Part shown: positions 1 through 64,000 of the stretch, piece by piece
How positions within the stretch are numbered: position 1 is the first letter of the stretch
Layout: every line of letters starts with the position of its first letter
Source of the DNA: Patescibacteria group bacterium
GTDB lineage: Bacteria > Patescibacteriota > Patescibacteriia > UBA2591 > JAQUPP01
Direction: 5' to 3'
Assembly: GCA_028716665.1 (NCBI GenBank)
Contig: JAQUPP010000002.1
Span: 203,717-267,716 of the forward strand
Length of the DNA: 64,000 nt
Notes under the pieces: generated by a model
What the model saw: the letters and a program-made list of their open reading frames with translations, nothing else
Told to the model about the DNA's origin: nothing
Databases searched by the model: none
Program-made: the position numbers and the translations under genes

Positions 1-203
1 AAAACCCTTATTTTTATATTTCAAAACCGTCCCAACCCCGGTAGGGAATAGGAATCGAACCCAACGTAAATACTGGGTTATATGATGATCAAAAATTCGA
101 GTCCAGCTCCAGTCAAAGTCCTTGTTTTATTCAAATTTTGTGATAATATAAATTTATAATAGTCGTTATAGTTTTTACTTAATGATTTAATAAAATAAAT
201 ATT

Positions 204-737
204 ATGAGCAACTATATTTTGCAAAATTTAAATTTTATTATCTTCTCGTCGGTTTTATTTTTAACAATTCTGTTTATTATCATTTTATTCTCAATATTCA
301 TAAAAATAATTCATAAAGATAATATATCCGTAAAATTTAATGAACTCCATTTAAAAATTAGAGAGGAAATTAAGTACGCAGTAACTCCTAAATTTATAAA
401 CGTGTCGGCCGAGGTGAATGAGATTACTGATCTTGCGGTTGAAATATGGCGCATTGAACAGCGTATCGCAAAATCCGCTTCAAGCTTATCAGAACAACAA
501 CTTATGGGATTAGATAATTCAGTTCAAAAATTGAAACGGTATCTTTCAAAATACGATATTGAAATCTTGGATTATAAAAATACAAAATATAACGACGGTC
601 TTAATCTTGATATCCTGTCTATTGAAAAAAATTCTTCTTTACCTGAGCCAATCATAAAAGAAATAATCGAGCCAACTATTATGTGTAAGGGCCAGGTTGT
701 TCGTAAAGCAAAAATTATTTTAATAAACAATCATTAA
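204..737 (+). CDS. Membrane-anchored GrpE-like protein (putative Hsp70 nucleotide-exchange factor)
   Basis: N-terminal hydrophobic helix, coiled-coil middle, and a C-terminus (KYNDGLNLDIL...IIKEIIEPTIMCKGQVVRKAKIIL) resembling the GrpE beta-head. Ends 9 bp before the Hsp70 gene. Confidence 0.65.
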   Translation: MSNYILQNLNFIIFSSVLFLTILFIIILFSIFIKIIHKDNISVKFNELHLKIREEIKYAVTPKFINVSAEVNEITDLAVEIWRIEQRIAKSASSLSEQQLMGLDNSVQKLKRYLSKYDIEILDYKNTKYNDGLNLDILSIEKNSSLPEPIIKEIIEPTIMCKGQVVRKAKIILINNH

Positions 738-746
738 TTTGTTAAT

Positions 747-3251
747 ATGGCTAATCAACAAAACATTTCAATAGGTATTGATCTTGGAACAACCAATTCG
801 TCTGTTGCCATCAATAACAACGGTAACATCGAAATCATAAAAAGGGCGGGGGGCGTGGAATATACGCCGTCCGTTTTTGGCTTTAATAGAGATGAAAATA
901 AAGTAGTTGGCCAAAAGGCTTATGAGAGTTTTTATAGATCTGCAGACGTAAAAAACTACAAACCGGAAGTAAAAAGATTGATGGGCTCTTCAGAGAAGTT
1001 TCACTTCGAGAGAGTAAATATAGACATGGGGCCGGAAGAAATATCTGCTGAAATCCTTCAGAGCCTAAAAGAGGACATTCTAAGAAAATATCCAAACTTT
1101 AATACTGTAGCCGCCGTAATTACGGTTCCAGCCGCTTTCTCTGTATTACAGTCGGAGGCAACTAAACGGGCTGGTAATCTTGCCGGATTTAAACACGTAG
1201 TTTTATTACAAGAACCTATCGCTGCGGCTGCTGCTTACGGCTCCACAAATATCAAGAATGAAAACTGGCTCATTTACGACTTTGGTGGTGGCACATTTGA
1301 TGTTGCATTAATTGCTTCCAAAGACAGAGCGCTTTCAGTGCTTGGCCATAACGGTGACAATTTCCTTGGTGGTAAAAACTTTGATTTAGAGATTGTCGAT
1401 AAAATAATAGTACCAAAAATCTTAGAGAAGTTTTCCGTCAAAAACTTCAACAGGAATAATGAAAAGTATATAAGTGCCTTCTCTCGATTAAAGTTCTCTG
1501 CAGAGACGGCTAAAATAGAACTCTCTGAATATAATAAAACCTCAATCGTGGTAGAAAATGTCGGGAAGGACGATGAGGATAAGGAGATTTTTCTCTCCAT
1601 TAATTTTACGAGAAAAGAATTTGAAAATCTTATCAAACCAATGGTTGACCGCACTATCGAGCTTTCTAGGAAAACCCTGAAAGATGCCGGCATTAAGAGT
1701 GGTTCTGTTGCTAAAGTGATTCTCGTTGGTGGTCCGACTCAGATTCCATATATTCGAGAAAGAATAGAGAATGATCTCAAAATAACTGCTGATGCGTCTG
1801 TTGATCCTTTAACTGTCGTTGCGAGAGGTGCTTGCGTGTTTGGTATCGGCCAGAAGATTCCAAAGGAATTCCAAGAAAATGATGGTAAAAAACTCCGAGA
1901 AGGAACTCTTTCTATTGATCTAAATTACGATTCCGTTACTTCTGACACAGAGGCAACGATCGCGGGAATCATAGAAGACCTCAAAGATGCTAAGGATGAA
2001 TATTATGTACAAATTCAATCTGACAGTGGCTTTTATAACGGTTCAAAGAAAAAACTAAAAGGCGGTAAATTTTTTGACACAGTTTCTGTCGAGCCGAATA
2101 AGTCTAATGTTTACTGGATTTATCTTTTTGACAAAGAAGGTAATTCTGTTCCAGTTGATCAAGATTCTTTTACCATTACTCAGGGTCAGACGATATCGGG
2201 TATACCCTTGTCCCATTCGGTAAAAATAGTTGTGGTTCAAAAGGATTATACGAGGAATGTGGCTTTTAATATTTGTGACCTAGTTTTTGATAAAGGGTCA
2301 ATACTTCCTATTAAAAAAACTTTATATGTGTATAAAACATCAAGAAAGCTAAAGAAGGGCGAAGAGAATGATCTTGATATTATAGTGGTTGAAGGAGAAT
2401 CCGATATGCCAGATCGTAATGGATTTTTATGCAAAGTGGGTATCCCTGGCAAGGATCTACCCCATGATCTTCCCGAAGGAACTCCGGTAGAAATAACTGT
2501 TGTGATGAATGAATCACAAGAAGTTTTTGTTACTGCTCATATTCCACTGATTGATTTTACTGTTAATGCTCGCTCCACTTTTCACAATGAGACAATTGAT
2601 CTTAAGAATATCGAACAGGATTTAGAAATTCAAAAAGAAAGAGCAAAGGTTGTCTCTGAAAATTTGTCGCCCGATGAAAGAAAAACAATTGATAATGATA
2701 TTCAATCCGCCCAAACGAGCGTTAATAATTCTTCCATAGACGAAGATGAAAAAATGAAAGCGAATAAACAAATTAAAGATATTAAGATTGCGTTGGATAA
2801 AATTGAAAAAGAAAAGGAAATGCCTCAACTGGTTAAGGAATTTAAAGATGGTATTCAAGATACACAATCGATCATCAATGACTACGCAGATGAAAAAGAC
2901 AAAGATATAAACAATGATCAATTAAATAAGCTCATTAAAGAAGGAGAGAAAGCAATAGCCGATAATGATAAATCTCTTTTGATTCGGACCAATGAACAAA
3001 TTAACGAACTTCGCTCAAAAGCCGTTTATTCTAACCCGGCCACATGGATTCATCAGTTTAAAAAAATTACTGATAGCAAGCCAGACTTTACTAATGAAAA
3101 AGAAGCAAAGTATTATATTGAAAAGGGCAAAAGAGCGATTGAACTTGGTGATGTCGATGAGATAAAACGTTGCGTCCGTAATTTGTCGCTGTTACTCCCG
3201 TCTGATGTACAAGAAAAAATAAAAGATAATCTTTCGGGCATTACCCGCTAA
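747..3251 (+). CDS. Specialised Hsp70-family protein (834 aa, probably not the housekeeping DnaK)
   Basis: Hsp70 motifs GIDLGTTNS, KRLMG, VITVPA, LQEPIAAA, YDFGGGTFD, LGGKNFD, LVGGPTQIP. Extra domain after the ATPase domain and an extended helical C-terminus. Confidence 0.95.
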   Translation: MANQQNISIGIDLGTTNSSVAINNNGNIEIIKRAGGVEYTPSVFGFNRDENKVVGQKAYESFYRSADVKNYKPEVKRLMGSSEKFHFERVNIDMGPEEISAEILQSLKEDILRKYPNFNTVAAVITVPAAFSVLQSEATKRAGNLAGFKHVVLLQEPIAAAAAYGSTNIKNENWLIYDFGGGTFDVALIASKDRALSVLGHNGDNFLGGKNFDLEIVDKIIVPKILEKFSVKNFNRNNEKYISAFSRLKFSAETAKIELSEYNKTSIVVENVGKDDEDKEIFLSINFTRKEFENLIKPMVDRTIELSRKTLKDAGIKSGSVAKVILVGGPTQIPYIRERIENDLKITADASVDPLTVVARGACVFGIGQKIPKEFQENDGKKLREGTLSIDLNYDSVTSDTEATIAGIIEDLKDAKDEYYVQIQSDSGFYNGSKKKLKGGKFFDTVSVEPNKSNVYWIYLFDKEGNSVPVDQDSFTITQGQTISGIPLSHSVKIVVVQKDYTRNVAFNICDLVFDKGSILPIKKTLYVYKTSRKLKKGEENDLDIIVVEGESDMPDRNGFLCKVGIPGKDLPHDLPEGTPVEITVVMNESQEVFVTAHIPLIDFTVNARSTFHNETIDLKNIEQDLEIQKERAKVVSENLSPDERKTIDNDIQSAQTSVNNSSIDEDEKMKANKQIKDIKIALDKIEKEKEMPQLVKEFKDGIQDTQSIINDYADEKDKDINNDQLNKLIKEGEKAIADNDKSLLIRTNEQINELRSKAVYSNPATWIHQFKKITDSKPDFTNEKEAKYYIEKGKRAIELGDVDEIKRCVRNLSLLLPSDVQEKIKDNLSGITR

Positions 3252-3256
3252 ACCAT

Positions 3257-4891
3257 ATGTCATCTACACTCAAAAACAACGCATATCACATCCTTGGACT
3301 AGATACTTCTGCTAGTGAGAAAGATATTCTTAAACGCTCAAAGGAGATTATTAATCGTCTTAAGGCTGATGACACTCCTGACTACGATTTAGATATTGGA
3401 TTGTTTAAAGATTTTCGGACAGAGGATGCAGTAAAAGATGCCCTGCAGCGACTCCAAGCTTCCAAGAAACGGATCAAAGAATATTTCTTTTGGTTTCAGA
3501 TAGCAGATAGCGTCGATGAGCAGGTACTGGGTCTGTTTAAATTTAAAGATTACTTGAATGCCATTCGCACTTGGCAGAATGTGGCCGAAGGTCAAAGTAC
3601 GAAAGCTTTCTCTTATAAGAAGAATCTTGCTATTTTGTATTGCCTTGTACTCTCTGCCGAGGATGATAAAGACTATCTAAGAAGTTCCTTAGTTGCATGG
3701 AAAGAACTTATAGACTCAGATAAATTTTGGACTTTTTTTTCTGAAGTCTACAAACTTCATGATGAACAAACTGCCAGCGAAGATATTATTTTTGATTTCA
3801 AAAAGCATGTAGTAAGTTATCTGGCCGATATTTATACGGATTTATATCAAACCCATAAAAATGTAGATTATATTAGTCAATTTCAAAAAGTTTTTTCAGT
3901 AAAAGGTGAGCGAATAGAAAAAAACGTTTTAGAACCAGCATACCAAATGATTAATAATGCCGTTGATGAACTTGAAAAAATGGAAGTGAGTAAGGATAGT
4001 ATATTTGATAAAGAAGAGTCAGAAACAATCAAGAGGCTTATTACTACAATACAGAAGGAACTCAATCAACTGATTGATTTAAGACTCTATGACGATAGTC
4101 AGACCAAAATAATGCGGGATCGCTCGGCTAATGCCTTACGATCTATTGCTTTGGATTTACACAATAACTTAAGCGAGCTTGATAAATCTCGAGGACTTTT
4201 AGAGGTAGCAATTAAGTTCGCTGGTATGGAATCCTTGAAATACGAACTTCAAGGTCAACTCGAACAAATCCAAAAAAATATCAAAGACGATGCAGAAAAT
4301 TCTCTTACCATAGACGTACCGGGCACGTTTGGGAGAGGTACGGTTATTTTTAAGAATAACTATCTTGAATACAATAACAAGAAAATATTCTATAAAGACG
4401 CGACAAGTATTTCTTATCATGCCCATTCGCAGTCAATAAACTTTATTCCGGCTTCACAATCGTTCAGTTACATGGTTGCTTCGCCAAATGAGACTATTTC
4501 ATTCTCATTTGGAACTACCCTCTATATTGGTCACAAAACAATGCAAGAGGTGTGGGGAAAGTTGATTGGGCTTTCAGAGGGACTAATTGAGTCACATATT
4601 ATAGAAAGTATGGTCGATCAAATTTTTGATCGCGATAAACCCATAACCATTGGTCGTATTGAATTCTCCAAACAAGGATATTCACAAACCAAATCCAAGC
4701 TATTTGGCAAGAGCGAGAAAGAGATAGTTTACTGGACGGATACTATTTACACCCCAAAGTTCAGTTCCGGAATGGTAGTTTTATGGAAAGATAAAAACGG
4801 AGTGAGTCAACAATTTACCACAATAGCGATGTCGACGCCAAATGCGGTTGTAATACCAGGGTTAGTTAAAGCATGCATTAATCGTCTATAA
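3257..4891 (+). CDS. J-domain-like protein lacking HPD, with a helical repeat region
   Basis: N-terminus NAYHILGLDTSASEKDILKR matches J-domain helices I-II. No HPD motif. Directly follows the Hsp70. Confidence 0.6.
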   Translation: MSSTLKNNAYHILGLDTSASEKDILKRSKEIINRLKADDTPDYDLDIGLFKDFRTEDAVKDALQRLQASKKRIKEYFFWFQIADSVDEQVLGLFKFKDYLNAIRTWQNVAEGQSTKAFSYKKNLAILYCLVLSAEDDKDYLRSSLVAWKELIDSDKFWTFFSEVYKLHDEQTASEDIIFDFKKHVVSYLADIYTDLYQTHKNVDYISQFQKVFSVKGERIEKNVLEPAYQMINNAVDELEKMEVSKDSIFDKEESETIKRLITTIQKELNQLIDLRLYDDSQTKIMRDRSANALRSIALDLHNNLSELDKSRGLLEVAIKFAGMESLKYELQGQLEQIQKNIKDDAENSLTIDVPGTFGRGTVIFKNNYLEYNNKKIFYKDATSISYHAHSQSINFIPASQSFSYMVASPNETISFSFGTTLYIGHKTMQEVWGKLIGLSEGLIESHIIESMVDQIFDRDKPITIGRIEFSKQGYSQTKSKLFGKSEKEIVYWTDTIYTPKFSSGMVVLWKDKNGVSQQFTTIAMSTPNAVVIPGLVKACINRL

Positions 4892-4895
4892 ATAC

Positions 4896-5549
4896 ATGGA
4901 AAATGATAAAAAACATTTGGATATCGACCTTGAATTCCTTGATAAAAAGGAGCCGACTAGAGTTACACCGCCTAAGCTAGAATCTCCTAAGGGTAGCGAA
5001 CCAAACTGGCGATATTACGATAAAGACAAGGCTAATGCTAATTCCGGCTCTGGTAAAAAATATAAATGGAAAAATATTTTAATAATAGGTGGCGTTGTTA
5101 TATTCTTTGGCTGGGTTATTTTTTCAAATAGTAACTCAAAGAATGATACTAATACCGGAAGCTATACACCACCTAGTGTAAATCAAGTGTCGTCGAATAG
5201 TAATACGGTTGTGATAGGTGAATATAGATGTTTAAGTTATAACTACGATAGAGCAGTCGCACTTACTCCCAGTGAAAGTGAACAGCAAATAGATACCGCC
5301 AGAAATGACTTGGAATATAAAAGTAATGAGCTTGATCGTTTGAAAAATAAAATTGATAGTTCTTATGTGGATGAATACTCATCGCAATATGAGATTAATC
5401 AATACAATGAGACGGTGAACGATTATAATATTAAACTTACTTCATATAAGCGAGACGAGGCAAATTTTAATTCGCGGGTTGAAAGATATAATACCCAAAT
5501 TGAAGCCCATAATAATTATTTAAGAAATAATTGCACACTTAATAGATAA
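4896..5549 (+). CDS. Bitopic membrane protein with extracytoplasmic coiled coil
   Basis: Single TM segment (ILIIGGVVIFFGWVIF), heptad-rich C-terminus, two Cys. Operonic spacing. Confidence 0.6.
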   Translation: MENDKKHLDIDLEFLDKKEPTRVTPPKLESPKGSEPNWRYYDKDKANANSGSGKKYKWKNILIIGGVVIFFGWVIFSNSNSKNDTNTGSYTPPSVNQVSSNSNTVVIGEYRCLSYNYDRAVALTPSESEQQIDTARNDLEYKSNELDRLKNKIDSSYVDEYSSQYEINQYNETVNDYNIKLTSYKRDEANFNSRVERYNTQIEAHNNYLRNNCTLNR

Positions 5550-5553
5550 AGTT

Positions 5554-6630
5554 ATGACAACATTAACGAAACCAATTCTCTATAATGGATTCAAAGTCAA
5601 AGACGGGTTAACCGTCAAAAATCGCATTGAGCGAATTTTCTTTACCGAAGTATATGCGTTATCTGACGGATCTTTTTTATACTTATTTTTTAATCTTAAA
5701 CCAAACGAGATATTTGATCGTCGCGAAAAATACGACCTTGTTAGAATAAAAAAAGAAGGAGAGGAATTACCTGGTGTTATTGTTAAGGATTATTCGAATC
5801 GTCAATTATTAACAGCTATTGAAGATCTAACTACGACAAAAGGTTTTGATTGTGTCGCTGGAATGGATAAATTAAAAACTTTTTTAATTAAAAAAGTTAT
5901 TGAACCACTTCGAAATCCTGAAAAATTTAAGAAATACAGACTCTCAATTCCAAACGGTATTTTACTGTACGGACCACCCGGATGCGGAAAAACATTTATT
6001 GTCAACAAACTGGCAGAAGAATTGGGATACAACTTTGTTGAATTAAAACCCTCATCGGTTGCAGTTCCTTATGTTCACGGTGCTGTTAATAAGATTGCCG
6101 AACTTTTTGAAAGGGCAAAATTACAAGCACCGTCAATTGTATTTATTGATGATGCCGAAGCACTTATACCAAAAACAGAAGAGCTATCATTTAGTGCGGA
6201 TATAAAAAAAGAAGAAATTAACCAATTTAAACTAGAACTAAATAATATTGGAGAGAAGAAAATTCTTGTTGTTTATGCAACAAACTGGCCAGAAATGATT
6301 GATTTAGCAATACTTAGAGGCGGAAGAACGGATTATAAGATATATGTTCCTGCGCCAGATTTTGATGCTAGAAAGGGACTATTTATAAATTTTCTTTCAG
6401 GAAGACCCTGTGGCAAAGAAATTGATATAGAAAAATTAGCAAAGATGACAAATAATTATGCGAGTACCGATATTGAACTTATAGTTAAAAATGCGGCTTA
6501 CGTGGCATTAGAGTTGGAAAAAAATATTGATGAAAAAATGTTAATTAAATCAATAAACAAACTTAATTCATCAATTTCGCCAGAACAAATTCGACATTAC
6601 GAACAACTTAGTGGTATGGAAAGGTGGTAG
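5554..6630 (+). CDS. AAA+ ATPase (classical CDC48/FtsH-like clade)
   Basis: Walker A GPPGCGKT, Walker B IVFIDD, and SRH ATNWPEMIDLAILRGGRTD. Confidence 0.9.
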   Translation: MTTLTKPILYNGFKVKDGLTVKNRIERIFFTEVYALSDGSFLYLFFNLKPNEIFDRREKYDLVRIKKEGEELPGVIVKDYSNRQLLTAIEDLTTTKGFDCVAGMDKLKTFLIKKVIEPLRNPEKFKKYRLSIPNGILLYGPPGCGKTFIVNKLAEELGYNFVELKPSSVAVPYVHGAVNKIAELFERAKLQAPSIVFIDDAEALIPKTEELSFSADIKKEEINQFKLELNNIGEKKILVVYATNWPEMIDLAILRGGRTDYKIYVPAPDFDARKGLFINFLSGRPCGKEIDIEKLAKMTNNYASTDIELIVKNAAYVALELEKNIDEKMLIKSINKLNSSISPEQIRHYEQLSGMERW

Positions 6631-6703
6631 TTTTAGGTGATGACGCACCAATGAAATTGGTACTGGTATCTTTAGGGGAATTAGCATTATAACTTTTAAA
6701 CAA

Positions 6704-7525
6704 ATGAAGAACTGTCAATTTTGTAAAAATTCTATCACCGACAATAATGACATTTGTCCTTATTGTCGGCGGGTTTTGGTTGAAAGAATTTATTCTAATT
6801 CAAAACACACATCACACACTGTCAATCAAGGCGCAAAAATCTCGATTAATAGAAAATTAAAAAATTATTTTAAGCAACTAAGCAATAAATTTAAAAAAAT
6901 AAAATGGAATAATTTTAAAAAATATATTCCAATTCTTGCTCTACTACTGTTAATTATTTTTATCAGCCTCCAAAAAGAAAAAAATAACACGCATACAACT
7001 TATAGTCATACTCCAGTTTCGGTTATTCCAAGCAACGAGAATTCATCGATTAAATTGAGTGATACTCCAGTGGCTCAAATCAAAGATCCCAAAAACTATA
7101 TTTCATTGCCCAATGGCACACCTCTATCCAAAAATACTTATTATTTTAATGGATTGGGACAATTAAAAATAGACAATGGGACGAGCCTAGATGCTATAGC
7201 TAAACTAGTAGATATCACAACCAATAAATCGATTCTTACAGTATATATAAAAGCTAATAGTACTTATGATATTAATAAAATATTAGATGGCAATTATAAA
7301 CTATTCTTTAATCTCGGAAATGATTGGAGCACAGAAGTTAAGGCGTTCGCCGTAAATTCTAGCTATGAAGTTTTTAAAGAAAATTTTGACTTTACTACAT
7401 CAGAGTATAGAGAAGGCGATTATATACGCACACGATATATAACTTTTAGCGTAACATTAAATCCTGTAATTGGCGGACAAGCTAAAACAGAAGAAATTAA
7501 CGCGGTAGAATTCGGTGGCTATTAA
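6704..7525 (+). CDS. Zinc-ribbon bitopic membrane protein with extracytoplasmic beta domain
   Basis: CQFC...CPYC at the N-terminus and a TM segment IPILALLLLIIFISL. Confidence 0.65.
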   Translation: MKNCQFCKNSITDNNDICPYCRRVLVERIYSNSKHTSHTVNQGAKISINRKLKNYFKQLSNKFKKIKWNNFKKYIPILALLLLIIFISLQKEKNNTHTTYSHTPVSVIPSNENSSIKLSDTPVAQIKDPKNYISLPNGTPLSKNTYYFNGLGQLKIDNGTSLDAIAKLVDITTNKSILTVYIKANSTYDINKILDGNYKLFFNLGNDWSTEVKAFAVNSSYEVFKENFDFTTSEYREGDYIRTRYITFSVTLNPVIGGQAKTEEINAVEFGGY

Positions 7526-7561
7526 AAATAGATAAGAATAAAATAAGATAATACGGTTTAC

Positions 7562-7596
7562 TTTAAAGAGGTGAGATAAAATCTCACCTCTTTAAA
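7562..7596 (+). terminator. Hairpin terminator closing the Hsp70 operon
   Basis: Perfect inverted repeat TTTAAAGAGGTGAGAT-aaa-ATCTCACCTCTTTAAA. Confidence 0.7.
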
Positions 7597-7648
7597 TTGA
7601 ATAAATACAAAAATCTGCTATAATGAAAACAAAGTTTAGAAAATAAAT

Positions 7649-8761
7649 ATGACAAAAATATATTTTACAAGATATTTTATAGAAACTCCTAACTCTGTTG
7701 GTAATCGTAGAAATATAGAATCAGGTAAGATTTTGGGGTTGAAATTTAAGCTAGGTAGTAATGAAATATCTTTCTATGATCATGATAAAGGTCTTTCTTC
7801 TGATTGTTATATTGAAGCAGACTCCTTGAACGATGCTGAGAATAAATCGAAGGTTTTTATAGAAAACATTTTAAACTTAATTGATCTCTCAATGTCATCT
7901 GCCTCAGCATCTCCCCAATTTATAACATCTTATAATGCTTCTTCTAATTTGCCCATCAGAGAATATAAGCAAATTTTATATGTTCCTATACGAGAAAGAA
8001 ATATCGCAGTGATTGATCAAGATTTCTTCGGCAAATTATTTAACCTTCTTGATAAAAATAAAGACAAAAGAACGGAAATGGCTATATCTTGGTTAAGAAA
8101 GGGGTACCTTGAGCAAAAACATGTTGATAAATTTATTGCTTTTTGGACTGGATTAGAATCTATAAATGAGTTATTATGTGATTTATTTATTATTCCTCAG
8201 GAGGAAAGGAAATTAAAATGTAAAAAATGCGGTGAAGTCCTTCATCCAATTACAACCGGAATTAAAAAATTATTTATTGATGAGATAAAAATTAACGATA
8301 AAAAATTTGAAGATATAAGAAAAGCAAGGGGCAAACTTTTACATGGTGGTCCATTAGATAATATTTTTATTAATGAAATTAAAGAATATAATCCTATTGT
8401 TAAAAAAACTTTAATAGTGGGATTAGGTAAATTATTAGGGATGGAAGGAAAAGATATAGATAAAATAATTAAACAAAAATCTAATTTATATAATGAAACA
8501 ATCAGATTTATTATTAAGGCGAATTTAGTAAATTTTGAACCGCCCAAAATTAACGAATTTGGCAAACAACCTAAAATAGATTTAATTGAGGAAAATTTAT
8601 TAAATCGTATAATAGATAGCAAAGGAAAACTGAGTTTAAAATTAGAAACAACGTTAAAATTAAATGCCAATTTTAATAATATAACCTTTGAAGTATGGGG
8701 CGAGGATAATACTTGTATAAAAAGTATCAAGATTGATGATATCAAGAAAGTAACTGAATAA
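7649..8761 (+). CDS. HEPN-domain protein (ApeA/MauJ-like) with a CxxC insert
   Basis: AISWLRKG...DKFIAFWTGLESI, the R-x4-H motif RGKLLH, and CKKC. Confidence 0.6.
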   Translation: MTKIYFTRYFIETPNSVGNRRNIESGKILGLKFKLGSNEISFYDHDKGLSSDCYIEADSLNDAENKSKVFIENILNLIDLSMSSASASPQFITSYNASSNLPIREYKQILYVPIRERNIAVIDQDFFGKLFNLLDKNKDKRTEMAISWLRKGYLEQKHVDKFIAFWTGLESINELLCDLFIIPQEERKLKCKKCGEVLHPITTGIKKLFIDEIKINDKKFEDIRKARGKLLHGGPLDNIFINEIKEYNPIVKKTLIVGLGKLLGMEGKDIDKIIKQKSNLYNETIRFIIKANLVNFEPPKINEFGKQPKIDLIEENLLNRIIDSKGKLSLKLETTLKLNANFNNITFEVWGEDNTCIKSIKIDDIKKVTE

Positions 8762-8786
8762 ACAATAGAAAAATATATTAAGTAAT

Positions 8787-9404
8787 ATGACCATAGAAAA
8801 TTCTTTAAAACATTTAGAATCTTTAAAAGAAAGTTACATCAAGATAACCAAGGAGATGCTACAAGCGAATAATGGTAATTTATACTCATTTGATTTGTTT
8901 ATTCTTGGAATAATCAAGAGGTCTATTTTGTTGACAACGGGATTTTGTACATTAGTGCGACAGAATAATTTTTTAAGCGCAGCCCCGCTTATTCGATTAC
9001 ATCTAGACAATCTATTACAGATGCACGCGGCTTTTATTGTGAAAAATTCAGATGATTTTTCGTTTAAAAAGATAAAGGGAGAGCAAACAAATAATTTAAA
9101 AGACTTAAAGGGGAATAAAATGACGGATAATTACTTAGCAATGTCACTCTCAGAAATAAAAGAAACTTCGTGGGTTTTAAATTTATACAAAGAAACATCA
9201 AAATTTGTGCACATCAGTGATAAACATATTTTGAGTGTAGTAGAGAAATTAGATGAAGGCGGTGTTATTGATTTTGTTATTTCAGATAAACAAACAATCC
9301 CAGAGAAACACGCCACTGAAGCTGCACAAGCTATGATAAGTATTACTGAACAATTATTTCGGTATGTGTATGGATGGATACATGTAAAAAATAAAAAGTC
9401 ATAA
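8787..9404 (+). CDS. Helical HEPN-like protein (DUF5677-like)
   Basis: SAAPLIRLHLDN and LYKETSKFVH patterns. Confidence 0.45.
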   Translation: MTIENSLKHLESLKESYIKITKEMLQANNGNLYSFDLFILGIIKRSILLTTGFCTLVRQNNFLSAAPLIRLHLDNLLQMHAAFIVKNSDDFSFKKIKGEQTNNLKDLKGNKMTDNYLAMSLSEIKETSWVLNLYKETSKFVHISDKHILSVVEKLDEGGVIDFVISDKQTIPEKHATEAAQAMISITEQLFRYVYGWIHVKNKKS

Positions 9405-9455
9405 GTGTTTTATGGCTGACTGGCCAACAAAAAATAATTAAATAATTTAAGACAT

Positions 9456-10211
9456 ATGAATATACAAAAACCATTTTATAAGATGTTTAGGCCAAATAAA
9501 CAGAAGGATGGATATTTTGGGGATTACGTTATTGATTATAGAAACATTTTGGATTGGAGTTCCCCGATTAGGGCCTTTAATTTAATAATTGAAGATTTTA
9601 AAAAAATTTGTGAATATATTGATCCAAGTGATGAGAATACTGCGGTTTATTCTCATAGATTATACGAAATATTTATTAGAACTTGCACGGAATTAGAGTC
9701 CAATATGAAGGCAATATTAAAGGCAAATGGATATGTAAAAACTGGGAGATGGTGGGATATGACTGATTACAAAAAGTTAGAACCTGTATTAAAATTATCT
9801 GATTATGAAGTGTTAATAAATTTTTGGAACAATGGTAGGGGAATGAGTGGTGGTTGCGTCCCTTTTAGAAATTGGGCACAGAGCAAGAGTGGTATACTAG
9901 TTTGGTATCAAGATTACAATAATGTAAAACACTCTAGGGAAGAAAACTTTCATTTAGCTTCTTTGGGTAATTTACTTGACTCAATCTGTGGGTTATTTAT
10001 AATTTTGTTTTCTCAATATGGTGTTCAAATTTTTAATCCCTACCAAATTGTAAAGAGTTATGACGAAGATGATTTGGGTAAAATAATTTCTAAAGATTCC
10101 TTTATATTTAGTATCAAACCACCCGAATGGCGCGAAAACGAAAAATACGATTTTGATTGGGATATAATTAGAGCAGAGAAAAATCCTTTTCAGGAGTTTA
10201 AATCATTTTAA
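9456..10211 (+). CDS. Hypothetical protein, probable divergent HEPN
   Basis: IRTCTELES and WYQDYNNVKHSR (YNxxKH) patterns. Island context. Confidence 0.45.
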   Translation: MNIQKPFYKMFRPNKQKDGYFGDYVIDYRNILDWSSPIRAFNLIIEDFKKICEYIDPSDENTAVYSHRLYEIFIRTCTELESNMKAILKANGYVKTGRWWDMTDYKKLEPVLKLSDYEVLINFWNNGRGMSGGCVPFRNWAQSKSGILVWYQDYNNVKHSREENFHLASLGNLLDSICGLFIILFSQYGVQIFNPYQIVKSYDEDDLGKIISKDSFIFSIKPPEWRENEKYDFDWDIIRAEKNPFQEFKSF

Positions 10212-10231
10212 AAAAATAGTAAAATAAATTT

Positions 10232-10957
10232 ATGATCGAAATATATTTTGATGGTGCTTGCGAGCCAGTAAATCCCGGTGGTACTGCAAGTTATGGTTAT
10301 TTAATTAAGAGGGACAATCAAATTATTGAGCGCGGTTCAGGTATTATAGGCAAAGGAGAAGGAATGACAAACAATGTGGCCGAGTATTATGGTTTGATCG
10401 AAGGAATAAAAGCTCTTAAAAAATTAAGAATTGAAGAAAAGGTAATGATTTATGGTGATAGTAAAATGGTGTGTTGTATTGTTGCGAAAGAATGGGGATG
10501 GAAAAAGAAAAAGACGGTATGGATGCCCCATGAAACAGCTTTACATTTAAAAAAGTTACTTGATGAAGCCTTAAAATATTTAGAGGGTATGGATTATAAT
10601 ATTCAATGGGTGACGAGAGAGAAGAATCAAGAAGCTGATGATTTATCGAAAGAACCACTTATTAAAGCGGGTATTATTAAATCTATTTACCCTAAATATA
10701 ATTTTACAAAGAAAATAGATAAAGAAAAGGAAAAGCATATCATTAAATCTAAAATTAAGAAAAAACCCCAAGAAGGGGATGCTTGTCCTAAAAATTGTGG
10801 TGGAATTCTTTATTGGGCAAACAGCAAAATGACCCCCAAAAAAATGCGGAGGATTTATCATTTTGAAAAATGGCTTAAGTGTAATAAATGTAGGACTGTT
10901 TTCTTTGATGAAAAATATAAAATTATTCATCAAAATGAAACTAAATCATTATTTTAG
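10232..10957 (+). CDS. rnhA: Ribonuclease HI (type 1) with C-terminal Zn finger
   Basis: YFDGAC, TNNVAEY, GDSK and REKNQEADDLS supply the D-E-D-D catalytic set. C-terminal CPKNC...CNKC. Confidence 0.85.
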   Translation: MIEIYFDGACEPVNPGGTASYGYLIKRDNQIIERGSGIIGKGEGMTNNVAEYYGLIEGIKALKKLRIEEKVMIYGDSKMVCCIVAKEWGWKKKKTVWMPHETALHLKKLLDEALKYLEGMDYNIQWVTREKNQEADDLSKEPLIKAGIIKSIYPKYNFTKKIDKEKEKHIIKSKIKKKPQEGDACPKNCGGILYWANSKMTPKKMRRIYHFEKWLKCNKCRTVFFDEKYKIIHQNETKSLF

Positions 10958-11011
10958 TACTTCTCTTATTTTGTTTATTTAAAACAATAGTGAGTAACGC
11001 GGTGGGGTAGA

Positions 11012-11098
11012 CTAACTTCTCGGATTCAAATCCGGTATATAAACATATCCAGTTTGTCTTTGAATTATGGTTCTAACGTCCTCTACGATGCGGAGCCA
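11012..11098 (-). pseudogene. Possible orphan 3' tail of a site-specific recombinase at an att junction
   Basis: The minus strand reads WLRIVEDVRTIIQRQTGYVYIPDLNPRS* starting exactly at the GGAGCCA core, with no start codon. The resemblance to CPR recombinase C-termini is from memory and was not searched. Confidence 0.4.
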
Positions 11099-11158
11099 AA
11101 AAAATAACCGCTTATTTAAGCGGTTATTTTTTTATATCCATCGTGGAAGTTAGAACTT
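11092..11158 (+). repeat. Direct repeat copy A (putative attR: tRNA-type 3' end plus terminator)
   Basis: GGAGCCA-A6-TAACCGCTTATTTAAGCGGTTA-T7-ATA...GTGGAAGTTAGAACTT, near-identical to 14593-14658. Confidence 0.85.
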
Positions 11159-11348
11159 GTTTTAAATTAGAAAAACAATTGATTGATAAAAAGTCAAATT
11201 ATGATATAATAAAAAATAAGTGTACGGACAGCTGTCCTGCCTTACTAAATCAATTTTACAATACAGACCTTTACTGAACTGACTAAAAAATGTATTGGTA
11301 TTTGTTCGTGGATAGAAAAGTATAATAATAGAATGAATAATCTAAAAA

Positions 11349-12920
11349 ATGGATAATAACTTATTACAAAAATTAAAAGATTGGCGGAAAGCGAAAGCTG
11401 AGGCAGAAGGAGTCCCAGTTTTTAGAGTTTTTTCTAATGCTGTCATAGAAGCTATTGCTCAATTTAAACCAAAAGACAAAGAAGCTCTTTTCTTGATAAA
11501 AGGTATCCGTGATAGAAAATATAATAAATATGGTGAAGCTATATTGGCTTTAGTTAATGGAGGGCAAGAAGGGCCGGAATTTTTTGCGGATAATTTTATA
11601 AAAGACGAAGAAAGTAAGCCATTTTCAGTTAGTGACTATCTTAATTTTCTTAATAATCAATTGAGTAAAGATACAGCGCGAATTCAAGGAGAGATTAGTA
11701 GTTTAGATATAAGAGACAAAGTAGTTTACTTTTCTTTAAAAGATTCTAAAGATGAAAGTGTTATTAACTGCCTTATTTGGAAAAATGTTTACGAATTAAA
11801 CGGAGTTGAATTTGAAGTAGGAATGGAGATTATATTAAGTGGTTGTCCAGATATCTATAAACCCAGTGGCCGTTTATCATTTAAAGCTTCGTCTGTAGAA
11901 TTAGTTGGTGAAGGGGCATTAAAAATTGCATATGAAAAACTTAAAGCGAAATTACAAAAAGAAGGCTTATTTGATGAAGCAAGAAAGAAACCTATTCCTT
12001 TATATCCTAATAAGATTGGCTTAATTACTTCGAAAAGTGGTGCTGTGATAGCAGATTTTTCTACTAACATAGGAAGATTTGGATATAAAATATCTTTGAT
12101 AGATTCAAGAGTTGAGGGTCAGTTGGCAACAGAAGAATTATTAAACTCTATAAAAACATTTAGAAATAAAGATATTGATGTTCTTGTTATTATTCGAGGT
12201 GGAGGTTCCATGGAATCTTTTTTACCATTTAATAATGAAGTTCTTATTAAAGAAATAGCGAGTTTCCCCGTCCCAGTTCTAGTTGGAATTGGACACGAAA
12301 AAGATGTTTCTCTTTTGGCATTGGCGTCTGATATGATGTTTTCTACACCCACAGCCGTTGCCAATTATCTAAATGAATCATGGGAGAAAGCAGAATCAGT
12401 AATAATCTTATCAGAACAAAAAGTCTTTAGAAAATTTCAAAATACAATTCAAGAAAATAAAGATTATATTAGAGACAGTTTGGATATAATGAAAAATACT
12501 TTCCAAAAAATATTTAATGATTTTTCAAAGGCCCAAGAATCATTAAAAATTGGCTTTAAATCAATTAAGGATCAGATGGTTGATATTGATAGAAGAATTA
12601 ATGGAGTTCTTATACCAGTATTTAGAAAAATAAACTTTTCCATATCAGGCATTAGAAATAACATATCCGATTCCATTATAAAAGAAATTTTTGAAGGATT
12701 TATAGATGCTAAAAATAAAATTAAGGAATCACTAATATCATATCAAAAACAACTCATCAATAATAACCCTAAAAGACAATTAAAATTAGGATATAGTATC
12801 GTAACAAAAAATGGTCGAATTTTGAAAACAACCAGTCAAATACAAAAAGGAGATATTGTTAGCGTTGGATTAAGTGAGGGCGTATTTGATTCAGAGGTCA
12901 AAATTATTAAAAATAATTAA
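11349..12920 (+). CDS. xseA: Exodeoxyribonuclease VII large subunit with N-terminal HRDC domain
   Basis: OB fold (GEISS...VYFSLKD), RGGGS, VGIGHEKD, STPTA, LKLGYSIV. N-terminal HRDC LKDWRKAKAEAEGVPVFRVFSN...KYGEAIL. Confidence 0.93.
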   Translation: MDNNLLQKLKDWRKAKAEAEGVPVFRVFSNAVIEAIAQFKPKDKEALFLIKGIRDRKYNKYGEAILALVNGGQEGPEFFADNFIKDEESKPFSVSDYLNFLNNQLSKDTARIQGEISSLDIRDKVVYFSLKDSKDESVINCLIWKNVYELNGVEFEVGMEIILSGCPDIYKPSGRLSFKASSVELVGEGALKIAYEKLKAKLQKEGLFDEARKKPIPLYPNKIGLITSKSGAVIADFSTNIGRFGYKISLIDSRVEGQLATEELLNSIKTFRNKDIDVLVIIRGGGSMESFLPFNNEVLIKEIASFPVPVLVGIGHEKDVSLLALASDMMFSTPTAVANYLNESWEKAESVIILSEQKVFRKFQNTIQENKDYIRDSLDIMKNTFQKIFNDFSKAQESLKIGFKSIKDQMVDIDRRINGVLIPVFRKINFSISGIRNNISDSIIKEIFEGFIDAKNKIKESLISYQKQLINNNPKRQLKLGYSIVTKNGRILKTTSQIQKGDIVSVGLSEGVFDSEVKIIKNN

Positions 12921-12929
12921 TATAAAAAT

Positions 12930-13136
12930 ATGACAGATCCAAAAATTAATTTAAAAGAGTCATTAGGTAGGTTAAATAATATCGTTGAATGGTTTAATGA
13001 ACAAGAAGAAGTAGATGTTGAAATTGGTTTAGAAAAAGTTAAAGAAGGAGCAGAGCTAATAAAAGTTTGCAGAAAAAGATTATCAGAAGTCGAAAATGAG
13101 TTTACGGAGATACAGAGAGAAATAGACAAAGAGTAA
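12930..13136 (+). CDS. xseB: Exodeoxyribonuclease VII small subunit
   Basis: 68 aa following xseA, with LNNIVEWF...EGAELIKVCRKRLSEVE. Confidence 0.9.
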   Translation: MTDPKINLKESLGRLNNIVEWFNEQEEVDVEIGLEKVKEGAELIKVCRKRLSEVENEFTEIQREIDKE

Positions 13137-13213
13137 TTTTTAAGTGGCAGAAAGAAATTGAGCAGGAGCTTGTGGAAATGTTCTAAAATAGGCAAATTAT
13201 AAACTGAAATTTT

Positions 13214-14467
13214 ATGAATAAACATACAACAACAATTATTCCTATTGAGCCATGGCTTTATCATTCGCCTAAACTAAAACTCAAAGGATCAATTATAGAT
13301 ATAGGATTAATATGTGAATCTTTAATTTATTATGAAAAAATATTTATTAATATAGATATCCTTTCTAAAAACTTTTTATTTAATGAAATTATAAAATGGT
13401 TTAAACAACAGGATGCATATAAAGATTTTTTACGACTTTTGGACGAGGGTATTATAAATTTTGTTTATCATTCTTTTTTTACATCTCCTATTTTTGATCC
13501 TAGAAATAATACTTATAGTATCTGGAATCTTGAGGACGAAGAATCAAAAGAAAAAGATATTTTTAATTCTAGAGTTTTATATAACGATGAATTGAATAAA
13601 ATAATTAAAGGAAGAGAAAGACAACAACTATATAGAGTAATTGAAAATAAAGTCATTGAATTTAGGGCAGACAAATTCAAAGATGCAGTTGAAAATGCTA
13701 GAGCTGATTACGAAAAAGTAGATACTTGTAATATTATTGTTCAAAGTTTTGTTGATGAATTATATAAAGAATTTGATTTCGGAAAACCACCTGTTATAAG
13801 TAGTAAAATAAATAAAATGGGAGAAAAAATTAATATTTCCTGGAATATTAATTTTGATGAATTAAATAAAAAAACGAATAATAAATTTAAAATAAATCCA
13901 GGGATTCCACTTCATGGAATTGCTCATTGCAACAGGATAATTAAAACAGCGTCGCTTATAGAATCGGATATATGTTTGGGAGAAGTTATGAGCAGTTTAG
14001 TCAATAATAAATTATCTGAAATTAACTTAAAGAATAATGATAAAGTTTTGAATATTATTAAAGAATTAAATCAAGAAGTAGAATTTCCAGATATTAGGGG
14101 TTTGGTAAATAATAACTTAATAACCTTTAAGGATATTCTTGAAATCCGGAAAAAAGCATTGAAGTTTAGGAAATGGCTACAGTGTGAAGGAGAAAGAGAT
14201 AGGGATGCAATAATTGCTTATCATAACGAGGTGGCAGAGGAAGCTAAATTAGAAAAATTTGGCAAAAGTATTTTATCGTTAACAGGTGTAGTGACAGGAG
14301 GATTAATAGGGACAATTGGTGGTCCTATTGGCGGAATAGCGGGAGCAACGATGGGGTATGGAGTAGATAAATTTATTTCTTTAATAAATCAAGAATGGAA
14401 GCCAATAGTTTTTGGAAAATGGCTAACAAAGTATTCTGATAAAATTCAAAAAACGAGACATCCATAA
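13214..14467 (+). CDS. Hypothetical protein with C-terminal glycine-zipper hydrophobic hairpin
   Basis: 417-aa ORF containing LTGVVTGGLIGTIGGPIGGIAGATMG. Confidence 0.6.
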   Translation: MNKHTTTIIPIEPWLYHSPKLKLKGSIIDIGLICESLIYYEKIFINIDILSKNFLFNEIIKWFKQQDAYKDFLRLLDEGIINFVYHSFFTSPIFDPRNNTYSIWNLEDEESKEKDIFNSRVLYNDELNKIIKGRERQQLYRVIENKVIEFRADKFKDAVENARADYEKVDTCNIIVQSFVDELYKEFDFGKPPVISSKINKMGEKINISWNINFDELNKKTNNKFKINPGIPLHGIAHCNRIIKTASLIESDICLGEVMSSLVNNKLSEINLKNNDKVLNIIKELNQEVEFPDIRGLVNNNLITFKDILEIRKKALKFRKWLQCEGERDRDAIIAYHNEVAEEAKLEKFGKSILSLTGVVTGGLIGTIGGPIGGIAGATMGYGVDKFISLINQEWKPIVFGKWLTKYSDKIQKTRHP

Positions 14468-14592
14468 TTTCCTTTTATATTGTCTCATTTTGTTTGTTTG
14501 AATCCGACCCGTCCCTGTCAGTAGAATCATTAGGCCGACCCTCAGGAACGCTTGCGTGGTCTAGATGCGAAAGCGTTCTGAAACCCGAGAGG

Positions 14593-14658
14593 GGAGCCAA
14601 AAAATAACCGCTTATTCAAGCGGTTATTTTTTTATACTCGTTGTGGAAATTAGAACTT
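14593..14658 (+). repeat. Direct repeat copy B (putative attR, right island boundary)
   Basis: GGAGCCA...TAACCGCTTATTCAAGCGGTTA...GTGGAAATTAGAACTT. Confidence 0.85.
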
Positions 14659-14740
14659 TTTTAATGAAATTGACAAAAGTGAAAAAATATGCTATTCTAA
14701 TAATAGATAAATAATCAATTAAAAGATTTTTTAAATAAAA

Positions 14741-15190
14741 ATGATACATATGACGCTACAAAACAAAGTAAAAGATAACGAAGGTTCGGTGATGAAGGGC
14801 GGAGGAATTGTTGCTAAAAAAGAAGATGGCAAAATTTATATTCTGATGCTTTATCGCGGCAATCATGAAGACTGGTCATTTCCCAAGGGCCATACAGAAC
14901 ACGGCGAAACTGTTCAACAAACGGTTATTAGAGAAGTGGAGGAAGAAGGTGAAATAAAATCAGAAATTATCAAAGAAATTACTCCCTTTAAATATTTTAA
15001 TACTAACAGCAATGAAGAAATTATTTGTTATATGTATTTATTAAGACCAATATCCGGCGAGATCAAACCGGAGTATAAAGGCGATAAGGTGGAATGGGTG
15101 CCATTGGCAGAAGTCGGGAAAAGAATCAGTTACGCAAACCTTAGGGATTATTTTAATAAAATCGTTGGAGAAGTGGTTGATTTAATTTAA
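14741..15190 (+). CDS. NUDIX hydrolase
   Basis: Nudix box WSFPKGHTEHGETVQQTVIREVEEEG. Confidence 0.9.
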   Translation: MIHMTLQNKVKDNEGSVMKGGGIVAKKEDGKIYILMLYRGNHEDWSFPKGHTEHGETVQQTVIREVEEEGEIKSEIIKEITPFKYFNTNSNEEIICYMYLLRPISGEIKPEYKGDKVEWVPLAEVGKRISYANLRDYFNKIVGEVVDLI

Positions 15191-15199
15191 ATTTTTTAT

Positions 15200-15664
15200 A
15201 TGATTAAATTTCGTCCGCATTCCAAGGAGGAGATACCGTTTCGACTCAAATGGCTTAATGATAAAAAAGTCGTTAATTTTATTTTTGATAATTTTAAACA
15301 ACCTACGACACTGGCAAAACAAAAGGTGTGGTTTAAAAATTACGAAAATAATCCTTGTAAGAATTTTTTTACGATTTTAAACGATGATAAACCTATTGGT
15401 TTTATGGGTTTATCAAAAATTGATACGAAAGAAAAAAGAGCAGAAGTTTTTATTTTAATCGGAGAAGGGGAATATCGTGGTAAGGGCGTAGGCAGAATTT
15501 CCATGAATTATCTTATTGATATTGCTTTTAAAAAATTGAAACTCAAACGTTTGATTTTAGAGGTTAATAAGCTGAATGATCCCGCCATTAATCTTTATCA
15601 GTCGCTTGGTTTTAAAAAAACAAAAGAAAAAGGCAAGGAGATTGAAATGATATTAAAAAAGTAG
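15200..15664 (+). CDS. GNAT N-acetyltransferase (RimJ/RimL-like)
   Basis: YRGKGVG acetyl-CoA motif and NDPAINLYQSLGF. Confidence 0.88.
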   Translation: MIKFRPHSKEEIPFRLKWLNDKKVVNFIFDNFKQPTTLAKQKVWFKNYENNPCKNFFTILNDDKPIGFMGLSKIDTKEKRAEVFILIGEGEYRGKGVGRISMNYLIDIAFKKLKLKRLILEVNKLNDPAINLYQSLGFKKTKEKGKEIEMILKK

Positions 15665-15678
15665 TATAATTAAAAAAT

Positions 15679-17322
15679 ATGAAAATTGCCATTTGTCAGT
15701 TAAACCCGACGATCGGGGATTTCAAAGGAAATCTAGCCAAAATGAAAAAAGCCTTGTCTCAAGCGAATAAAGAGAAGGCCGATTTGGCTGTTTTTTGCGA
15801 ACTTTTTATAACCGGCTATCCGCCGCGCGATTTTTTAGAAAAAAAAGAGTTTATTGAAAAAGCCGAACAAGCCAATCAAGAGGTTATTATATTTTCCAAA
15901 CAATATCCTCAATTAGGCATTCTTTTCGGCAATATCACGACTCGCAAGGCGAAGACCGGCAATCAGCTTTATAATTCGGCTATTTTGGTTCATGGCGGAA
16001 AAATAGTTTTTCAACAACATAAATCTTGCTTGCCAAGAAGAGATGTTTTTGACGAGCCGAGATATTTTGAACCGACCTCCGAAATAAAAATGTGCACTTT
16101 TAAAAAAGAAAGATTGGGTATTTCCATTTGCGCTGATATTTGGACCGGTCTGCAATGGTTGGAACAGGAATATTCATCAGAACCGTTGAAAGTATTGGCG
16201 AAAATGAAACCGTCTTTATTTTTAAATCTTTCCGCTTCGCCATTTTATGCCGGAAAAGAAAAAATCAGATTTAAAATTTTACACGACCAGGCGAAAAAAT
16301 ATAAACTTCCGATTTTTTACGTTAATCAAGTCGGAGGCAATGATGAATTGATTTTTGACGGTCGAAGTATGGTGGTTAATCAAAAAGGGGAGTTAGTTGA
16401 TATTTGTCCGGCTTTTAAAGAAATTGTCAAAATTGTTGATACGACAAAATTTAATCAGACGATGGTTTACAAACCTGATTTGGAAATGGAAACTATTTAT
16501 CAAGCTTTGATTTTAGGTCTTAGAGATTATGTCCAAAAAGTCGGTTATAAAAGCGTGATTCTCGGATTTTCCGGAGGAATAGATTCCAGTGTTACCGCCG
16601 CCTTGGCCGCGGAAGCTTTGGGTTCAAAAAACGTTTTTGGCGTGAGCATGCCTTCTTCCTATTCTTCGAAGGGCAGCAAAACAGACGCTCAAAAATTAGC
16701 GAAAAATTTAGGCGCTCATCTTGAAACAGTTGCTATTGCTAAAATTTATGATGCTTATTTAATTGCCTTGAAAAAACTTTTCGGGAAAAGCGACAAAGTG
16801 GTCGTGGCGCAAGAAAATATTCAAGCCAGAATTCGCGGAAATATTTTAATGGCTTATTCAAATAAAAATGGTTATTTGGTTCTTTCTACCGGAAATAAAA
16901 GTGAGTTGGCTGTCGGGTATTGCACTTTATATGGAGACATGAGTGGCGGACTGGGAGTCCTTTCCGATTTGCCGAAAAATAAAGTTTATGAATTGGCTCA
17001 TTACATTAATCGAAATAAAGAAATAATTCCGAAAGAAGTTTTAGAAAAAAAACCTTCGCCGGAATTAAGACCGGATCAGTTAACCGAGAAAGATCTTATG
17101 CCTTATCAAATTTTAAATCCGATTATGGAATTTTATGTTGAAGAAAAACTTTCAACCAAAGATATTGTTAAAAAAGGATTTGACGAAAAAATAGTTAAAT
17201 GGGTTATTCATAAAATTGACCGCAATGAATTCAAAAGAAGACAGGCGGCGCCCGGTTTAAAAGTAACCAATAAGGCCTTCGGTATGGGCCGTAGAATGCC
17301 GATCGCGGCTAAATTTGATTGA
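15679..17322 (+). CDS. nadE: Glutamine-dependent NAD+ synthetase
   Basis: N-terminal nitrilase domain (E-K-C triad) plus SGGIDS, ENIQARIRG, TGNKSE, GYCTLYGD and NEFKRRQA. Confidence 0.95.
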   Translation: MKIAICQLNPTIGDFKGNLAKMKKALSQANKEKADLAVFCELFITGYPPRDFLEKKEFIEKAEQANQEVIIFSKQYPQLGILFGNITTRKAKTGNQLYNSAILVHGGKIVFQQHKSCLPRRDVFDEPRYFEPTSEIKMCTFKKERLGISICADIWTGLQWLEQEYSSEPLKVLAKMKPSLFLNLSASPFYAGKEKIRFKILHDQAKKYKLPIFYVNQVGGNDELIFDGRSMVVNQKGELVDICPAFKEIVKIVDTTKFNQTMVYKPDLEMETIYQALILGLRDYVQKVGYKSVILGFSGGIDSSVTAALAAEALGSKNVFGVSMPSSYSSKGSKTDAQKLAKNLGAHLETVAIAKIYDAYLIALKKLFGKSDKVVVAQENIQARIRGNILMAYSNKNGYLVLSTGNKSELAVGYCTLYGDMSGGLGVLSDLPKNKVYELAHYINRNKEIIPKEVLEKKPSPELRPDQLTEKDLMPYQILNPIMEFYVEEKLSTKDIVKKGFDEKIVKWVIHKIDRNEFKRRQAAPGLKVTNKAFGMGRRMPIAAKFD

Positions 17323-17342
17323 TATATTATTTAAAATAGTGC

Positions 17343-17372
17343 GTAAAAACGAGCTTTTCGGCTCGTTTTTAC
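17343..17372 (+). terminator. Terminator after nadE
   Basis: GTAAAAACGAGC-ttttcg-GCTCGTTTTTAC. Confidence 0.75.
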
Positions 17373-17406
17373 TATAATGGATTTTGTCCACCAAAAGGGC
17401 TCTTGA

Positions 17407-17547
17407 CCCCCTCACAAGGAAAATTATTGTCTTTTTTAAAAATTACGATTTAATTAAGTATAAACTTAAAATAAACATCTAATCTTAAGATATGTATATA
17501 AAAGAACAAAAGACAAGTAATTTTATAATTTTCCCCATGTGAGGGGG
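17407..17547. mobile_element. MITE family A, copy 1
   Basis: TIR CCCCCTCACA...TGTGAGGGGG with TTGA on both sides. The right flank completes TTGACA. Confidence 0.85.
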
Positions 17548-17576
17548 TTGACAAAAACCGAAAAATCTGATATTAT
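17548..17576 (+). promoter_or_regulatory. Sigma70 promoter at the MITE right end
   Basis: TTGACA-17 bp-TATTAT with an extended -10 TG. Confidence 0.7.
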
Positions 17577-17684
17577 AATATTAAATAATATCCGAGTTAT
17601 AAAGATAACTTATGGATATTCCCTACACGAGGGTAACGTGGATAGAAGAAAGAAGGTCTTTACAAAAGACAAAAGGAGGAAAAG

Positions 17685-19082
17685 ATGAAAAAAGTCTTTT
17701 CATTTTTGGCGATAGCTGCAATTCTTTGCAGCTCGATGGCTTATGGTACCTGGCCAATGTTCCAAAGAAATGCAAAACACGATGGAAGTGGACCAGCCGG
17801 ACCGGAGACAAATAATGTCAGTTGGTCTTTAAATTTAGGGACCACCTGCGGATTATTTTCTTCACCGATCAGTGATTCGTTTAATGGTGATGAAAGAATA
17901 TTTCTCGGCACCCAAAAGGGTGTGTATGAAATAAGTTCTCAGGGAGGTCTGATTCAAAAAATAGATACCGGTTATGGAACAGAAGTGTCAGTGGCTGTCC
18001 ATGATAGTACGATTTTCTTTTGCTCTAAAGATTCTTTGATTAAAAAGAATCTGACAGACAGCACAAAGAATTGGTCATATTATTTGGGAGCCAACCCTTC
18101 GGCACCAACTATTTTCGGCGGAAATATTTATGTTTACGCCAATAATAAACTCTGGTGTTTTGTTGATACCGGACTTAGCTGGGTGACCGTAACTTTAGAC
18201 AAAGGAAATGATAAAAGCGTTTCACCGGCAGTTGATGACAGTGGTAACATTTATGTTGCTACTCTCTCAAATCCGGCCGCTTATTATGATTTTCTTTTAT
18301 ATGTCTATAATCCAAACGGAACAATGAAATGGGGATATACAGCCTTAACAGGTGAACCAACGGGTGTTCATGGAACACCAACAATTGGTCCTCATGGTGA
18401 AGTTCTAGTTTGGACTTATCCAACACAGAGTTGGCCTTCAAGTCTGTACTGCATAAATGAATCAGGGAGACTTTGGCAAAAATCATCGCCGAAAATTCGT
18501 TATTCAAGTGTAGGAATATTTGGAGACACGATTATTTATTGCGGAGATAACGGAATTACGGCTTGTCTTTTGTCTGATGGTAGCACTGTTTGGAACTATG
18601 CTTTAGCAGGTCCGATCACAATTTCTTCCCCAGCCATTGGTGCTGATGGAACAATTTACGTCGGCAATGATGCAGGCAAAGTTTTGGCAGTTTCCAAAAA
18701 TGGAACTTTGTTATGGGAATATGACACCAAACAAGGACCTCTTGGAAGCCCGTCTATCGGTCCCAATAAGACGCTCCGCATCAATTCTTTAAGCGGCATA
18801 TTGTATGTTTTTAAACAAGCAGTAGGGGTCGCAGAAAAAGAAAAAATTGAAAAAATGGTAACAGTGTCTCCGACCGTTTCAGCCACTAACTTTGAAATTC
18901 AAGCTCCGGAAAGAGCTATAAAGAAAGTGTATGATATAGCCGGTAAACTGGTTAAAACCATAGGGAGCTCAAGTTGGGATGGGACAAACGAATTAAACAA
19001 GAAGTTATCGAACGGAATGTACTTTATTAACGTAAGCGTAGGTGGAGCTACGGTTACGAAGAAGATAATATTGATGAGATGA
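17685..19082 (+). CDS. Secreted PQQ-like beta-propeller protein with FlgD-Ig/T9SS-type C-terminal domain
   Basis: Signal peptide, WPMFQRNAKHDG, SSPAIGADGTIYVG-type repeats, and C-terminus VYDIAGKLVK...WDGTNE...LSNGMYFI...TKKIILMR. AGGAGG SD. Confidence 0.85.
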   Translation: MKKVFSFLAIAAILCSSMAYGTWPMFQRNAKHDGSGPAGPETNNVSWSLNLGTTCGLFSSPISDSFNGDERIFLGTQKGVYEISSQGGLIQKIDTGYGTEVSVAVHDSTIFFCSKDSLIKKNLTDSTKNWSYYLGANPSAPTIFGGNIYVYANNKLWCFVDTGLSWVTVTLDKGNDKSVSPAVDDSGNIYVATLSNPAAYYDFLLYVYNPNGTMKWGYTALTGEPTGVHGTPTIGPHGEVLVWTYPTQSWPSSLYCINESGRLWQKSSPKIRYSSVGIFGDTIIYCGDNGITACLLSDGSTVWNYALAGPITISSPAIGADGTIYVGNDAGKVLAVSKNGTLLWEYDTKQGPLGSPSIGPNKTLRINSLSGILYVFKQAVGVAEKEKIEKMVTVSPTVSATNFEIQAPERAIKKVYDIAGKLVKTIGSSSWDGTNELNKKLSNGMYFINVSVGGATVTKKIILMR

Positions 19083-19095
19083 TCTTATCAATCAC

Positions 19096-19127
19096 AAGGC
19101 AGGTGTAAAATTACACCTGCCTTTTTT
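19096..19127 (+). terminator. Terminator after the beta-propeller gene
   Basis: AAGGCAGGTGTAA-aa-TTACACCTGCCTT followed by a T run. Confidence 0.8.
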
Positions 19128-19187
19128 ATTCTTTAGAAAGGACTATTAAAGAGTGGGGGAATAGCTTATCCACAGCAGAAGGATTGA

Positions 19188-19404
19188 CCCCCTCACAAGG
19201 AAAATTATTGTCTTTCTTAAAAATTATTACCTCCTTAAATATAAGTCTCTTAATTAAAATAAAATCAGTATATATATAAAATAATAAGAAACAATCAATT
19301 TTTATTGCCAAGCGAGTGAGGGAAAAGAAAATTTATTTTCTTTTCCGAGCGAGTGCGGGCAACACAAGGTTAATATCTTTTATAATTTTCCACATGTGAG
19401 GGGG
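19188..19404. mobile_element. MITE family A, copy 2 (contains a nested hairpin insert)
   Basis: Same TIRs and TTGA flanks. Left end ACAAGGAAAATTATTGTCTTT is shared with copy 1. Confidence 0.85.
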
Positions 19405-19583
19405 TTGACAAAATGTTAATTTTTGTTTTATCCCCAAAAAGGGGGCTTGACAAATTCTCATTTTTATGATATATTATATAAATAAATAAAAGGACAGACC
19501 TATAACATAGATTTAAAGCTCTTTATAGCAATAATGTAAAATCAAGAAAATATAATTTATTTCGCATAATTAATTTATTTTAA

Positions 19584-22500
19584 ATGTTTATCATTATGAA
19601 AAATATGAAAAAGTTAAGTTTATTTCTCACAGTCTGTTTAGCAAGTTTTATTATCTTAGGCAATTCTCCATTGCCTGCTTTTGCATTAACTGAATTTAAC
19701 ACAGTGTATGTTTCTACAAACGTAGAAATAGGGGGTACTGTTTATCCTTATTTGGCAACTGTTTATGCCAGTGATGCAAGTTCTGTTAAAGTAATCGTGG
19801 AAGATCCAAGAGGAACTCAGTTTGAAAATGATTTATCTATGCATCAGGGAACAACATGGTTTGGTCCGATATCAATTTCACCTAATAATGAAGGAGGACT
19901 TTGGAAAGTGGCAAGAGTTGATATTGTAGATAATGGAGGCGCGTCTACTTCTTATTCCGAACAAACCGATCCGGGTATTTTTGCCATGTCCGGCACAACT
20001 TTTAATGTTTATAATTCACCCAAATATATTGATTCTTTTACTTTTGAAGGATTAAATCCAGCGGTTGCCGGTGTTATTAATGAAGAAACTCATAAAATTA
20101 CCGCAACTGTACCTTCTGGCACGGATTTACTTACACTTGCGCCAACCGTCGTTTTTCACGGATCATCTATTAGTCCGATAAGCGGTACTGCTCAAGATTT
20201 TACCGATTCAGTTGCTAACCCGGTAATTTATACTGTGACTGCGGAAGATAATGCAACCAAGGATTATGAAGTCACTGTTAATGTGGCGGCTAGTACTGAT
20301 AAAGCGATTACTTCTTTTACTATTCCAGGTCAGGTAGGCGATACAACTATAAATGAAGCTGATGAAAATAATTATACTATTAATTTAAATATGCCTCATG
20401 GCACGAAGGTAACTGCTCTCACCCCAACCGTTATTATTAAGGGTAATGAAGTTGAACCAAAATCGGGCATAACTCAAAATTTTGCTAATCCACGAGTTAA
20501 ATATACAGTTACATCTGCGGTTGATTCCGGTGATACTCAAGATTATTTCGTTACCGTAAATGTTCTTAATAGAATTGATGATACACTACCATATCTTAAT
20601 AATGACCAGAACAACCCTGATGGCGTGACAATTAATCCATCAATTATACATATAGGAAATTCTGTCACCGCAACTGTCAAAGCTCATGATGTGGGATCGG
20701 GTGTTGAATTTGCTAAAGTAACTATTGCCAGTCCGTCAGGAAATCAAACAGTTGAGTGCACCACTCAAGACTCAGAATTCTCTTGTGATTTATTAATTCC
20801 ATTAAATGGCGAGCTTGGAATTTGGGAAGTAAAAAAACTTGATATTAAAGATTACGCGGGAAATATTGCGCATTTTAATTATCCAGAAGGTAATCCTTCC
20901 AAACTTCCTACATTCACTGTCACCAGTTCAGCCAAAGATATTACTTCTTTCAGTTTCCCGGAAGGCGTAGGTGCTATTACCGGAACTGATATTGCCGTGA
21001 CTGTCCCATTTGGAACACTTCCTTTACTTACTCCGACAATTACGGTTTCCGAAGGAGCAACAGTCAGTCCTTGGAGTGGAATACTTCAAGATTTTACCGA
21101 CCCGGTAACTTATACTGTTACTGCGGCCGATTCTTCCACAAAAGTTTATACTGTGACTGTAACTGTCGCAGCCAATCCAACCAAATCAATTACATCTTTT
21201 AATTTTAATGAATTAAATCCGGATGTTATTGGTGTTATTAATGAAAATAACCACACTGTCGCTTTAACTGTTCCTTTTGGAACAGACGTGACAATGTTGA
21301 CACCAACCATTGCTATTACCGGATCATTTATTAATCCATTGAGCGGCATACCTCAAGATTTTACCAATCCGGTAACCTATACTGTCACTGCCACGGATAT
21401 GACAACTCAAGATTATACTGTCACTGTTGCTGTGGCTCCTAGCCCGGCGAAAGCGATTACTGCTTTCAGTTTTGTGGCTCCGGAAGCCAATGGCGTTATC
21501 AACGAAGCCAATCACACTATTGCCGTTACTGTTCCTTTTGGAACTAACGTGACAATGTTGACACCAACCATTACTATTACCGGACAATCAGTTTGGCCGA
21601 TAAGCGGCACTGCTCAAGATTTTTCAATTCCGGTTGATTATACTGTTACTGCGGCTGATATGACAATTCAAACTTATACTGTTACGGTTGTTGTCGCCGC
21701 CACCAGTTCTGAAAAAGAAATTACATCTTTCATTTTTAATGAATTAACTCCGGCAGCTGTTGGTGTTATTAACGGTGATGTTATCACAGTAATTGTTCCG
21801 TTTGGAACCAATGTGACAATGTTGACTCCAACCATTGCGCATACCGGATTATTTGTTAATCCATTCAGCGGTATAGCTCGTGATTTTACAACTCCGCAAA
21901 CTTATACTGTCACGGCCGCGGATTTTTCACAAAGAGTTTATACTGTGAATGTTACTGTGGCTCTTAATCCGGCCAAAGCAATTACTGCTTTTACAATTCC
22001 TAACCAAGTAGGTACTACAACTATCAATGAAGCTACTCATAATATTCATTTGACTATGCCGTTTGGCGCAGACGTGACAATGCTTGTGCCGACCATCGTG
22101 CATACCGGATTATTTGTTAATCCATTAAGTGATACTGCTCAAGATTTCACCAGCCCGGTAACTTATACTGTTACTGCTGCTGATTCTTCTACTCAAGCTT
22201 ACACGGTAACTGTTGCCGCAGCCACCAGTTCAGCTAAAGCAATTACTTCATTTATTATTTCTGATCAAGCAGCGGCTATTAACGAAACCGATCACACGAT
22301 CACTTTAACCATGTCTTATGGCACGGTTGTGACCGCGCTCGTTCCGACTATCACGGTTTCTGCCGGAGCAACGGTTAATCCCGCTTCTGGCGTAGCTCAA
22401 AATTTTTCCAGCCCGGTAACTTATACTGTTACTGCTGCTGATAATTCCACTCAAACCTATACTGTTACCATAACTGTTAGAGGCGGCGGTGGAGGCGGAG

Positions 22501-22961
22501 GCGGCGGTGGAAGTTCTTATACTTACAGCTCTGCCAAGGCAATCACAGCTTTCAGTTTTGATGGATTAAAACCAATCGTAGGCACTATTAATGAAACAAA
22601 TTATACAGTTCTTTTGGTTGCTCCTTATGGCACAGACGTAACTCATTTAGTGCCGACTATCACGGTTTCTGATAAAGCAAAAATTTCTCCAGTTTCAGGT
22701 GTTGCTCAAAATTTCACCAATCCTGTTGTTTACACAGTCACTGCCGAGAGCGGCGCAATGCAAACTTATACTGTGACCGTAGCCTTTACTCAAAATATTA
22801 AAACAGGTGATATTAACAAGGATGGAAAAGTTGATAAATATGACTTCTCAATATTGATGGCAAATTGGGGACAGACAGGTTTAAACATTTGCGATGTCAA
22901 TACTGACAGCAAAGTCGATAAATATGATTTCTCATTATTAATGTTAAATTGGTCTCTATAA
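19584..22961 (+). CDS. Large secreted Ig-like repeat (DUF5018-like) protein with C-terminal dockerin
   Basis: Signal peptide, about nine ~85-90 aa repeats (KAITxFxF...QDFTxPVTYTVTAAD), poly-Gly linker, and paired motifs GDINKDGKVDKYDF / DVNTDSKVDKYDF. Confidence 0.85.
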   Translation: MFIIMKNMKKLSLFLTVCLASFIILGNSPLPAFALTEFNTVYVSTNVEIGGTVYPYLATVYASDASSVKVIVEDPRGTQFENDLSMHQGTTWFGPISISPNNEGGLWKVARVDIVDNGGASTSYSEQTDPGIFAMSGTTFNVYNSPKYIDSFTFEGLNPAVAGVINEETHKITATVPSGTDLLTLAPTVVFHGSSISPISGTAQDFTDSVANPVIYTVTAEDNATKDYEVTVNVAASTDKAITSFTIPGQVGDTTINEADENNYTINLNMPHGTKVTALTPTVIIKGNEVEPKSGITQNFANPRVKYTVTSAVDSGDTQDYFVTVNVLNRIDDTLPYLNNDQNNPDGVTINPSIIHIGNSVTATVKAHDVGSGVEFAKVTIASPSGNQTVECTTQDSEFSCDLLIPLNGELGIWEVKKLDIKDYAGNIAHFNYPEGNPSKLPTFTVTSSAKDITSFSFPEGVGAITGTDIAVTVPFGTLPLLTPTITVSEGATVSPWSGILQDFTDPVTYTVTAADSSTKVYTVTVTVAANPTKSITSFNFNELNPDVIGVINENNHTVALTVPFGTDVTMLTPTIAITGSFINPLSGIPQDFTNPVTYTVTATDMTTQDYTVTVAVAPSPAKAITAFSFVAPEANGVINEANHTIAVTVPFGTNVTMLTPTITITGQSVWPISGTAQDFSIPVDYTVTAADMTIQTYTVTVVVAATSSEKEITSFIFNELTPAAVGVINGDVITVIVPFGTNVTMLTPTIAHTGLFVNPFSGIARDFTTPQTYTVTAADFSQRVYTVNVTVALNPAKAITAFTIPNQVGTTTINEATHNIHLTMPFGADVTMLVPTIVHTGLFVNPLSDTAQDFTSPVTYTVTAADSSTQAYTVTVAAATSSAKAITSFIISDQAAAINETDHTITLTMSYGTVVTALVPTITVSAGATVNPASGVAQNFSSPVTYTVTAADNSTQTYTVTITVRGGGGGGGGGGSSYTYSSAKAITAFSFDGLKPIVGTINETNYTVLLVAPYGTDVTHLVPTITVSDKAKISPVSGVAQNFTNPVVYTVTAESGAMQTYTVTVAFTQNIKTGDINKDGKVDKYDFSILMANWGQTGLNICDVNTDSKVDKYDFSLLMLNWSL

Positions 22962-22983
22962 GAATAAATAAATAATTATAAAT

Positions 22984-24264
22984 ATGAAAAATATGAAAAA
23001 TATAAAAATGAAAATTGTATTATTGACAACTGTCCTCTTATTGTCGGTTGCCGGTTTTATCGGAACAGCAGATGCTGCCAGTACTTTCTTGTACGTCTCT
23101 CCGACAAACGTCAGCAAAACTGCCGGAAGCGTATTTAACGCAACCGTAGGACTTAATAATGCCGGTGATAAGGTTTGCACCATTGAAGGTACTTTGGTTT
23201 TTAACAATTTAACTTGTCAGGGCATAACTCTTTCAAGTGGTTTGCAAGCGTTATCTTCTCCAAGTTGTTCAAGTCCTTATTTCTTAATCGGTATACCGAG
23301 TTGTACAGTGTCGGATAGAACATTAATGACTGTATCTGTTAAAGCGGAAAATGCCAAACCGTCTTCAATCAGTTTCAAAGGTGTTGATATTATCGGTGAA
23401 GGAACTTCAGTTTCTAATACTTCCGTAGCCGGAAATTATAATGTCGCTCCTGTTGTCAAACCGACTCCTGTTGCTCCGGCTCCTGTCGTGAAAGAAACTC
23501 CTAAAACAACTCCGAAAACTACAACTCCTTCAACAAAAAAAGAAACCACGCCTGCTCCTGTTGTAAATTCAGCCAAAGCTATTACTTCGTTTGACTTTGC
23601 AGCTTATGCGGTCGTAGGTGCTATTAATGAAGATACAAAAACAATCGTGGCCACCTTGCCCTATGGCACTGATGTCACCGCGCTTGTTCCAATGATTACT
23701 ACAACCGGAAAATCAGTCAGCCCGGCTTCTGGCGCGGCTCAGGATTTCTCTGATCCGATCGCTTACACAGTCACGGCTGAAGATAAATCCACTCAAACTT
23801 ATACTGTTGCCATAACCGTTGCCGCTAATCCGGCTAAAGCAATCACTGATTTCAGCTTTAAAGGTTTAGGCGCGGGTGTTATCAATGAAACAAATCATGT
23901 CATTACCGTAACCGTTCCTTTTGGAACCAAGGTTAACGCTCTTACTCCGACCATCGTTATTAACGGAGTGGCGGTCAGCCCGGCTTCCGGAATGACGCAA
24001 GATTTCACTCATTCAGTTATTTACACTGTTACCGCTGCCGACGATACAACTCAAGCTTATACTGTTACCGCAACTGTTGCTGCTAAAAAAGTTGCGAAAT
24101 CAAGTTTGTTGGGTTCAATGGCAAATGTATTATCTCTCGGAACCGGTAAAGTGTGGTTAGGTGTAATAGTGACTTTGATCATACTCGGTGTTATTGGCTA
24201 CTTCATTCTTAAAGGAAAAAAGAAAGTTAAGAAAGAAGTAAAACAAGAACCGTTGATAAAATAA
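22984..24264 (+). CDS. Membrane-anchored cohesin-like protein with two DUF5018-like repeats
   Basis: Signal peptide, cohesin-like N-terminus (LYVSPTNVSKTAGSVFNATV...IEGTLVF), Pro/Thr linker, and a C-terminal TM with basic tail. Confidence 0.7.
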   Translation: MKNMKNIKMKIVLLTTVLLLSVAGFIGTADAASTFLYVSPTNVSKTAGSVFNATVGLNNAGDKVCTIEGTLVFNNLTCQGITLSSGLQALSSPSCSSPYFLIGIPSCTVSDRTLMTVSVKAENAKPSSISFKGVDIIGEGTSVSNTSVAGNYNVAPVVKPTPVAPAPVVKETPKTTPKTTTPSTKKETTPAPVVNSAKAITSFDFAAYAVVGAINEDTKTIVATLPYGTDVTALVPMITTTGKSVSPASGAAQDFSDPIAYTVTAEDKSTQTYTVAITVAANPAKAITDFSFKGLGAGVINETNHVITVTVPFGTKVNALTPTIVINGVAVSPASGMTQDFTHSVIYTVTAADDTTQAYTVTATVAAKKVAKSSLLGSMANVLSLGTGKVWLGVIVTLIILGVIGYFILKGKKKVKKEVKQEPLIK

Positions 24265-24400
24265 TTAAGTTTTAATTGAACCTCGGAAAGGCGGATGAGA
24301 TTTTCATCCGCCTTTCATTTTGTTAAAAATATTTGACAAATTTTTAAAAATTTGCTAATCTATTAAATCAAGCATTGCAATTATATAATTTAAATTTTTT

Positions 24401-25882
24401 ATGGCTGAAGAAGTAGTTTTGCGTTTTGATAAAGTTATTTTTGAATATGTCCATAAAAAGCCCGTGTTGAACGAGGCCAGTTTTAGCGTGCGAAAAGGCG
24501 CGAAAATAACTTTAATGGGTCAGAACGGATCGGGGAAAAGCACGATTTTTAATTTAATTAAAGGAGATATCAAACCGAAGGGCGGTCAAATATCGGTTTC
24601 TTTGGGTGCTACGGTAGGTATTGCCAGTCAAACTATCAACAGAAGTGATTTGGATTTAAGCATAGAAGATTATTTTTCCAAAGCTTTTTCCATTGTGCCG
24701 GCTGATTTGCGCAGTCAGATAGCCAAAGTTATGGATGCGGTTAATATGTCCATCGGCCCCGAAGAAAGCAGCGGAGCGATCAGTTTGAAGAGGCGAGTCG
24801 GCGATCTTTCCGGTGGCCAACAAGCTCGGTTATTATTGGCTTTTGCCATGATTAAAAATCCTGATATTTTATTATTGGACGAACCGACCAACAATTTGGA
24901 CAAAGAAGGCATTGATCACTTGTTGGGATTTTTGATTATGTATCCGAAAACCGTGATTGTTATTTCTCATGACGCTGATTTTTTAAATTGTTTTACCGAG
25001 GGCGTAATTTATCTTGATATTTTTACGCATCAGACAGAAATGTATTTGGGAGATTATTATTCAGTGGTTGAGGAAATTTCAAAGCGAGTGGAAAGAGAAC
25101 AAATGAAAAACGCTCAATTAAAAAAACAAATTCTTGATCGCAAAGAAAAAGTTAATTTTTTCGCCAATAAAGGTGGAAAGATGAGAAAATTGGCCAGCAA
25201 GCTTCGCGAAGAAACAGAAGAATTGGAAGAAAATATGGTTGATGTCAGAAAAGAAGACAGGGTCATCAGAAAATTTTCAATTCCGGTGCAGGAAGATTTA
25301 ATCGGCAATATCGTGGAAATCAGATCTGTCAAAATTTTTAAAGATAATAAACTGGTTGTCAAAAAAGTTAAAAAAGATATTAATAAAAAAATTCATCTCT
25401 CGGTGGTCGGGCCGAATGGAATCGGCAAAAGCACTTTTTTGCGCTCGCTGGTTTCGGAAAAACACGAGGGTGTCAAAATCGCCGACGATATCAGAATCGG
25501 TTATTACAGCCAGGATTTCTCAAATCTTAATTTTCAGGAAACCGTACTTGATTCATTGAAAAATGTTGTGTTTGACAATTCGGATTCCCAACATTTGCGA
25601 ACAGTGGCGGCCGGATTTCTTTTAACAGGGGATATTATGGATAATCTTATTTGCGAATTATCCGAAGGGCAAAAAGGACTTTTGACTTTTGCTCGGCTTG
25701 TTTTAATGCGGCCCGGTTTATTGATTTTGGACGAGCCGACCAATCACATTAATTTTCGTCATTTGCCTTTAATCGCCGAAGCAATTAATAATTTTCACGG
25801 ACCTGTTATTTTGGTCAGCCATATGGAAAAATTTGTTGAATCATTGAAAATTAACGAAGAACTTGATCTAGGCAAATTATAA
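24401..25882 (+). CDS. ABC-F family ATPase
   Basis: Two ABC cassettes (GQNGSGKS/LSGGQ/LDEPTN and GPNGIGKS/LSEGQ/LDEPTN), no TM segments. Confidence 0.92.
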   Translation: MAEEVVLRFDKVIFEYVHKKPVLNEASFSVRKGAKITLMGQNGSGKSTIFNLIKGDIKPKGGQISVSLGATVGIASQTINRSDLDLSIEDYFSKAFSIVPADLRSQIAKVMDAVNMSIGPEESSGAISLKRRVGDLSGGQQARLLLAFAMIKNPDILLLDEPTNNLDKEGIDHLLGFLIMYPKTVIVISHDADFLNCFTEGVIYLDIFTHQTEMYLGDYYSVVEEISKRVEREQMKNAQLKKQILDRKEKVNFFANKGGKMRKLASKLREETEELEENMVDVRKEDRVIRKFSIPVQEDLIGNIVEIRSVKIFKDNKLVVKKVKKDINKKIHLSVVGPNGIGKSTFLRSLVSEKHEGVKIADDIRIGYYSQDFSNLNFQETVLDSLKNVVFDNSDSQHLRTVAAGFLLTGDIMDNLICELSEGQKGLLTFARLVLMRPGLLILDEPTNHINFRHLPLIAEAINNFHGPVILVSHMEKFVESLKINEELDLGKL

Positions 25883-25906
25883 ACAATAACCTTGTAAGGG
25901 GGTTGA

Positions 25907-26046
25907 CCCCCTCACATAGTAAATTATAAAAATTACTGTCTTTCGTTTTTACATATACTGATTTTATTTTAATTAGACATCTATTTTAACTTTTGACCTA
26001 TTAAATCGTAATTTTTAAGAAAGACAATAATTTCCTTGTGAGGGGG
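25907..26046. mobile_element. MITE family A, copy 3 (inverted relative to copies 1-2)
   Basis: Same TIRs. Its right end AAGACAATAATTTCCTTGTG is the reverse complement of the copy 1 left end, yet the TTGA flanks keep the + orientation. Confidence 0.85.
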
Positions 26047-26156
26047 TTGACAAATATTATCAATAGTGTATACTTATATAGTTACAAAAGATGCGGAAAC
26101 ATAGTCGAGTTTTTCTGTATTAAAAATTATTAAAATTAAAATAAAAGTTTAAACGT

Positions 26157-26354
26157 ATGAACGGAACTATTAAAACTCTTACGGATAGAGGATTTGGATT
26201 TATTTCTCGCGAAGGCGAAACAAAAGATCTATTTTTTCATTCCAAAAACTTGGTTGGCGTTACTTTTGCCGAATTAAAGGTTGGCGATGCCGTCACCTTT
26301 GAAGTCGAGCAGGGCGATAAAGGCCCAGCTGCCATCAATGTAGCACGCGCATAG
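26157..26354 (+). CDS. Cold-shock domain protein
   Basis: RNP motifs RGFGFI and DLFFH, 65 aa. Confidence 0.95.
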   Translation: MNGTIKTLTDRGFGFISREGETKDLFFHSKNLVGVTFAELKVGDAVTFEVEQGDKGPAAINVARA

Positions 26355-26588
26355 TCGTCGTGAGCAAAAAAGACCACTTTCGTTTGAGAGCGGTCTTTTT
26401 GTTTTTAATTTTTTTATAAGGGTCCCGCCCTTAATATTTAAATTTTTTATTTATTTTTTTTCTTATCAACTTATTTGCTTATCAACTTATTAACTGAACA
26501 CGGGGGTTGACATTTTTACTAAAATATGATATAATTTTTAACAGTAGTTTAAAATAAAAAATTAAAAATTAAAAAAGGGGAGGGGAAA

Positions 26589-26891
26589 ATGGCAAAATGG
26601 AAATTTCCTTACTGGGGCATCATTGGTTGTTATATAGTCAGAATTGATGCAGAAAGCGATGATCTTGTTTTTCCTAAATATAAAGAAGGACAAGCAGCGC
26701 TGGAGCCAGTGAGTAAGTCGAACGAGATGTTTAAAGTATTAAAGTTTAAAACAGTAGAAGCGGCAATAAAAGCAATGGCTAAGATCAAAAATAAAACTGA
26801 AAAAGAAATTTTGAAAGAAGTACAGGATAATTTCCCTAGCATGGAAATTACTCTGAAAAAAAGAAGCTTTTTCTTTTTCTGGAAAAGGTAA
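26589..26891 (+). CDS. Hypothetical protein (self-contained cassette)
   Basis: Own GGGGTTGACA...TATAAT promoter, GGGGAGGGG SD and downstream hairpin. Confidence 0.65.
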   Translation: MAKWKFPYWGIIGCYIVRIDAESDDLVFPKYKEGQAALEPVSKSNEMFKVLKFKTVEAAIKAMAKIKNKTEKEILKEVQDNFPSMEITLKKRSFFFFWKR

Positions 26892-26942
26892 AATAACAAA
26901 AACTGGGGCAGATTATTCCCCAGTTTTTTCTTTATTCGGAAA

Positions 26943-28040
26943 TTATTGTTTTTTGTCAATAATAATTCCTCCGCCAAGAACCATATCTTTGTCGTAAAAA
27001 ACAATTGATTGGCCCGGAGTAACCGCGAATTGCGGTTTTTTAAATTTTAAAACAGCGCTCTTGTTTGTTTTTGATAAAAATACGGCTTCGGCGAATTCGG
27101 CGCCGTATCTTATTTTGGTTCTGACTTTATTGGTTTTTATCAGTTTTAACGGAACGATCCAATTGATTTTTTTCACAAATGCTTTATCTGAAAAAGCGAG
27201 ATTTCTCGGCCCCGCAACAATGATATTTTTTTTGACGTCTATTTTTAAAACATAATAAGGTTCTTTTAATCCGCCGATATGGAGATTTTTTCTCTGACCC
27301 AAAGTGTAATTTGATATTCCTTTGTGCTGTCCTAAAATATTTCCCTGCCAGTCAACTATTGATCCGATTTTTCCGGCCGGCAGTAAGACCGAATAATTGT
27401 CGCATTCAATGAAATTTTGGCTTTCGTCTTTTTCCGCGTAATCGGCAAACCCGTTTTTTTGAGCGAATTTTTTAATATCATCTTTTCTTTTTTCTCCAAG
27501 AGGAAAAAGAATTTTTTTCAATTGTTTTTGTTTTAATCGGTATAAAAAATAAGACTGGTCTTTGTTTTTATCAAGACCGGTCTTTAACAAATAAATATTA
27601 TTTTTTTTATCAAAGCTTGTTCTGGCATAATGTCCGGTGGCGAAATAATCAAATTTTATTCCGCTGTTAATCGCTTTGTCTATCAATAATCCGAATTTTA
27701 TTTTTGAATTGCACATCACGCACGGATTGGGAGTTTTTCCTTTTTGGTATTCTTCTTTGAAATAATCAATGACGCTTTTGTGATATTCTTTTCTGAGGTC
27801 TATTACGTAGTGGGGGATATTCATTATTCTGGCCGCTTTTTCCGCTTCGGCAATATCTTTAATTTCTCCCGGTCCGTAACACCCGCTTCGGTTGCCTTTA
27901 ATCAGGGGATTATTATCCCAAATTTTCATTGTTAACCCGACAATGTCATATCCTTCATTTTTGAGCATCAAAGCGGCGATTGTGGAATCAACTCCACCAC
28001 TCATTCCCACTGCGATTTTTGTTGTTTTTTTATTTTTCAT
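26943..28040 (-). CDS. mnmA: tRNA 2-thiouridylase MnmA
   Basis: GMSGGVDS, TPNPCVMCN, ATGHYA, KDQSYFL, TLGQRK, VTPGQS. Start moved to the ATG at 28040. Confidence 0.96.
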   Translation of the reverse strand: MKNKKTTKIAVGMSGGVDSTIAALMLKNEGYDIVGLTMKIWDNNPLIKGNRSGCYGPGEIKDIAEAEKAARIMNIPHYVIDLRKEYHKSVIDYFKEEYQKGKTPNPCVMCNSKIKFGLLIDKAINSGIKFDYFATGHYARTSFDKKNNIYLLKTGLDKNKDQSYFLYRLKQKQLKKILFPLGEKRKDDIKKFAQKNGFADYAEKDESQNFIECDNYSVLLPAGKIGSIVDWQGNILGQHKGISNYTLGQRKNLHIGGLKEPYYVLKIDVKKNIIVAGPRNLAFSDKAFVKKINWIVPLKLIKTNKVRTKIRYGAEFAEAVFLSKTNKSAVLKFKKPQFAVTPGQSIVFYDKDMVLGGGIIIDKKQ

Positions 28041-28127
28041 TGAATTAATTTTAAATCTTTTTTTGATTATTGACAAGGTTCTAAAATATGATATATTTAA
28101 AATAAATATTTTAAAAAGGAGGAAAAA

Positions 28128-28346
28128 GTGAATCAAAATAGAATTAAAGCATTGACAAAAGTAGGAGGAATATTCGGACTCGGTATTGGAATTATGAATG
28201 GAATTGCATTTGGGTTTGGGTCCGGCGTTGGGGTTGGGATTGAATCGGGTCTTGTAAATGGAATCGTATTTGGGCTTATGATCGGATTTGTGGGTGGATT
28301 AGCAACTTTTTTATTATTAGGGTCTTTAACAAACAGGGCCCAATAA
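28128..28346 (+). CDS. Small Gly-rich membrane protein (cassette)
   Basis: GTG start after AGGAGG, own TTGACA promoter and terminator, GxxxG-rich. Confidence 0.7.
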   Translation: MNQNRIKALTKVGGIFGLGIGIMNGIAFGFGSGVGVGIESGLVNGIVFGLMIGFVGGLATFLLLGSLTNRAQ

Positions 28347-28464
28347 TGAAAAATAAATTAAAAAGGCGGTGAAATAATTTTAGCCGCCTTTTTTATTTTT
28401 AATCAGTCGTCAATCATTGACAAAATTAGAAAATATGATATTATATGAAGAAAGGAGGAAAAAA

Positions 28465-28665
28465 ATGGGAAAAAAGAAAAATTACTATTTCAAAATAAAG
28501 ACTGTTGTAAACGGTTGTGATACAATTATTTTCCATATTGATACTAGGCCTCATCTCAAAGAGAAGGGAAAGTGTTTAACAGTAACTGCTCACGACAAAA
28601 AGGAGTCCATTTCTATATTAAAAGGAGAAACAGGAAAAGTACATGGAGGAATTATTAGTTTATAA
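28465..28665 (+). CDS. Small hypothetical protein (cassette)
   Basis: ATG at 28465 after AGGAGG, TTGACA at 28417, terminator near 28675-28700. Confidence 0.6.
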   Translation: MGKKKNYYFKIKTVVNGCDTIIFHIDTRPHLKEKGKCLTVTAHDKKESISILKGETGKVHGGIISL

Positions 28666-28742
28666 TTGTATCATAATGAGGCGCTAAAACCGCCTCATTA
28701 TTTTATCTTGAAATTTTTGCGAAAATATGCCATAATGTATTT

Positions 28743-29336
28743 ATGCCGGAAATAAATGACGAGCAACTGGTTAAAAAATATTTAAAAGGCGATGAAAAGT
28801 CGTTGGAAATTTTAATTCAACAATATCTCAAACCCGTCTATAACTTTATCTATCATTATGTAAATAGCGCTTCGGACGCCGAAGATATAACCCAAGAGGT
28901 ATTTGTAAAAATGTGGAGAAATCTTAAAAAACCTGCCCTGAGCTTGTCGAAGGGGTTTGATCCTGAAAAAGGAAAGCTTAAAACTTGGCTTTTCAGTATT
29001 GCCAAAAATGCTTCGATTGATTTTCTTAGAAGAAAAAAAACATTGTCGTTTTCCGTATTCACAGATGAAAAAGGGGATAATATTATTACAGATACATTAA
29101 AAGATAGTTCTCTATTGCCTGATGAAATTTTTGAACAAAAAAATGCAACTCAATCTCTTTTTTCGGCTATAAAAAAACTTTCTCCGAAATATCGTTTAGT
29201 GCTTGATAAACATTATAATGACGATCTTACTTTTCGTGAAATCGCCCAATCTCTTAATGAACCGCTTCATACCATAAAAAGCCGATACAGACGCGCCCTG
29301 ATTTCTCTTAAAAAATTTCTTGTTGAATCAATATAA
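28743..29336 (+). CDS. ECF sigma-70 factor
   Basis: DAEDITQEVFVK, KTWLFSIAKNASIDFLR, and region 4 TFREIAQSLNEPLHTIKSR. Confidence 0.93.
   Translation: MPEINDEQLVKKYLKGDEKSLEILIQQYLKPVYNFIYHYVNSASDAEDITQEVFVKMWRNLKKPALSLSKGFDPEKGKLKTWLFSIAKNASIDFLRRKKTLSFSVFTDEKGDNIITDTLKDSSLLPDEIFEQKNATQSLFSAIKKLSPKYRLVLDKHYNDDLTFREIAQSLNEPLHTIKSRYRRALISLKKFLVESI
28932..28955 (+). repeat. In-frame repeat insertion (PALSLSKG) in the sigma factor
   Basis: The 24-bp CCTGCCCTGAGCTTGTCGAAGGGG interrupts the expected NLKK-FDP junction. Confidence 0.65.
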
Positions 29337-29356
29337 ATAAATTTTTTTTCAGAAGA

Positions 29357-29391
29357 CAAAGGGATGCACCAAAATGCATCCCTTTGACGTA
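29357..29391 (+). promoter_or_regulatory. Palindrome overlapping a candidate ECF promoter
   Basis: CAAAGGGATGCA-ccaaaa-TGCATCCCTTTG, with GCACC...CGTA spacing typical of ECF promoters. Confidence 0.45.
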
Positions 29392-29400
29392 TTATATAGT

Positions 29401-29799
29401 ATGAATAATCAGGAAAAATTATTTAAACCCTCGGATGGTCTTTTTGACCAAATAATGTCTCGTATTCACGAGGAGCAAAAAATAATAATGGTTAAGCGCA
29501 GATTTGCGATATTTTTTGTCGGCTTGATCGGTTCTATGGCGGCTTTTATGCCTGCCTTTAAAATGATGCAAACTGGATTTAATGAATCCGGTTTTATTAA
29601 TTTTTTCTCTTTATTTTTCACTGATATTGGAATGGTCATGACTTATTGGCGCAGTTTTGCCATGACGCTTTTAGGAACACTGCCCCTGATGAGCGTGGCC
29701 ACTTTTCTGGTTATTGTTTTCATATTCCTCGAATCGCTCAAATTTTTAACGCAAGATATGAGAATTATTTTAAAGCACGCGCAAATATTTAATCATTAA
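29401..29799 (+). CDS. Membrane protein, putative anti-sigma factor
   Basis: Directly downstream of the ECF sigma. PSDGLFDQIMSRI followed by TM helices. Start moved to 29401. Confidence 0.6.
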   Translation: MNNQEKLFKPSDGLFDQIMSRIHEEQKIIMVKRRFAIFFVGLIGSMAAFMPAFKMMQTGFNESGFINFFSLFFTDIGMVMTYWRSFAMTLLGTLPLMSVATFLVIVFIFLESLKFLTQDMRIILKHAQIFNH

Positions 29800-29813
29800 T
29801 ATTAAATAATAAT

Positions 29814-30335
29814 ATGGATTTTAATAAAATTGATTTCAATAAATTTTTTCGATCAAAATCATTTAAGATCATTACTCTGATAATAATCGGAGTGATTGTT
29901 TTTTTACTTATTTTTAATCTTGGAATGATCATCGGGTTCAGAAAGGCTAATTTTTCTTACAAGTGGGGAGAAAATTATCATCAGAATTTTGCCGGTCCCC
30001 GCGGCGGTTTTTTCAGAGATTTCGGCGGCAGAGATTTTATAGAACCGCACGGAGTTTTTGGGCAAATTATTAAAATTGAAGACTCCACGCTTATTATCAA
30101 AAGTCCTGATAATGTGGAAAAAACTGTAATTGCCAAAGACGATACTGTAATTGAGCGTTTTAGAGAAACTATAAAATTAACCGATCTTAAAATTGATGAT
30201 CAAATCGTGGTTATAGGCGAACCGAACACCAGCGGACAAATAGAGGCGAAATTTATCAGAATCATGCCTCAACCAAAAAAAGAAATGCCGATGGGAAAAT
30301 TGCCTGATTTTCAAATGCCCGGCCGCCAGCGCTAA
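29814..30335 (+). CDS. Membrane-anchored OB-fold (DUF5666-like) protein
   Basis: TM segment, then GQIIKIEDSTLII...DLKIDDQIVVIG...IEAKFIR. Confidence 0.65.
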   Translation: MDFNKIDFNKFFRSKSFKIITLIIIGVIVFLLIFNLGMIIGFRKANFSYKWGENYHQNFAGPRGGFFRDFGGRDFIEPHGVFGQIIKIEDSTLIIKSPDNVEKTVIAKDDTVIERFRETIKLTDLKIDDQIVVIGEPNTSGQIEAKFIRIMPQPKKEMPMGKLPDFQMPGRQR

Positions 30336-30370
30336 ATTATATTAATTATTCTTTTATTATATTTATTATG

Positions 30371-30579
30371 CCAGGTAGTGGACTTTGACTTGTCCTCTCA
30401 CAGCTAAAAAGTTTTATCTGGTATATATTTCGCGCATCTAACATATTGTTGAAGATTTAATTTGTTGATTTTTGGTCGGACAAAAAATCATAAGATAAAC
30501 AAAGGTTTCCTAAAATAATTTAATTAATAATTTAAAACTTTGGTAATTTTACAAAAATTGTCAAAGTTCTACTACCTGG
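30371..30579. mobile_element. MITE inserted at a start codon (TATG duplication)
   Basis: TIR CCAGGTAGTGGACTTTGAC / GTCAAAGTTCTACTACCTGG, with TATG on both sides. Confidence 0.8.
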
Positions 30580-30580
30580 T

Positions 30581-32461
30581 ATGAAGAAAAAAATTACATC
30601 AAAACAAAAATTTATTATCGCGCTGATTATTATTTTAATAGCCGGCGGAAGTTATTTTGTATATAAAAAAAATAAAAGCAACACAACTGAAATTCGTTAT
30701 ACATTAACCAAGGTTGAAAAGGGGACGTTGATTACTTCTGTTTCCGGAAGCGGACAAATTTCAGCCTCCAATCAAGTGGATATTAAAGCAAAAGCATCGG
30801 GCGACGTGGTTTATTTGGGAGTAAAATTAGGCCAAGAAGTTAAAAGCGGGACCTCTCTTGTCAGATTGGATCCCAGTGATGCTCAAATAAATGTACGGAA
30901 CGCCGAGACAGCTCTTGAAACAGCCAAGCTTCAATTGGAGGATCTATTGGCTCCGGCAGACAAGCTTACAATGTTGCAAGCGGAAAATTCTCTTGTTCAA
31001 GCCAAGGACAGTTTGACTAAACTTAAATTTACTCAAGCGACTAATTATCAGAATGCTTTAGACGCTAAACAAAACGCCAAAGATGATCTTCAAAAAGCTT
31101 ATGAGGATGGTTTTAATAATGTATCGAATACATTTCTTGAACTTCCGAACATTATAACCGGACTTCAAGATTTATTGTTTGGTTTTAATTTTTCAACAAC
31201 TCAATACAATCTTGATTACTATACAAGTATTTCTCAATTATATGACGAAAAAGCGACGCAATACAGAGATGACACTTATACGAAATATCAATCTGCCCGC
31301 ACAGCCTATGATAAAAATTTTTTGGATTACAAATCCGCGGACAGGTCTTCGGATAAAATCGTAATTGAATCACTGATCAGTGAAACCTACGAAACCACCC
31401 GAAGTATTGCTGAAGCGTTAAAAAGTGTCACTAATTTAATTCAATTTTATAAAGATAAATTAACCGAGCGCAGTTTAAGACCACAAACACTTGCCGATAC
31501 TCATCTCTCCACTCTCAGCACTTATACCGGAAAAACAAACACATATCTTCTTAACCTTCTTTCAATCAAGAGTACTTTGCAAACAGACAAAGATACAATT
31601 ATTGATAAAGAGAGAGATTTGAAAGAAATGGATCAAAATTATCCTCTTGATTTGACAGCCAGTGAAGAAAGTATAAAAGAAAAAGAACAAAAATTGGCCG
31701 ATTTGAAAGCCGGTGCCACTGATCTTGATATTAGAAATCAAAAAATAACTATTCAGCAAAAGCAAGATGCTTTAACAAGCGCGAAACAAACTCTTGCGGA
31801 TTATTATATTCAGGCCCCTTTTGACGGAGTGGTTGCAGAGTTAAATGTTAAAAACGGAGATTCAATTTCTTCCGGTGCCTCGGTTATTACCTTTATCACC
31901 AAGCAAAAAATGGCTGAGGTTACTCTTAACGAAGTTGATATTGCTAAAGTGAAAATAGGACAAAAAGTAACCATCACTTTTGACGCAATTGAAGATTTAA
32001 GTATCAGCGGTGAAGTGATAGAAACCGACGCAATCGGAACGGTTTCTCAAGGAGTGGTGACTTATAACGTAAAAATCGGATTTGACACTCAAGATGAACG
32101 TGTGAAATCAGGAATGAGTATGTCTGCGACAATAATTACGGATGTTAAACAAGACGTTTTATTAATTCCCAACTCCGCGGTAAAAACTTTGGGCGACACG
32201 TCTTACGTGGAAATATTTGATTCAACAATTAATCCAAAAAATTCAACGACAAATACTGCGACTGTTATTGTAAAAAATTCTCCCGCTCAGCAATCAATTC
32301 AGACCGGTTTGATAAATGATTCGTCCACGGAAATTATAAGCGGTCTTAAAGAAGGCGATTGGGTGGTCAGTGGGACCAGCAGCAGTTCTTCTGCCACGCA
32401 AACAAAAACAACCAATACAAGAAATTTATTTCAAATGGGAGGCGGCGGACCGCGCGATTAA
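30581..32461 (+). CDS. MacA-like membrane fusion (adaptor) protein with long coiled coil
   Basis: N-terminal TM, lipoyl-like halves (IKAKASGDV; IQAPFDGVV), NEVDIAKVKIGQ and GMSMSATI. Confidence 0.88.
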   Translation: MKKKITSKQKFIIALIIILIAGGSYFVYKKNKSNTTEIRYTLTKVEKGTLITSVSGSGQISASNQVDIKAKASGDVVYLGVKLGQEVKSGTSLVRLDPSDAQINVRNAETALETAKLQLEDLLAPADKLTMLQAENSLVQAKDSLTKLKFTQATNYQNALDAKQNAKDDLQKAYEDGFNNVSNTFLELPNIITGLQDLLFGFNFSTTQYNLDYYTSISQLYDEKATQYRDDTYTKYQSARTAYDKNFLDYKSADRSSDKIVIESLISETYETTRSIAEALKSVTNLIQFYKDKLTERSLRPQTLADTHLSTLSTYTGKTNTYLLNLLSIKSTLQTDKDTIIDKERDLKEMDQNYPLDLTASEESIKEKEQKLADLKAGATDLDIRNQKITIQQKQDALTSAKQTLADYYIQAPFDGVVAELNVKNGDSISSGASVITFITKQKMAEVTLNEVDIAKVKIGQKVTITFDAIEDLSISGEVIETDAIGTVSQGVVTYNVKIGFDTQDERVKSGMSMSATIITDVKQDVLLIPNSAVKTLGDTSYVEIFDSTINPKNSTTNTATVIVKNSPAQQSIQTGLINDSSTEIISGLKEGDWVVSGTSSSSSATQTKTTNTRNLFQMGGGGPRD

Positions 32462-32497
32462 CATAATAAATAGAAATAGAATCATTAAAATATAATT

Positions 32498-33211
32498 ATG
32501 ATTGAATGTAAAAATATTTCAAAAATATATCAAGTCGGTGAATTCGAAACTGCTGCTTTGCAGAAAGTGTCATTTACCATTAATGATGGCGAATTCGTGG
32601 CGATTATGGGACCGTCCGGTTCAGGTAAATCAACTTTGATGCATATTTTGGGCGCGCTTGATACTCCGACCAGCGGTCAATATTTTTTAGACAATCATGA
32701 TGTTTCCACTCTTTCTGATGATGAATTGGCGGATATCAGAAAAAATAAAATCGGTTTTATTTTTCAATCATTCAATCTTTTGCCGCGCGCGACGGTTTTG
32801 CGAAATGTCATGCTGCCGCTTATTTATTCAAACGTCCCCAAAGCGGAGCGCGAAATATTGGCGCGACAAGCTTTAAAAAATGCAGGATTGGATGAATCGC
32901 ATTTTAATCATCTTTCCAATCAGCTTTCCGGTGGTCAAATGCAAAGAGTGGCCATTGCCCGCGCCTTGGTTAATAATCCGGCTTTAATTCTTGCCGACGA
33001 ACCAACCGGAAATTTGGATACCAAAACCGGTGATATTGTTTTGGAGGCTTTTCAAAAATTAAATCAAGAACAGCATCGCACGATTATTTTAATTACGCAT
33101 GAACGATATGTAGCTGAACACACGGACCGGATAATTTTTATCCGCGACGGCGCTATTGTGGAAGATTCAAAAAATAAAAACAGATTAACTATTAATCACG
33201 ATCATTTATGA
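32498..33211 (+). CDS. MacB/LolD-like ABC ATP-binding protein
   Basis: [17 protein letters not shown] and [10 protein letters not shown]. Confidence 0.93.
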
Positions 33212-34431
33212 AAGTACAAGACTTATTTGAAGAAACATATTTTGCTTTGCTCGCCAATAAAGCGCGAACAGGTTTAACTGTTCTTGGCATTGTAATCGGT
33301 ATCGGATCAGTGATTGCCATGATTTCACTCGGTCAAGGCGCGACAGGTTCCATAGAATCAAGTATTCAATCAATCGGTTCAAATTTAATTATCGTAATGC
33401 CAAGTTTTCAAAGAGGAGTCGGCACTCAAGTAAGCGCGGGTCGGGGATCTGCTCAAACGCTCAAGCCGGCGGACGCAGAAGCCATTCAAGAACAAATTAC
33501 TCTTGTGAAAGCTGTTGCTCCTGAACTTTCAGGCCGCTATCAAATTACGACAAAAGGAAAAAACACCAATACTTCGGTTATCGGGACTACGGCCGCATAT
33601 TCTTCGGTTCGCAATGTTGAAGTTGATATTGGTTCTTTTATTTCAGATCAAAATGTGCAGGGTTCATCAAAAGTGGCGGTTATCGGTCCAACGGTCAGAG
33701 ATGATCTTTTTGGCGAAAATGTAAATCCGGTCGGACAAACGATTCGCATCAAAAAAATTGAATTTAAAGTTATCGGTCTTACCAAAACAAAAGGCGGAAG
33801 CGGTTTCAGCAATCAGGACGATCAGATTTATGTTCCTTTGTCCACGGCTCAGCGTTTCTTGGCCGGTAGCGAATATGTAAGTACAATCAGCGTGCAGGCA
33901 GTTGATCAAAAATCAATGACTGAATTGCAAAGTCAAATTACAACATTATTATTAAGCCGTCACAATATTTCAGATGCTGCCTTGGCTGATTTCAGTACTA
34001 TGAATCAATCTGATATTGTGGAAAGCGCATCTTCAATAACTAAAACTTTAACCATGCTTTTGGCCGCGATTGCCGGAATTTCTTTGATTGTCGGCGGTAT
34101 TGGTATTATGAATATGATGTTGACTAACGTTACTGAGCGAACAAGGGAAATCGGTTTGCGAAAAGCCATTGGTGCCAAAAGATCGGAGATTAATCTTCAA
34201 TTTTTAACTGAGGCGGTGATGGTTACTTTCCTTGGAGGAGTTATCGGCGTTTTATTCGGCTGGCTTATTTCACTTGGCATTTCTCAATTTAGCAGTATTG
34301 CCACCAAGATGTCATTATCGTCAGTTTTGTTGGCCTTTGGCGTATCGGCCGCGATTGGAATTATATTCGGTTATTACCCGGCCCGCCGTGCTGCAGCCCT
34401 TAATCCTATTGAAGCACTGAGATACGAATAG
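33208..34431 (+). CDS. MacB-like ABC permease
   Basis: LTVLGIVIGIGSVI, VGGIGIMNMML..VTERTREIGLRKAIGA and PARRAA.LNPIEALRYE. Confidence 0.93.
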   Translation: MKVQDLFEETYFALLANKARTGLTVLGIVIGIGSVIAMISLGQGATGSIESSIQSIGSNLIIVMPSFQRGVGTQVSAGRGSAQTLKPADAEAIQEQITLVKAVAPELSGRYQITTKGKNTNTSVIGTTAAYSSVRNVEVDIGSFISDQNVQGSSKVAVIGPTVRDDLFGENVNPVGQTIRIKKIEFKVIGLTKTKGGSGFSNQDDQIYVPLSTAQRFLAGSEYVSTISVQAVDQKSMTELQSQITTLLLSRHNISDAALADFSTMNQSDIVESASSITKTLTMLLAAIAGISLIVGGIGIMNMMLTNVTERTREIGLRKAIGAKRSEINLQFLTEAVMVTFLGGVIGVLFGWLISLGISQFSSIATKMSLSSVLLAFGVSAAIGIIFGYYPARRAAALNPIEALRYE

Positions 34432-34472
34432 AATAAGCTAATAAGTAAATAAGTTAATAAGCTAATAAGTAA
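34432..34472. repeat. Degenerate 8-bp tandem repeat (AATAAGYW) after a stop codon
   Basis: AATAAGCT AATAAGTA AATAAGTT AATAAGCT AATAAGTA. Related runs at ~26462-26494 (reverse) and ~63983-64000. Confidence 0.7.
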
Positions 34473-34482
34473 TTAAAAAATT

Positions 34483-34935
34483 ATGAAAAAAATATTACCA
34501 ATTATTATAATATTGGTTGTCGTAGTAGGCGGAGGAGCTTTTTTCGGAGGCATGAAATATGCTCAAAGTAAACAATTAAAAAATGGTAATTTTGGCAATC
34601 TCTCGGCAGCAGAACGGCAACAGCGTTTTCAACAAATGGGGAACGGTATGGCTCCAACTGGAAATAGACAAGGCGGTGTAAATTCTATCAGCGGAGAAAT
34701 TATTTCTCAAGATGATAAAAGCATTACCGTCAAATTAAACGATGGCGGATCAAAAATTATTTTTTATTCCGACACGACTCAAGTTATGAAATTTTCTCAA
34801 GGATTAGCTGCTGATTTAAAAATAGGGGAGAATGTTATGGTGAATGGTTCTTCTAACTCAGACGGCAGTATTACCGCCAAATCAATTCAGCTAAGACCGG
34901 CTACACCGCCGGCTCAGCCGCAAATTCAAAAATAA
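34483..34935 (+). CDS. DUF5666-like membrane-anchored protein
   Basis: TM segment, [22 protein letters not shown] and [26 protein letters not shown]. Confidence 0.75.
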
Positions 34936-35041
34936 AAGAGTTTCTATAATCAAAAAGCGTTGTTTTTAAACAACGCTTTTTGATTTGACAAAAACAAAAA
35001 AAATGTTATTATAAAATCAGTAAATAAAAAAGGAGGAAAAA

Positions 35042-35302
35042 ATGAAATTATTTATCTGTGATGAGTGTCGCAGAGCAATAGTTTTAACCGGTGAATGGCA
35101 AAATTGTGGATGCGGAAAGGTTGGCGGTAAAAATGTTGAAAATGGCATAGAAATAATAATCGCTGTCAAAAATAAAGAAACCGCCAGAATATTGGATATA
35201 CCGGAAAGTGTTGTAAGTGGAGGCGCCCAGGAAGGAAAAGTTTCAATTATTCCATGGGCCAGTAAGGCTATAATTTTCAAAAAAAACAAACAGAAGGCTT
35301 AA
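35042..35302 (+). CDS. Small Cys-rich (Zn-binding) hypothetical protein (cassette)
   Basis: CDEC...CGCG, AGGAGG SD, own TTGACA promoter and terminator. Confidence 0.7.
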   Translation: MKLFICDECRRAIVLTGEWQNCGCGKVGGKNVENGIEIIIAVKNKETARILDIPESVVSGGAQEGKVSIIPWASKAIIFKKNKQKA

Positions 35303-35336
35303 AAACCTTCTGTTTTTCTATATTTTAGGGGGTTGA

Positions 35337-35480
35337 CCCCCTCACCAAACGTTGATATATGTATTAAACAAGAAGTCCATATTTGTTTATATTTAAAGTA
35401 TTTTTATTTATATTAAATTTTAAATTTATGGATTTGATAAATATAAAACTGAGTGTTTATCAGCGTTATAGGTGAGGGGG
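35337..35480. mobile_element. MITE family A, copy 4 (divergent interior)
   Basis: TIR CCCCCTCACC...GGTGAGGGGG with TTGA flanks. The right flank reads TTGACA-17-TATATT. Confidence 0.8.
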
Positions 35481-35562
35481 TTGACAAAACGTTGATTTTG
35501 TGCTATATTTATACTATATAAAATGGATCTTTAAAAAAAACAAAGAAAAAAAGGGAGGAAAA

Positions 35563-36453
35563 ATGGCAACAAAATTGAATGAGACGGAAAGAAGCGAATT
35601 TATAAGTAAACTTATTGATACGGTTCTACCGCAATGTAAGGATTTATCCATGAATCAATTATTAGGCGACGGGATTGTTGAGGGTCTAAAAGAAGGAATT
35701 GTGGAGTATTTGATGACTGAACAAAAAGAATATCTTTCGGAGTGGATTAATTCTAAGATGAAAATATATCGGGACGCAGGCATATCTGGAAAGATATCTG
35801 ATCTATGGCTTGATCAGATAGAAAGTATCTTAGGGGTAATTGAAGGAGAAATTGTCAACAAAAGACCTGATGGAATTGTTATCAGAGGATTAGTCGTCGG
35901 AGATGATAATATCCCTTTGATTCCTCGTATTCCGGTAAGTCGGAAAAGTTTGGATGACCAAGTAGAGATACTTATGGATAAAAAAAACGGGAGCAATAAT
36001 ATTGATCCCGAAATGATAAAGGGGTTGTTTCAATCACCAAAATCATTTTGGATACTCGATATAGATTTAGGGGAAAAATTTAGGGGAAAGTCTCCTCAAT
36101 TTGCCCTGAATGTGATCGCTACTGAACATCCAAAATTCGTACAGTATTTCAGGAAATTATCGTCTATGACTGACGAAACCGATAAGACCAATGAAGCTCA
36201 AGAAGAGAAAAAAGAAAATCAGCCATCCTTTGCGATAATGCCGAACAGAACAGGTCTTACGATTGAGGAGGTAATTTCTCTTGCTATCCAACAAGGTAAC
36301 TTGGACTATGGTATGTATGCCATAGCTTCGGAAACAGTGGACGGAAAAATCCCATGTCTAAAATTAATTGATGGGGTCCCCACGCTTTTCGCGGTAGACA
36401 AGGACAATCAAGATGAAAATTGTCAGACTCCGTTTTGTGTTCGTTTGAGGTGA
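35563..36453 (+). CDS. Hypothetical protein, DUF5701-like C-terminal region (cassette)
   Basis: WILDIDLGEKFRGKSP...RTGLTIEEVISL pattern. GGGAGG SD before the ATG at 35563, with a terminator after. Confidence 0.55.
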   Translation: MATKLNETERSEFISKLIDTVLPQCKDLSMNQLLGDGIVEGLKEGIVEYLMTEQKEYLSEWINSKMKIYRDAGISGKISDLWLDQIESILGVIEGEIVNKRPDGIVIRGLVVGDDNIPLIPRIPVSRKSLDDQVEILMDKKNGSNNIDPEMIKGLFQSPKSFWILDIDLGEKFRGKSPQFALNVIATEHPKFVQYFRKLSSMTDETDKTNEAQEEKKENQPSFAIMPNRTGLTIEEVISLAIQQGNLDYGMYAIASETVDGKIPCLKLIDGVPTLFAVDKDNQDENCQTPFCVRLR

Positions 36454-36542
36454 TCTATATAAATAGCCAGGTTGGTAATCAACCTGGCTATCTTTTTTTA
36501 AATGGGATTGACAAATGACATTTTTTATGTTATTATAATAAT

Positions 36543-38012
36543 ATGAAAAAATATAAATTTATAATTATTTCAATTATTTTTTCTTTTATTTTAACCCCTT
36601 TGCAAGGGGCTCTTGCTGATTATCTTCCACCCAGAGGAGCGGCGCCGATTGAAACAGGCAGTTGGAAAACTGATTTTGGTTCCCAATCTGCCATTGATAC
36701 CAAGCAAAGCACTGTTAAATGGGCGAAAAATAGCATTACATTGGCAAAAGAAGGCGACGGTTATATGTCTAATGGTGTTTTCTGGACCAATGAAATCAGT
36801 TTTAAGCAAGATATTCTTAATGTGACATTGGATGGTAATTTTGATCGTCCGACCGGAACCACTATTTTAGGTTTTGTCACTTTTGAAAATAGCGTTAGAG
36901 AATATCCTTTGAATCCTTTTGAGTGGGGAGATTTATATCAACCTGATGGCAGGGTCAGAAAAATGCGTTTAAGAATATTTCTAGCCAGCGATAATCCGGC
37001 TTTGACGCCGGTGGTTCATGAATTAAGGGTGAAGGTGGAGTTGGAAGATCGTTCCGACAGCGGACCGATTAATCGAGATAATACCAGAGTCTCGGATTTA
37101 AAAAAGATAAGAAATGTCGTTAATAATTTTTACAAAGATTTTATTATATATCCGGCTGTAAGTATATCTAATGATAATAAAGAAAACAAGGATTATCAAT
37201 GGAAATTATTAAAAGATGTTTTGGATTCCGCATCGTTAACCTGGCATAAAAGTTATACCAATGGATTTGTCGCACAACCGAAAGTGTTAGGCAATGATTT
37301 TAAATATGGATATTTAACGGGGGATTCAGGCGCTTATTATTTGATGTGGACCAGATTAGAAGATGTAAATTCCAAACATTTTGCCGGATCTGATTCGTGG
37401 AAGGGCAGTATTTTGGGAGTAAATTGTACTCCGCCAATTTATTGTTTTTCATCAAAAGGTATTCCCGGTCAAACGGAAATAATTGCCAAAACTTTTGAAA
37501 CCAATAAAAATAAAGCGAATAAAATCAAAGGCACGGTTTTTGCCAGAATTAAAAATGATCCGAAGGTTTGGTTTGTATTGAATAACCGCCGGTTTTGGAT
37601 AAGAGATCCTAAAATTTTGGATAAACTTAACGCCACTTCAAAAGATGTGGTAATTAACTCAAATATCAGTAAAGTTCCTTTATTCAAATTTATCAGAGCC
37701 AAGGACGATAAAAAAATTTATTTAATTTCTGAATCGGGATTTAAAAGATATATACCTGATATTAAAGTTTTAAATTTCTACGGCCGCACGACCGAGGTTG
37801 TCACTTTGCCGAATGATATACTTAACGCTATTCCTGATAATTGTTTAATCAGAGCCAAGGGAGACACAAAAGTTTACTTTCTTGATCAGAAAATAATCAG
37901 ATGGGTGACTTCGCCGGATGTCATTAAAAAATTGGGATTTACCACTTCAGATATAGTTAATATTGATACCAGAGAATTGAAATATTATACTGAAGCCAGT
38001 CCTATATTCTAA
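36543..38012 (+). CDS. Secreted multidomain protein with pilin-like segment and C-terminal repeats
   Basis: Signal peptide, RDNTRVSDLKKIR...FYKDFIIYP, and three RxKxDxKVY/W repeats. Confidence 0.65.
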   Translation: MKKYKFIIISIIFSFILTPLQGALADYLPPRGAAPIETGSWKTDFGSQSAIDTKQSTVKWAKNSITLAKEGDGYMSNGVFWTNEISFKQDILNVTLDGNFDRPTGTTILGFVTFENSVREYPLNPFEWGDLYQPDGRVRKMRLRIFLASDNPALTPVVHELRVKVELEDRSDSGPINRDNTRVSDLKKIRNVVNNFYKDFIIYPAVSISNDNKENKDYQWKLLKDVLDSASLTWHKSYTNGFVAQPKVLGNDFKYGYLTGDSGAYYLMWTRLEDVNSKHFAGSDSWKGSILGVNCTPPIYCFSSKGIPGQTEIIAKTFETNKNKANKIKGTVFARIKNDPKVWFVLNNRRFWIRDPKILDKLNATSKDVVINSNISKVPLFKFIRAKDDKKIYLISESGFKRYIPDIKVLNFYGRTTEVVTLPNDILNAIPDNCLIRAKGDTKVYFLDQKIIRWVTSPDVIKKLGFTTSDIVNIDTRELKYYTEASPIF

Positions 38013-38099
38013 TTTTTTATTTTTAGCAGAATACCTCGTGGTTTACTGCGAGGTATTTTATTAAATTTTTCATTTTGATTTTTACATTTTTAATTTTTT

Positions 38100-38906
38100 A
38101 TGATCGATACTCATAGTCATCTCAATTTTAAAGTTTTTGATAATAATTATAAAGAAGTAATCAAAAGAAGTCTTGATAACGGCGTCCAGGCGATTATTAA
38201 TATTGGCACTGATTTGGAGAGCAGTAAAAAAGTTGTGGCTATTGCCAATGAATTTCAGAATTGTTATGCCGCTGTCGGACTTCATCCGACTGATATTGAA
38301 AAAGAAAATTTTGATCCCAAAAAATATATTAATTTGGTTAATTTAAATCAAGATAAAATTAAAGCAATAGGGGAGACAGGACTTGATTATTATCACATAA
38401 CGAATAATGCCGAGCGCGACAAACAAAAAGAAATTTTTAAAAAACATTTGGAATTGGCTCAAAAATTAAATTTGCCGATAATAATTCATTGTCGCGGCAG
38501 TAAAGAAAATCCAAAAGACGCCTATTTGGAAATATTGTCAATTCTTAGTTCTTTGTCGTTTATACCCCGAGGCGTGATTCATTGTTTCACGTCTGATTTG
38601 GAAATCGCTCAAAAATTTTTAAACCTTGGTTTTTATTTGGGATTTACCGGAGTTATTACTTTCAAGAATACGCATTCTCTTTTTGAAGTTGTTAAAAATG
38701 TTGATTTGAACAGAATATTAATTGAAACGGATTGTCCGTTCTTAGCACCCGAACCCCATCGGGGAGAACAAAATGAACCTTCTTATGTCCGTTTTGTAGC
38801 TGAAAAAATTGCCGAAATTAAAGAATTGTCATTGGAAGAAATCATAAAAATAACCACTCAAAACGCAATTAAATTATTTAATTTACCCCGCACCCAGAAT
38901 TTATAA
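38100..38906 (+). CDS. tatD: TatD family DNase
   Basis: IDTHSH, GLHP, IGETGLDY, IIHCR, HCF and ETDCPFLAP. Confidence 0.95.
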   Translation: MIDTHSHLNFKVFDNNYKEVIKRSLDNGVQAIINIGTDLESSKKVVAIANEFQNCYAAVGLHPTDIEKENFDPKKYINLVNLNQDKIKAIGETGLDYYHITNNAERDKQKEIFKKHLELAQKLNLPIIIHCRGSKENPKDAYLEILSILSSLSFIPRGVIHCFTSDLEIAQKFLNLGFYLGFTGVITFKNTHSLFEVVKNVDLNRILIETDCPFLAPEPHRGEQNEPSYVRFVAEKIAEIKELSLEEIIKITTQNAIKLFNLPRTQNL

Positions 38907-39029
38907 TGCTCAGCATTTTTTAAAAATTTGTATAGAAAACATTATAGAGTATCTTTTTTTAGAGATACTTTATTTTTTTTAAGAGATATAGCTTCGCATT
39001 TAAAAAATAAATAAATTCTGGGTGCGGGG
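38886..39029. mobile_element. MITE overlapping the tatD 3' end
   Basis: Perfect 19-bp TIR CCCCGCACCCAGAATTTAT with a TTTA duplication. Confidence 0.85.
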
Positions 39030-39083
39030 TTTAAAACAAGATTTAATAAAAAAAGAAGATTATTAATAATCTTCTTTTTTATA

Positions 39084-39147
39084 TATTTTTTAAATTACTA
39101 ACTCATTTTAGACGGCCGTCCGAAATGAGTTAGTAATTTAAAAAATA
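39084..39147. repeat. ~64-bp near-perfect palindrome
   Basis: TTTTTTAAATTACTAACTCATTT-ta-GACGGCCGTC-cg-AAATGAGTTAGTAATTTAAAAAA. Confidence 0.85.
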
Positions 39148-39215
39148 GATATTTGAGGCGAGTTTCGTAATACTCGTTGCCATTCGATATTTTTTGTGGT
39201 AAAATGTTAAACATG

Positions 39216-39314
39216 CCCGCCCAAATTTTTTATTTATCCATATTTCTGCATAATCAAGGGGCTGGGTAGAAATTATATTAAAAAAATTATTTAAATATTA
39301 TAAATTTAGGCGGG
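39216..39314. mobile_element. MITE (CCCGCC...GGCGGG family) at the helicase start codon
   Basis: TIR CCCGCCCAAATTT / AAATTTAGGCGGG (12/13), flanked by CATG and TATG. Confidence 0.75.
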
Positions 39315-39315
39315 T

Positions 39316-42315
39316 ATGCCAGAAAACGAAATTATTTCTAAAATTATAGAAGAATTGAATCCTCGGCAAAAAGAGGCTGTTACTCATGTTAACGGCCCCT
39401 TAATTATAATTGCCGGAGCAGGTACGGGAAAAACCAGAGCCATTACTTATCGCATTGCTTGGTTGATTTTAAGCGGACAAGCAAAACCGGAAGAAATTTT
39501 GGCCGTTACTTTTACTGATAAAGCCACTCAAGAAATGGAAGAACGGGTGGATAAATTATTGCCTTATGGTTATGTTGATATTTGGATTTCCACTTTTCAT
39601 TCTTTTTGCGAAAGAGTTTTGCGAGATTATGCCATAGAAATCGGCCTGCCTATTGATTTTAAATTGCTTGATACGGCCGGGCAGTGCTTTTTGGTCCAGA
39701 AAAATTTTGATCGTTTTGATTTGGATTATTATCGTCCGCTTGGCAACCCGACCAAATTTATTCGCGAACTGGTAAAACATTTCGGCCGGGCCAAAGATGA
39801 GGTTATTTCGCCGAAAGAATATTTGGAATATGCTCAAGGTTTGGAAATGGATAACGATAGATCAATGTCTGACAATTTGGTCAAAGGAGAGGCAGGCAGA
39901 ATCAAAGAAGTGGCCAATGCTTATTACACTTATCAGCAATTATTATTGGATAACGGCGCTTTGGATTTTGGCGATTTGATTAATTACACCATTGAATTAT
40001 TTTCAAAACGCCCGGAAATTTTGGAAAAATACCGCAAGAAATTCAAATATATTTTAGTGGATGAATTTCAGGACACCAATTGGGCGCAATATAAATTGCT
40101 TCAAATGCTTGCCCAACCGGAAAACCTGTCTGACCGGCAGGCAGGTAATATCACGGTCGTAACCGACGATAAACAGGCGATTTACCGATGGCGCGGCGCG
40201 GCTTATAATAACGTGTTTCAATTAAAAAAAGATTTTCCAAAATGCAAAATTGTTTTCTTGGATGAAAATTATCGTTCTCGGCAGGCGATTCTTGATTTGG
40301 CTTATAAATTTATTGAACAAAATTATCTTGAAGACAAAGATTCAGGCGTAAAATTCAAGGGCTTGTTAAGCAAAAATTTAAAATCAACCCGAAAAGGAGA
40401 AGCGGAAATCGCGCATATTCACGCCAAAACGCAGGAAGAGGAAGCAAAAGAAACAGTTAAAAAAATTATAGAACTAAGAAAATTAAACCCAAAAGCGAGT
40501 TGGAACGACTTCGCCATTTTGGTCAGAGCGAATAATCAGGCGGAAATTTTTTGCCAAACTTTGCGTTGGAATAATATTCCTTATCAATTTTTGGCCAGGA
40601 CCGGATTATTTTCAAAACCGATTGTGATGGATATTTTGGCTTATTTGAAACTTCTTGATAATTATCACGAAAGTCCGGCTGTTTACCGCATTTTAACTTC
40701 GCCGATTTTTTTTGATGAACTTCCGAATCAAGATTTGATTAATTTGACTTATTGGGCAAATCGAAAAAATTGGTCAATTTATGAAGCCATTGCCAAAGTT
40801 TCAACTGTTCCGAATATTTCACCAAAAGGAATCGAAGAATTGAATAAAGTTTTGGTCTGGATTGAGAAACACACTCAGCTGGCAAAAAAAGAAAATGCCA
40901 GCAAAGTTATTTACGCTTTTTTGGAAGACACCGGTTATTTGAAACTTTTATCCGAATCGGCCGAAAAAGGCAATGAACAAAATATTGAAAATATTTTTTG
41001 GCTGCGGCAATTTTTCAATAAAGTTAAAAATTTTGAAGAAGTCAATTTGGATAAATCAATTTCCAATTTTATCCAGATGATTGATTTGATGCTGGATGCG
41101 GGGGACACGGGTGCGGTCGCGACTGAGGCCGAAGAGAGCGGTCCGGAAACAGTCAAAGTTATGACCATTCACGCCGCCAAAGGATTGGAATTTAATTGGG
41201 TTTTTGTCGTTAACTTGGTTGATCGCCGTTTTCCAACCACCGAACGGCACGAAGCCATTGAAATACCGCCGGCTCTGATTAAAGAAATTATTCCCGAAGG
41301 CGATATTCATTTTCAGGAAGAACGGCGTTTGTTTTATGTCGCCATGACCAGAGCCAAAGACGGATTATTTTTAACTTCTGCTGAAAATTACGGCGGCAAA
41401 ACAGTTAAAAAGTTTTCCAGATTTTTACATGAATTGGGTTTGATTGATAAAAAATTTCCGCCCGAGCCGATTCCTTCTGTCAAAGATTTGCGCCAATTTT
41501 TGGCTCCGAAAGAAATAATGGTTTCATCAAAAAGTGATTATCAATTGCCGACCAAATTCAGTTTTACTCAGTTAATGGCTTTTGAAACTTGTCCGCTTCA
41601 ATATAAATTCGCTCATATTTTAAAAATTCCCAGAAAAGGAAAAGGTAGTTTGGTTTTTGGCCAAAGCATTCACAACACACTTCAGAAATTTTTACAAAAG
41701 TATCTGGAATTAAAAGATGTGAAACAGGCGGAATTGTTTGTCACGTCCGGCAAAAAGAAATCAAAAAAAGAAATAACTTTCAAAGATTTAATTCAAATTT
41801 ATAATGAATGTTGGATTGATGAATGGTATGAAGATAAAAATAATCAGGATGAATACAAAGAAAGAGGAAAAAAGATTTTGAAACTTTTCTACGATAATTT
41901 CATGAAAAATCCGCCAAAAATAAAATCATTGGAACTCCCGTTTAATTTTAAATTGGGGGAATACGCGTTGAAAGGAAAAATAGACCGAATTGACGAAGTT
42001 GAAGGCGGAATAGAAATCATTGATTATAAAACAGGCAATTTAAAAGAAAAACTGAATGCGAATGAAAAGTGGCAGCTTTTGATTTATCAATTGGCTCTTA
42101 GATCTTTATTTCGCGAACCGGCAGTGCGTTTGACTTATTACTATTTGGAAACAGGGGATAAGATTTCATTTTTAGGCGATGAAAAAGAACTTGAAGAAAT
42201 TGAGGAAAAAATCAAAAAAATTATTAAAGAAATCAAGCAAAGCGAATTCCCGCCTAAAGCTACTAAGTGCCAATGGTGCGATTTTAAAGATATCTGTGAA
42301 TACAAAGCTGTTTAA
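39316..42315 (+). CDS. UvrD/PcrA-like helicase fused to a PD-(D/E)XK nuclease with Fe-S cysteines
   Basis: AGAGTGKT, VDEFQD, ENYRS, TIHAAKGLEF, EERRLFYVAMTRA; nuclease GKIDRID..IIDYKTG; CPLQY...CQWC...C. Confidence 0.93.
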   Translation: MPENEIISKIIEELNPRQKEAVTHVNGPLIIIAGAGTGKTRAITYRIAWLILSGQAKPEEILAVTFTDKATQEMEERVDKLLPYGYVDIWISTFHSFCERVLRDYAIEIGLPIDFKLLDTAGQCFLVQKNFDRFDLDYYRPLGNPTKFIRELVKHFGRAKDEVISPKEYLEYAQGLEMDNDRSMSDNLVKGEAGRIKEVANAYYTYQQLLLDNGALDFGDLINYTIELFSKRPEILEKYRKKFKYILVDEFQDTNWAQYKLLQMLAQPENLSDRQAGNITVVTDDKQAIYRWRGAAYNNVFQLKKDFPKCKIVFLDENYRSRQAILDLAYKFIEQNYLEDKDSGVKFKGLLSKNLKSTRKGEAEIAHIHAKTQEEEAKETVKKIIELRKLNPKASWNDFAILVRANNQAEIFCQTLRWNNIPYQFLARTGLFSKPIVMDILAYLKLLDNYHESPAVYRILTSPIFFDELPNQDLINLTYWANRKNWSIYEAIAKVSTVPNISPKGIEELNKVLVWIEKHTQLAKKENASKVIYAFLEDTGYLKLLSESAEKGNEQNIENIFWLRQFFNKVKNFEEVNLDKSISNFIQMIDLMLDAGDTGAVATEAEESGPETVKVMTIHAAKGLEFNWVFVVNLVDRRFPTTERHEAIEIPPALIKEIIPEGDIHFQEERRLFYVAMTRAKDGLFLTSAENYGGKTVKKFSRFLHELGLIDKKFPPEPIPSVKDLRQFLAPKEIMVSSKSDYQLPTKFSFTQLMAFETCPLQYKFAHILKIPRKGKGSLVFGQSIHNTLQKFLQKYLELKDVKQAELFVTSGKKKSKKEITFKDLIQIYNECWIDEWYEDKNNQDEYKERGKKILKLFYDNFMKNPPKIKSLELPFNFKLGEYALKGKIDRIDEVEGGIEIIDYKTGNLKEKLNANEKWQLLIYQLALRSLFREPAVRLTYYYLETGDKISFLGDEKELEEIEEKIKKIIKEIKQSEFPPKATKCQWCDFKDICEYKAV
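40125..40145 (+). repeat. In-frame 21-bp palindromic insertion (LSDRQAG) in the helicase
   Basis: CCTGTCTG-ACCGG-CAGGCAGG, a GC-rich hairpin just before motif III. Confidence 0.7.
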
Positions 42316-42368
42316 AATAAAAAATAGGCCCTGTTTCATTACAAAACAGAAGCCTATTTGGGATCTCA

Positions 42369-42644
42369 TTATTCAATGGTTTCAATGTAGATAATATTGC
42401 TAAAATCAAAGTAATCTGATCCTACAAAGACTCCATATTTATCGACGGTTAATTTTCCTCTGTATTCCTTCATCTCAGGTTGAAATCCACTTTGACGTTT
42501 ATTGTCTTTATTGGATCTAAGCATTACTTCCTTCCCATCGAAAGGCTTAAGCCATTTATGTGACTTTTTTTTAAGTTGTTCGTAAAGCCGCTCGGTAAGT
42601 TTTTTTTGAAGTTTTTCAACTTCAAAGGCAAGACCTATTTTCAT
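42369..42644 (-). CDS. Hypothetical protein (cassette)
   Basis: AGGAGG SD and TTGACA promoter on the minus strand, hairpin at ~42323-42360. Confidence 0.65.
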   Translation of the reverse strand: MKIGLAFEVEKLQKKLTERLYEQLKKKSHKWLKPFDGKEVMLRSNKDNKRQSGFQPEMKEYRGKLTVDKYGVFVGSDYFDFSNIIYIETIE

Positions 42645-42745
42645 TTTATTACCCTCCTTTTATTATAAATAATAGCACATTTTTTTGTTCTTGTCAAGAG
42701 ATATTGGAGTGCTATAATAATGTTATTATTTTAAATTCTATATTC

Positions 42746-42775
42746 TCCGCCCAAGGCGGACCAGCCTCGGGCTGG
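42746..42775. repeat. Double mini-hairpin intergenic repeat
   Basis: TCCGCC-caa-GGCGGA followed by CCAGCC-tcg-GGCTGG. Confidence 0.6.
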
Positions 42776-42789
42776 TAACTTTTAAACTT

Positions 42790-43173
42790 ATGACCCTAAA
42801 AAAATATCTCAATTTAATGACAATTCTAACCATTATTTGTTGGCTGGCTTGGGTGGCGGTAATTTTTTTTATCAATCCGAGAGGGCTGGGACTGGTTGGT
42901 TTTATTTTATTCTATTTCAGTTTATTTTTGGCTATTTTGGGCGCGGCCTCACTTCTTGGTTTTATTATCAGAACAAGATTGAATTTAAAACCGATTTTTG
43001 TTCAAGTGGAATTGGCTTTTCGCCAGGGGATTTGGCTGGGACTAGTGATTGTCTCCATGCTGATTTTGAAAGGGCTTGATCTTTTGCGTTGGTGGAATTT
43101 TTTATTTTTAGTTTTGTTCTTCGTTGTTTTGGAATTTTTCTTTTTATCTTCTCAAAGGAAATATAAGATTTAA
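42790..43173 (+). CDS. Four-TM membrane protein
   Basis: Hydrophobic segments and AFRQG. Confidence 0.75.
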   Translation: MTLKKYLNLMTILTIICWLAWVAVIFFINPRGLGLVGFILFYFSLFLAILGAASLLGFIIRTRLNLKPIFVQVELAFRQGIWLGLVIVSMLILKGLDLLRWWNFLFLVLFFVVLEFFFLSSQRKYKI

Positions 43174-43179
43174 AATAGT

Positions 43180-43587
43180 ATGAAGTTAATTTATAATTGG
43201 CTTAAAAAAATTTTACAGAGTTTGAAATTGACACCCAGAAAATCGGTTAAAGGATTAGAAAAAGTTATTGCCGTGAAAATCATAGATATTAAACCGCATC
43301 CAAATGCCGACCGATTAAGAATTGTCACTGTGGATACGGGCGAGCAAAAAATGGAAATAGTTTGCGGCGCGCCAAATGTGGAAATAGGCCAAATGGTTCC
43401 TTTGGCTCTTAAAGGAGCGAAATTGCCTTGCGGCATTGAAATTAAAGAAAGCGTTATTCGGGGCGTCAAATCAGAAGCAATGCTTTGCGCCAAAGACGAA
43501 TTAGGCTTGGGCCAGGATCATACCGGTATTTATATTTTGCCTCAGAAGGCGAAAATAGGCGAGAGAGTTGATAAATTTTTAAGATAA
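43180..43587 (+). CDS. Stand-alone tRNA-binding OB domain (PheT N-terminal/B2 fragment)
   Basis: PheT-like start MKLIYNWLKK, plus HPNADRL, IVCGAPNV and IRGVKSEAMLCAKDELG. Confidence 0.85.
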   Translation: MKLIYNWLKKILQSLKLTPRKSVKGLEKVIAVKIIDIKPHPNADRLRIVTVDTGEQKMEIVCGAPNVEIGQMVPLALKGAKLPCGIEIKESVIRGVKSEAMLCAKDELGLGQDHTGIYILPQKAKIGERVDKFLR

Positions 43588-43600
43588 GTAAATAAAAAAT

Positions 43601-44743
43601 ATGCAAAGAAATATTATAATAAAAAACGAAAAAGAAAATACTTTAATTGAAGAAATTAATAAAAGAAGTGATATTAAAGCCGAAAGAATTAAAAGATTAT
43701 TAAAGCTTCCGGATTTGACAAAAAAAGAAAATTCTCCTGTTAAAATTTTGGTTGATCAGATATTGAAGCTGCCCAGATTCAAAGATTTTGATTTGGTTGA
43801 TTTTCCAAGAATTGTTACGGTTAAAGATAATTTTGACCTTTTAAACACCCCAAAAGACCACCCGAGCAGAAAAGAAACAGATACTTATTATGTTACAGAT
43901 GAGTATGTTTTAAGAACGCAGATGACGGTCATGTGGTCTTTTTACTTGAAAGACCCCGAAGTTTTGAAAAAATTAGAAACAGATGGCCAAATAGAGGCTC
44001 TCTCAACAGGAATAGTTTTTCGCAAAGACGCAATTGATAGAAGCCATTATCCGGCATTTCATCAGATCGACGGATTGGGTATTTATAAAAAATCTCAAAA
44101 AATTATTACGGTGAAGGAGTTAAAGGATGTTCAAATTGATTTGGCAAAAGGTATTTTTGGTCCGGATATTGAATATAACTTTATTGTTGATTCTTTTCCT
44201 TTTACAACTCCGTCAGTTGAAATGGATATTAAATTTAACGGGGAGTGGATGGAAGTGAACGGAGCAGGCCTGGTGCATCCGCAAGTTTTAAAAAATTTTG
44301 GATTGGATCCGGAAATTTATAACGGTTGGGCTTTTGGATTTGGAGACAGACTAGCGATGATAAAAATGGGAATTCCTGATATCAGAATTTTGTGGTCAGA
44401 TGATCCGAGAATCACCAGTCAATTTAAAGACATAAACAGCAAGTTTAAAGAAGTCAGCAAATATCCCGCAACCACAAGAGATATTTCATTTGTCATTGAT
44501 AAAAATATAAATTTGAATAATTATTACGAAATTGTAAGAGATTTTGCCGAGAACTTGATTGAAGAAGTAAAATTTTTGGATAGCTACGAAAATGAAGAAA
44601 AATTCGGCAAGGATAAAAAAAGTTATACGTTCAGAATCGTGTATCGTTCACCGGAAAAAACTTTAACCAATGAGGAAATAAATAAAATACAAGATGAGAT
44701 CAGACAGAAGACTGTACAAGATTTAAACGCAGTCTTGCGCTAA
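43601..44743 (+). CDS. pheS: Single-chain (mitochondrial-type) phenylalanyl-tRNA synthetase
   Basis: Catalytic motifs HPSR..DTYY, FRKDAIDRSHYPAFHQ, FPFTTPS and GWAFGFG.RLAM, fused to a C-terminal FDX-ACB domain (YPATTRDISF...YRSPEKTLTNEEIN). Confidence 0.9.
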   Translation: MQRNIIIKNEKENTLIEEINKRSDIKAERIKRLLKLPDLTKKENSPVKILVDQILKLPRFKDFDLVDFPRIVTVKDNFDLLNTPKDHPSRKETDTYYVTDEYVLRTQMTVMWSFYLKDPEVLKKLETDGQIEALSTGIVFRKDAIDRSHYPAFHQIDGLGIYKKSQKIITVKELKDVQIDLAKGIFGPDIEYNFIVDSFPFTTPSVEMDIKFNGEWMEVNGAGLVHPQVLKNFGLDPEIYNGWAFGFGDRLAMIKMGIPDIRILWSDDPRITSQFKDINSKFKEVSKYPATTRDISFVIDKNINLNNYYEIVRDFAENLIEEVKFLDSYENEEKFGKDKKSYTFRIVYRSPEKTLTNEEINKIQDEIRQKTVQDLNAVLR

Positions 44744-44781
44744 TTTTTAAATTTTTAGTTTTTTAGATTTTTAAATTTATT

Positions 44782-45732
44782 ATGTACGATATAGTTACAA
44801 TTGGCGGAGCCATACGCGATATTATTTTTTACACCAACGAAGGATTAGTGGTTAATAATCCGAATCCTTTGTGTGAAAAATTAATCGCTTTTGAATTAGG
44901 GGCTAAAATCTATACTGATGAAGCATATTGGTCATGGGGCGGTGGAGCCGATAATACGGGCGTTGGCGTGGCTAAATTAGGGCTAAAAACAGCTATTATT
45001 GTCAGAGTCGGCGCTGATGGGGAAGGCGATGAGCTGGTGAAATATTTTAAAAAACAGGGCATAGAAACAAAATTTATTCAACGCGACAAAAATATCCGCA
45101 CCGGTTTTTCGCTTGTTACGACTCTGAAAAATAAAAAAGCCCACACTATTTTTGTTTATCGCGGACCGGGCGAGAATCTTAATTCTTTGCCGAAAAATAT
45201 TTCCGCAAAATGGATTTATATTTCTTCTTTAAGCGCCAAATATTGGGAAAAAATGCTGAATCAGATTTTAAAATATAAAGCGATTAAAGCCTGGAATCCT
45301 TCAATTGTTCAACTGAAGACCGGTTATTCAAAGTTGGCCAAGTTTTTGAAAAAAATTGATGTTTTGATTCTTAATGAAGACGAAGCGAGAGAATTGGTTT
45401 TATCAGCCCAAAAAACAAAAGATTTGTCAATTAAACATTTATTAAAAAGAATTTATCAGATGGGGCCGAAAATTGTCGCCATCACTGCCGGACCAAAAGG
45501 AGTTTTTGCTTATAACGGCGATAAATTTTATTCGCACAAAATCAAAAAAGCTAAAGTCATAAATACGGTTGGGGCGGGTGATGCTTTTTCTTCCGGTTTT
45601 ATTGCCGGTTTGTTTTATGACAAAAATGATATTCAAAAAGCGCTTCATTGGGGAATTATAAACAGCGCTTCAGTGATTGCCAAGGTTGGCGCTCAGGAAG
45701 GATTATTAAATAAATCTCAAATTAATAAATAA
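44782..45732 (+). CDS. PfkB family carbohydrate kinase
   Basis: GGGADNTGVGVAKLG, LNEDEA and NTVGAGDAFSSGF. Confidence 0.92.
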   Translation: MYDIVTIGGAIRDIIFYTNEGLVVNNPNPLCEKLIAFELGAKIYTDEAYWSWGGGADNTGVGVAKLGLKTAIIVRVGADGEGDELVKYFKKQGIETKFIQRDKNIRTGFSLVTTLKNKKAHTIFVYRGPGENLNSLPKNISAKWIYISSLSAKYWEKMLNQILKYKAIKAWNPSIVQLKTGYSKLAKFLKKIDVLILNEDEARELVLSAQKTKDLSIKHLLKRIYQMGPKIVAITAGPKGVFAYNGDKFYSHKIKKAKVINTVGAGDAFSSGFIAGLFYDKNDIQKALHWGIINSASVIAKVGAQEGLLNKSQINK

Positions 45733-45733
45733 T

Positions 45734-46312
45734 ATGATTATAGAAATTCCAGTTGAAGTTTCAGCCAGACATATTCATTTAAGCCGCGAACATTTGGACG
45801 CGCTTTTTGGCGTTGGTTATGAATTGAATAATTTAAAAGAACTTTCTCAAAAAGGGCAATTCGCCACCACGGAAACGATTACCATTCAAACAGAAAAAGA
45901 TAAAATTGAAAAAGTGAGAATTTTAGGTCCGGTAAGAAAACAAACCCAGGTGGAAATTTCCAAGACTGATGCAAAGAAATTGGGTATTAATCCGCCCATC
46001 AGGCACTCCGGAGATTTAAGCAGTTCTGCCGGTTGCATGTTAATCGGGCCAAAAGGCACGGTTTTATTGAAAGAAGGAATTATTATCGCATGGCGGCATA
46101 TTCACGCTACACCGAAATATATGCAAGATTATAATTTGGACAGCAGAAAATTTGTCTCGGTAAAAATCAGCACTCCTTCAAGAAGCGTTACTTTTAATCA
46201 AGTTTATCTCCATATTGACCCGAGCTTTACGCCGGTTTTATGTTTGGATACTGACGAAGCCAATGCAGCCGGAATTGAAGGACCGATTTCGGGAGAAGTT
46301 ATTTTGGATTAA
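45734..46312 (+). CDS. pduL: PduL-type phosphate acyltransferase
   Basis: VSARHIHL, LSQKGQFA, RILGPVR..TQVEIS.TD, RHIH and LDTDEANAA. Confidence 0.92.
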   Translation: MIIEIPVEVSARHIHLSREHLDALFGVGYELNNLKELSQKGQFATTETITIQTEKDKIEKVRILGPVRKQTQVEISKTDAKKLGINPPIRHSGDLSSSAGCMLIGPKGTVLLKEGIIIAWRHIHATPKYMQDYNLDSRKFVSVKISTPSRSVTFNQVYLHIDPSFTPVLCLDTDEANAAGIEGPISGEVILD

Positions 46313-46315
46313 ATT

Positions 46316-47386
46316 ATGTCTAAAAAAATCGCAATCATAATTGTTTGTTATAACGGCCGGGAATATCTCCCGGATTTGTTAAATAGTTTGAAAAATCAAA
46401 CTTTAAAACCGGCGGAAATTATTTTTGTTGATAATAATTCAAAAGATGATTCTGTTGATTATGTTCGGAAAAATTTTCCGGAAGTGATTTTAATTGAAAA
46501 TAAAAAAAACTTGGGTTTTGCCCAAGCTAATAATCAGGGGATAAAAGAAGCTTTTACCCGCCAAAGTTTTTCTTCGGAAAATTTAGGCGGGCTAGATTTT
46601 ATTTTTTTATTAAATCAGGATACGATTTGTGATAATAATTGTTTAGAAGAATTGGCCAGAGTGGCGGATAATGAAAATGCCAAAACTTTTGCTTTTCAGC
46701 CGCTTGTTCTTTGCTGGCCGGAAAAAGATAAAATTCAAACTTCCGGCGATAAATTTCATTTTTTGGGTTTTGGTTATTCCGGCGGTTACAAACTGCCAAT
46801 CGCGAATAGTCAACTGCAATCCAGGGACATTACCTACGCTTCCGGAGCGGCAATGTTTATTAATACTCAGGCCTTAAAAGAAGTTGGCTTATTGGACGAA
46901 GATTTATTTATGTATCATGAAGACCTGGATCTTTGCTTAAGAGCGCGTTTCTTGGGTTATAATATATTTCTAGCGCCTCAATCTTTGGTTTATCACAAAT
47001 ATAGAGCCGGGGTTTCACCTCATCGCTGGTATTGGTCGGAGAGAAACAGGGGATTAACTTTGCTTAAATTTTATAAACTGCCGACTTTAATTTTGATTTT
47101 TTTACCTTGGTTATTTATGGAATTGGGAGTTTTGGGTTATAGTTTAATGAGCGGCTGGTTTTCTTTGAAAATAAAAAGTTATTTCAGCGCTCTGCGTCTT
47201 ATTCCTAAAACCTTGGTTAAACGGGCAAAAGTTCAAAGAACCAGAAAAATCAGCGACCGACAATTTTCCAAATATCTGGAAGCGAAATTTAATTTTGCCG
47301 GATTTGAGCACCCATTATTGAAATATTTGGTTAATCCCATTTTCGGCTTATATTGGAAAATATTTAGAAAAATAATTTTTTGGTAG
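46316..47386 (+). CDS. Glycosyltransferase family 2
   Basis: VDNNSKD, NLGFAQANNQG, LLNQD, SGAAM and FMYHEDLDL. Confidence 0.93.
   Translation: MSKKIAIIIVCYNGREYLPDLLNSLKNQTLKPAEIIFVDNNSKDDSVDYVRKNFPEVILIENKKNLGFAQANNQGIKEAFTRQSFSSENLGGLDFIFLLNQDTICDNNCLEELARVADNENAKTFAFQPLVLCWPEKDKIQTSGDKFHFLGFGYSGGYKLPIANSQLQSRDITYASGAAMFINTQALKEVGLLDEDLFMYHEDLDLCLRARFLGYNIFLAPQSLVYHKYRAGVSPHRWYWSERNRGLTLLKFYKLPTLILIFLPWLFMELGVLGYSLMSGWFSLKIKSYFSALRLIPKTLVKRAKVQRTRKISDRQFSKYLEAKFNFAGFEHPLLKYLVNPIFGLYWKIFRKIIFW
46557..46591. repeat. In-frame mini-MITE (CCCGCC...GGCGGG family) in the GT2 gene
   Basis: CCCGCCAAAGTTTTTC-TTCG-GAAAATTTAGGCGGG, with the same ends as 39216-39314. Encodes TRQSFSSENLGG. Confidence 0.75.
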
Positions 47387-47437
47387 AAGAGGTAAATTTA
47401 AAAACGGTGTATAATTTTTTATACACCGTCTTTTTTA

Positions 47438-47704
47438 TTACCATTTCATGTATGTATACTGAAATTTTATCCATCCCCAGGCTATCCCGAGGAGAGCAAG
47501 AAATAAAATCATCGCTTGCCACGCCGCGGGCATTCTATTTAGCCACTCTCTGATTTTTTTGAAAAAAGAACAAATCGATTGGAATTCTTGGATTAGAATT
47601 TTTATTGAACAGACTATTAATTCTAAAATTCCCAAGATTGCAAGGATAATAGAGAGAATAACCAGCATGACAGAATCGTATATTTTCCCGCCCAATTTTT
47701 TCAT
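47438..47704 (-). CDS. Small membrane protein (cassette)
   Basis: AGGAGG SD before the ATG at 47704, two hydrophobic segments. Confidence 0.65.
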   Translation of the reverse strand: MKKLGGKIYDSVMLVILSIILAILGILELIVCSIKILIQEFQSICSFFKKIREWLNRMPAAWQAMILFLALLGIAWGWIKFQYTYMKW

Positions 47705-47796
47705 TATTTCCTCCTTTGTTATTGTCAACGCCAATATTTAATTTTAACCAAATCCAGCCAATAATTATTTTTTAAAAGTACAGAGAATATAATTAT

Positions 47797-47994
47797 TTAG
47801 CCCTCATCTCCTAAGGGTATTTTTCTTAGACATTTTTTGACGTTTTTTATTAGCAACCAAATTTTATAAATAATCATTGCCATTCCTACTATTAGCCACA
47901 TTATTGCCAAACTAGCCGGAATAAAAGGAAAGACAATAAAGATAAAAATTACTCCTACATTTGACAGCTTGGGCCATTTATATAATTTTTCCAT
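47797..47994 (-). CDS. Small membrane protein (cassette)
   Basis: AGGAGG SD, hydrophobic, with a GGGGTTGACA promoter upstream. Confidence 0.65.
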   Translation of the reverse strand: MEKLYKWPKLSNVGVIFIFIVFPFIPASLAIMWLIVGMAMIIYKIWLLIKNVKKCLRKIPLGDEG

Positions 47995-48187
47995 TATTTC
48001 CTCCTATCTGCGCGGGCAGATTATTTAATTTCAATGAACTTATTTTTAGCTTTTATAAAAAATATTTTAGCGTATTTTTCGGTTTTTGTCAACCCCGTCT
48101 TAATTAACTTGACAAAAATCAAAAAATTTGTTATTTTTACTTTATATAAAGTTCATTAAATTAAAAGAAAAAAAAGGGGGGGGATCT

Positions 48188-48493
48188 ATGGGAAAAAAGA
48201 AAGAAAATAAAATATCTCCGTTGGTGGTTAAGGAATTAGTAAAGAATAGAGAAGAGCTTTACGAAAAAATAAAGAAAGAATTAACACCGGTGATGCTGAA
48301 GGCAATTGGGTGCGCCGAGAAAGCTAAAGGATACAAGGATTATTGGGATCTTTTTAAGGAGTTGGGAATCATTTTTGACCTGAGAATGGACGATTACGAA
48401 AGGATAATCGCAGAACTAGAAAAGGAAGGGGCTATAAAAAAGGGTTGGGCGGCTTGTAGGGGCGGTTTCTTAACAATAAAAAATGATAAATAA
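48188..48493 (+). CDS. Hypothetical protein, possibly winged-helix-like (cassette)
   Basis: G-rich SD, own TTGACA promoter, terminator at ~48503-48535, and IIAELEKEGAI. Confidence 0.6.
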   Translation: MGKKKENKISPLVVKELVKNREELYEKIKKELTPVMLKAIGCAEKAKGYKDYWDLFKELGIIFDLRMDDYERIIAELEKEGAIKKGWAACRGGFLTIKNDK

Positions 48494-48564
48494 AGATTAA
48501 ATTAAATGGGAGCAAATATATTTGCTCCCATTTTTCTTTTCTCTCTGAGTCCCAGTACCCCTTT

Positions 48565-48900
48565 TTAATTTAAAATATCTAACATTTCCAATAATTCTTG
48601 TTTTATTTCATCCGGCGGTACGGTATTTCTGTCCGGATATTGCTGTTTCAAATCAAAAAGTTTTTGTTTCAAAATTTCCAGTTTTTCTTGAGCAGTATTA
48701 TATTTTTCCAATCCAAGTTCATCTTCAACTTTTTTATCAGACATCATAATTTCAATCGCGAAAACCCGGCTGGTAAAACAGGCGAGCCATGAATTTACTG
48801 TTCTTTGAAATTCTTTTTCGATTCCTTCTGAGGATTTTGAAATAGTATTTTTGATTTCATTAATTCTGTTTTCAGAAGATTGTTTTTCAAAATTTTCCAT
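48565..48900 (-). CDS. Hypothetical protein
   Basis: Last gene of a tightly packed minus-strand operon. Confidence 0.6.
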   Translation of the reverse strand: MENFEKQSSENRINEIKNTISKSSEGIEKEFQRTVNSWLACFTSRVFAIEIMMSDKKVEDELGLEKYNTAQEKLEILKQKLFDLKQQYPDRNTVPPDEIKQELLEMLDILN

Positions 48901-48909
48901 ATAATTTTT

Positions 48910-49278
48910 TTAAGAAATTGATGCGAGTCTCATAAGAATATTTTTGTCAATTATTGTATAAGCCCAAAGCGCGGCCGGCAGGGGAGGATCTTTCTGCATC
49001 ATAGGAATTTCAGCGGAGCAGAGATAGGTTAAATTGCGTCTCATTTCGTTTTCGTCAACAGTATCAGGCAGATTAATAATTTCTTTAGTCGCCGAATAAA
49101 GGTCCGGGATGGTCCAGGCGTCTATAATTTTACCAATCGCCGGTTTATATTTATTTTTAAATTCTTCAAATTCTTTGGGATCCGAAGGAATTTGATCGAA
49201 AATAGAAGAATAACCCATGATAATTTGCTTATCGGATTTTTCCGGCGAAAAACTTTTTTCTCTAAATTGCTCGGTCAT
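48910..49278 (-). CDS. Hypothetical protein
   Basis: Operonic ORF. Confidence 0.6.
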   Translation of the reverse strand: MTEQFREKSFSPEKSDKQIIMGYSSIFDQIPSDPKEFEEFKNKYKPAIGKIIDAWTIPDLYSATKEIINLPDTVDENEMRRNLTYLCSAEIPMMQKDPPLPAALWAYTIIDKNILMRLASIS

Positions 49279-49279
49279 A

Positions 49280-50122
49280 TTATTTTTTTGTTAAAACTAA
49301 AATTTCTTGGTTCATTGATTCGTTGCCTTGATTGTCTTGTTTGACAAAATCTTTCCAATCACCAAGAAAAATGTCAAAACCCGAAGATTCGGCAAGTTGT
49401 TTAATTTTTTCCGCAGAGTAAAAATATTTTACTGTTTCCGCTCCTTCCAAATAACCGGAATTAGGATCGCCCGACACTTTGAAAAATTTGACTGTAAAAT
49501 TATCTCCGTCTTTTAATATCCTGATTTCATTGTCGGGAAATTGTTCGCCGTTATATAAAAAGCGTGCGTTTGTTGAATAACTTTTTAATTCCGGACTTGA
49601 ACTGCCGATCGTGGCGATAAGCTTGCCGCCATTTTTTAATTTCAGCGCAAGCAGTTTGAATAATTCATTAAGATTATTTAGGTGATCAATTGTGTATTTC
49701 ATCAAAGCCAGATCAAGTTTTTCATTCTCAAGGCCTTGTAAATATTCTAATATTTCGCTTTTGACAAACGATATAACTTCTTTTCGATTCTGATATTTTT
49801 CGTCAGAAATATATTTCCCCGCCAATTCAAGCATATATGGCGAAATGTCCACCCAATCAATATGGCCGCGCGGTTCTTTTAGTAACTTGTTGAAAAATTC
49901 ATGATATCTGTCGGGATGCGCGCCTCCGCCCAATTCAGCAGCGTAAATCGGATCAGGTATATCTTTTATTTCCTGTATAATCGTTCGATCAACGATTTCC
50001 GCGACTTTGAAATTTTTATCGTTTTGCTCAAGCTCGGCGAATTTTTCGGCAATTTCCGGCGAGAAATACATTTCTAATCCTTTGTGATTATTGAAATGAT
50101 TTTTTATTTTTTCTTGATCCAT
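49280..50122 (-). CDS. Class I SAM-dependent methyltransferase
   Basis: AAELGGG, WVDISPYML and LKNGGKLI. Confidence 0.75.
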   Translation of the reverse strand: MDQEKIKNHFNNHKGLEMYFSPEIAEKFAELEQNDKNFKVAEIVDRTIIQEIKDIPDPIYAAELGGGAHPDRYHEFFNKLLKEPRGHIDWVDISPYMLELAGKYISDEKYQNRKEVISFVKSEILEYLQGLENEKLDLALMKYTIDHLNNLNELFKLLALKLKNGGKLIATIGSSSPELKSYSTNARFLYNGEQFPDNEIRILKDGDNFTVKFFKVSGDPNSGYLEGAETVKYFYSAEKIKQLAESSGFDIFLGDWKDFVKQDNQGNESMNQEILVLTKK

Positions 50123-50128
50123 AAAAAA

Positions 50129-50638
50129 TTATAATTTTTTTCCAAAAATATAACGGCCTTCAACTTGATTTTTTTCTAATACTTTGTCAAAAGGATATTT
50201 TTTCAGATCCTCGTCGGATAAAATTTGATAATTATTTTTTTTATAAAAATTTGTGGCCCAGACCGCCTTTTGGTCAGTTTCTAATACCAACACTAATGCG
50301 TTTAATTTTTTCGCGAATTCTTCTATTTTATTCAAGAAAATACTGCCAAAACCTTTCTTCTGATATTTGGGATCAATATATATCATACTTAACCATACGG
50401 TTTGGGGATTTTTTAAACGAAAAGATGAATATCCGATAATAGCGCCGTTCTCATTATAAGCGCACAAATATTCTCTACTTTTTTCTCCCTTTATTAAATT
50501 ATCAATTGATTCGGAAGCGCAATCATATTCTTTGAATTCTTGCGGAGAAAAAATATTGAGATAAATTTGATCGGCATTATTTACCAAATTAACTATTTGA
50601 GGATATTCAGATTTTTGAGGTTTATCAAATTTTATCAT
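50129..50638 (-). CDS. GNAT N-acetyltransferase
   Basis: IYIDPKYQKKGFGS and ATNFYKKNNY. Confidence 0.88.
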   Translation of the reverse strand: MIKFDKPQKSEYPQIVNLVNNADQIYLNIFSPQEFKEYDCASESIDNLIKGEKSREYLCAYNENGAIIGYSSFRLKNPQTVWLSMIYIDPKYQKKGFGSIFLNKIEEFAKKLNALVLVLETDQKAVWATNFYKKNNYQILSDEDLKKYPFDKVLEKNQVEGRYIFGKKL

Positions 50639-50647
50639 ATTAATTTT

Positions 50648-50965
50648 TTAAGAATGTTTTTCATTCATTTTATCCCAATCCCAATCTCTTTTCTTGTTTG
50701 AATTTATTTTTTTTAATATTGATTTCTCAACATCTATATTTAAAACACCGCAAAGATGCAGAATGCGCTGAACAGCATCGCCCAATTTTTCTTTAAGACC
50801 GTTTTTGCCGTTAATATTTTTATGGCGATAAGCCTCAAATGCTTCGGAAATTTCCGAATGAATTAAAGCGATTTTTTCCGCCACATTAATTTCTTTTGGT
50901 TTTACGCCAAATCCTTTTTGTTTGGCTTGCTTCATAATTAAGTCTGTTAATTGTTGTATTGTCAT
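50648..50965 (-). CDS. MazG-like nucleotide pyrophosphohydrolase
   Basis: KIALIHSEISEAFEAYR...EKLGD...KINSNKKR. Confidence 0.75.
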   Translation of the reverse strand: MTIQQLTDLIMKQAKQKGFGVKPKEINVAEKIALIHSEISEAFEAYRHKNINGKNGLKEKLGDAVQRILHLCGVLNIDVEKSILKKINSNKKRDWDWDKMNEKHS

Positions 50966-51058
50966 AAAAGTATTTTAATAAATTTTGTGCCAAATTATTG
51001 ACTTTAGCTCTTAATTATAGTAAAATTATAGCATAATTAAGGCTTTCGTAAAGAATCT

Positions 51059-52201
51059 ATGAATATCGCTCATATTGTTTCAACATTTCCTCCTTATTTC
51101 GGCGGAATGGGTAATACCTGTTATTCCCAGGTTAAAGAATTCGCAAAAAGGGGACATAATGTTTTAGTTTTAACGCCAAGATACGGAGGTAAGAAATTAC
51201 CAGCTCAAAGTCCTGATTTTCGGGTTATTTATTTAAAACCGTTTTTAAAATTCGGAAATGCCGCCATGGTGCCGCAAGTTACTTGGCATCTGAAAGATTT
51301 TGACATTATTCATCTTCATTGGCCGTTTATCGGGGCTGAATTTATTATTTTCGCCAAACTTTGCGGTTTGATCAAGAAATCGTTGGTTGTTCAATATCAA
51401 ATGGATTTGGTTGATCGCGGCTGGCGCGGAATATTTTTTAAACTTTACAGTTTAATTTTTATTCCTTTATTGGCCAGAGCGGCGGACAAAATTTTAGTTT
51501 CTTCGTTTGATTACGCCCATTATTCCCATATCAGACGATATGTTGATCGTTTTGAAAAAAAATTTATTGCCGTGCCGCTGGGAGTGGACACCAGCAAATT
51601 TTATCTTCAACCCAAAGACGAAGAATTATTGAAAAAATATAATTTGTCTTATCGCGAGAAAATTGTTTTATTTGTCGGCGGACTGGATCGGGCGCATTAT
51701 TTCAAGGGGATTGATGTTTTAATCAAGGCCATCGCTGATATAAATTGCAAATTGATTATTGTCGGCGAAGGCGATTTGAAACCGAAATATCAAGCGCTGA
51801 CCAATAATTTAAATATAAAAGAAAAAGTTATTTTTGCCGGCCATGTTTCAGATGAAGATTTGCCTAAATATTATAACTTGGCCGATGTTTGCGTTTTGCC
51901 GTCAATCGGCCGTTCCGAGGCATTTGGTTTGGTCTTGGTTGAAGCCATGGCTTGCGCCAAGCCGATTATTGTTTCCGATTTGCCCGGACCGAGAACCTTG
52001 GTTCAAAATAACGGCTTTAAAGTTAAAATTCGTGACGTTAATGATTTAAGGCAAAAAATATCTTTAATTTTGGAAGATCAAGTTTTAGCCAATCAACTCG
52101 GCGCTCAAAGTTTTAAATTGGTGAAAGAACAATATAATTGGCCGACCTCGGTTCAAAAATTAGAACAAATTTACCATGAAGAAATTGTTTTTAAAAATTA
52201 G
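51059..52201 (+). CDS. Glycosyltransferase family 4
   Basis: PPYFGGMG, FKGIDVLI and EAFGLVLVEAMAC. Confidence 0.93.
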   Translation: MNIAHIVSTFPPYFGGMGNTCYSQVKEFAKRGHNVLVLTPRYGGKKLPAQSPDFRVIYLKPFLKFGNAAMVPQVTWHLKDFDIIHLHWPFIGAEFIIFAKLCGLIKKSLVVQYQMDLVDRGWRGIFFKLYSLIFIPLLARAADKILVSSFDYAHYSHIRRYVDRFEKKFIAVPLGVDTSKFYLQPKDEELLKKYNLSYREKIVLFVGGLDRAHYFKGIDVLIKAIADINCKLIIVGEGDLKPKYQALTNNLNIKEKVIFAGHVSDEDLPKYYNLADVCVLPSIGRSEAFGLVLVEAMACAKPIIVSDLPGPRTLVQNNGFKVKIRDVNDLRQKISLILEDQVLANQLGAQSFKLVKEQYNWPTSVQKLEQIYHEEIVFKN

Positions 52202-54458
52202 AGAAGACAAAAATTTTGTTTTTACGTTAATTGCGATACTCTGCGCAGTCGGTTGGTTTTTAAATTTTCAGTTTTGGCACATTTCGGGATTTTATTTATT
52301 GTTTTCTGTTTTTTATTTTCTAATCAATTCCGTTTGGTTGGGGAAAATTTTAGCGCGTTTTGGTTTTGAAAAAGAGTTTCAATTTATTTTCGGATTATTT
52401 TTGTTGTTTTTTTTAATCGCTTTCGGCATGGCCGTGCCGATTGTTCTTTATAAAATAACGCCGATTTATTTGGCGTTATTATTGATTTTACTGACAATTA
52501 TCATTTCTTTATCAAGCCGTTTGAAAAGAAAAGGGGAGGACGAAGAAATGGAAAAAGAATTGGTACTGGTTGAAAATAAAGAAAAAATTAAAATTCCAAA
52601 ATTTGTTTATGGTTTATTCGGCCTTGCTTATATTTTTTGCTGGTTTTTACTTTTCAGGGCGAGAACAGGGGCTGATATCCGTTCGCCGTGGACAGTAATT
52701 CATCCTTTTTATCTTTATGGCTGGCTGTTCATAATTTTTGTCATCGGGCTTTTTATTTTTTCAAAATGCCGTTTAAAGACATTTTTATTTTTCATTATTT
52801 TAACTTCTTTGCTTTTGCATTCTTATTTGTTGATAACATATCAAACCGGTTTTGGCGGCGATAAATGGCGGCATCTTGGCGCTGAACAATGGCTGATGGA
52901 CGGTCATATTTACACGCCGTCTCTCTTTGGCGAACAGATTTCTTACAAGCAATTGGGGCCGATAAAAATTCCCGAAGTTTTGATCGCGGGCAATAAAACT
53001 TCTTACGCCAATATGTGGGGGATAACAATCGCTCTTTCTTGGCTGACGAAAATTGATATTTTTTATATTGATCTTTTTTTGGGTTTATTGTTGTTCTCAA
53101 TATTTTTGCCGTTTTTACTTTTGAAAATCGGCAGTTTATTCTCCAAAAAGAAAGAATTTTTGTGCTTGTTGGTTTTATCGCCGGTTTTATTTTTTCCTTT
53201 TCAAATTTACGGCAGTATTACTGTGCCGCAGGCTTTCGGCTTTCTGCCATTTTTATTTTCTCTGATTTTTCTTTTGGAATATTTCATGGATAAATTTTCT
53301 TTTCGCCAGCTGCTCAAAAGACTGGTTTTTTTAATTCCATTTTTATATTTTAATTACGTTCTTTATTTGGTTGTTTTCGTGGAAATATTTATTTTAGTAT
53401 TTTTGCTTAAGAATTTTTATAAATTCAAACGCGGCAAAATGATTTGGCTGGCCCTGATTTTTATTTGTTTTTTGGCCTTAGTGTTTTTAATTCCCTTGCT
53501 TGATACGAATAATCAATATTCATCTTTTAAAAAGAATTTAACTTCAACTGATTTTAAAAGCGCTTTGATAAATTTTCCGATTAGAATTTTAACTTCAGAC
53601 GCCATCTTTCCGCGTCTTTATCGGATGGAACAGGATAATTGGCTTTATTCACAGACGGGCGAATATCTTTCCAGGGCAACTCTGTTGAAGGCCTTGCCTT
53701 GGCATTTGATACTTACGCCGATAATTTTATTTTTAATAATTTTGGGAATTATTAATTATCGTAAATTATTTCAACCGAAAATCGGACATCTTTTTGTTTT
53801 AGTTTTGGTTATTTTTTTGCTGAACCAATTTATCAGTTCTTATTTCATGGAGGGCAATCATATTTTTTCCAAGCGATTGGTGATTTTAACTTCTTTCTTG
53901 ATGATGATTCCGTTGGCATGGGGGATTTATTGTTTAACCGAATATTCCAAATCTGTTTTTTCGCGCAAAGTTATAATTTTTGCTTTGATAATTATAATCG
54001 GTTTAACCTCCACTACCGTTTATGCTTCCGGACCGAAGTCTCAAACCGTTTCTTCGGATGAATTGGCGGCCGCCAAATATGTTTGGGGAAAAATCAATTC
54101 AGGTGAATTGGCGAATAAACACTGCGTTTTAGCCAATACTTGGCCACTTTTGGCCTTAGAGGCGGCTTCGGGAAAACAAATCGTTACGGGCGGATTTCCT
54201 TATTATATTGAATATCGCCAGCCCGAAAGAGTTCAATTGTTTGACAACATGAATACTGCTCCGTCAATTCGTTATATTGAAAAAGCCATGGAAGTAACCG
54301 GCGCAAATCAGTGTTATTTTATGACTGAAGGAAGATGGATGTTGTTTAATCGCAAAGATCAAATTATTAATCAGCTTGATTCCATATTGGGTAATCATCA
54401 AAATATCGGACAGGTGATGATTTGGTTGTATCAGCCCAATATAGTCAATAGTTATTAG
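52176..54458 (+). CDS. Polytopic membrane protein, probable GT-C fold glycosyltransferase
   Basis: Many TM helices, a GGDKWRH loop and glycosyltransferase neighbours. Confidence 0.6.
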   Translation: MKKLFLKIREDKNFVFTLIAILCAVGWFLNFQFWHISGFYLLFSVFYFLINSVWLGKILARFGFEKEFQFIFGLFLLFFLIAFGMAVPIVLYKITPIYLALLLILLTIIISLSSRLKRKGEDEEMEKELVLVENKEKIKIPKFVYGLFGLAYIFCWFLLFRARTGADIRSPWTVIHPFYLYGWLFIIFVIGLFIFSKCRLKTFLFFIILTSLLLHSYLLITYQTGFGGDKWRHLGAEQWLMDGHIYTPSLFGEQISYKQLGPIKIPEVLIAGNKTSYANMWGITIALSWLTKIDIFYIDLFLGLLLFSIFLPFLLLKIGSLFSKKKEFLCLLVLSPVLFFPFQIYGSITVPQAFGFLPFLFSLIFLLEYFMDKFSFRQLLKRLVFLIPFLYFNYVLYLVVFVEIFILVFLLKNFYKFKRGKMIWLALIFICFLALVFLIPLLDTNNQYSSFKKNLTSTDFKSALINFPIRILTSDAIFPRLYRMEQDNWLYSQTGEYLSRATLLKALPWHLILTPIILFLIILGIINYRKLFQPKIGHLFVLVLVIFLLNQFISSYFMEGNHIFSKRLVILTSFLMMIPLAWGIYCLTEYSKSVFSRKVIIFALIIIIGLTSTTVYASGPKSQTVSSDELAAAKYVWGKINSGELANKHCVLANTWPLLALEAASGKQIVTGGFPYYIEYRQPERVQLFDNMNTAPSIRYIEKAMEVTGANQCYFMTEGRWMLFNRKDQIINQLDSILGNHQNIGQVMIWLYQPNIVNSY

Positions 54459-54538
54459 TTGGTGGTTTTAGTTTATGGTTTTCAGTTTAACACTTAACCG
54501 AACAACCATAACTATCAACCAAAAACTATAAACCATTA
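54459..54538. repeat. Heptamer-built inverted repeat element, copy 1
   Basis: TGGTT-rich left half and AACCATA/AACTATC/AACCAAA/AACTATA/AACCATT right half, similar to 62646-62726. Confidence 0.6.
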
Positions 54539-54547
54539 AATGGTTAT

Positions 54548-55165
54548 ATGAAAATTATTTTAAAAATTTATACTATTTTATTAATCATCGGCGTGCTTTT
54601 CTTTTTTGGTTGGCTGGTTTATAAAAATTTGGTAGTTACGGGAAAACTTTTTTTGGTCAATGATTTTTGCAATGAGTCTCAGGTTGTTTCCAATCTTTAT
54701 CCGGAAAATAGGGTAGGGGGCGTGGAAAAAGAAAATGATATTTGTTCTCAGCGCATTTTTACCGAACCGGTTTATTTTAAAGTGAAAATTTCACGAACTT
54801 TTTCCAAAGCGAAAATTAAAGTTGTCTATGAAGATGAAGGACAATCGCTTGTTCAACTTGGCCTGATGAAAAGAAAAATAACTCCTCTTGATTGGCGATT
54901 TGATTTACAATCAACCGAAGATCAAATTATTAATCATATTTCAAAAGATAATTTGGAAGAGCAGAGCGCGGAATTTTCTGTCAGCTTGGACGATATCACG
55001 GATCATTCTCTGGAATTCATTATTTCCGTGCCCGGTTTGACTGACGGCCGCCATCAAATAAAAATCAGAAGAATAGAAGTTGAACTGAGCCGATCAACTC
55101 AAGATTGGAAAACTATTTTTGCGGACTTGAAAAATTATTTGCTTAGAAAAATAAATAAATTTTAA
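54548..55165 (+). CDS. Membrane-anchored hypothetical protein
   Basis: N-terminal TM, long ORF. Confidence 0.65.
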   Translation: MKIILKIYTILLIIGVLFFFGWLVYKNLVVTGKLFLVNDFCNESQVVSNLYPENRVGGVEKENDICSQRIFTEPVYFKVKISRTFSKAKIKVVYEDEGQSLVQLGLMKRKITPLDWRFDLQSTEDQIINHISKDNLEEQSAEFSVSLDDITDHSLEFIISVPGLTDGRHQIKIRRIEVELSRSTQDWKTIFADLKNYLLRKINKF

Positions 55166-55166
55166 A

Positions 55167-55382
55167 ATGAATATATTATTTAAAAAAATTGCCGGGATTG
55201 CTTATTATTTTTTGCGTAATACTTTTATAATCGTGGGTATATGTTTTTTGTTGCTTATAATTGCCGAAGATCTTCAGCCGGGTTTTTTCTCATTTTGGTT
55301 TGATATAAAAGGCCTGACTATCGGAGTAATAGCCAGCGGCATTTTGGCTCTGTTTTCTTCTAAATTTGTTAATCAATCTTAA
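55167..55382 (+). CDS. Small two-TM membrane protein
   Basis: Hydrophobic, EDLQPGF, operonic. Confidence 0.6.
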   Translation: MNILFKKIAGIAYYFLRNTFIIVGICFLLLIIAEDLQPGFFSFWFDIKGLTIGVIASGILALFSSKFVNQS

Positions 55383-55422
55383 TTTTGACATTTTAAGGAT
55401 AATAATTTATACTTATACTATT

Positions 55423-56457
55423 ATGAATACCTTACTCATTGTTTTAATCGTAGTTTTTATCGGCGGATTCATCGGCCTGGCTGTTTTTTTGAACAAGCGT
55501 TTCGGAACAGGGAAGGGCGATCAGAGTTTTTTATTGATTCAAAACCAGATTAATGAATTGAATAAAACCATAGATAATAAGCTTGGCCAGTCAAATCAGA
55601 TATTGCAGCAGCAATTCAGCCAAAGCGCTCAAATTATCAGAGAGGTTACTGAGCATTTGACCAAATTGGACGAGACCAATAAGCAGGTTATAAATTTTAC
55701 CGAACAATTGCAGAGCCTGCAGGATATTTTAAAAAATCCGAAACAAAGAGGAATTCTCGGTGAATATTATTTGGAAACGCTTTTGAAAAATATTTTGCCG
55801 CCCGACACTTATAAAATGCAATATAAATTTTTGGACGGGGAAATTGTTGACGCAGTCGTATTTGTGGGAAATAAAATAATTCCGGTTGATTCAAAATTCA
55901 GTTTGGAAAATTATAATCGTATTATTGAAGAAAAAAATCAAGCGGAAAAAGATAAGCTGGAAAAACAATTTGTCAGTGATCTGAAACAAAGAGTCACGGA
56001 AACAGCGAAATATATTCGGCCGAACGAAAATACGATGGATTTCGCTTTTATGTTCATTCCTCACGAGGCGATTTATTATGATCTCTTGATTAATAAAATC
56101 GGCAGCATAACAGGGGATACAGAAAGTATTATTCAGCGGGCAGCCGGCAAATATCACGTGATTATTGTTTCACCGACGAGTTTTCTCGCTTATTTACAAA
56201 CCGTCTTACAAGGTTTGAAAGCGCTTAAAATTGAGGAATCAATTAAAGAAATTATTAAAAATGTCGGCGATGTCGGCAAGCATCTTTTAAGTTATGAAGA
56301 ATATATGAAAAAATTGGGCAATAATCTCGGAACGACAGTTGGCATGTATAATTCCGCATACAAAGAATTTAAAAAAATTGACAAAGATATAACGAAAATT
56401 GCCGGAGGAAAAAGCGGCGTTGACCCGCTTGAACTTGAAAAACCGAGTAATGAATAA
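55423..56457 (+). CDS. rmuC: DNA recombination protein RmuC
   Basis: LKNPKQRGILGE, VDSKFSLENY, KYIRP..TMDFAFMFIP.E and VSPTS. Start moved to 55423. Confidence 0.92.
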   Translation: MNTLLIVLIVVFIGGFIGLAVFLNKRFGTGKGDQSFLLIQNQINELNKTIDNKLGQSNQILQQQFSQSAQIIREVTEHLTKLDETNKQVINFTEQLQSLQDILKNPKQRGILGEYYLETLLKNILPPDTYKMQYKFLDGEIVDAVVFVGNKIIPVDSKFSLENYNRIIEEKNQAEKDKLEKQFVSDLKQRVTETAKYIRPNENTMDFAFMFIPHEAIYYDLLINKIGSITGDTESIIQRAAGKYHVIIVSPTSFLAYLQTVLQGLKALKIEESIKEIIKNVGDVGKHLLSYEEYMKKLGNNLGTTVGMYNSAYKEFKKIDKDITKIAGGKSGVDPLELEKPSNE

Positions 56458-56460
56458 AAT

Positions 56461-57594
56461 ATGAAAAATAAAAAATTTTTCGAAGCTATTGCTGTTTTAA
56501 TCGGAACAATTGTCGGAGCGGGAATTTTTGGCTTGCCGTATGCTTTTAATAAATCGGGCTTTATGGTGGGCCTTTTTTATTTATTGATTTTAGGCGGAGT
56601 ATTTTTAATAACCAGTTTTTGTTATGGTGAGATAGTCTTGCGCACCAAGGATCAATTGGAAATGTCAGGTTATACCGAACGTTATTTGGGCAAAAAGGGC
56701 AAGATTATAATGACTGTTTCTTTAATATTGGGAATCTATGCCGCCTTAGTGGCTTATATTATCGGCGTCGGTCAATTTTTACAAGCGATTTTAGGGCCGA
56801 TTTTGGGGGGCAGTCAATTTTTTTGGTCTTTGATTTTTTGGGCTTGCGTCAGCTTGATTGTTTTAAAAGGTATCGGCATTGTCAGTAAAATGGAATTATT
56901 AATGACCGGCGGTCTTATTTTTATCGCTTTGTTTATTTTTATTTTCAGTTTTCCTTATATCCATCTTGATAATCTCAAAACATTTCATCCCGCGAATTTA
57001 TTTTTTCCTTACGGCATAGTTTTATTCGCTTTGGGTGGAGCAACCGCTATTCCGACAATGCGCCGTTTGCTTAATGAAAAAACCAAATGGCTTAAACCAA
57101 CGATATTTTTGGGTCATCTTATTCCGATTATCGTTTATATTATTTTTACTTTTGCCGTGATCGGAGTGTGCGGAAAAGATACTTCCGAAACTGCCATTCT
57201 CGGACTGGCTGCCAAAACAAGCAACTTAATACTTCTTGTCTGCGGAATTTTCGGCGTTTTAGCCATAAGCACTTCTTTCTTGTCTTTGAGTTATGTTTTA
57301 AAAGAAGTTTTCCAAAGAGATTATAAAATTCCCGTTTTATCAAGTTGGGGATTAACGGTTTTTATTCCGCTGATTTTATTTTTATTCGGATTAAACAGTT
57401 TTGTGAGTGTCATTGGTTTTTCCGGCGGCATTCTTTCAGGTATTCAAAGTATTATTTTAATAACAATTTTTTACAAAGCGAAAAAAATGGGCGACAGAAC
57501 ACCGGAATATAATTTTAATCTGGCTAAGCCCTTGGCTTGTCTCATTTGTTTGATGTTTGTCGGAGGAATTATTTATCAAATTATTTATCATTAA
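56461..57594 (+). CDS. Aromatic amino acid permease family transporter
   Basis: IGTIVGAGIFGLPY and multiple TMs. Confidence 0.85.
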   Translation: MKNKKFFEAIAVLIGTIVGAGIFGLPYAFNKSGFMVGLFYLLILGGVFLITSFCYGEIVLRTKDQLEMSGYTERYLGKKGKIIMTVSLILGIYAALVAYIIGVGQFLQAILGPILGGSQFFWSLIFWACVSLIVLKGIGIVSKMELLMTGGLIFIALFIFIFSFPYIHLDNLKTFHPANLFFPYGIVLFALGGATAIPTMRRLLNEKTKWLKPTIFLGHLIPIIVYIIFTFAVIGVCGKDTSETAILGLAAKTSNLILLVCGIFGVLAISTSFLSLSYVLKEVFQRDYKIPVLSSWGLTVFIPLILFLFGLNSFVSVIGFSGGILSGIQSIILITIFYKAKKMGDRTPEYNFNLAKPLACLICLMFVGGIIYQIIYH

Positions 57595-57602
57595 TAAACG
57601 AT

Positions 57603-58649
57603 ATGGCCTTAATTTTAGTTTTAAATGCCGGCAGCACTTCTCTGAAATACAAATTATTTGATTATCAGACGCTTAAAGTTGTCAAAAAAGAATCTTTTGA
57701 AAATTTGCCGATCAGCGGTGACGCTCACTTAAGCGCTGTTGTTTCTGTTTTAAAACAAATCGGTAATTTAACCGATATTAAAATAGTTGGTCATCGAATA
57801 GTGCATGGCGGAACTGAATTTCAAAAGCCGACCTTGCTTGATGATAAAAATTTAAAAAATTTGGCCAATTACAGCAGTTTGGCTCCTCTTCATAATCCTT
57901 ATAATTTAAAAGTGGCGCAATTGGCCAGGGTTTATTTAAATGACATACCGCACGTAGGGTGTTTTGACACCGGTTTTTTTATTGACTTGCCGCTGCAGGC
58001 CAAGCTGTATGCCATTCCGCTTGAATATTACAGAAAATATAATATTCAACGTTTCGGGTTTCATGGTATTTCTCATCAATACGTAGCCAACCAAGCGGCA
58101 AAAATTTTAAAAAAGAATTTGAATAAAATAAATTTAATCACTTGCCATTTGGGCGGGGGATGCAGCATGGCGGCGATTAAAAAAGGCAAGGCGGTTGATA
58201 CCAGTATGGGTTTTACTCCGCTTGAAGGATTAGTGATGATGACACGTTCGGGTGATATTGATCCGGGTCTTATTAATTATTTTAATAAAGAATGCGGCTT
58301 ATCTATGGATCAGGTAAACGATCTGTTAAATTATGAATCCGGAATGAAAGGTTTGTTTGGAACAAGTAATTTCAGAGAAATTTTAAAAGCCGCAAAAAAG
58401 GGAAACAAAAAGGCAAAATTGGCTTTTGAAATTTTTATTTATAGAATTCAAAAATATATCAGTTCTTATTTTGGAATTCTAGGCGGCGCTGACGCGATTG
58501 TTTTCACCGGAGCAATCGGCGCGGGAGATTCTTATACTCGAAAAAATATTTGCCAAGGATTAAAATTTATCAAGTCCGCAAAAATTTTAGCCATTGAAAC
58601 CGATGAAGAATTGGCGATTGCCCAAGAGTGTCAAAAAATTCTAAAATAA
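57603..58649 (+). CDS. ackA: Acetate kinase
   Basis: LNAGSTSLK, GHRIVHGG, APLHNP, RFGFHGISH, HLGGG, DTSMGFTPLEG and TDEE. Start moved to 57603. Confidence 0.95.
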   Translation: MALILVLNAGSTSLKYKLFDYQTLKVVKKESFENLPISGDAHLSAVVSVLKQIGNLTDIKIVGHRIVHGGTEFQKPTLLDDKNLKNLANYSSLAPLHNPYNLKVAQLARVYLNDIPHVGCFDTGFFIDLPLQAKLYAIPLEYYRKYNIQRFGFHGISHQYVANQAAKILKKNLNKINLITCHLGGGCSMAAIKKGKAVDTSMGFTPLEGLVMMTRSGDIDPGLINYFNKECGLSMDQVNDLLNYESGMKGLFGTSNFREILKAAKKGNKKAKLAFEIFIYRIQKYISSYFGILGGADAIVFTGAIGAGDSYTRKNICQGLKFIKSAKILAIETDEELAIAQECQKILK

Positions 58650-58704
58650 AAATTTAGTTTAAAAAATAAAAAGACTCAATTTTTTGGGTCTTTTTTTGTT
58701 ATTC

Positions 58705-58862
58705 AACCCTATCCTAATTTTGCGAATGAAAAATTTTAGGCGAGGCGCTGCGCCCAACAAGGAATGTCCCTATTCGGGACACGCGCCTCGCGAGAATTTT
58801 ATAAAATTTATTTTTAAATTTTTATTTTTAAAAAGAAAATTTGGCAAAATTAGGACGGGGTT
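58705..58862. mobile_element. MITE-like element with nested GC-rich hairpin
   Basis: TIR AACCCTATCCTAATTTTGC / GCAAAATTAGGACGGGGTT (17/19), with internal GCGAGGCGC...GCGCCTCGC. Confidence 0.7.
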
Positions 58863-58885
58863 TCGCTCTTTTTAGTCGCTCAAAG

Positions 58886-58991
58886 TTATCCACAATCAGG
58901 TGGTTGCCTAGTGGGAGAAAATGGATTACAATTGATTCGTTGTGTAGGAAAGTGGATAAATGTGGGGATAAGCCAGTTTTTATGTGAATAA
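58886..58991 (+). promoter_or_regulatory. dcw promoter region with DnaA boxes and MraZ-type GTGG repeats
   Basis: TTATCCACA at 58886 and TGTGAATAA at 58983. GTGG at 58900, 58911, 58952 and 58962. Confidence 0.7.
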
Positions 58992-59039
58992 CTAATAAAT
59001 TTTGTCTCCGGACGTTAAGTCGGAGCTACAAAATTATTA

Positions 59040-59133
59040 CCGAGCACTCAACACAGTTTATTTAAAATATTTCAAATATAATTATTATAACGAGTAATTC
59101 AGTAAAAATTTATAAATTATACTGAGTGCTCGG
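59040..59133. mobile_element. MITE-like element upstream of mraZ
   Basis: TIR CCGAGCACTCA / TGAGTGCTCGG flanked by TA. Confidence 0.65.
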
Positions 59134-59195
59134 TACTCAAAATTATAGTTAAAAATTTTGCGTTTTGCGAACTTAAATTTTTAAATAATTTTTGT

Positions 59196-59627
59196 ATGTT
59201 TATTGGTGAATACCATTATACAATAGATGAAAAAAATAGATTGGCCGTTCCGGTCAAATTTAGAGCAAGCATTTTAAAGGGAGCAGTAGTGACTCGCGGA
59301 ATAGATGCTTGTCTTTTTTTATATCCTAAAAAAGAATGGGATAATTTAGCCGCTAAGTTGGCGGCAATGCCGATTAATAAATCCAAGACCAGAGCTTTTT
59401 CCAGATTAATGTTGGCTGGTGCGATGGAAGTGGAGCTTGATAAACAAGGAAGAATAAATTTACCTGATTATTTAAAACAATACGCGAGTATTAATAAAAA
59501 AATAGTTATTGCCGGACTTTATAATCGCTTGGAAATTTGGGATGAACAAGCTTGGGAAGAATATAAGAAAAAATCAGAAGAAGAAAGCACTGATATTGCC
59601 GAAGAGCTTGGGGGTTTAGGCGTGTAA
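59196..59627 (+). CDS. mraZ: Transcriptional repressor MraZ
   Basis: MFIGEY...DEKNRL.VP and ELDKQGRI.LP. First gene of the dcw cluster. Confidence 0.97.
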   Translation: MFIGEYHYTIDEKNRLAVPVKFRASILKGAVVTRGIDACLFLYPKKEWDNLAAKLAAMPINKSKTRAFSRLMLAGAMEVELDKQGRINLPDYLKQYASINKKIVIAGLYNRLEIWDEQAWEEYKKKSEEESTDIAEELGGLGV

Positions 59628-59628
59628 T

Positions 59629-60498
59629 ATGGCACACACACCGGTACTTTTAAATGAAGTCATTGCATATCTGAATCCGCAAAAAAATAAAAATTTTATT
59701 GATTGCACGGTTGGCGGCGGGGGACATGCTTTAAAAATTTTATCTTTAACAAAACCTAATGGCAAGTTATTAGGTTTAGATTTGTCTCAAGAAGCAATTT
59801 TAAAACTTCAGCAAATAGAAGAACAGAGATTAATTTTAGTTTGCGACAATTTTGCTCATTTAAAAACAATTGTTGAACAGTATAATTTTGGTCCGATAAA
59901 CGGTATTTTAATGGATTTGGGACTTTCGTCTGATCTTTTAGAGACAAGCGGAAGGGGATTCAGTTTTGCGAAAGACGAACCATTGGACATGAGATTCAGT
60001 CCGACTACTCAAGATTTCACCGCTCAAATGATTATCCGCCAATATCCAAAAGATAAATTAACGGAAATTTTCAGGAAATTCGGCGAGGAAAAATTTTCTC
60101 GTCAAATAGCAGAGGCGATAGTCAATATCAGAAAAAAAGAAAATATTACTTCAACTGTTCAATTGGCCGGTTTGATTGAAACAACTTTGGGAAGAAGGTT
60201 TCATATCAAAAGTTTGGCCAGAGTTTTTCAAGCTTTAAGGATTGAAGTCAATAATGAATTGGAAATTTTAGAACAAACATTAAATCAGGGGATGGAGATA
60301 TTAAGTCCGGGAGGCAGATTGGCAGTGATCAGTTTTCATTCTTTAGAAGACAGGATTGTCAAATTATTTTTTAAAAAATTCAAGAAAGAGGGAATGGCGG
60401 AAATTATAACCAAGAAACCGCTTATTCCGACGGATGAAGAAATTAGAATCAACTCGCGCAGCAGAAGCGCCAAATTAAGAGTTGCAGAAAAAATATAA
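59629..60498 (+). CDS. rsmH: 16S rRNA m4C1402 methyltransferase
   Basis: HTPVLLNE, DCTVGGGGH, DLGLSS, RGFSF, FQALRIEVN, SFHSLEDR and SRSAKLR. Confidence 0.97.
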   Translation: MAHTPVLLNEVIAYLNPQKNKNFIDCTVGGGGHALKILSLTKPNGKLLGLDLSQEAILKLQQIEEQRLILVCDNFAHLKTIVEQYNFGPINGILMDLGLSSDLLETSGRGFSFAKDEPLDMRFSPTTQDFTAQMIIRQYPKDKLTEIFRKFGEEKFSRQIAEAIVNIRKKENITSTVQLAGLIETTLGRRFHIKSLARVFQALRIEVNNELEILEQTLNQGMEILSPGGRLAVISFHSLEDRIVKLFFKKFKKEGMAEIITKKPLIPTDEEIRINSRSRSAKLRVAEKI

Positions 60499-60519
60499 TT
60501 ATTATTTTATTTAAATTTT

Positions 60520-60849
60520 ATGACTTCTTACAAAGTAATATCACAATCTAATTTAAGACAGGAGTCAGATAAATATTTTATTTTTAATGCTGTTGGGGCA
60601 GGTATTGTTTTGTTGATGGTAATTATTTCATTGACCCAAGTTAACGCCGGTATTTTTTACAGTTTAAAAATTAAACAAGCTAATTTTAGATTAACGACTT
60701 TAAGAACTGAGAATGAGCGTTTAGCCCAAGAAGTGTCTCAGCTAAATTCTCTTGCTAATATTGATCAAAACATTTCCGTTTTAGGCATGGTTAAAACTAC
60801 TAAAATCAATTATCTTTCCCCAACAGAACAAACCCTTGCCAGACGTTAA
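60520..60849 (+). CDS. ftsL: FtsL-like cell division protein
   Basis: TM plus coiled coil plus LGM, lying between rsmH and ftsI. Confidence 0.65.
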   Translation: MTSYKVISQSNLRQESDKYFIFNAVGAGIVLLMVIISLTQVNAGIFYSLKIKQANFRLTTLRTENERLAQEVSQLNSLANIDQNISVLGMVKTTKINYLSPTEQTLARR

Positions 60850-60873
60850 TTATTTAATGTTTAATAAGATATT

Positions 60874-62619
60874 ATGCCCCGGCTCAAAATCTTGATAGTC
60901 GTTGTTTTTATTTGCGGATTTTTGATAATTGGCAGGCTTTTTGAGCTGCAGGTTTTGCGTCATGATTTCTATACCACTTCGGTTGAAAACAGGGGAGGGG
61001 TTAATGAAATAATTCCCGTTGAAAGAGGCAGAATCTTAATTGAAGACGGAGGCGAGACCTATCCGCTTGCCACAAATATTAATACTTATAATTTAATCGC
61101 TGTTCCGGCCAGAATTACCAATCCGGAAGAATGGCTGGAAAAAATGGCGCCTTATTTGAATTTCCATGATAATATTACCGGCGATCAAATAATTGAAGAA
61201 GGTGAAAAAACGGATGAATATAAAGCGATGATAGAGCGCCTTTCTCGCGAAAAAGATTTTTACGAATTATTAAAAAAAGAATTGACTATTAATGAAGTCA
61301 ATGCCATTAAGAAGCTAAATTTAGAAGGTATTGATTTTGAAACAATTTCTAAAAGATATTGGCCGGAAAAAAATCTTTTCAGTCATGTAGTCGGTTTTGT
61401 TTCTCCATCAGACAATAAGCCAAGCGGTCAATATGGCATAGAAGAATTTTTTAATCAAGAATTAGAAGGCGTTCCTGGCCAAATGAAGGGTGAAAAAGCG
61501 CCGGGAGGATATTTAATCAGTTCTTCTTATCAAGAAATTAAAAAAGCGGAAAAAGGGGAAGATATAGTTTTAACTCTTGACCGATCTATACAATTTTTCG
61601 CTTGCCAGTTAATACAGCAAGCGGTAAAAGATTACGGCGCGGAAAGAGGTTCTATTATTGTTGAAGATCCTGAGAGCGGAAGAATATTGGCTTTATGCAA
61701 TCAACCTGACTTTGATCCCAATCAATATTCAAAAATTAAAAATTTGGAAGTATTTAAAAATTCAGCCATTGATTATTCATATGAACCAGGTTCTATTTTT
61801 AAGGTGATCACCATGGCTGCCGCGCTTGATGCCGGAAAAGTTACTCCAGACACTTCGTACGTTGATACAGGATCTCTGACAATAGACGGACATGTTATTA
61901 AAAATGCCGCAGACAGAGTTTTTGGCAAAGCAACTATGACTAATGTTCTGGAAAGATCAATCAACACAGGAGCGGTATTTGCCGCCAAGGCCACGGGAAA
62001 AGAATCATTTAGAAATTATGTTAAGAAATTTGGTTTTGGCAGATTGACTGAAATAGAATTAAGCGGAGAGGCAAGCGGTAATATTGACAATTTGGAGCAG
62101 AAAGCGGAAATATATTTGGCCACCGCTTCATTTGGGCAAGGTATCAGTGTTACGCCGATTCAGATGATTAATGCCGTAGCTGCCATCGCCAATCAAGGTA
62201 AATTGATGAAACCTTATATTGTTGATAAAATTATTAAAAATGGTGAGACTATTCAGCGAGAACCGGTTTTTGTTCGCCAAGTTATTTCTTCATCAACCGC
62301 CGCTACTTTAACGTCAATGATGGTTTCAGTTTTGGAAAACGGCTGGCGAATAGGGGCGGGAGTGCCGGGATATTTTACGGCTGGCAAAACAGGAACTGCT
62401 CAAGTGGCCGGAACAAGCGGTAATTATTCTGAAAAAACCGTTCATTCTTTTATCGGATTTGCACCGGCAACCAATCCTAAATTCATAGCTTTGATAAAAA
62501 TTGATAATCCGGCAACAGGGCATTTTGCCGATACGACAGCCGCGCCGACTTTCGGCAAGCTATCGGAATTTATTTTAAAATATTATAATATTCCACCGGA
62601 CCGGCCAAATACAAAATAA
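60874..62619 (+). CDS. ftsI: Class B penicillin-binding protein (FtsI-like)
   Basis: YEPGSIFK (SxxK), RSIN (SxN) and GKTGTAQ, in the dcw position. Confidence 0.9.
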   Translation: MPRLKILIVVVFICGFLIIGRLFELQVLRHDFYTTSVENRGGVNEIIPVERGRILIEDGGETYPLATNINTYNLIAVPARITNPEEWLEKMAPYLNFHDNITGDQIIEEGEKTDEYKAMIERLSREKDFYELLKKELTINEVNAIKKLNLEGIDFETISKRYWPEKNLFSHVVGFVSPSDNKPSGQYGIEEFFNQELEGVPGQMKGEKAPGGYLISSSYQEIKKAEKGEDIVLTLDRSIQFFACQLIQQAVKDYGAERGSIIVEDPESGRILALCNQPDFDPNQYSKIKNLEVFKNSAIDYSYEPGSIFKVITMAAALDAGKVTPDTSYVDTGSLTIDGHVIKNAADRVFGKATMTNVLERSINTGAVFAAKATGKESFRNYVKKFGFGRLTEIELSGEASGNIDNLEQKAEIYLATASFGQGISVTPIQMINAVAAIANQGKLMKPYIVDKIIKNGETIQREPVFVRQVISSSTAATLTSMMVSVLENGWRIGAGVPGYFTAGKTGTAQVAGTSGNYSEKTVHSFIGFAPATNPKFIALIKIDNPATGHFADTTAAPTFGKLSEFILKYYNIPPDRPNTK

Positions 62620-62645
62620 TCTTCAAGTTACAAGTAGTATTTAAA

Positions 62646-62726
62646 TAGTTTTTGGTTATTGGTTTTTAGTTTTTAAACTGACAACCAGACAACCATAACC
62701 ATTAACTAAAAATCATAAACCATTAA
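62646..62726. repeat. Heptamer-built inverted repeat element, copy 2
   Basis: TGGTT-rich left half and AACCAT AACCATT AACTAAA AATCATA AACCATT right half. Confidence 0.6.
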
Positions 62727-62730
62727 TTAA

Positions 62731-63987
62731 ATGAAAAAATTTATTCAAACATTATTAAAATTTTTTGCCAAACAGGCGATTATTAAATATAAACCGCTGA
62801 TTATTGGTATTACCGGAAGCGTCGGCAAATCGTCCACCAAGGAGGCGATTTATCAAGTTCTTAAAAATCATTTTGTCTGCCGGCGAAATTTTAAAAATTA
62901 TAATAATGAAATCGGCGTACCCTTAACAATTTTGGGTCAAGACGCGCCGGGTAAGAATTTAATCAGTTGGTTCAAAGTTTTTTTTAACAGCTTGGGAATA
63001 ATTCTTTTTTTTCAAAAGTCTTATCCTAAAATTTTAATTTTGGAAATGGCCGCTGATCATCCGAGTGATATAAAATATTTAACCAAAATTGCGCCTTGCA
63101 ATATCGGTGTTGTCACGGCTATCGGTTCTTCGCATTTGGAATTTTTCAAAAGCATAGAAAATGTGGCCAAGGAAAAACAAGAAATTATCAGTCATTTATT
63201 GCCAACTGGTTGGGCTATTTTAAATTCTGACGATGAGAGAGTAATATCGATGAAAAATAAAACAGAAGCTAAAATTTTAACTTATGGTTTGTCGGAAAAA
63301 TCAGATGTTAAGGCTATAGAAATTATTTTAGATCAGGAGTGGGAGGACGGTAAATATAAAATTGAAGGATTAAGATTTAAGGTAAACTACAAGGGATCTA
63401 TCGTACCGGTGTTTTTACCGAATATTATTGCTCGGTCTCAAGCTTATTCTGCTTTGGCGGCCATTGCGGTTGGTATTATTTTAGATCTTAATTTAATTGA
63501 AATATCTGAAGCTTTGAATGATTTTAGTCCCTTGCCCGGTCGGATGAAAGTGATAAAAGGCATTAATAATAGTTTGATTATTGATGATACGTATAATTCT
63601 TCTCCGGTTGCCGCTCAAAGCGCTTTAGAAACATTGGCTGAAATAAAAAAACAGCCGGATGCCAAGAAATGGGCTGTTTTGGGTGATATGTTGGAATTAG
63701 GCGCGGCAAGCCGCGGAGAGCATTTAAATTTAGGTAAAAATGTCGCTAAAGCAGGAATAGATTATTTGGTTTTTATTGGGAAAGAAGCTGAGACGGTTGT
63801 TGAAGCGGCTCAAGAAGCAGGATTAAATCAAGATCAAATTAAAATTTATCAAAATTCTGTTCTAGCCGGAGAGAGTATAAGTCAAGAAATTGAAGAAGGG
63901 GATATTGTTTTAATAAAAGGTTCTCGCGGCATACACATGGAGGAAATAGTGAAAAGGGTAGTGGCAAAAATCGGTGATATAGAATAA
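62731..63987 (+). CDS. murF: UDP-MurNAc-tripeptide D-Ala-D-Ala ligase
   Basis: GITGSVGKSSTKE, NNEIGVPLT, DDTYNSSP, LGDMLELG and LIKGSRG. Confidence 0.95.
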   Translation: MKKFIQTLLKFFAKQAIIKYKPLIIGITGSVGKSSTKEAIYQVLKNHFVCRRNFKNYNNEIGVPLTILGQDAPGKNLISWFKVFFNSLGIILFFQKSYPKILILEMAADHPSDIKYLTKIAPCNIGVVTAIGSSHLEFFKSIENVAKEKQEIISHLLPTGWAILNSDDERVISMKNKTEAKILTYGLSEKSDVKAIEIILDQEWEDGKYKIEGLRFKVNYKGSIVPVFLPNIIARSQAYSALAAIAVGIILDLNLIEISEALNDFSPLPGRMKVIKGINNSLIIDDTYNSSPVAAQSALETLAEIKKQPDAKKWAVLGDMLELGAASRGEHLNLGKNVAKAGIDYLVFIGKEAETVVEAAQEAGLNQDQIKIYQNSVLAGESISQEIEEGDIVLIKGSRGIHMEEIVKRVVAKIGDIE

Positions 63988-64000
63988 GTTGATAAGTAAA

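Follow-up and report, generated by a model that had tools for sequence, protein, structure and literature searches.

Six genes in the 64,000-nucleotide stretch analysed here (the window) raise the question of what a further Hsp70, with partners of its own, does in a Patescibacteria-type genome of ~1 Mb that has a separate normal DnaK. The explanation we consider best, at a probability of roughly 45%, is a self-contained Hsp70-AAA machine that spreads horizontally and likely monitors the cell envelope. This reading builds on gene set and order, mobility, domain layout, a common tag and interchangeable adaptor tails, all of which were observed. The six co-directional ORFs were confirmed at exactly the coordinates listed below, with intergenic gaps of 9, 5, 4, 4 and 73 bp (5' to 3'), and the region is laid out as follows.

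204..737, + strand: GrpE-like protein, 177 aa, core gene (Pfam GrpE, hhalign, locus position)
747..3251, + strand: specialised Hsp70, 834 aa, core gene (Pfam, AlphaFold2 model, invariant ATP-site residues)
3257..4891, + strand: J-like adaptor, 544 aa, core gene (fold and DnaJ likeness)
4896..5549, + strand: tagged membrane protein with a single pass, 217 aa, accessory conserved within the bacterial subtype (common tag)
5554..6630, + strand: single-domain classical (Cdc48/FtsH-clade) AAA ATPase, 358 aa, core gene (Pfam, NCBIfam)
6704..7525, + strand: zinc-ribbon single-pass membrane protein, 273 aa, occasional accessory (homologue in 3/74 loci)
7556..7602, + strand: strong hairpin at the operon end, a possible terminator although without U-run (folding energy)
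7649..10211, + strand: three genes whose HEPN-like motifs are weak, next to the cassette in the island but outside it (motifs; homologues at 0/97 loci)

The region was compared with contigs from four runs of a single study, from which this DNA may itself derive; they match, and the comparison lists no difference ahead of position 10291. The terminator that had been placed behind the sixth gene survives as a strong hairpin (-24.5 kcal/mol, z -6.8), but the U-run is absent and the terminator scan made no call there. The cassette sits at a variable tRNA-Asn site, which holds a type III R-M system in a genome of the same genus, and this comparison supports the integrated island proposed in the earlier note; GC content gives it no support (31-40% vs 35%, no anomaly), and no integrase, att repeat or other visible mobility gene was seen at this locus. 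The proposed linkage of the operon to the three HEPN-like genes had to be abandoned, because none of the 97 loci has homologues of them. A PADLOC search of the three genes gave no match, and their label is itself weak (motifs only; DUF5677 E 9e-5).

A divergent Hsp70 triad and a classical AAA ATPase

The specialised Hsp70 matched the Pfam HSP70 family (E 4e-73) over residues 9-366 only, and its domain order is an NBD (1-370), an inserted all-beta domain (~385-480), a non-canonical linker, an SBD-beta (~490-610) and a long helical C terminus. In the AlphaFold2 model (pLDDT 86.5), strands 391-479 are placed between NBD and SBD, the beta-sandwich and helical lid of the superfamily are present, and the best fold match is BiP (Z 44.7, rmsd 29.7 over 548 residues). 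The NBD retains GIDLGTT, the catalytic Lys, the Glu (EP) and DxGGGTFD, and the ATP-site residues D12, T15, K76, E156, D178 and G180-T183 are invariant. The protein is longer than canonical DnaK (~640 aa), whose model it matched at a score of 259, below the cut-off of 822; its identity to canonical DnaK is 35-39%, in the NBD only, and a quick tree built without HscA/HscC rows placed the cassette branch apart from Patescibacterial DnaKs. The possibility raised in the earlier note, that this might be the only DnaK of the genome, is ruled out by hrcA-grpE-dnaK on contig C1.

The J-like adaptor comprises an HPD-less, J-domain-like N terminus, a TPR/14-3-3-like helical solenoid and tandem PH-like domains. 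This copy has no Pfam match; among family members, 24/42 match the Pfam DnaJ family at E<=1 (best 8e-5), and hhalign relates the adaptor to the DnaJ of its own genome (E 4e-5, 69%). Its N-terminal helices (9-13, 21-36, 56-67 and 69-77) recall the four-helix J fold, which is unlisted in whole-model fold searches; Foldseek gave no match at E<=0.001, and an Atlas search returned unnamed clusters only. HPD is replaced by the consensus K-I-D-D-x-P-x-Y in a loop 11 residues longer, and the "TPD" of this copy was rejected as a substitute because it is unconserved (T 11/68, D 7/68). As a rule, a J-domain without HPD should not drive Hsp70; the cassette would show an Hsp70 that is driven by one.

The GrpE-like protein matched Pfam GrpE weakly (E 5.5e-4; score 20.1, below the cut-off of 25.8) and the GrpE of its own genome by hhalign in the C-terminal beta part only (E 6e-4, 28%), and its gene lies directly upstream of the Hsp70 gene in 52/52 complete loci. 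It is predicted to act as a private nucleotide exchange factor, while the GrpE and J assignments, with their low scores, are to be taken as weak.

In DnaK, the Asp of HPD is bound by R167 (accessible text of PMC8215388). The Arg at this position is replaced in 72/72 cassette Hsp70s, by V/I in 69/72, and the HPD motif and its Hsp70 contact residue are thus lost jointly. The DVLLLD linker after the NBD is also missing, with HGLSVSGAP as the linker consensus and an insertion of ~100 residues. Without linker motif and R167, the cassette Hsp70 might have no chaperone allostery at all, a point that PMC13580251 makes for DnaK derivatives. We infer that the joint HPD/R167 loss insulates the cassette pair from the host DnaK/DnaJ.

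The fifth protein matched Pfam AAA (E 1e-27), and CDC48 is its nearest NCBIfam model, at a score far under the cut-off. Classical features are kept, including Walker A (GPPGCGKT), the pore loop (YVHG), sensor 1 (TN) and arginine fingers R255 and R258. The altered Walker B of this copy had escaped the earlier note: it reads DD, not DE, whereas DE is found in 60/60 aligned locus homologues and 117/119 database homologues. An assembly error is ruled out, because the letters are confirmed by the contigs of the four runs and DD also occurs in 3 of the best 120 homologues. Together with Walker B, this copy departs from 15 sites conserved at >=95%, compared with a median of 1 and a maximum of 9 in 59 others. 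Because of the DD and the 14 other departures, this AAA is likely weakened, which would slow the AAA step in this genome. A kinase-AAA fusion in Bacteroidota, together with inspection by eye, suggested that the AAA N-domain might be a kinase remnant, an idea that found no support (hhalign probability <1%, best E 0.08). The divergent Hsp70 triad plus classical AAA described earlier is supported as a private set.

Tagged membrane proteins and exchangeable adaptor tails

The 177-, 217- and 273-aa proteins have one hydrophobic helix each. The 217-aa protein carries the tag HLDIDLEFL at residues 7-15, on the cytoplasmic side, and an outer helical hairpin; its ectodomain resembles those of the proteobacterial partners (hhalign 92%). 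Unrelated RDD, Yip1 and other membrane proteins at the same locus position share LDIDLEFL, which the earlier note had missed; the tag differs by clade (GF-x-GLSSL in proteobacteria), and chance accounts for 1 match among 934 ORFs of the own genome. It may serve as a docking signal, and sensing may fall to the outer domains, which vary between loci (helical hairpin, peptidoglycan-binding, SH3, RDD, Yip1); the cassette would then show a peptide-tag code wiring membrane proteins to a chaperone.

Also overlooked before was the swappable C-terminal module of the adaptor, which among relatives is a TM, a TPR-TM or a fused ectodomain. Loci that are otherwise close differ by swaps of these tails and of ectodomains. 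In L100, Sinorhizobium and Aminobacter the adaptor is fused straight to a membrane segment and ectodomain, a fusion that connects it with the membrane proteins.

A tagged membrane gene is present in 34/52 complete loci, and the core therefore works without one, since 18/52, mostly of the archaeal-type clade, have none. The GrpE-like protein has an N-terminal membrane anchor in 37/52; anchor and tagged gene occur together in 34 loci, neither in 15, the anchor only in 3 and the tag only in 0, a pattern confounded with clade. The 273-aa protein has an outer beta domain, and its Atlas look-alikes are unnamed or DZR clusters. The six genes do not hold as a unit, as gene 6 has homologues in only 3/74 non-redundant loci and many archaeal-type loci lack both membrane genes, as well as the GrpE anchor.

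In the Hsp70-AAA machine that we favor, tagged membrane proteins would dock on the machine, the private Hsp70 would receive its target from the HPD-less adaptor, and taking this target apart would fall to the AAA ring. In eukaryotic ERAD, BiP, a J-protein adaptor and the Cdc48-type unfoldase p97 extract membrane proteins, which short motifs recruit. The likeness is one of logic and analogy only: the cassette has no ubiquitin system, its AAA is single-domain, and all its ATPases are on the cytoplasmic side. A possible but doubtful extension is a chaperone-powered immunity that crosses domains, in which clade-specific tags would connect exchangeable sensors of the envelope to a private Hsp70-J-GrpE engine with its AAA unfoldase, so that an invader protein is extracted or dismantled at the membrane, as a prokaryotic BiP/p97 counterpart with no nuclease or toxin.

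Spread, neighbors and likely benefit of the cassette

The four-gene core (GrpE-like, Hsp70, J-like adaptor, AAA) does co-occur elsewhere, and the order GrpE-Hsp70-J-(tagged membrane)-AAA is fixed in 52/52 complete loci. The cassette is patchy, being found in 3/400 genomes of the phylum and 0/40 relatives, and it has relatives in Woesearchaeota, Bacteroidota and proteobacterial plasmids. Profiles link it to the same components in Vibrio, Shewanella, Aeromonas, Polaromonas and Haliscomenobacter, and 10/400 sampled Bacteroidota genomes have them; the family is at least this large. In a phylum sample centred on Woesearchaeota, 0/250 further genomes carry the cassette, and the archaeal form is therefore rare there. 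The AAA is absent beside the J-GrpE-Hsp70 trio in Sinorhizobium, Aminobacter, Pseudomonas and 4/10 Bacteroidota loci.

The cassette is horizontally mobile. A recombinase lies within the fetched DNA of 30/74 loci (22/38 among loci with >=12 kb), and conjugation-type genes flank two loci (L035 and L037), which would fit a cassette working on behalf of its mobile element, for instance in the assembly or recycling of that element's membrane transfer apparatus or in the exclusion of rivals. We regard this as quite improbable, for the vehicles are unrelated (Tn7, plasmids, prophage-like elements and ICEs), the cassette persists without a visible mobility gene, as here, and viral carriage came to 0 matches in 50,697 phage records and 1 locus in IMG/VR.

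For the Hsp70-AAA machine, the benefit would be protection against envelope attack, with phage entry as one candidate. A narrower form is a dedicated anti-phage system, in which a phage protein would be detected by membrane or PH-like sensors, Hsp70 and AAA would either form a switch or disassemble the phage target directly, and the effector would be a small membrane protein (DUF6804, RDD) or the kinase of the Bacteroidota versions. Its patchy, mobile and modular nature, the swapped sensor-like tails and the type III R-M system at the same site agree with this, as do individual neighborhoods: on a Polaromonas plasmid the cassette has Zorya to one side and an AAA/helicase pair plus BREX to the other, on a Haliscomenobacter plasmid it adjoins SIR2 and BREX, and in some loci it is Tn7 cargo. 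PADLOC-type neighbors (type I R-M, ThsB, BREX, PDC) occur at 5/10 Bacteroidota loci, a count without a control set. However, with the PADLOC 2.0.0 library (dating from 2023) and in the CPR/archaeal clade only, matches at E<=1e-12 were found for 35/300 cassette neighbors, 26/150 genes near other recombinases and 10/142 random genes, and proximity to defense genes is therefore not specific. After generic matches were removed by hand, the counts in this clade were 18/300, 13/150 and 1-3/142. The neighbors did not exceed the genes near other recombinases (p 0.11 and 0.33), and they exceeded random genes in the strictest counting alone (p 0.01 to 0.18). Among cassette proteins only the generic AAA matched PADLOC models, 0/12 distant proteins matched, and no conserved nuclease, NADase, other known or toxic effector or output protein was found among the loci. 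A specifically anti-phage role is rather unlikely. From the membrane-tethered anti-phage or envelope-surveillance system of the earlier note, the private triad plus AAA and its mobility stand, whereas the six-gene unit, the HEPN linkage and a defense enrichment beyond other island cargo do not.

Among known anti-phage systems, IetAS (AAA + S8 protease) shares the AAA domain, which matches IetA models (E 1e-25), but at a score of 83 against a cut-off of 510, and the cassette has no S8 protease. Hsp70 and GrpE also occur in other predicted conflict systems, GTPase-centric ones, which recruit them into an operon with J or TPR modules and so lend the anti-phage reading some weight (Kaur et al. 2020, PMC7159879, accessible text). 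These have TRAFAC GTPases, GAP1-N2 and FNIII proteins, none of which is encoded among the six genes or their recurrent neighbors, whereas the cassette has a classical AAA and tagged membrane proteins. No description of the cassette was found in the literature searched, in line with the claim of an undescribed system, although supplementary candidate lists of defense mining and subscription journals could hold one. If defensive, it would be a protein-remodelling immunity common to ultrasmall bacteria and archaea.

General stress tolerance offers another account, in which a supplementary Hsp70/AAA pair would act like a disaggregase on membrane or misfolded proteins, following the logic of DnaK-ClpB and the lifestyle of HscC. 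Every part is a protein quality-control module, TerB is a conserved neighbor of the Bacteroidota loci, several loci lie amid housekeeping genes, and the unspecific defense proximity would fit as well. DnaK-DnaJ-GrpE with ClpB likewise combines an Hsp70 ATPase, J-like and GrpE-like partners and an AAA+ motor, but the cassette AAA belongs to the single-domain Cdc48/FtsH clade rather than Clp/Hsp100, and the cassette is mobile and rare, with no DVLLLD linker, R167 or HPD. Its rarity (0.75-2.5% of sampled genomes), rapid reshuffling and loss of the canonical linker and J contact make stress cargo unlikely, and the address tags, like the tails that can be exchanged, point to particular clients rather than to bulk misfolded protein. 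According to the accessible text of PMC8215388, HscC of E. coli confers cadmium and UV resistance, which favors stress cargo, and with DjlB/DjlC it resembles the cassette as an accessory Hsp70 with its own neighboring J-type partner, insulated from DnaJ, and with a poorly understood protective role. HscC, however, has 550-580 aa, no GrpE signature and HPD-type J-proteins in that text, whereas the cassette has an Hsp70 of ~835 aa with an inserted beta domain, a GrpE-like gene (52/52), an HPD-less adaptor, an AAA and tagged membrane proteins. The cassette supplies one such Hsp70 family with a complete, testable partner set, and Vibrio, Shewanella, Polaromonas and Haliscomenobacter are culturable hosts of it. 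The EACC1-DnaK fusions, as described in the accessible text of PMC12642450, are a different system.

Conservation and distribution of the cassette

The six ORFs and their spacing are as the earlier note described them, and a strong hairpin ends the operon; this hairpin lacks a U-run. The genome (974 kb, two contigs; placed among Patescibacteria by homologues and gene content) also encodes a normal DnaJ and, at a separate locus, hrcA-grpE-dnaK. The cassette is thus an extra system, and its Hsp70 is not the only DnaK. In order to examine conservation, we collected 97 loci, 16 from genomes via the adaptor, and the best 80 of 166 metagenomic loci plus 1 viral locus via the Hsp70 tail; merging at 95% left 74. 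The predicted co-occurrence was confirmed, as GrpE-like, Hsp70, J-like and AAA genes keep the same order in all 52 loci showing all four, and most of the other 22 stop at a contig edge. Two further claims fell: gene 6, encoding a 273-aa zinc-ribbon membrane protein, has a homologue in just 3 of 74 loci, arguing against a six-gene unit, and the tie to the three downstream HEPN-like genes recurred in 0 of 97.

The specialised Hsp70 system is real and widespread. It also appears to be undescribed, as the earlier note supposed, since no name for it came from the literature searched or from scans with PADLOC, Pfam, NCBIfam and PHROGs. It resembles HscC-DjlB/C and DnaK-ClpB in outline but belongs to neither, and it differs from the HSP70/GrpE GTPase systems of Kaur et al. 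(PMC7159879).

The long Hsp70 (834 aa) is absent from 40 of 40 relatives and occurs in 3 of 400 genomes of its phylum, in 10 of 400 of a Bacteroidota-centred sample, and in 0 of 250 beyond the centre of a Woesearchaeota-centred one. Archaeal and bacterial copies share 53 to 60% identity, versus 35% with host DnaK, which implies movement between domains, in one direction or the other. Distant versions, parts of which profiles link to the cassette studied here, lie on plasmids of Vibrio, Shewanella, Aeromonas, Polaromonas, Sinorhizobium, Aminobacter, Pseudomonas and Haliscomenobacter. A quick NBD tree of 32 sequences, built without HscA and HscC rows, separates 23 cassette proteins from 9 Patescibacterial DnaKs. 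The Hsp70 is split into two pieces on an Aeromonas plasmid (L041:13918-16415), and on a Sinorhizobium plasmid (L043:12038-16440) an insertion sequence interrupts it, so cassette decay is frequent. The contigs of L026, L027, L029 and L035 have titles naming Pseudomonadota, Akkermansia, Gammaproteobacteria and Bacteroidota but contain genes of Patescibacteria-like or archaeal type, and the L029 genome clusters with our phylum; these titles or bins are probably wrong.

Hsp70, adaptor and membrane partners

The cassette Hsp70 retains every ATP-site residue and comprises an NBD, a beta sandwich insert of about 100 residues, an altered linker, an SBD and a long helical tail. At the N-terminus of the 544-aa adaptor is a four-helix J-like unit in which a longer KIDDxPxY loop takes the place of HPD; after it come a TPR/14-3-3-like solenoid and PH-like domains in tandem (middling fold scores). 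DnaK R167 binds the HPD aspartate (PMC8215388); at this position, 69 of 72 cassette Hsp70s have V or I and none has R. That HPD and R167 are lost together points to a private Hsp70-adaptor interface.

One or two membrane proteins lie between adaptor and AAA in 34 of 52 complete loci. They belong to unrelated families (helical hairpin, RDD, Yip1, cysteine-rich), all opening with an LDIDLEFL-type tag. Proteobacterial membrane partners (peptidoglycan-binding, SH3) share a different common tag, and on a Shewanella plasmid (L040:24250-25176), where the cassette ends, a second N-terminal tag, MAYEDPNAPS, is common to an RDD protein and a membrane protein of 92 aa. In 19 of 74 loci there is a small DUF6804 membrane gene; Bacteroidota versions have a similar gene and usually TerB and a kinase-AAA fusion as well.

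Close relatives differ in the adaptor tail: in some a membrane anchor takes its place, in others TPR together with an anchor, or a fused ectodomain. Because some adaptors are fused, the tag may stand in for a covalent adaptor-ectodomain link, and the exchangeable tails and ectodomains suggest that targets change. The cassette would most likely be an insulated Hsp70 engine directed at the envelope, whose AAA would extract or unfold whatever Hsp70 holds. We infer all these steps, and give a protective envelope-surveillance system a probability of roughly 0.45.

AAA protein of the own-genome copy

This AAA departs from near-invariant sites at 15 positions (median 1, maximum 9 in 59 others), including Walker B E200D and G241Y, while the remaining three core genes appear normal. 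The substitutions are genuine in the population that was sequenced, and the Walker B DD recurs in two database proteins of 86% and 69% identity; the lineage is small and its frame intact. Walker B E-to-D substitution would reduce hydrolysis. The DD type would be either slowly decaying or kept as a predicted low-activity variant, and this copy is not the best one for functional testing.

Insertion site and defence context

Features of the site and its surroundings are as follows.

Upstream of the window: dnaG, rpoD and a tRNA gene
L011 (locus upstream of the window):1138-1391, equal to G000:C2 (this genome, contig holding the window) about 203354-203607, just 5' of the window: group I intron (Rfam RF00028, 75 bits) interrupting the tRNA-Asn anticodon loop
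Window 11091-11166 and 14593-14664: short palindromic repeat, present again elsewhere in this genome and in relatives
Window 11349-12920: large subunit of exonuclease VII, carrying an HRDC domain at its N-terminus
Window 13214-14467: 417-aa protein of low GC and no family match, past the RNase H gene

Both halves of the tRNA gene correspond to the tRNA-Asn that two genomes of the same genus have without an intron. In G002, about 18 kb of different cargo, with a serine recombinase and type III R-M, separates tRNA-Asn from the same RNase H gene; in G001 yet another set of genes follows. The site is therefore a variable insertion spot, which favours the integrated island of the earlier note, but neither an integrase nor a repeat of the tRNA 3' end nor a GC shift was found for this copy. 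The alternative island of G002 (L021:7563-10030) holds zinc-ribbon membrane genes laid out like gene 6, so genes of this kind are common island cargo.

PADLOC scanning at E<=1e-12 of 300 of 515 neighbour ORFs gave 35 matches, compared with 26 of 150 in an island control (sampled from the 286 ORFs that surround serine recombinases in relatives without the cassette) and 10 of 142 in arbitrary regions. Once helicases, FtsK/VirB4, ParB-linked methylases and similar generic matches had been taken out by hand, 18, 13 and 1 to 3 remained, respectively. With loci not fully independent, Fisher p was 0.11 (all matches) and 0.33 (hand-cleaned) against the island control, and 0.18 (all) and 0.09 or 0.01 (hand-cleaned) against the random one. 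The cassette is thus an island resident no nearer to defence genes than other cargo, and in this clade the supposed defence-island enrichment was not borne out. Within the envelope-surveillance reading, a specifically anti-phage role is possible but less likely than not. That the cassette is instead general stress cargo seems unlikely, and that it serves the mobile element itself, improbable; envelope surveillance remains our preferred reading. Contexts in free-living hosts, including Zorya, BREX, SIR2, type I R-M and Tn7, are more suggestive of defence, though seen without a control set. Near an archaeal-type cassette, a short prokaryotic Argonaute and an associated nuclease gene occur (L102:18615-21378).

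Follow-up and report, generated by a model that had tools for sequence, protein, structure and literature searches.

The window, a 64-kb stretch of DNA (64,000 nucleotides) from a Patescibacteria group bacterium, carries four short, non-coding elements bounded by terminal inverted repeats, which places them in the structural class of MITEs (Table 1). All four begin with the left end CCCCCTCAC and finish with the right end GTGAGGGGG at the borders given in Table 1, and each is flanked by TTGA at left and right, with CA following the right TTGA, as the initial annotation had read them. The motif TTGACCCCCTCAC occurs four times with at most one mismatch, against a mean of 0.02 in shuffled sequence, and none of 100 shuffles reached four. 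The copies had been described as one family; copies 1-3 form subfamily A and copy 4 belongs to subfamily B. Copy 2 is longer than the others because a different 83-bp repeat, which also occurs alone at about a dozen other places in the genome, is nested inside it. Copy 3 carries its interior in the opposite orientation to copies 1 and 2. Copies 1, 3 and 4 are indeed followed at 16-17 bp by -10-like hexamers, as had been claimed, and these lie upstream of a beta-propeller ORF at 17685, a cold-shock-domain gene at 26157-26354 and an ORF with its ATG at 35563, respectively. For copy 2 the second TTGACA with its TATATT lies 42 bp beyond the copy's own TTGACA. Copy 3 and parts of copy 2 and of copy 4 are covered by 100%-identical contigs of the sequencing runs X3 and X4; as both runs come from what may be the source study, these contigs are not independent support. 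When two window copies and two of the nuclease cassettes described below were scanned with Rfam at the gathering threshold, the only match was a tRNA.

Table 1. Features of the element family and its relatives in the window
Feature	Position	Strand	Basis
Left TTGA repeat of copy 1	17403..17406	+	end/flank reading
Copy 1, subfamily A MITE, 141 bp	17407..17547	no strand	shared ends
Restored -35 TTGACA, 17-bp spacer, -10-like TATTAT, 3' of copy 1	17548..17576	+	
Copy 2, subfamily A MITE, 217 bp	19188..19404	no strand	shared ends
Different 83-bp repeat nested in copy 2, TTTAT at each end	19301..19383	no strand	
TTGACA without a good -10, then second TTGACA at 19447 with TATATT at 17 bp	19405..19475	+	
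Right-end-like remnant preceding copy 3	25890..25902	+	G002 orthologue: GTGAGGGGG, then single TTGACA
Copy 3, subfamily A	25907..26046	no strand	shared ends
Restored -35 TTGACA, 16-bp spacer, -10-like TATACT, 3' of copy 3	26047..26074	+	
Sister family D element, ends CCAGGTAGT/ACTACCTGG, TATG both sides	30371..30579	no strand	
Copy 4, subfamily B MITE, 144 bp	35337..35480	no strand	shared ends
Restored -35 TTGACA, 17-bp spacer, -10-like TATATT, 3' of copy 4	35481..35509	+	
Related element, ends CCCCGCACC/GGTGCGGGG, TTTA/TTTA	38886..39029	no strand	

Two relatives in the window, the family D element and the element with TTTA repeats, had been overlooked in the initial annotation. The right TATG of the former gives the ATG of an HlyD-type ORF at 30581, and its site is empty in the congener G002, as it is in one contig from run X3. 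The latter is missing from the orthologue in the other congener, G001.

A genome-wide search for the end pair, as had been proposed, found 14 exact pairs, 12 of them with TTGA/TTGA. Empty orthologous sites in the two congeners carry a single 4-mer, and the elements are therefore insertions. The site of copy 2 is empty with one TTGA in both G001 and G002, while no orthologue of copies 1 and 4 was found among the congener DNA examined. The proposed non-autonomous element with a 4-bp target duplication and a regenerated -35 box is supported. Among 163 element-by-genome comparisons of elements outside family D, 103 gave no orthologue call, and the others comprised 31 empty sites (23 of them exactly -4 bp), 23 filled and 6 other; 17 of 42 comparisons in family D were empty, 8 of these exactly -4. 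The inverted interior of copy 3, offered earlier in support of the duplication, is real but insufficient alone, as the interior was flipped in place in one of 19 shared-site comparisons. One family D copy has CATG on its left and TATG on its right, and both of its empty orthologues read CATG, so that the first base of the right repeat is non-templated. The same CATG/TATG pair appears in 7 GTDB rows, one with flanks identical to those of the genome's D copy, and the reverse pair in none; drift of the left repeat copy accounts for most of the remaining one-base repeat mismatches.

Repeated use of one site was correctly foreseen. A true stack exists in G001 (C1:13372+13489), and two to three tandem copies stand at the loci L210, L213 and L237. 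The related suggestion of an old element end before copies 3 and 4 fits copy 3, where the G002 orthologue has such an end directly before its TTGACA. It was overstated for copy 4: of 39 sites reading GGG-TTGACA, 17 belong to no element end, and several empty sites also show G-runs, and because G-runs before a -35 box are often native, the G-rich flank of copy 4 need not be an old end.

Where an element sits in a -35 hexamer, the duplicated bases are numbers 1-4 (or -1 to 3) of that hexamer, a position that we observed directly, as we did the insertion polymorphism with single-4-mer empty sites. A promoter-targeting strategy had been proposed because all four copies lie at -35 boxes, and one part of it stands. 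Of 14 rows with targets other than TTGACA (two of them being one locus), 12 have a -10 box at 16-18 bp, compared with 192 of 1221 background sites (16%), P 2e-8, and therefore promoter position matters. The other part was overstated, since the -35 box is one among several targets: related ends also target start codons, SD-like motifs, tRNA 5' ends and RNase P RNA. It is possible, though doubtful, that promoters are not recognised at all and that the elements follow a sequence preference for TTGA(CA)/TATG while selection purges insertions that do not restore a signal. This would agree with the TTGACA targets, which show no added -10 enrichment (a -10 box at 26 of 35 unique sites; for intergenic TTGACA the figure is 121 of 168), with a genome that is 90% coding by its ORF mask, and with the use of TTGA, TATG and GAGG by the same ends. 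It does not sit well with the -10 boxes at non-TTGACA targets, nor with the TATG copies of family D, all 15 of which coincide with the start of an ORF, where starts and intergenic TATG taken together would predict 58% (P 3e-4). Such a preference bears on targeting alone and could hold equally if the nuclease discussed below is the mobiliser. A confinement of family D to leaderless starts was considered and dropped, because by eye a -10 box lies 6-9 bp upstream at some sites and not at others.

The enzyme that moves these elements is likely a nuclease rather than a classical transposase, as our searches suggest. A 287-bp element at C1:268776-269062 has the ends CCCCTCACATGGAAATTAT/ATAATTTCCATGTGAGGGG, as in copies 1-3, and its sole gene encodes an 87-aa GIY-YIG nuclease; the ORF starts directly after the left end and stops within the right end. 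Over 19 bases, one end of copy 3 agrees with the end of the GIY-YIG cassette at 18. A second element at C1:439041-439350, with family D ends and TATG/TATG, encloses another 87-aa GIY-YIG ORF. The genome G000 has 17 PF01541 matches, and for the best 29 non-self homologue loci in 400 genomes of the class, 25 show CCC(C)NCAC ends 281-320 bp apart. The repeats of these 25 cassettes measure 7-9 bp in 6, 4 bp in 4 and 2-3 bp in 3, and 12 have no exact repeat. The nuclease cassettes stand mostly at tRNA 5' ends. A congener tRNA gene matching the site of the A cassette is without a cassette, but its upstream DNA differs, so this is no clean empty site. Five pattern matches for a cassette-sized element at TTGA in 55 genomes of the order included no real one, since one was a pair of stacked MITEs and the other four were due to chance; the nearest case is a cassette in a TTTACG -35 box (L350).

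The type of end is associated with one nuclease clade. In a tree of 47 proteins, all 8 A-type rows fall inside one 20-row group (93/91), and the D (99/93) and F (95/91) types are separate; the bootstrap was unconverged, the 20-row group is under the starred threshold, labels were set by eye and rows were partly picked by similarity to the A protein. An SRM-flanked protein at L266, which presumably is cd10448-like, lies outside the cassette group on a long branch (96/90 split). In an alignment of 12 proteins, residues Y5, Y16, R26, H30 and E62 do not vary, and the structure model of the nuclease (pLDDT 92.9) matches the UPF0213, HIGLE and Slx1 folds as well as that of I-TevI. Traces of the ORF inside the MITEs are weak: 12 of 87 reach p<=0.05, the copies not being independent, and the minus strand of copy 1 holds a weak FFYIHIL remnant similar to the nuclease N-terminus. 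Viral contigs contain 8 nuclease relatives, with inverted ends in none of the 7 parsed, and no matches for the D ends; three matches for the B ends without a partner end were judged chance.

A lost DDE transposase of the classical type, or one encoded elsewhere, might have moved the elements instead, with the GIY-YIG gene as captured cargo. MITEs often outlive their transposase, and the terminal inverted repeats, the exact 4-bp repeats at the 23 empty-site comparisons and the two orientations found in G000 (3 vs 4 in family A, 11 vs 5 in family D) would suit such an enzyme. We nevertheless consider this unlikely. PF01609, PF13701, PF00872 and PF12762 are without a match in G000, PF13701 (DDE_Tnp_1_4, IS1380; its control matched 4/14) and PF00872 (Mutator-like DDE) also in G001 and G002; PF06782 matched in none of the three genomes, and its control also matched nowhere. 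The ends enclose no DDE gene at 59 loci from GTDB and 72 from metagenomes, the cassette is filled by the nuclease ORF, the nuclease clade tracks the end type, and the repeat length ranges from 0 to 9 bp. A weak DDE_Tnp_1 match in G002 (L021), an ORF of 584 aa, has an HEXXH-like motif but lies without element ends, and we do not take it for a transposase. The autonomous transposase with the same ends that had been anticipated was not found in these searches; the same-ended partner encodes the GIY-YIG nuclease. The suggested link to IS1380 is likewise not supported. That family has CC..GG ends and 4-5-bp repeats, a likeness to our elements, but the coding elements here are ~290 bp rather than 1.5-2 kb, PF13701 is absent from all three genomes, and the only gene found between such ends is that of the GIY-YIG nuclease.

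Our analysis therefore gives most room to the cassette nuclease. The four copies are probably MITE derivatives of the ~290-bp GIY-YIG cassette, whose ends are common to both, and would have been mobilised in trans by that nuclease; cutting and joining by it is a proposed activity, and a lone GIY-YIG domain is not known to carry out strand transfer. We propose that the element, when on single-stranded DNA, folds back through its ends, and copy 1 folds in this form with a z of -6.3. An Slx1/Ssn-like nuclease would nick the flanks slightly beyond the stem, at a distance of a few bases; the piece set free, with one or a few flank bases, would join a nicked target matching those bases, and host repair would fill in the short repeat. 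Target choice would likely combine a short match (TTGA, TATG or a tRNA 5' end), promoter-dependent access and selection. Since the signal downstream is restored by the repeat, a promoter, start codon or tRNA of the host would be preserved.

Two other routes deserve consideration. In a homing-like spread the nuclease would nick empty alleles and homologous repair would copy the element from incoming DNA, new sites being rare. GIY-YIG is a homing endonuclease domain (TIGR01453 matches the nuclease weakly and below cut-off, besides the I-TevI fold) and many sites are common to congeners. However, dozens of unrelated sites per genome, the stacking and the presence of one identical cassette with a 78-aa nuclease at a pair of unrelated loci in G001 require movement to new places, and make homing improbable. 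Some ends hold GTAG or CGTC words resembling REP tags (PMC3733652), and G001 has two Y1 genes, so that a REP-associated Y1 (HUH) transposase might move the elements as REPIN-like units. We see very little chance of this: PF01797 is without a match in G000 and G002, three Y1 loci are without any of these end motifs, and no Y1 gene flanked by the repeats was found.

If the nuclease is the mobiliser, its transposition chemistry would lie outside the DDE and HUH classes and those of the serine, tyrosine and IS110 recombinases, in a protein of fewer than 90 residues. The chances are about even that these elements represent a new insertion-sequence class of ~290 bp with a GIY-YIG nuclease as sole enzyme, which would excise fold-back single-stranded DNA, use the carried flank bases as a heritable target memory, insert where a signal for expression begins, at its first bases (-35 box, start codon, SD or tRNA 5' end), restore each such signal and often capture it for the element's own expression. 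Streamlined Patescibacteria genomes evidently tolerate dozens of insertions at promoters and core-gene start codons, which exchange 5' leaders and the promoter DNA upstream among close relatives. The exact-base insertion in the -35 hexamer is also a sharp handle on possible guidance of the element by RNA polymerase.

We found no description of GIY-YIG cassettes bounded by terminal inverted repeats or of MITEs that split a -35 box in the literature covered, to which most subscription papers do not belong. Correia elements (reviewed in PMC10969869) are likewise short, non-coding, bounded by terminal inverted repeats, near genes and invertible in place, but they bring their own promoters, whereas here the host -35 box is split and restored. 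Unlike in prokaryotic MITEs such as Correia, the partner gene here is no known transposase. According to PMC3942029, TnGBS/ISLre2 (p-MULT 3) and ISKra4 also hold a fixed position relative to sigma-A/70 promoters, which its authors read as limiting host cost; these are Mutator-like DDE systems inserting 15-17 bp upstream of the -35 box, whereas our elements lie inside the hexamer and not at that distance. Ssn (SsnA, cd10448; PMC11893778) resembles our system in having a single-domain gene of ~90 aa in its own repeats together with many gene-less repeat copies, and its catalytic Tyr, Tyr and Glu are conserved, as they are in the cassette nuclease, likewise a single-domain GIY-YIG protein of about that size. 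SsnA cuts single-stranded DNA a few nucleotides outside its hairpin, and the unit NTS-ssnA-NTS was suggested by its authors to have been mobile (same source); the words 'duplication', 'Patescibacteria' and 'CPR' are absent from the main text of that paper. In contrast to the NTS/SRM hairpins, which do not flank our cassette, paired terminal inverted repeats (CCC(C)NCAC) span the gene here, and there are target duplications and demonstrable empty sites. The mobility suggested for Ssn-like GIY-YIG genes would thus become directly testable if the cassette nuclease is the mobiliser. The nearest known systems are the Ssn nucleases and the promoter-targeting TnGBS/ISLre2 elements.

The four MITE copies lie where the initial annotation placed them, with ends CCCCCTCAC/GTGAGGGGG, TTGA on each side and TTGACA restored on the right, and the junction 13-mer occurs four times against 0.02 expected by chance. 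By structure these elements are MITEs, and three copies fold back as single-stranded DNA (z -3.6 to -6.3). The genome-wide search that the annotation had proposed, run on the source genome (974 kb in two contigs, 35% GC), found 14 exact end pairs: 12 with TTGA/TTGA, one with TTAG/TTGA and one with CTTG/CTTG. Searching for inverted ends of whatever sequence beside an exact 4-bp repeat, and retaining only those that are GC-containing (58 of the 343 candidates), brought out two combinations, CCC ends at TTGA (16) and CCA ends at TATG (15); a shuffled genome yielded 10 scattered matches. The 14-mer of the right end plus TTGAC has 6 and 9 matches in the two congener genomes and one in 38 other genomes of the order, and the paired end pattern matches in one of 300 other class genomes. 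Related subfamilies reach much further: the sister family D occurs at 59 GTDB loci and family C at 72 loci in metagenomes.

Coordinates of elements and neighbouring features (window positions unless a contig is named; C1 and C2 belong to the source genome)
Feature	Location	Remark
Copy 1	17407-17547	subfamily A
Copy 2	19188-19404	subfamily A
83-bp repeat nested in copy 2	19301-19383	TTTAT at each end; roughly a dozen copies occur alone in the genome
Hybrid of the 83-bp repeat with A-type ends	C2:79707	
Two DUF5018 repeat proteins	19584-24264	downstream of copy 2; one with C-terminal dockerin domain
TTGACA promoter	24333	element-free in source genome and congener G001; family D element, TTGA/TTGA, in congener G002; upstream DNA unlike between genomes
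Copy 3	25907-26046	subfamily A
Family D element	30371-30579	on start codon of HlyD-type gene
Copy 4	35337-35480	subfamily B
72-bp near-perfect palindrome	39080-39151	beside 38886-39029 element, upstream of UvrD-like gene
tRNA-end copies	C1:13666-13771, C1:24153-24293, C2:10547-10686	both ends off family consensus by one tRNA-matching base
A-type cassette	C1:268776-269062	287 bp, filled by one GIY-YIG gene
Family D cassette		310 bp, TATG/TATG at grpE start codon, filled by GIY-YIG gene
Second-design GIY-YIG loci	C1:201295, C1:461268, C1:50992, C1:211146, C1:424631-425160, C2:184342	between duplicated tRNA 5' part and intact tRNA; duplicate mostly holds GC-rich palindrome
Identical 78-aa GIY-YIG cassettes	G001 C3:30691, C5:13411	unrelated loci

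We compared the elements, catalogued with a family filter, with orthologous sequence in the congeners (873 kb of G001 and 686 kb of G002); three spurious rows and three composite spans were removed and nine elements added by hand, two of these, off by one base, staying uncounted. Taken as pairwise comparisons and not as independent loci, the 163 element-by-genome comparisons outside family D gave 31 empty sites, 23 filled, 6 other and 103 without an orthologue call, and the 42 for family D gave 17 empty (8 exact), 4 filled, 1 other and 20 without a call. In 23 of the 31 the empty site fell short of the flanks by exactly 4 bp. Copy 3 is absent from both congeners, and the site of copy 2 is empty in both, with one TTGA there. 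The annotation had held that empty sites lacking a single TTGA would assign TTGA to the element, and its reading of a target duplication therefore stands. The inversion of copy 3, which it had taken as further support, would by itself not prove duplication, since one of 19 shared-site comparisons has the element flipped in place; the duplication is seen from the empty sites.

CA follows TTGA at 21 of 24 TTGA elements of the source genome versus 168 of 1096 intergenic TTGA sites. The proposed promoter targeting finds support at targets other than TTGACA (TTGACT, TTGACG, TTGCTC, TTGCCA and others), where a strict -10 box lies at 16-18 bp in 12 of 14 rows, two of the rows being one locus, versus 192 of 1221 background sites. 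However, the TTGACA targets themselves show no enrichment of -10 boxes (26/35 unique sites versus 121/168), since most intergenic TTGACA sites of this genome look like promoters in the first place. The insertion site is predicted by promoter position beyond the hexamer alone, the promoters being predicted from consensus and not mapped start sites. G-runs preceding the -35 box, suggested to be old element ends, are partly native: the left flank of copy 3 is an end-like remnant, but the 39 GGG-TTGACA sites comprise 18 paired element ends, 4 end-like sequences and 17 that are neither. True stacking, i.e. repeated use of one site, also occurs.

Family D (ends CCAGGTAGT) occupies TATG: at all 15 TATG copies in the source genome the ATG opens an ORF, where start and intergenic TATG sites together would predict 58%; the genes concerned include some that we take, from their N-termini, to resemble smc and rpsO. 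One copy in the source genome and two in G002 lie at TTGA -35 boxes. Among 51 distinct paired GTDB rows of this family, tallied by eye and including near-copies, the right flank is TATG in 32, and 8 have GAGG/GGAG-like (SD-like) flanks. The 38 paired family C rows from metagenomes, several being stacks or near-copies, include TTGA/TTGA (10), TTTA/TTTA (6) and TATG/TATG (3).

A transposase sharing the inverted repeats had been expected, possibly of IS1380 type. Five DDE models and a Y1 model gave no match in the source genome (the control of one DDE model was uninformative), but a GIY-YIG gene does occur in an element with shared ends. Small GIY-YIG genes (PF01541) number 17 in the source genome, 10 in G001 and 8 in G002. 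The A-type cassette, whose ends agree with one end of window copy 3 in 18 of 19 positions, lies at the 5' end of a tRNA and shows an 8-bp repeat; its final two Gs are tRNA bases one and two. The ATG of the left repeat shares the reading frame of the nuclease ORF in four of five cassettes at TATG. A profile of 12 aligned A-type proteins matched 55 of 400 class genomes. Among the 29 best non-self homologue loci, 25 are bounded by CCC(C)NCAC ends at a spacing of 281-320 bp, and the others are one seed (ends visible by eye), one without ends and two unparsed. Exact repeats of the 25 measure 7-9 bp in six, 4 bp in four and 2-3 bp in three, with none in 12; tRNA 5' ends and RNase P RNA genes are among the sites that these cassettes occupy. 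One cassette occupies a TTTACG -35 box (TTTA/TTTA, TATACT at 16 bp); a search for cassette loci at TTGA found none. A rough protein tree groups the nucleases by end type, with 21 changes versus a shuffled mean of 33.1, a contrast inflated by near-copies. The cassette protein retains the GIY-YIG catalytic residues, and its fold resembles UPF0213, HIGLE and Slx1. The identical G001 cassettes suggest recent movement.

At further loci, the A-type cassettes L312, L337 and L344 sit inside or abut RNase P RNA genes and lack an exact direct repeat; L305, L336 and L353 show this association by motif only. Non-identical flanks TTCA/TAAA (or TTTA/TGAA) recur around cassettes and MITEs at L347, L349, L351, L300 and L226.

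The observations cover the structure of the elements, their polymorphism, the register of their targets, the common ends and the genes carried. Beyond these, the nuclease is probably the mobiliser; the full mechanism we favour with less assurance. The nuclease would act on fold-back single-stranded DNA of the element and, by analogy with SsnA, which cuts a few bases beyond the stem (PMC11893778), may cut a few bases outside it. The released element would carry flank bases to the new site, the ends presumably being joined by host repair. One clue appears to favour this carry-over: a family D copy has CATG on the left and TATG on the right with CATG in both empty orthologues, and this pair recurs in seven GTDB rows, one of which shares the flanks of that copy, the reverse pair in none. 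A parallel case is a GTTG/CTTG pair whose empty site reads GTTG. Against carry-over, most other repeat mismatches are left-copy drift, and both orientations are present. Carry-over could let each lineage remember its target and could account for stacking.

The initial observation is thus confirmed and its interpretation partly supported. No description of such elements was found in the literature searched, and we consider the chances evenly balanced that the system is a new class of insertion sequence. TnGBS and ISLre2 likewise aim at promoters, but they belong to the DDE elements and insert 15-17 bp upstream of the -35 box (PMC3942029). The Ssn/NTS systems, single-domain GIY-YIG nucleases with hairpin repeats, share the enzyme type and the gene-less repeats; the present elements differ in having paired terminal repeats, duplications and probably another nuclease subfamily, and are therefore not filed as Ssn.
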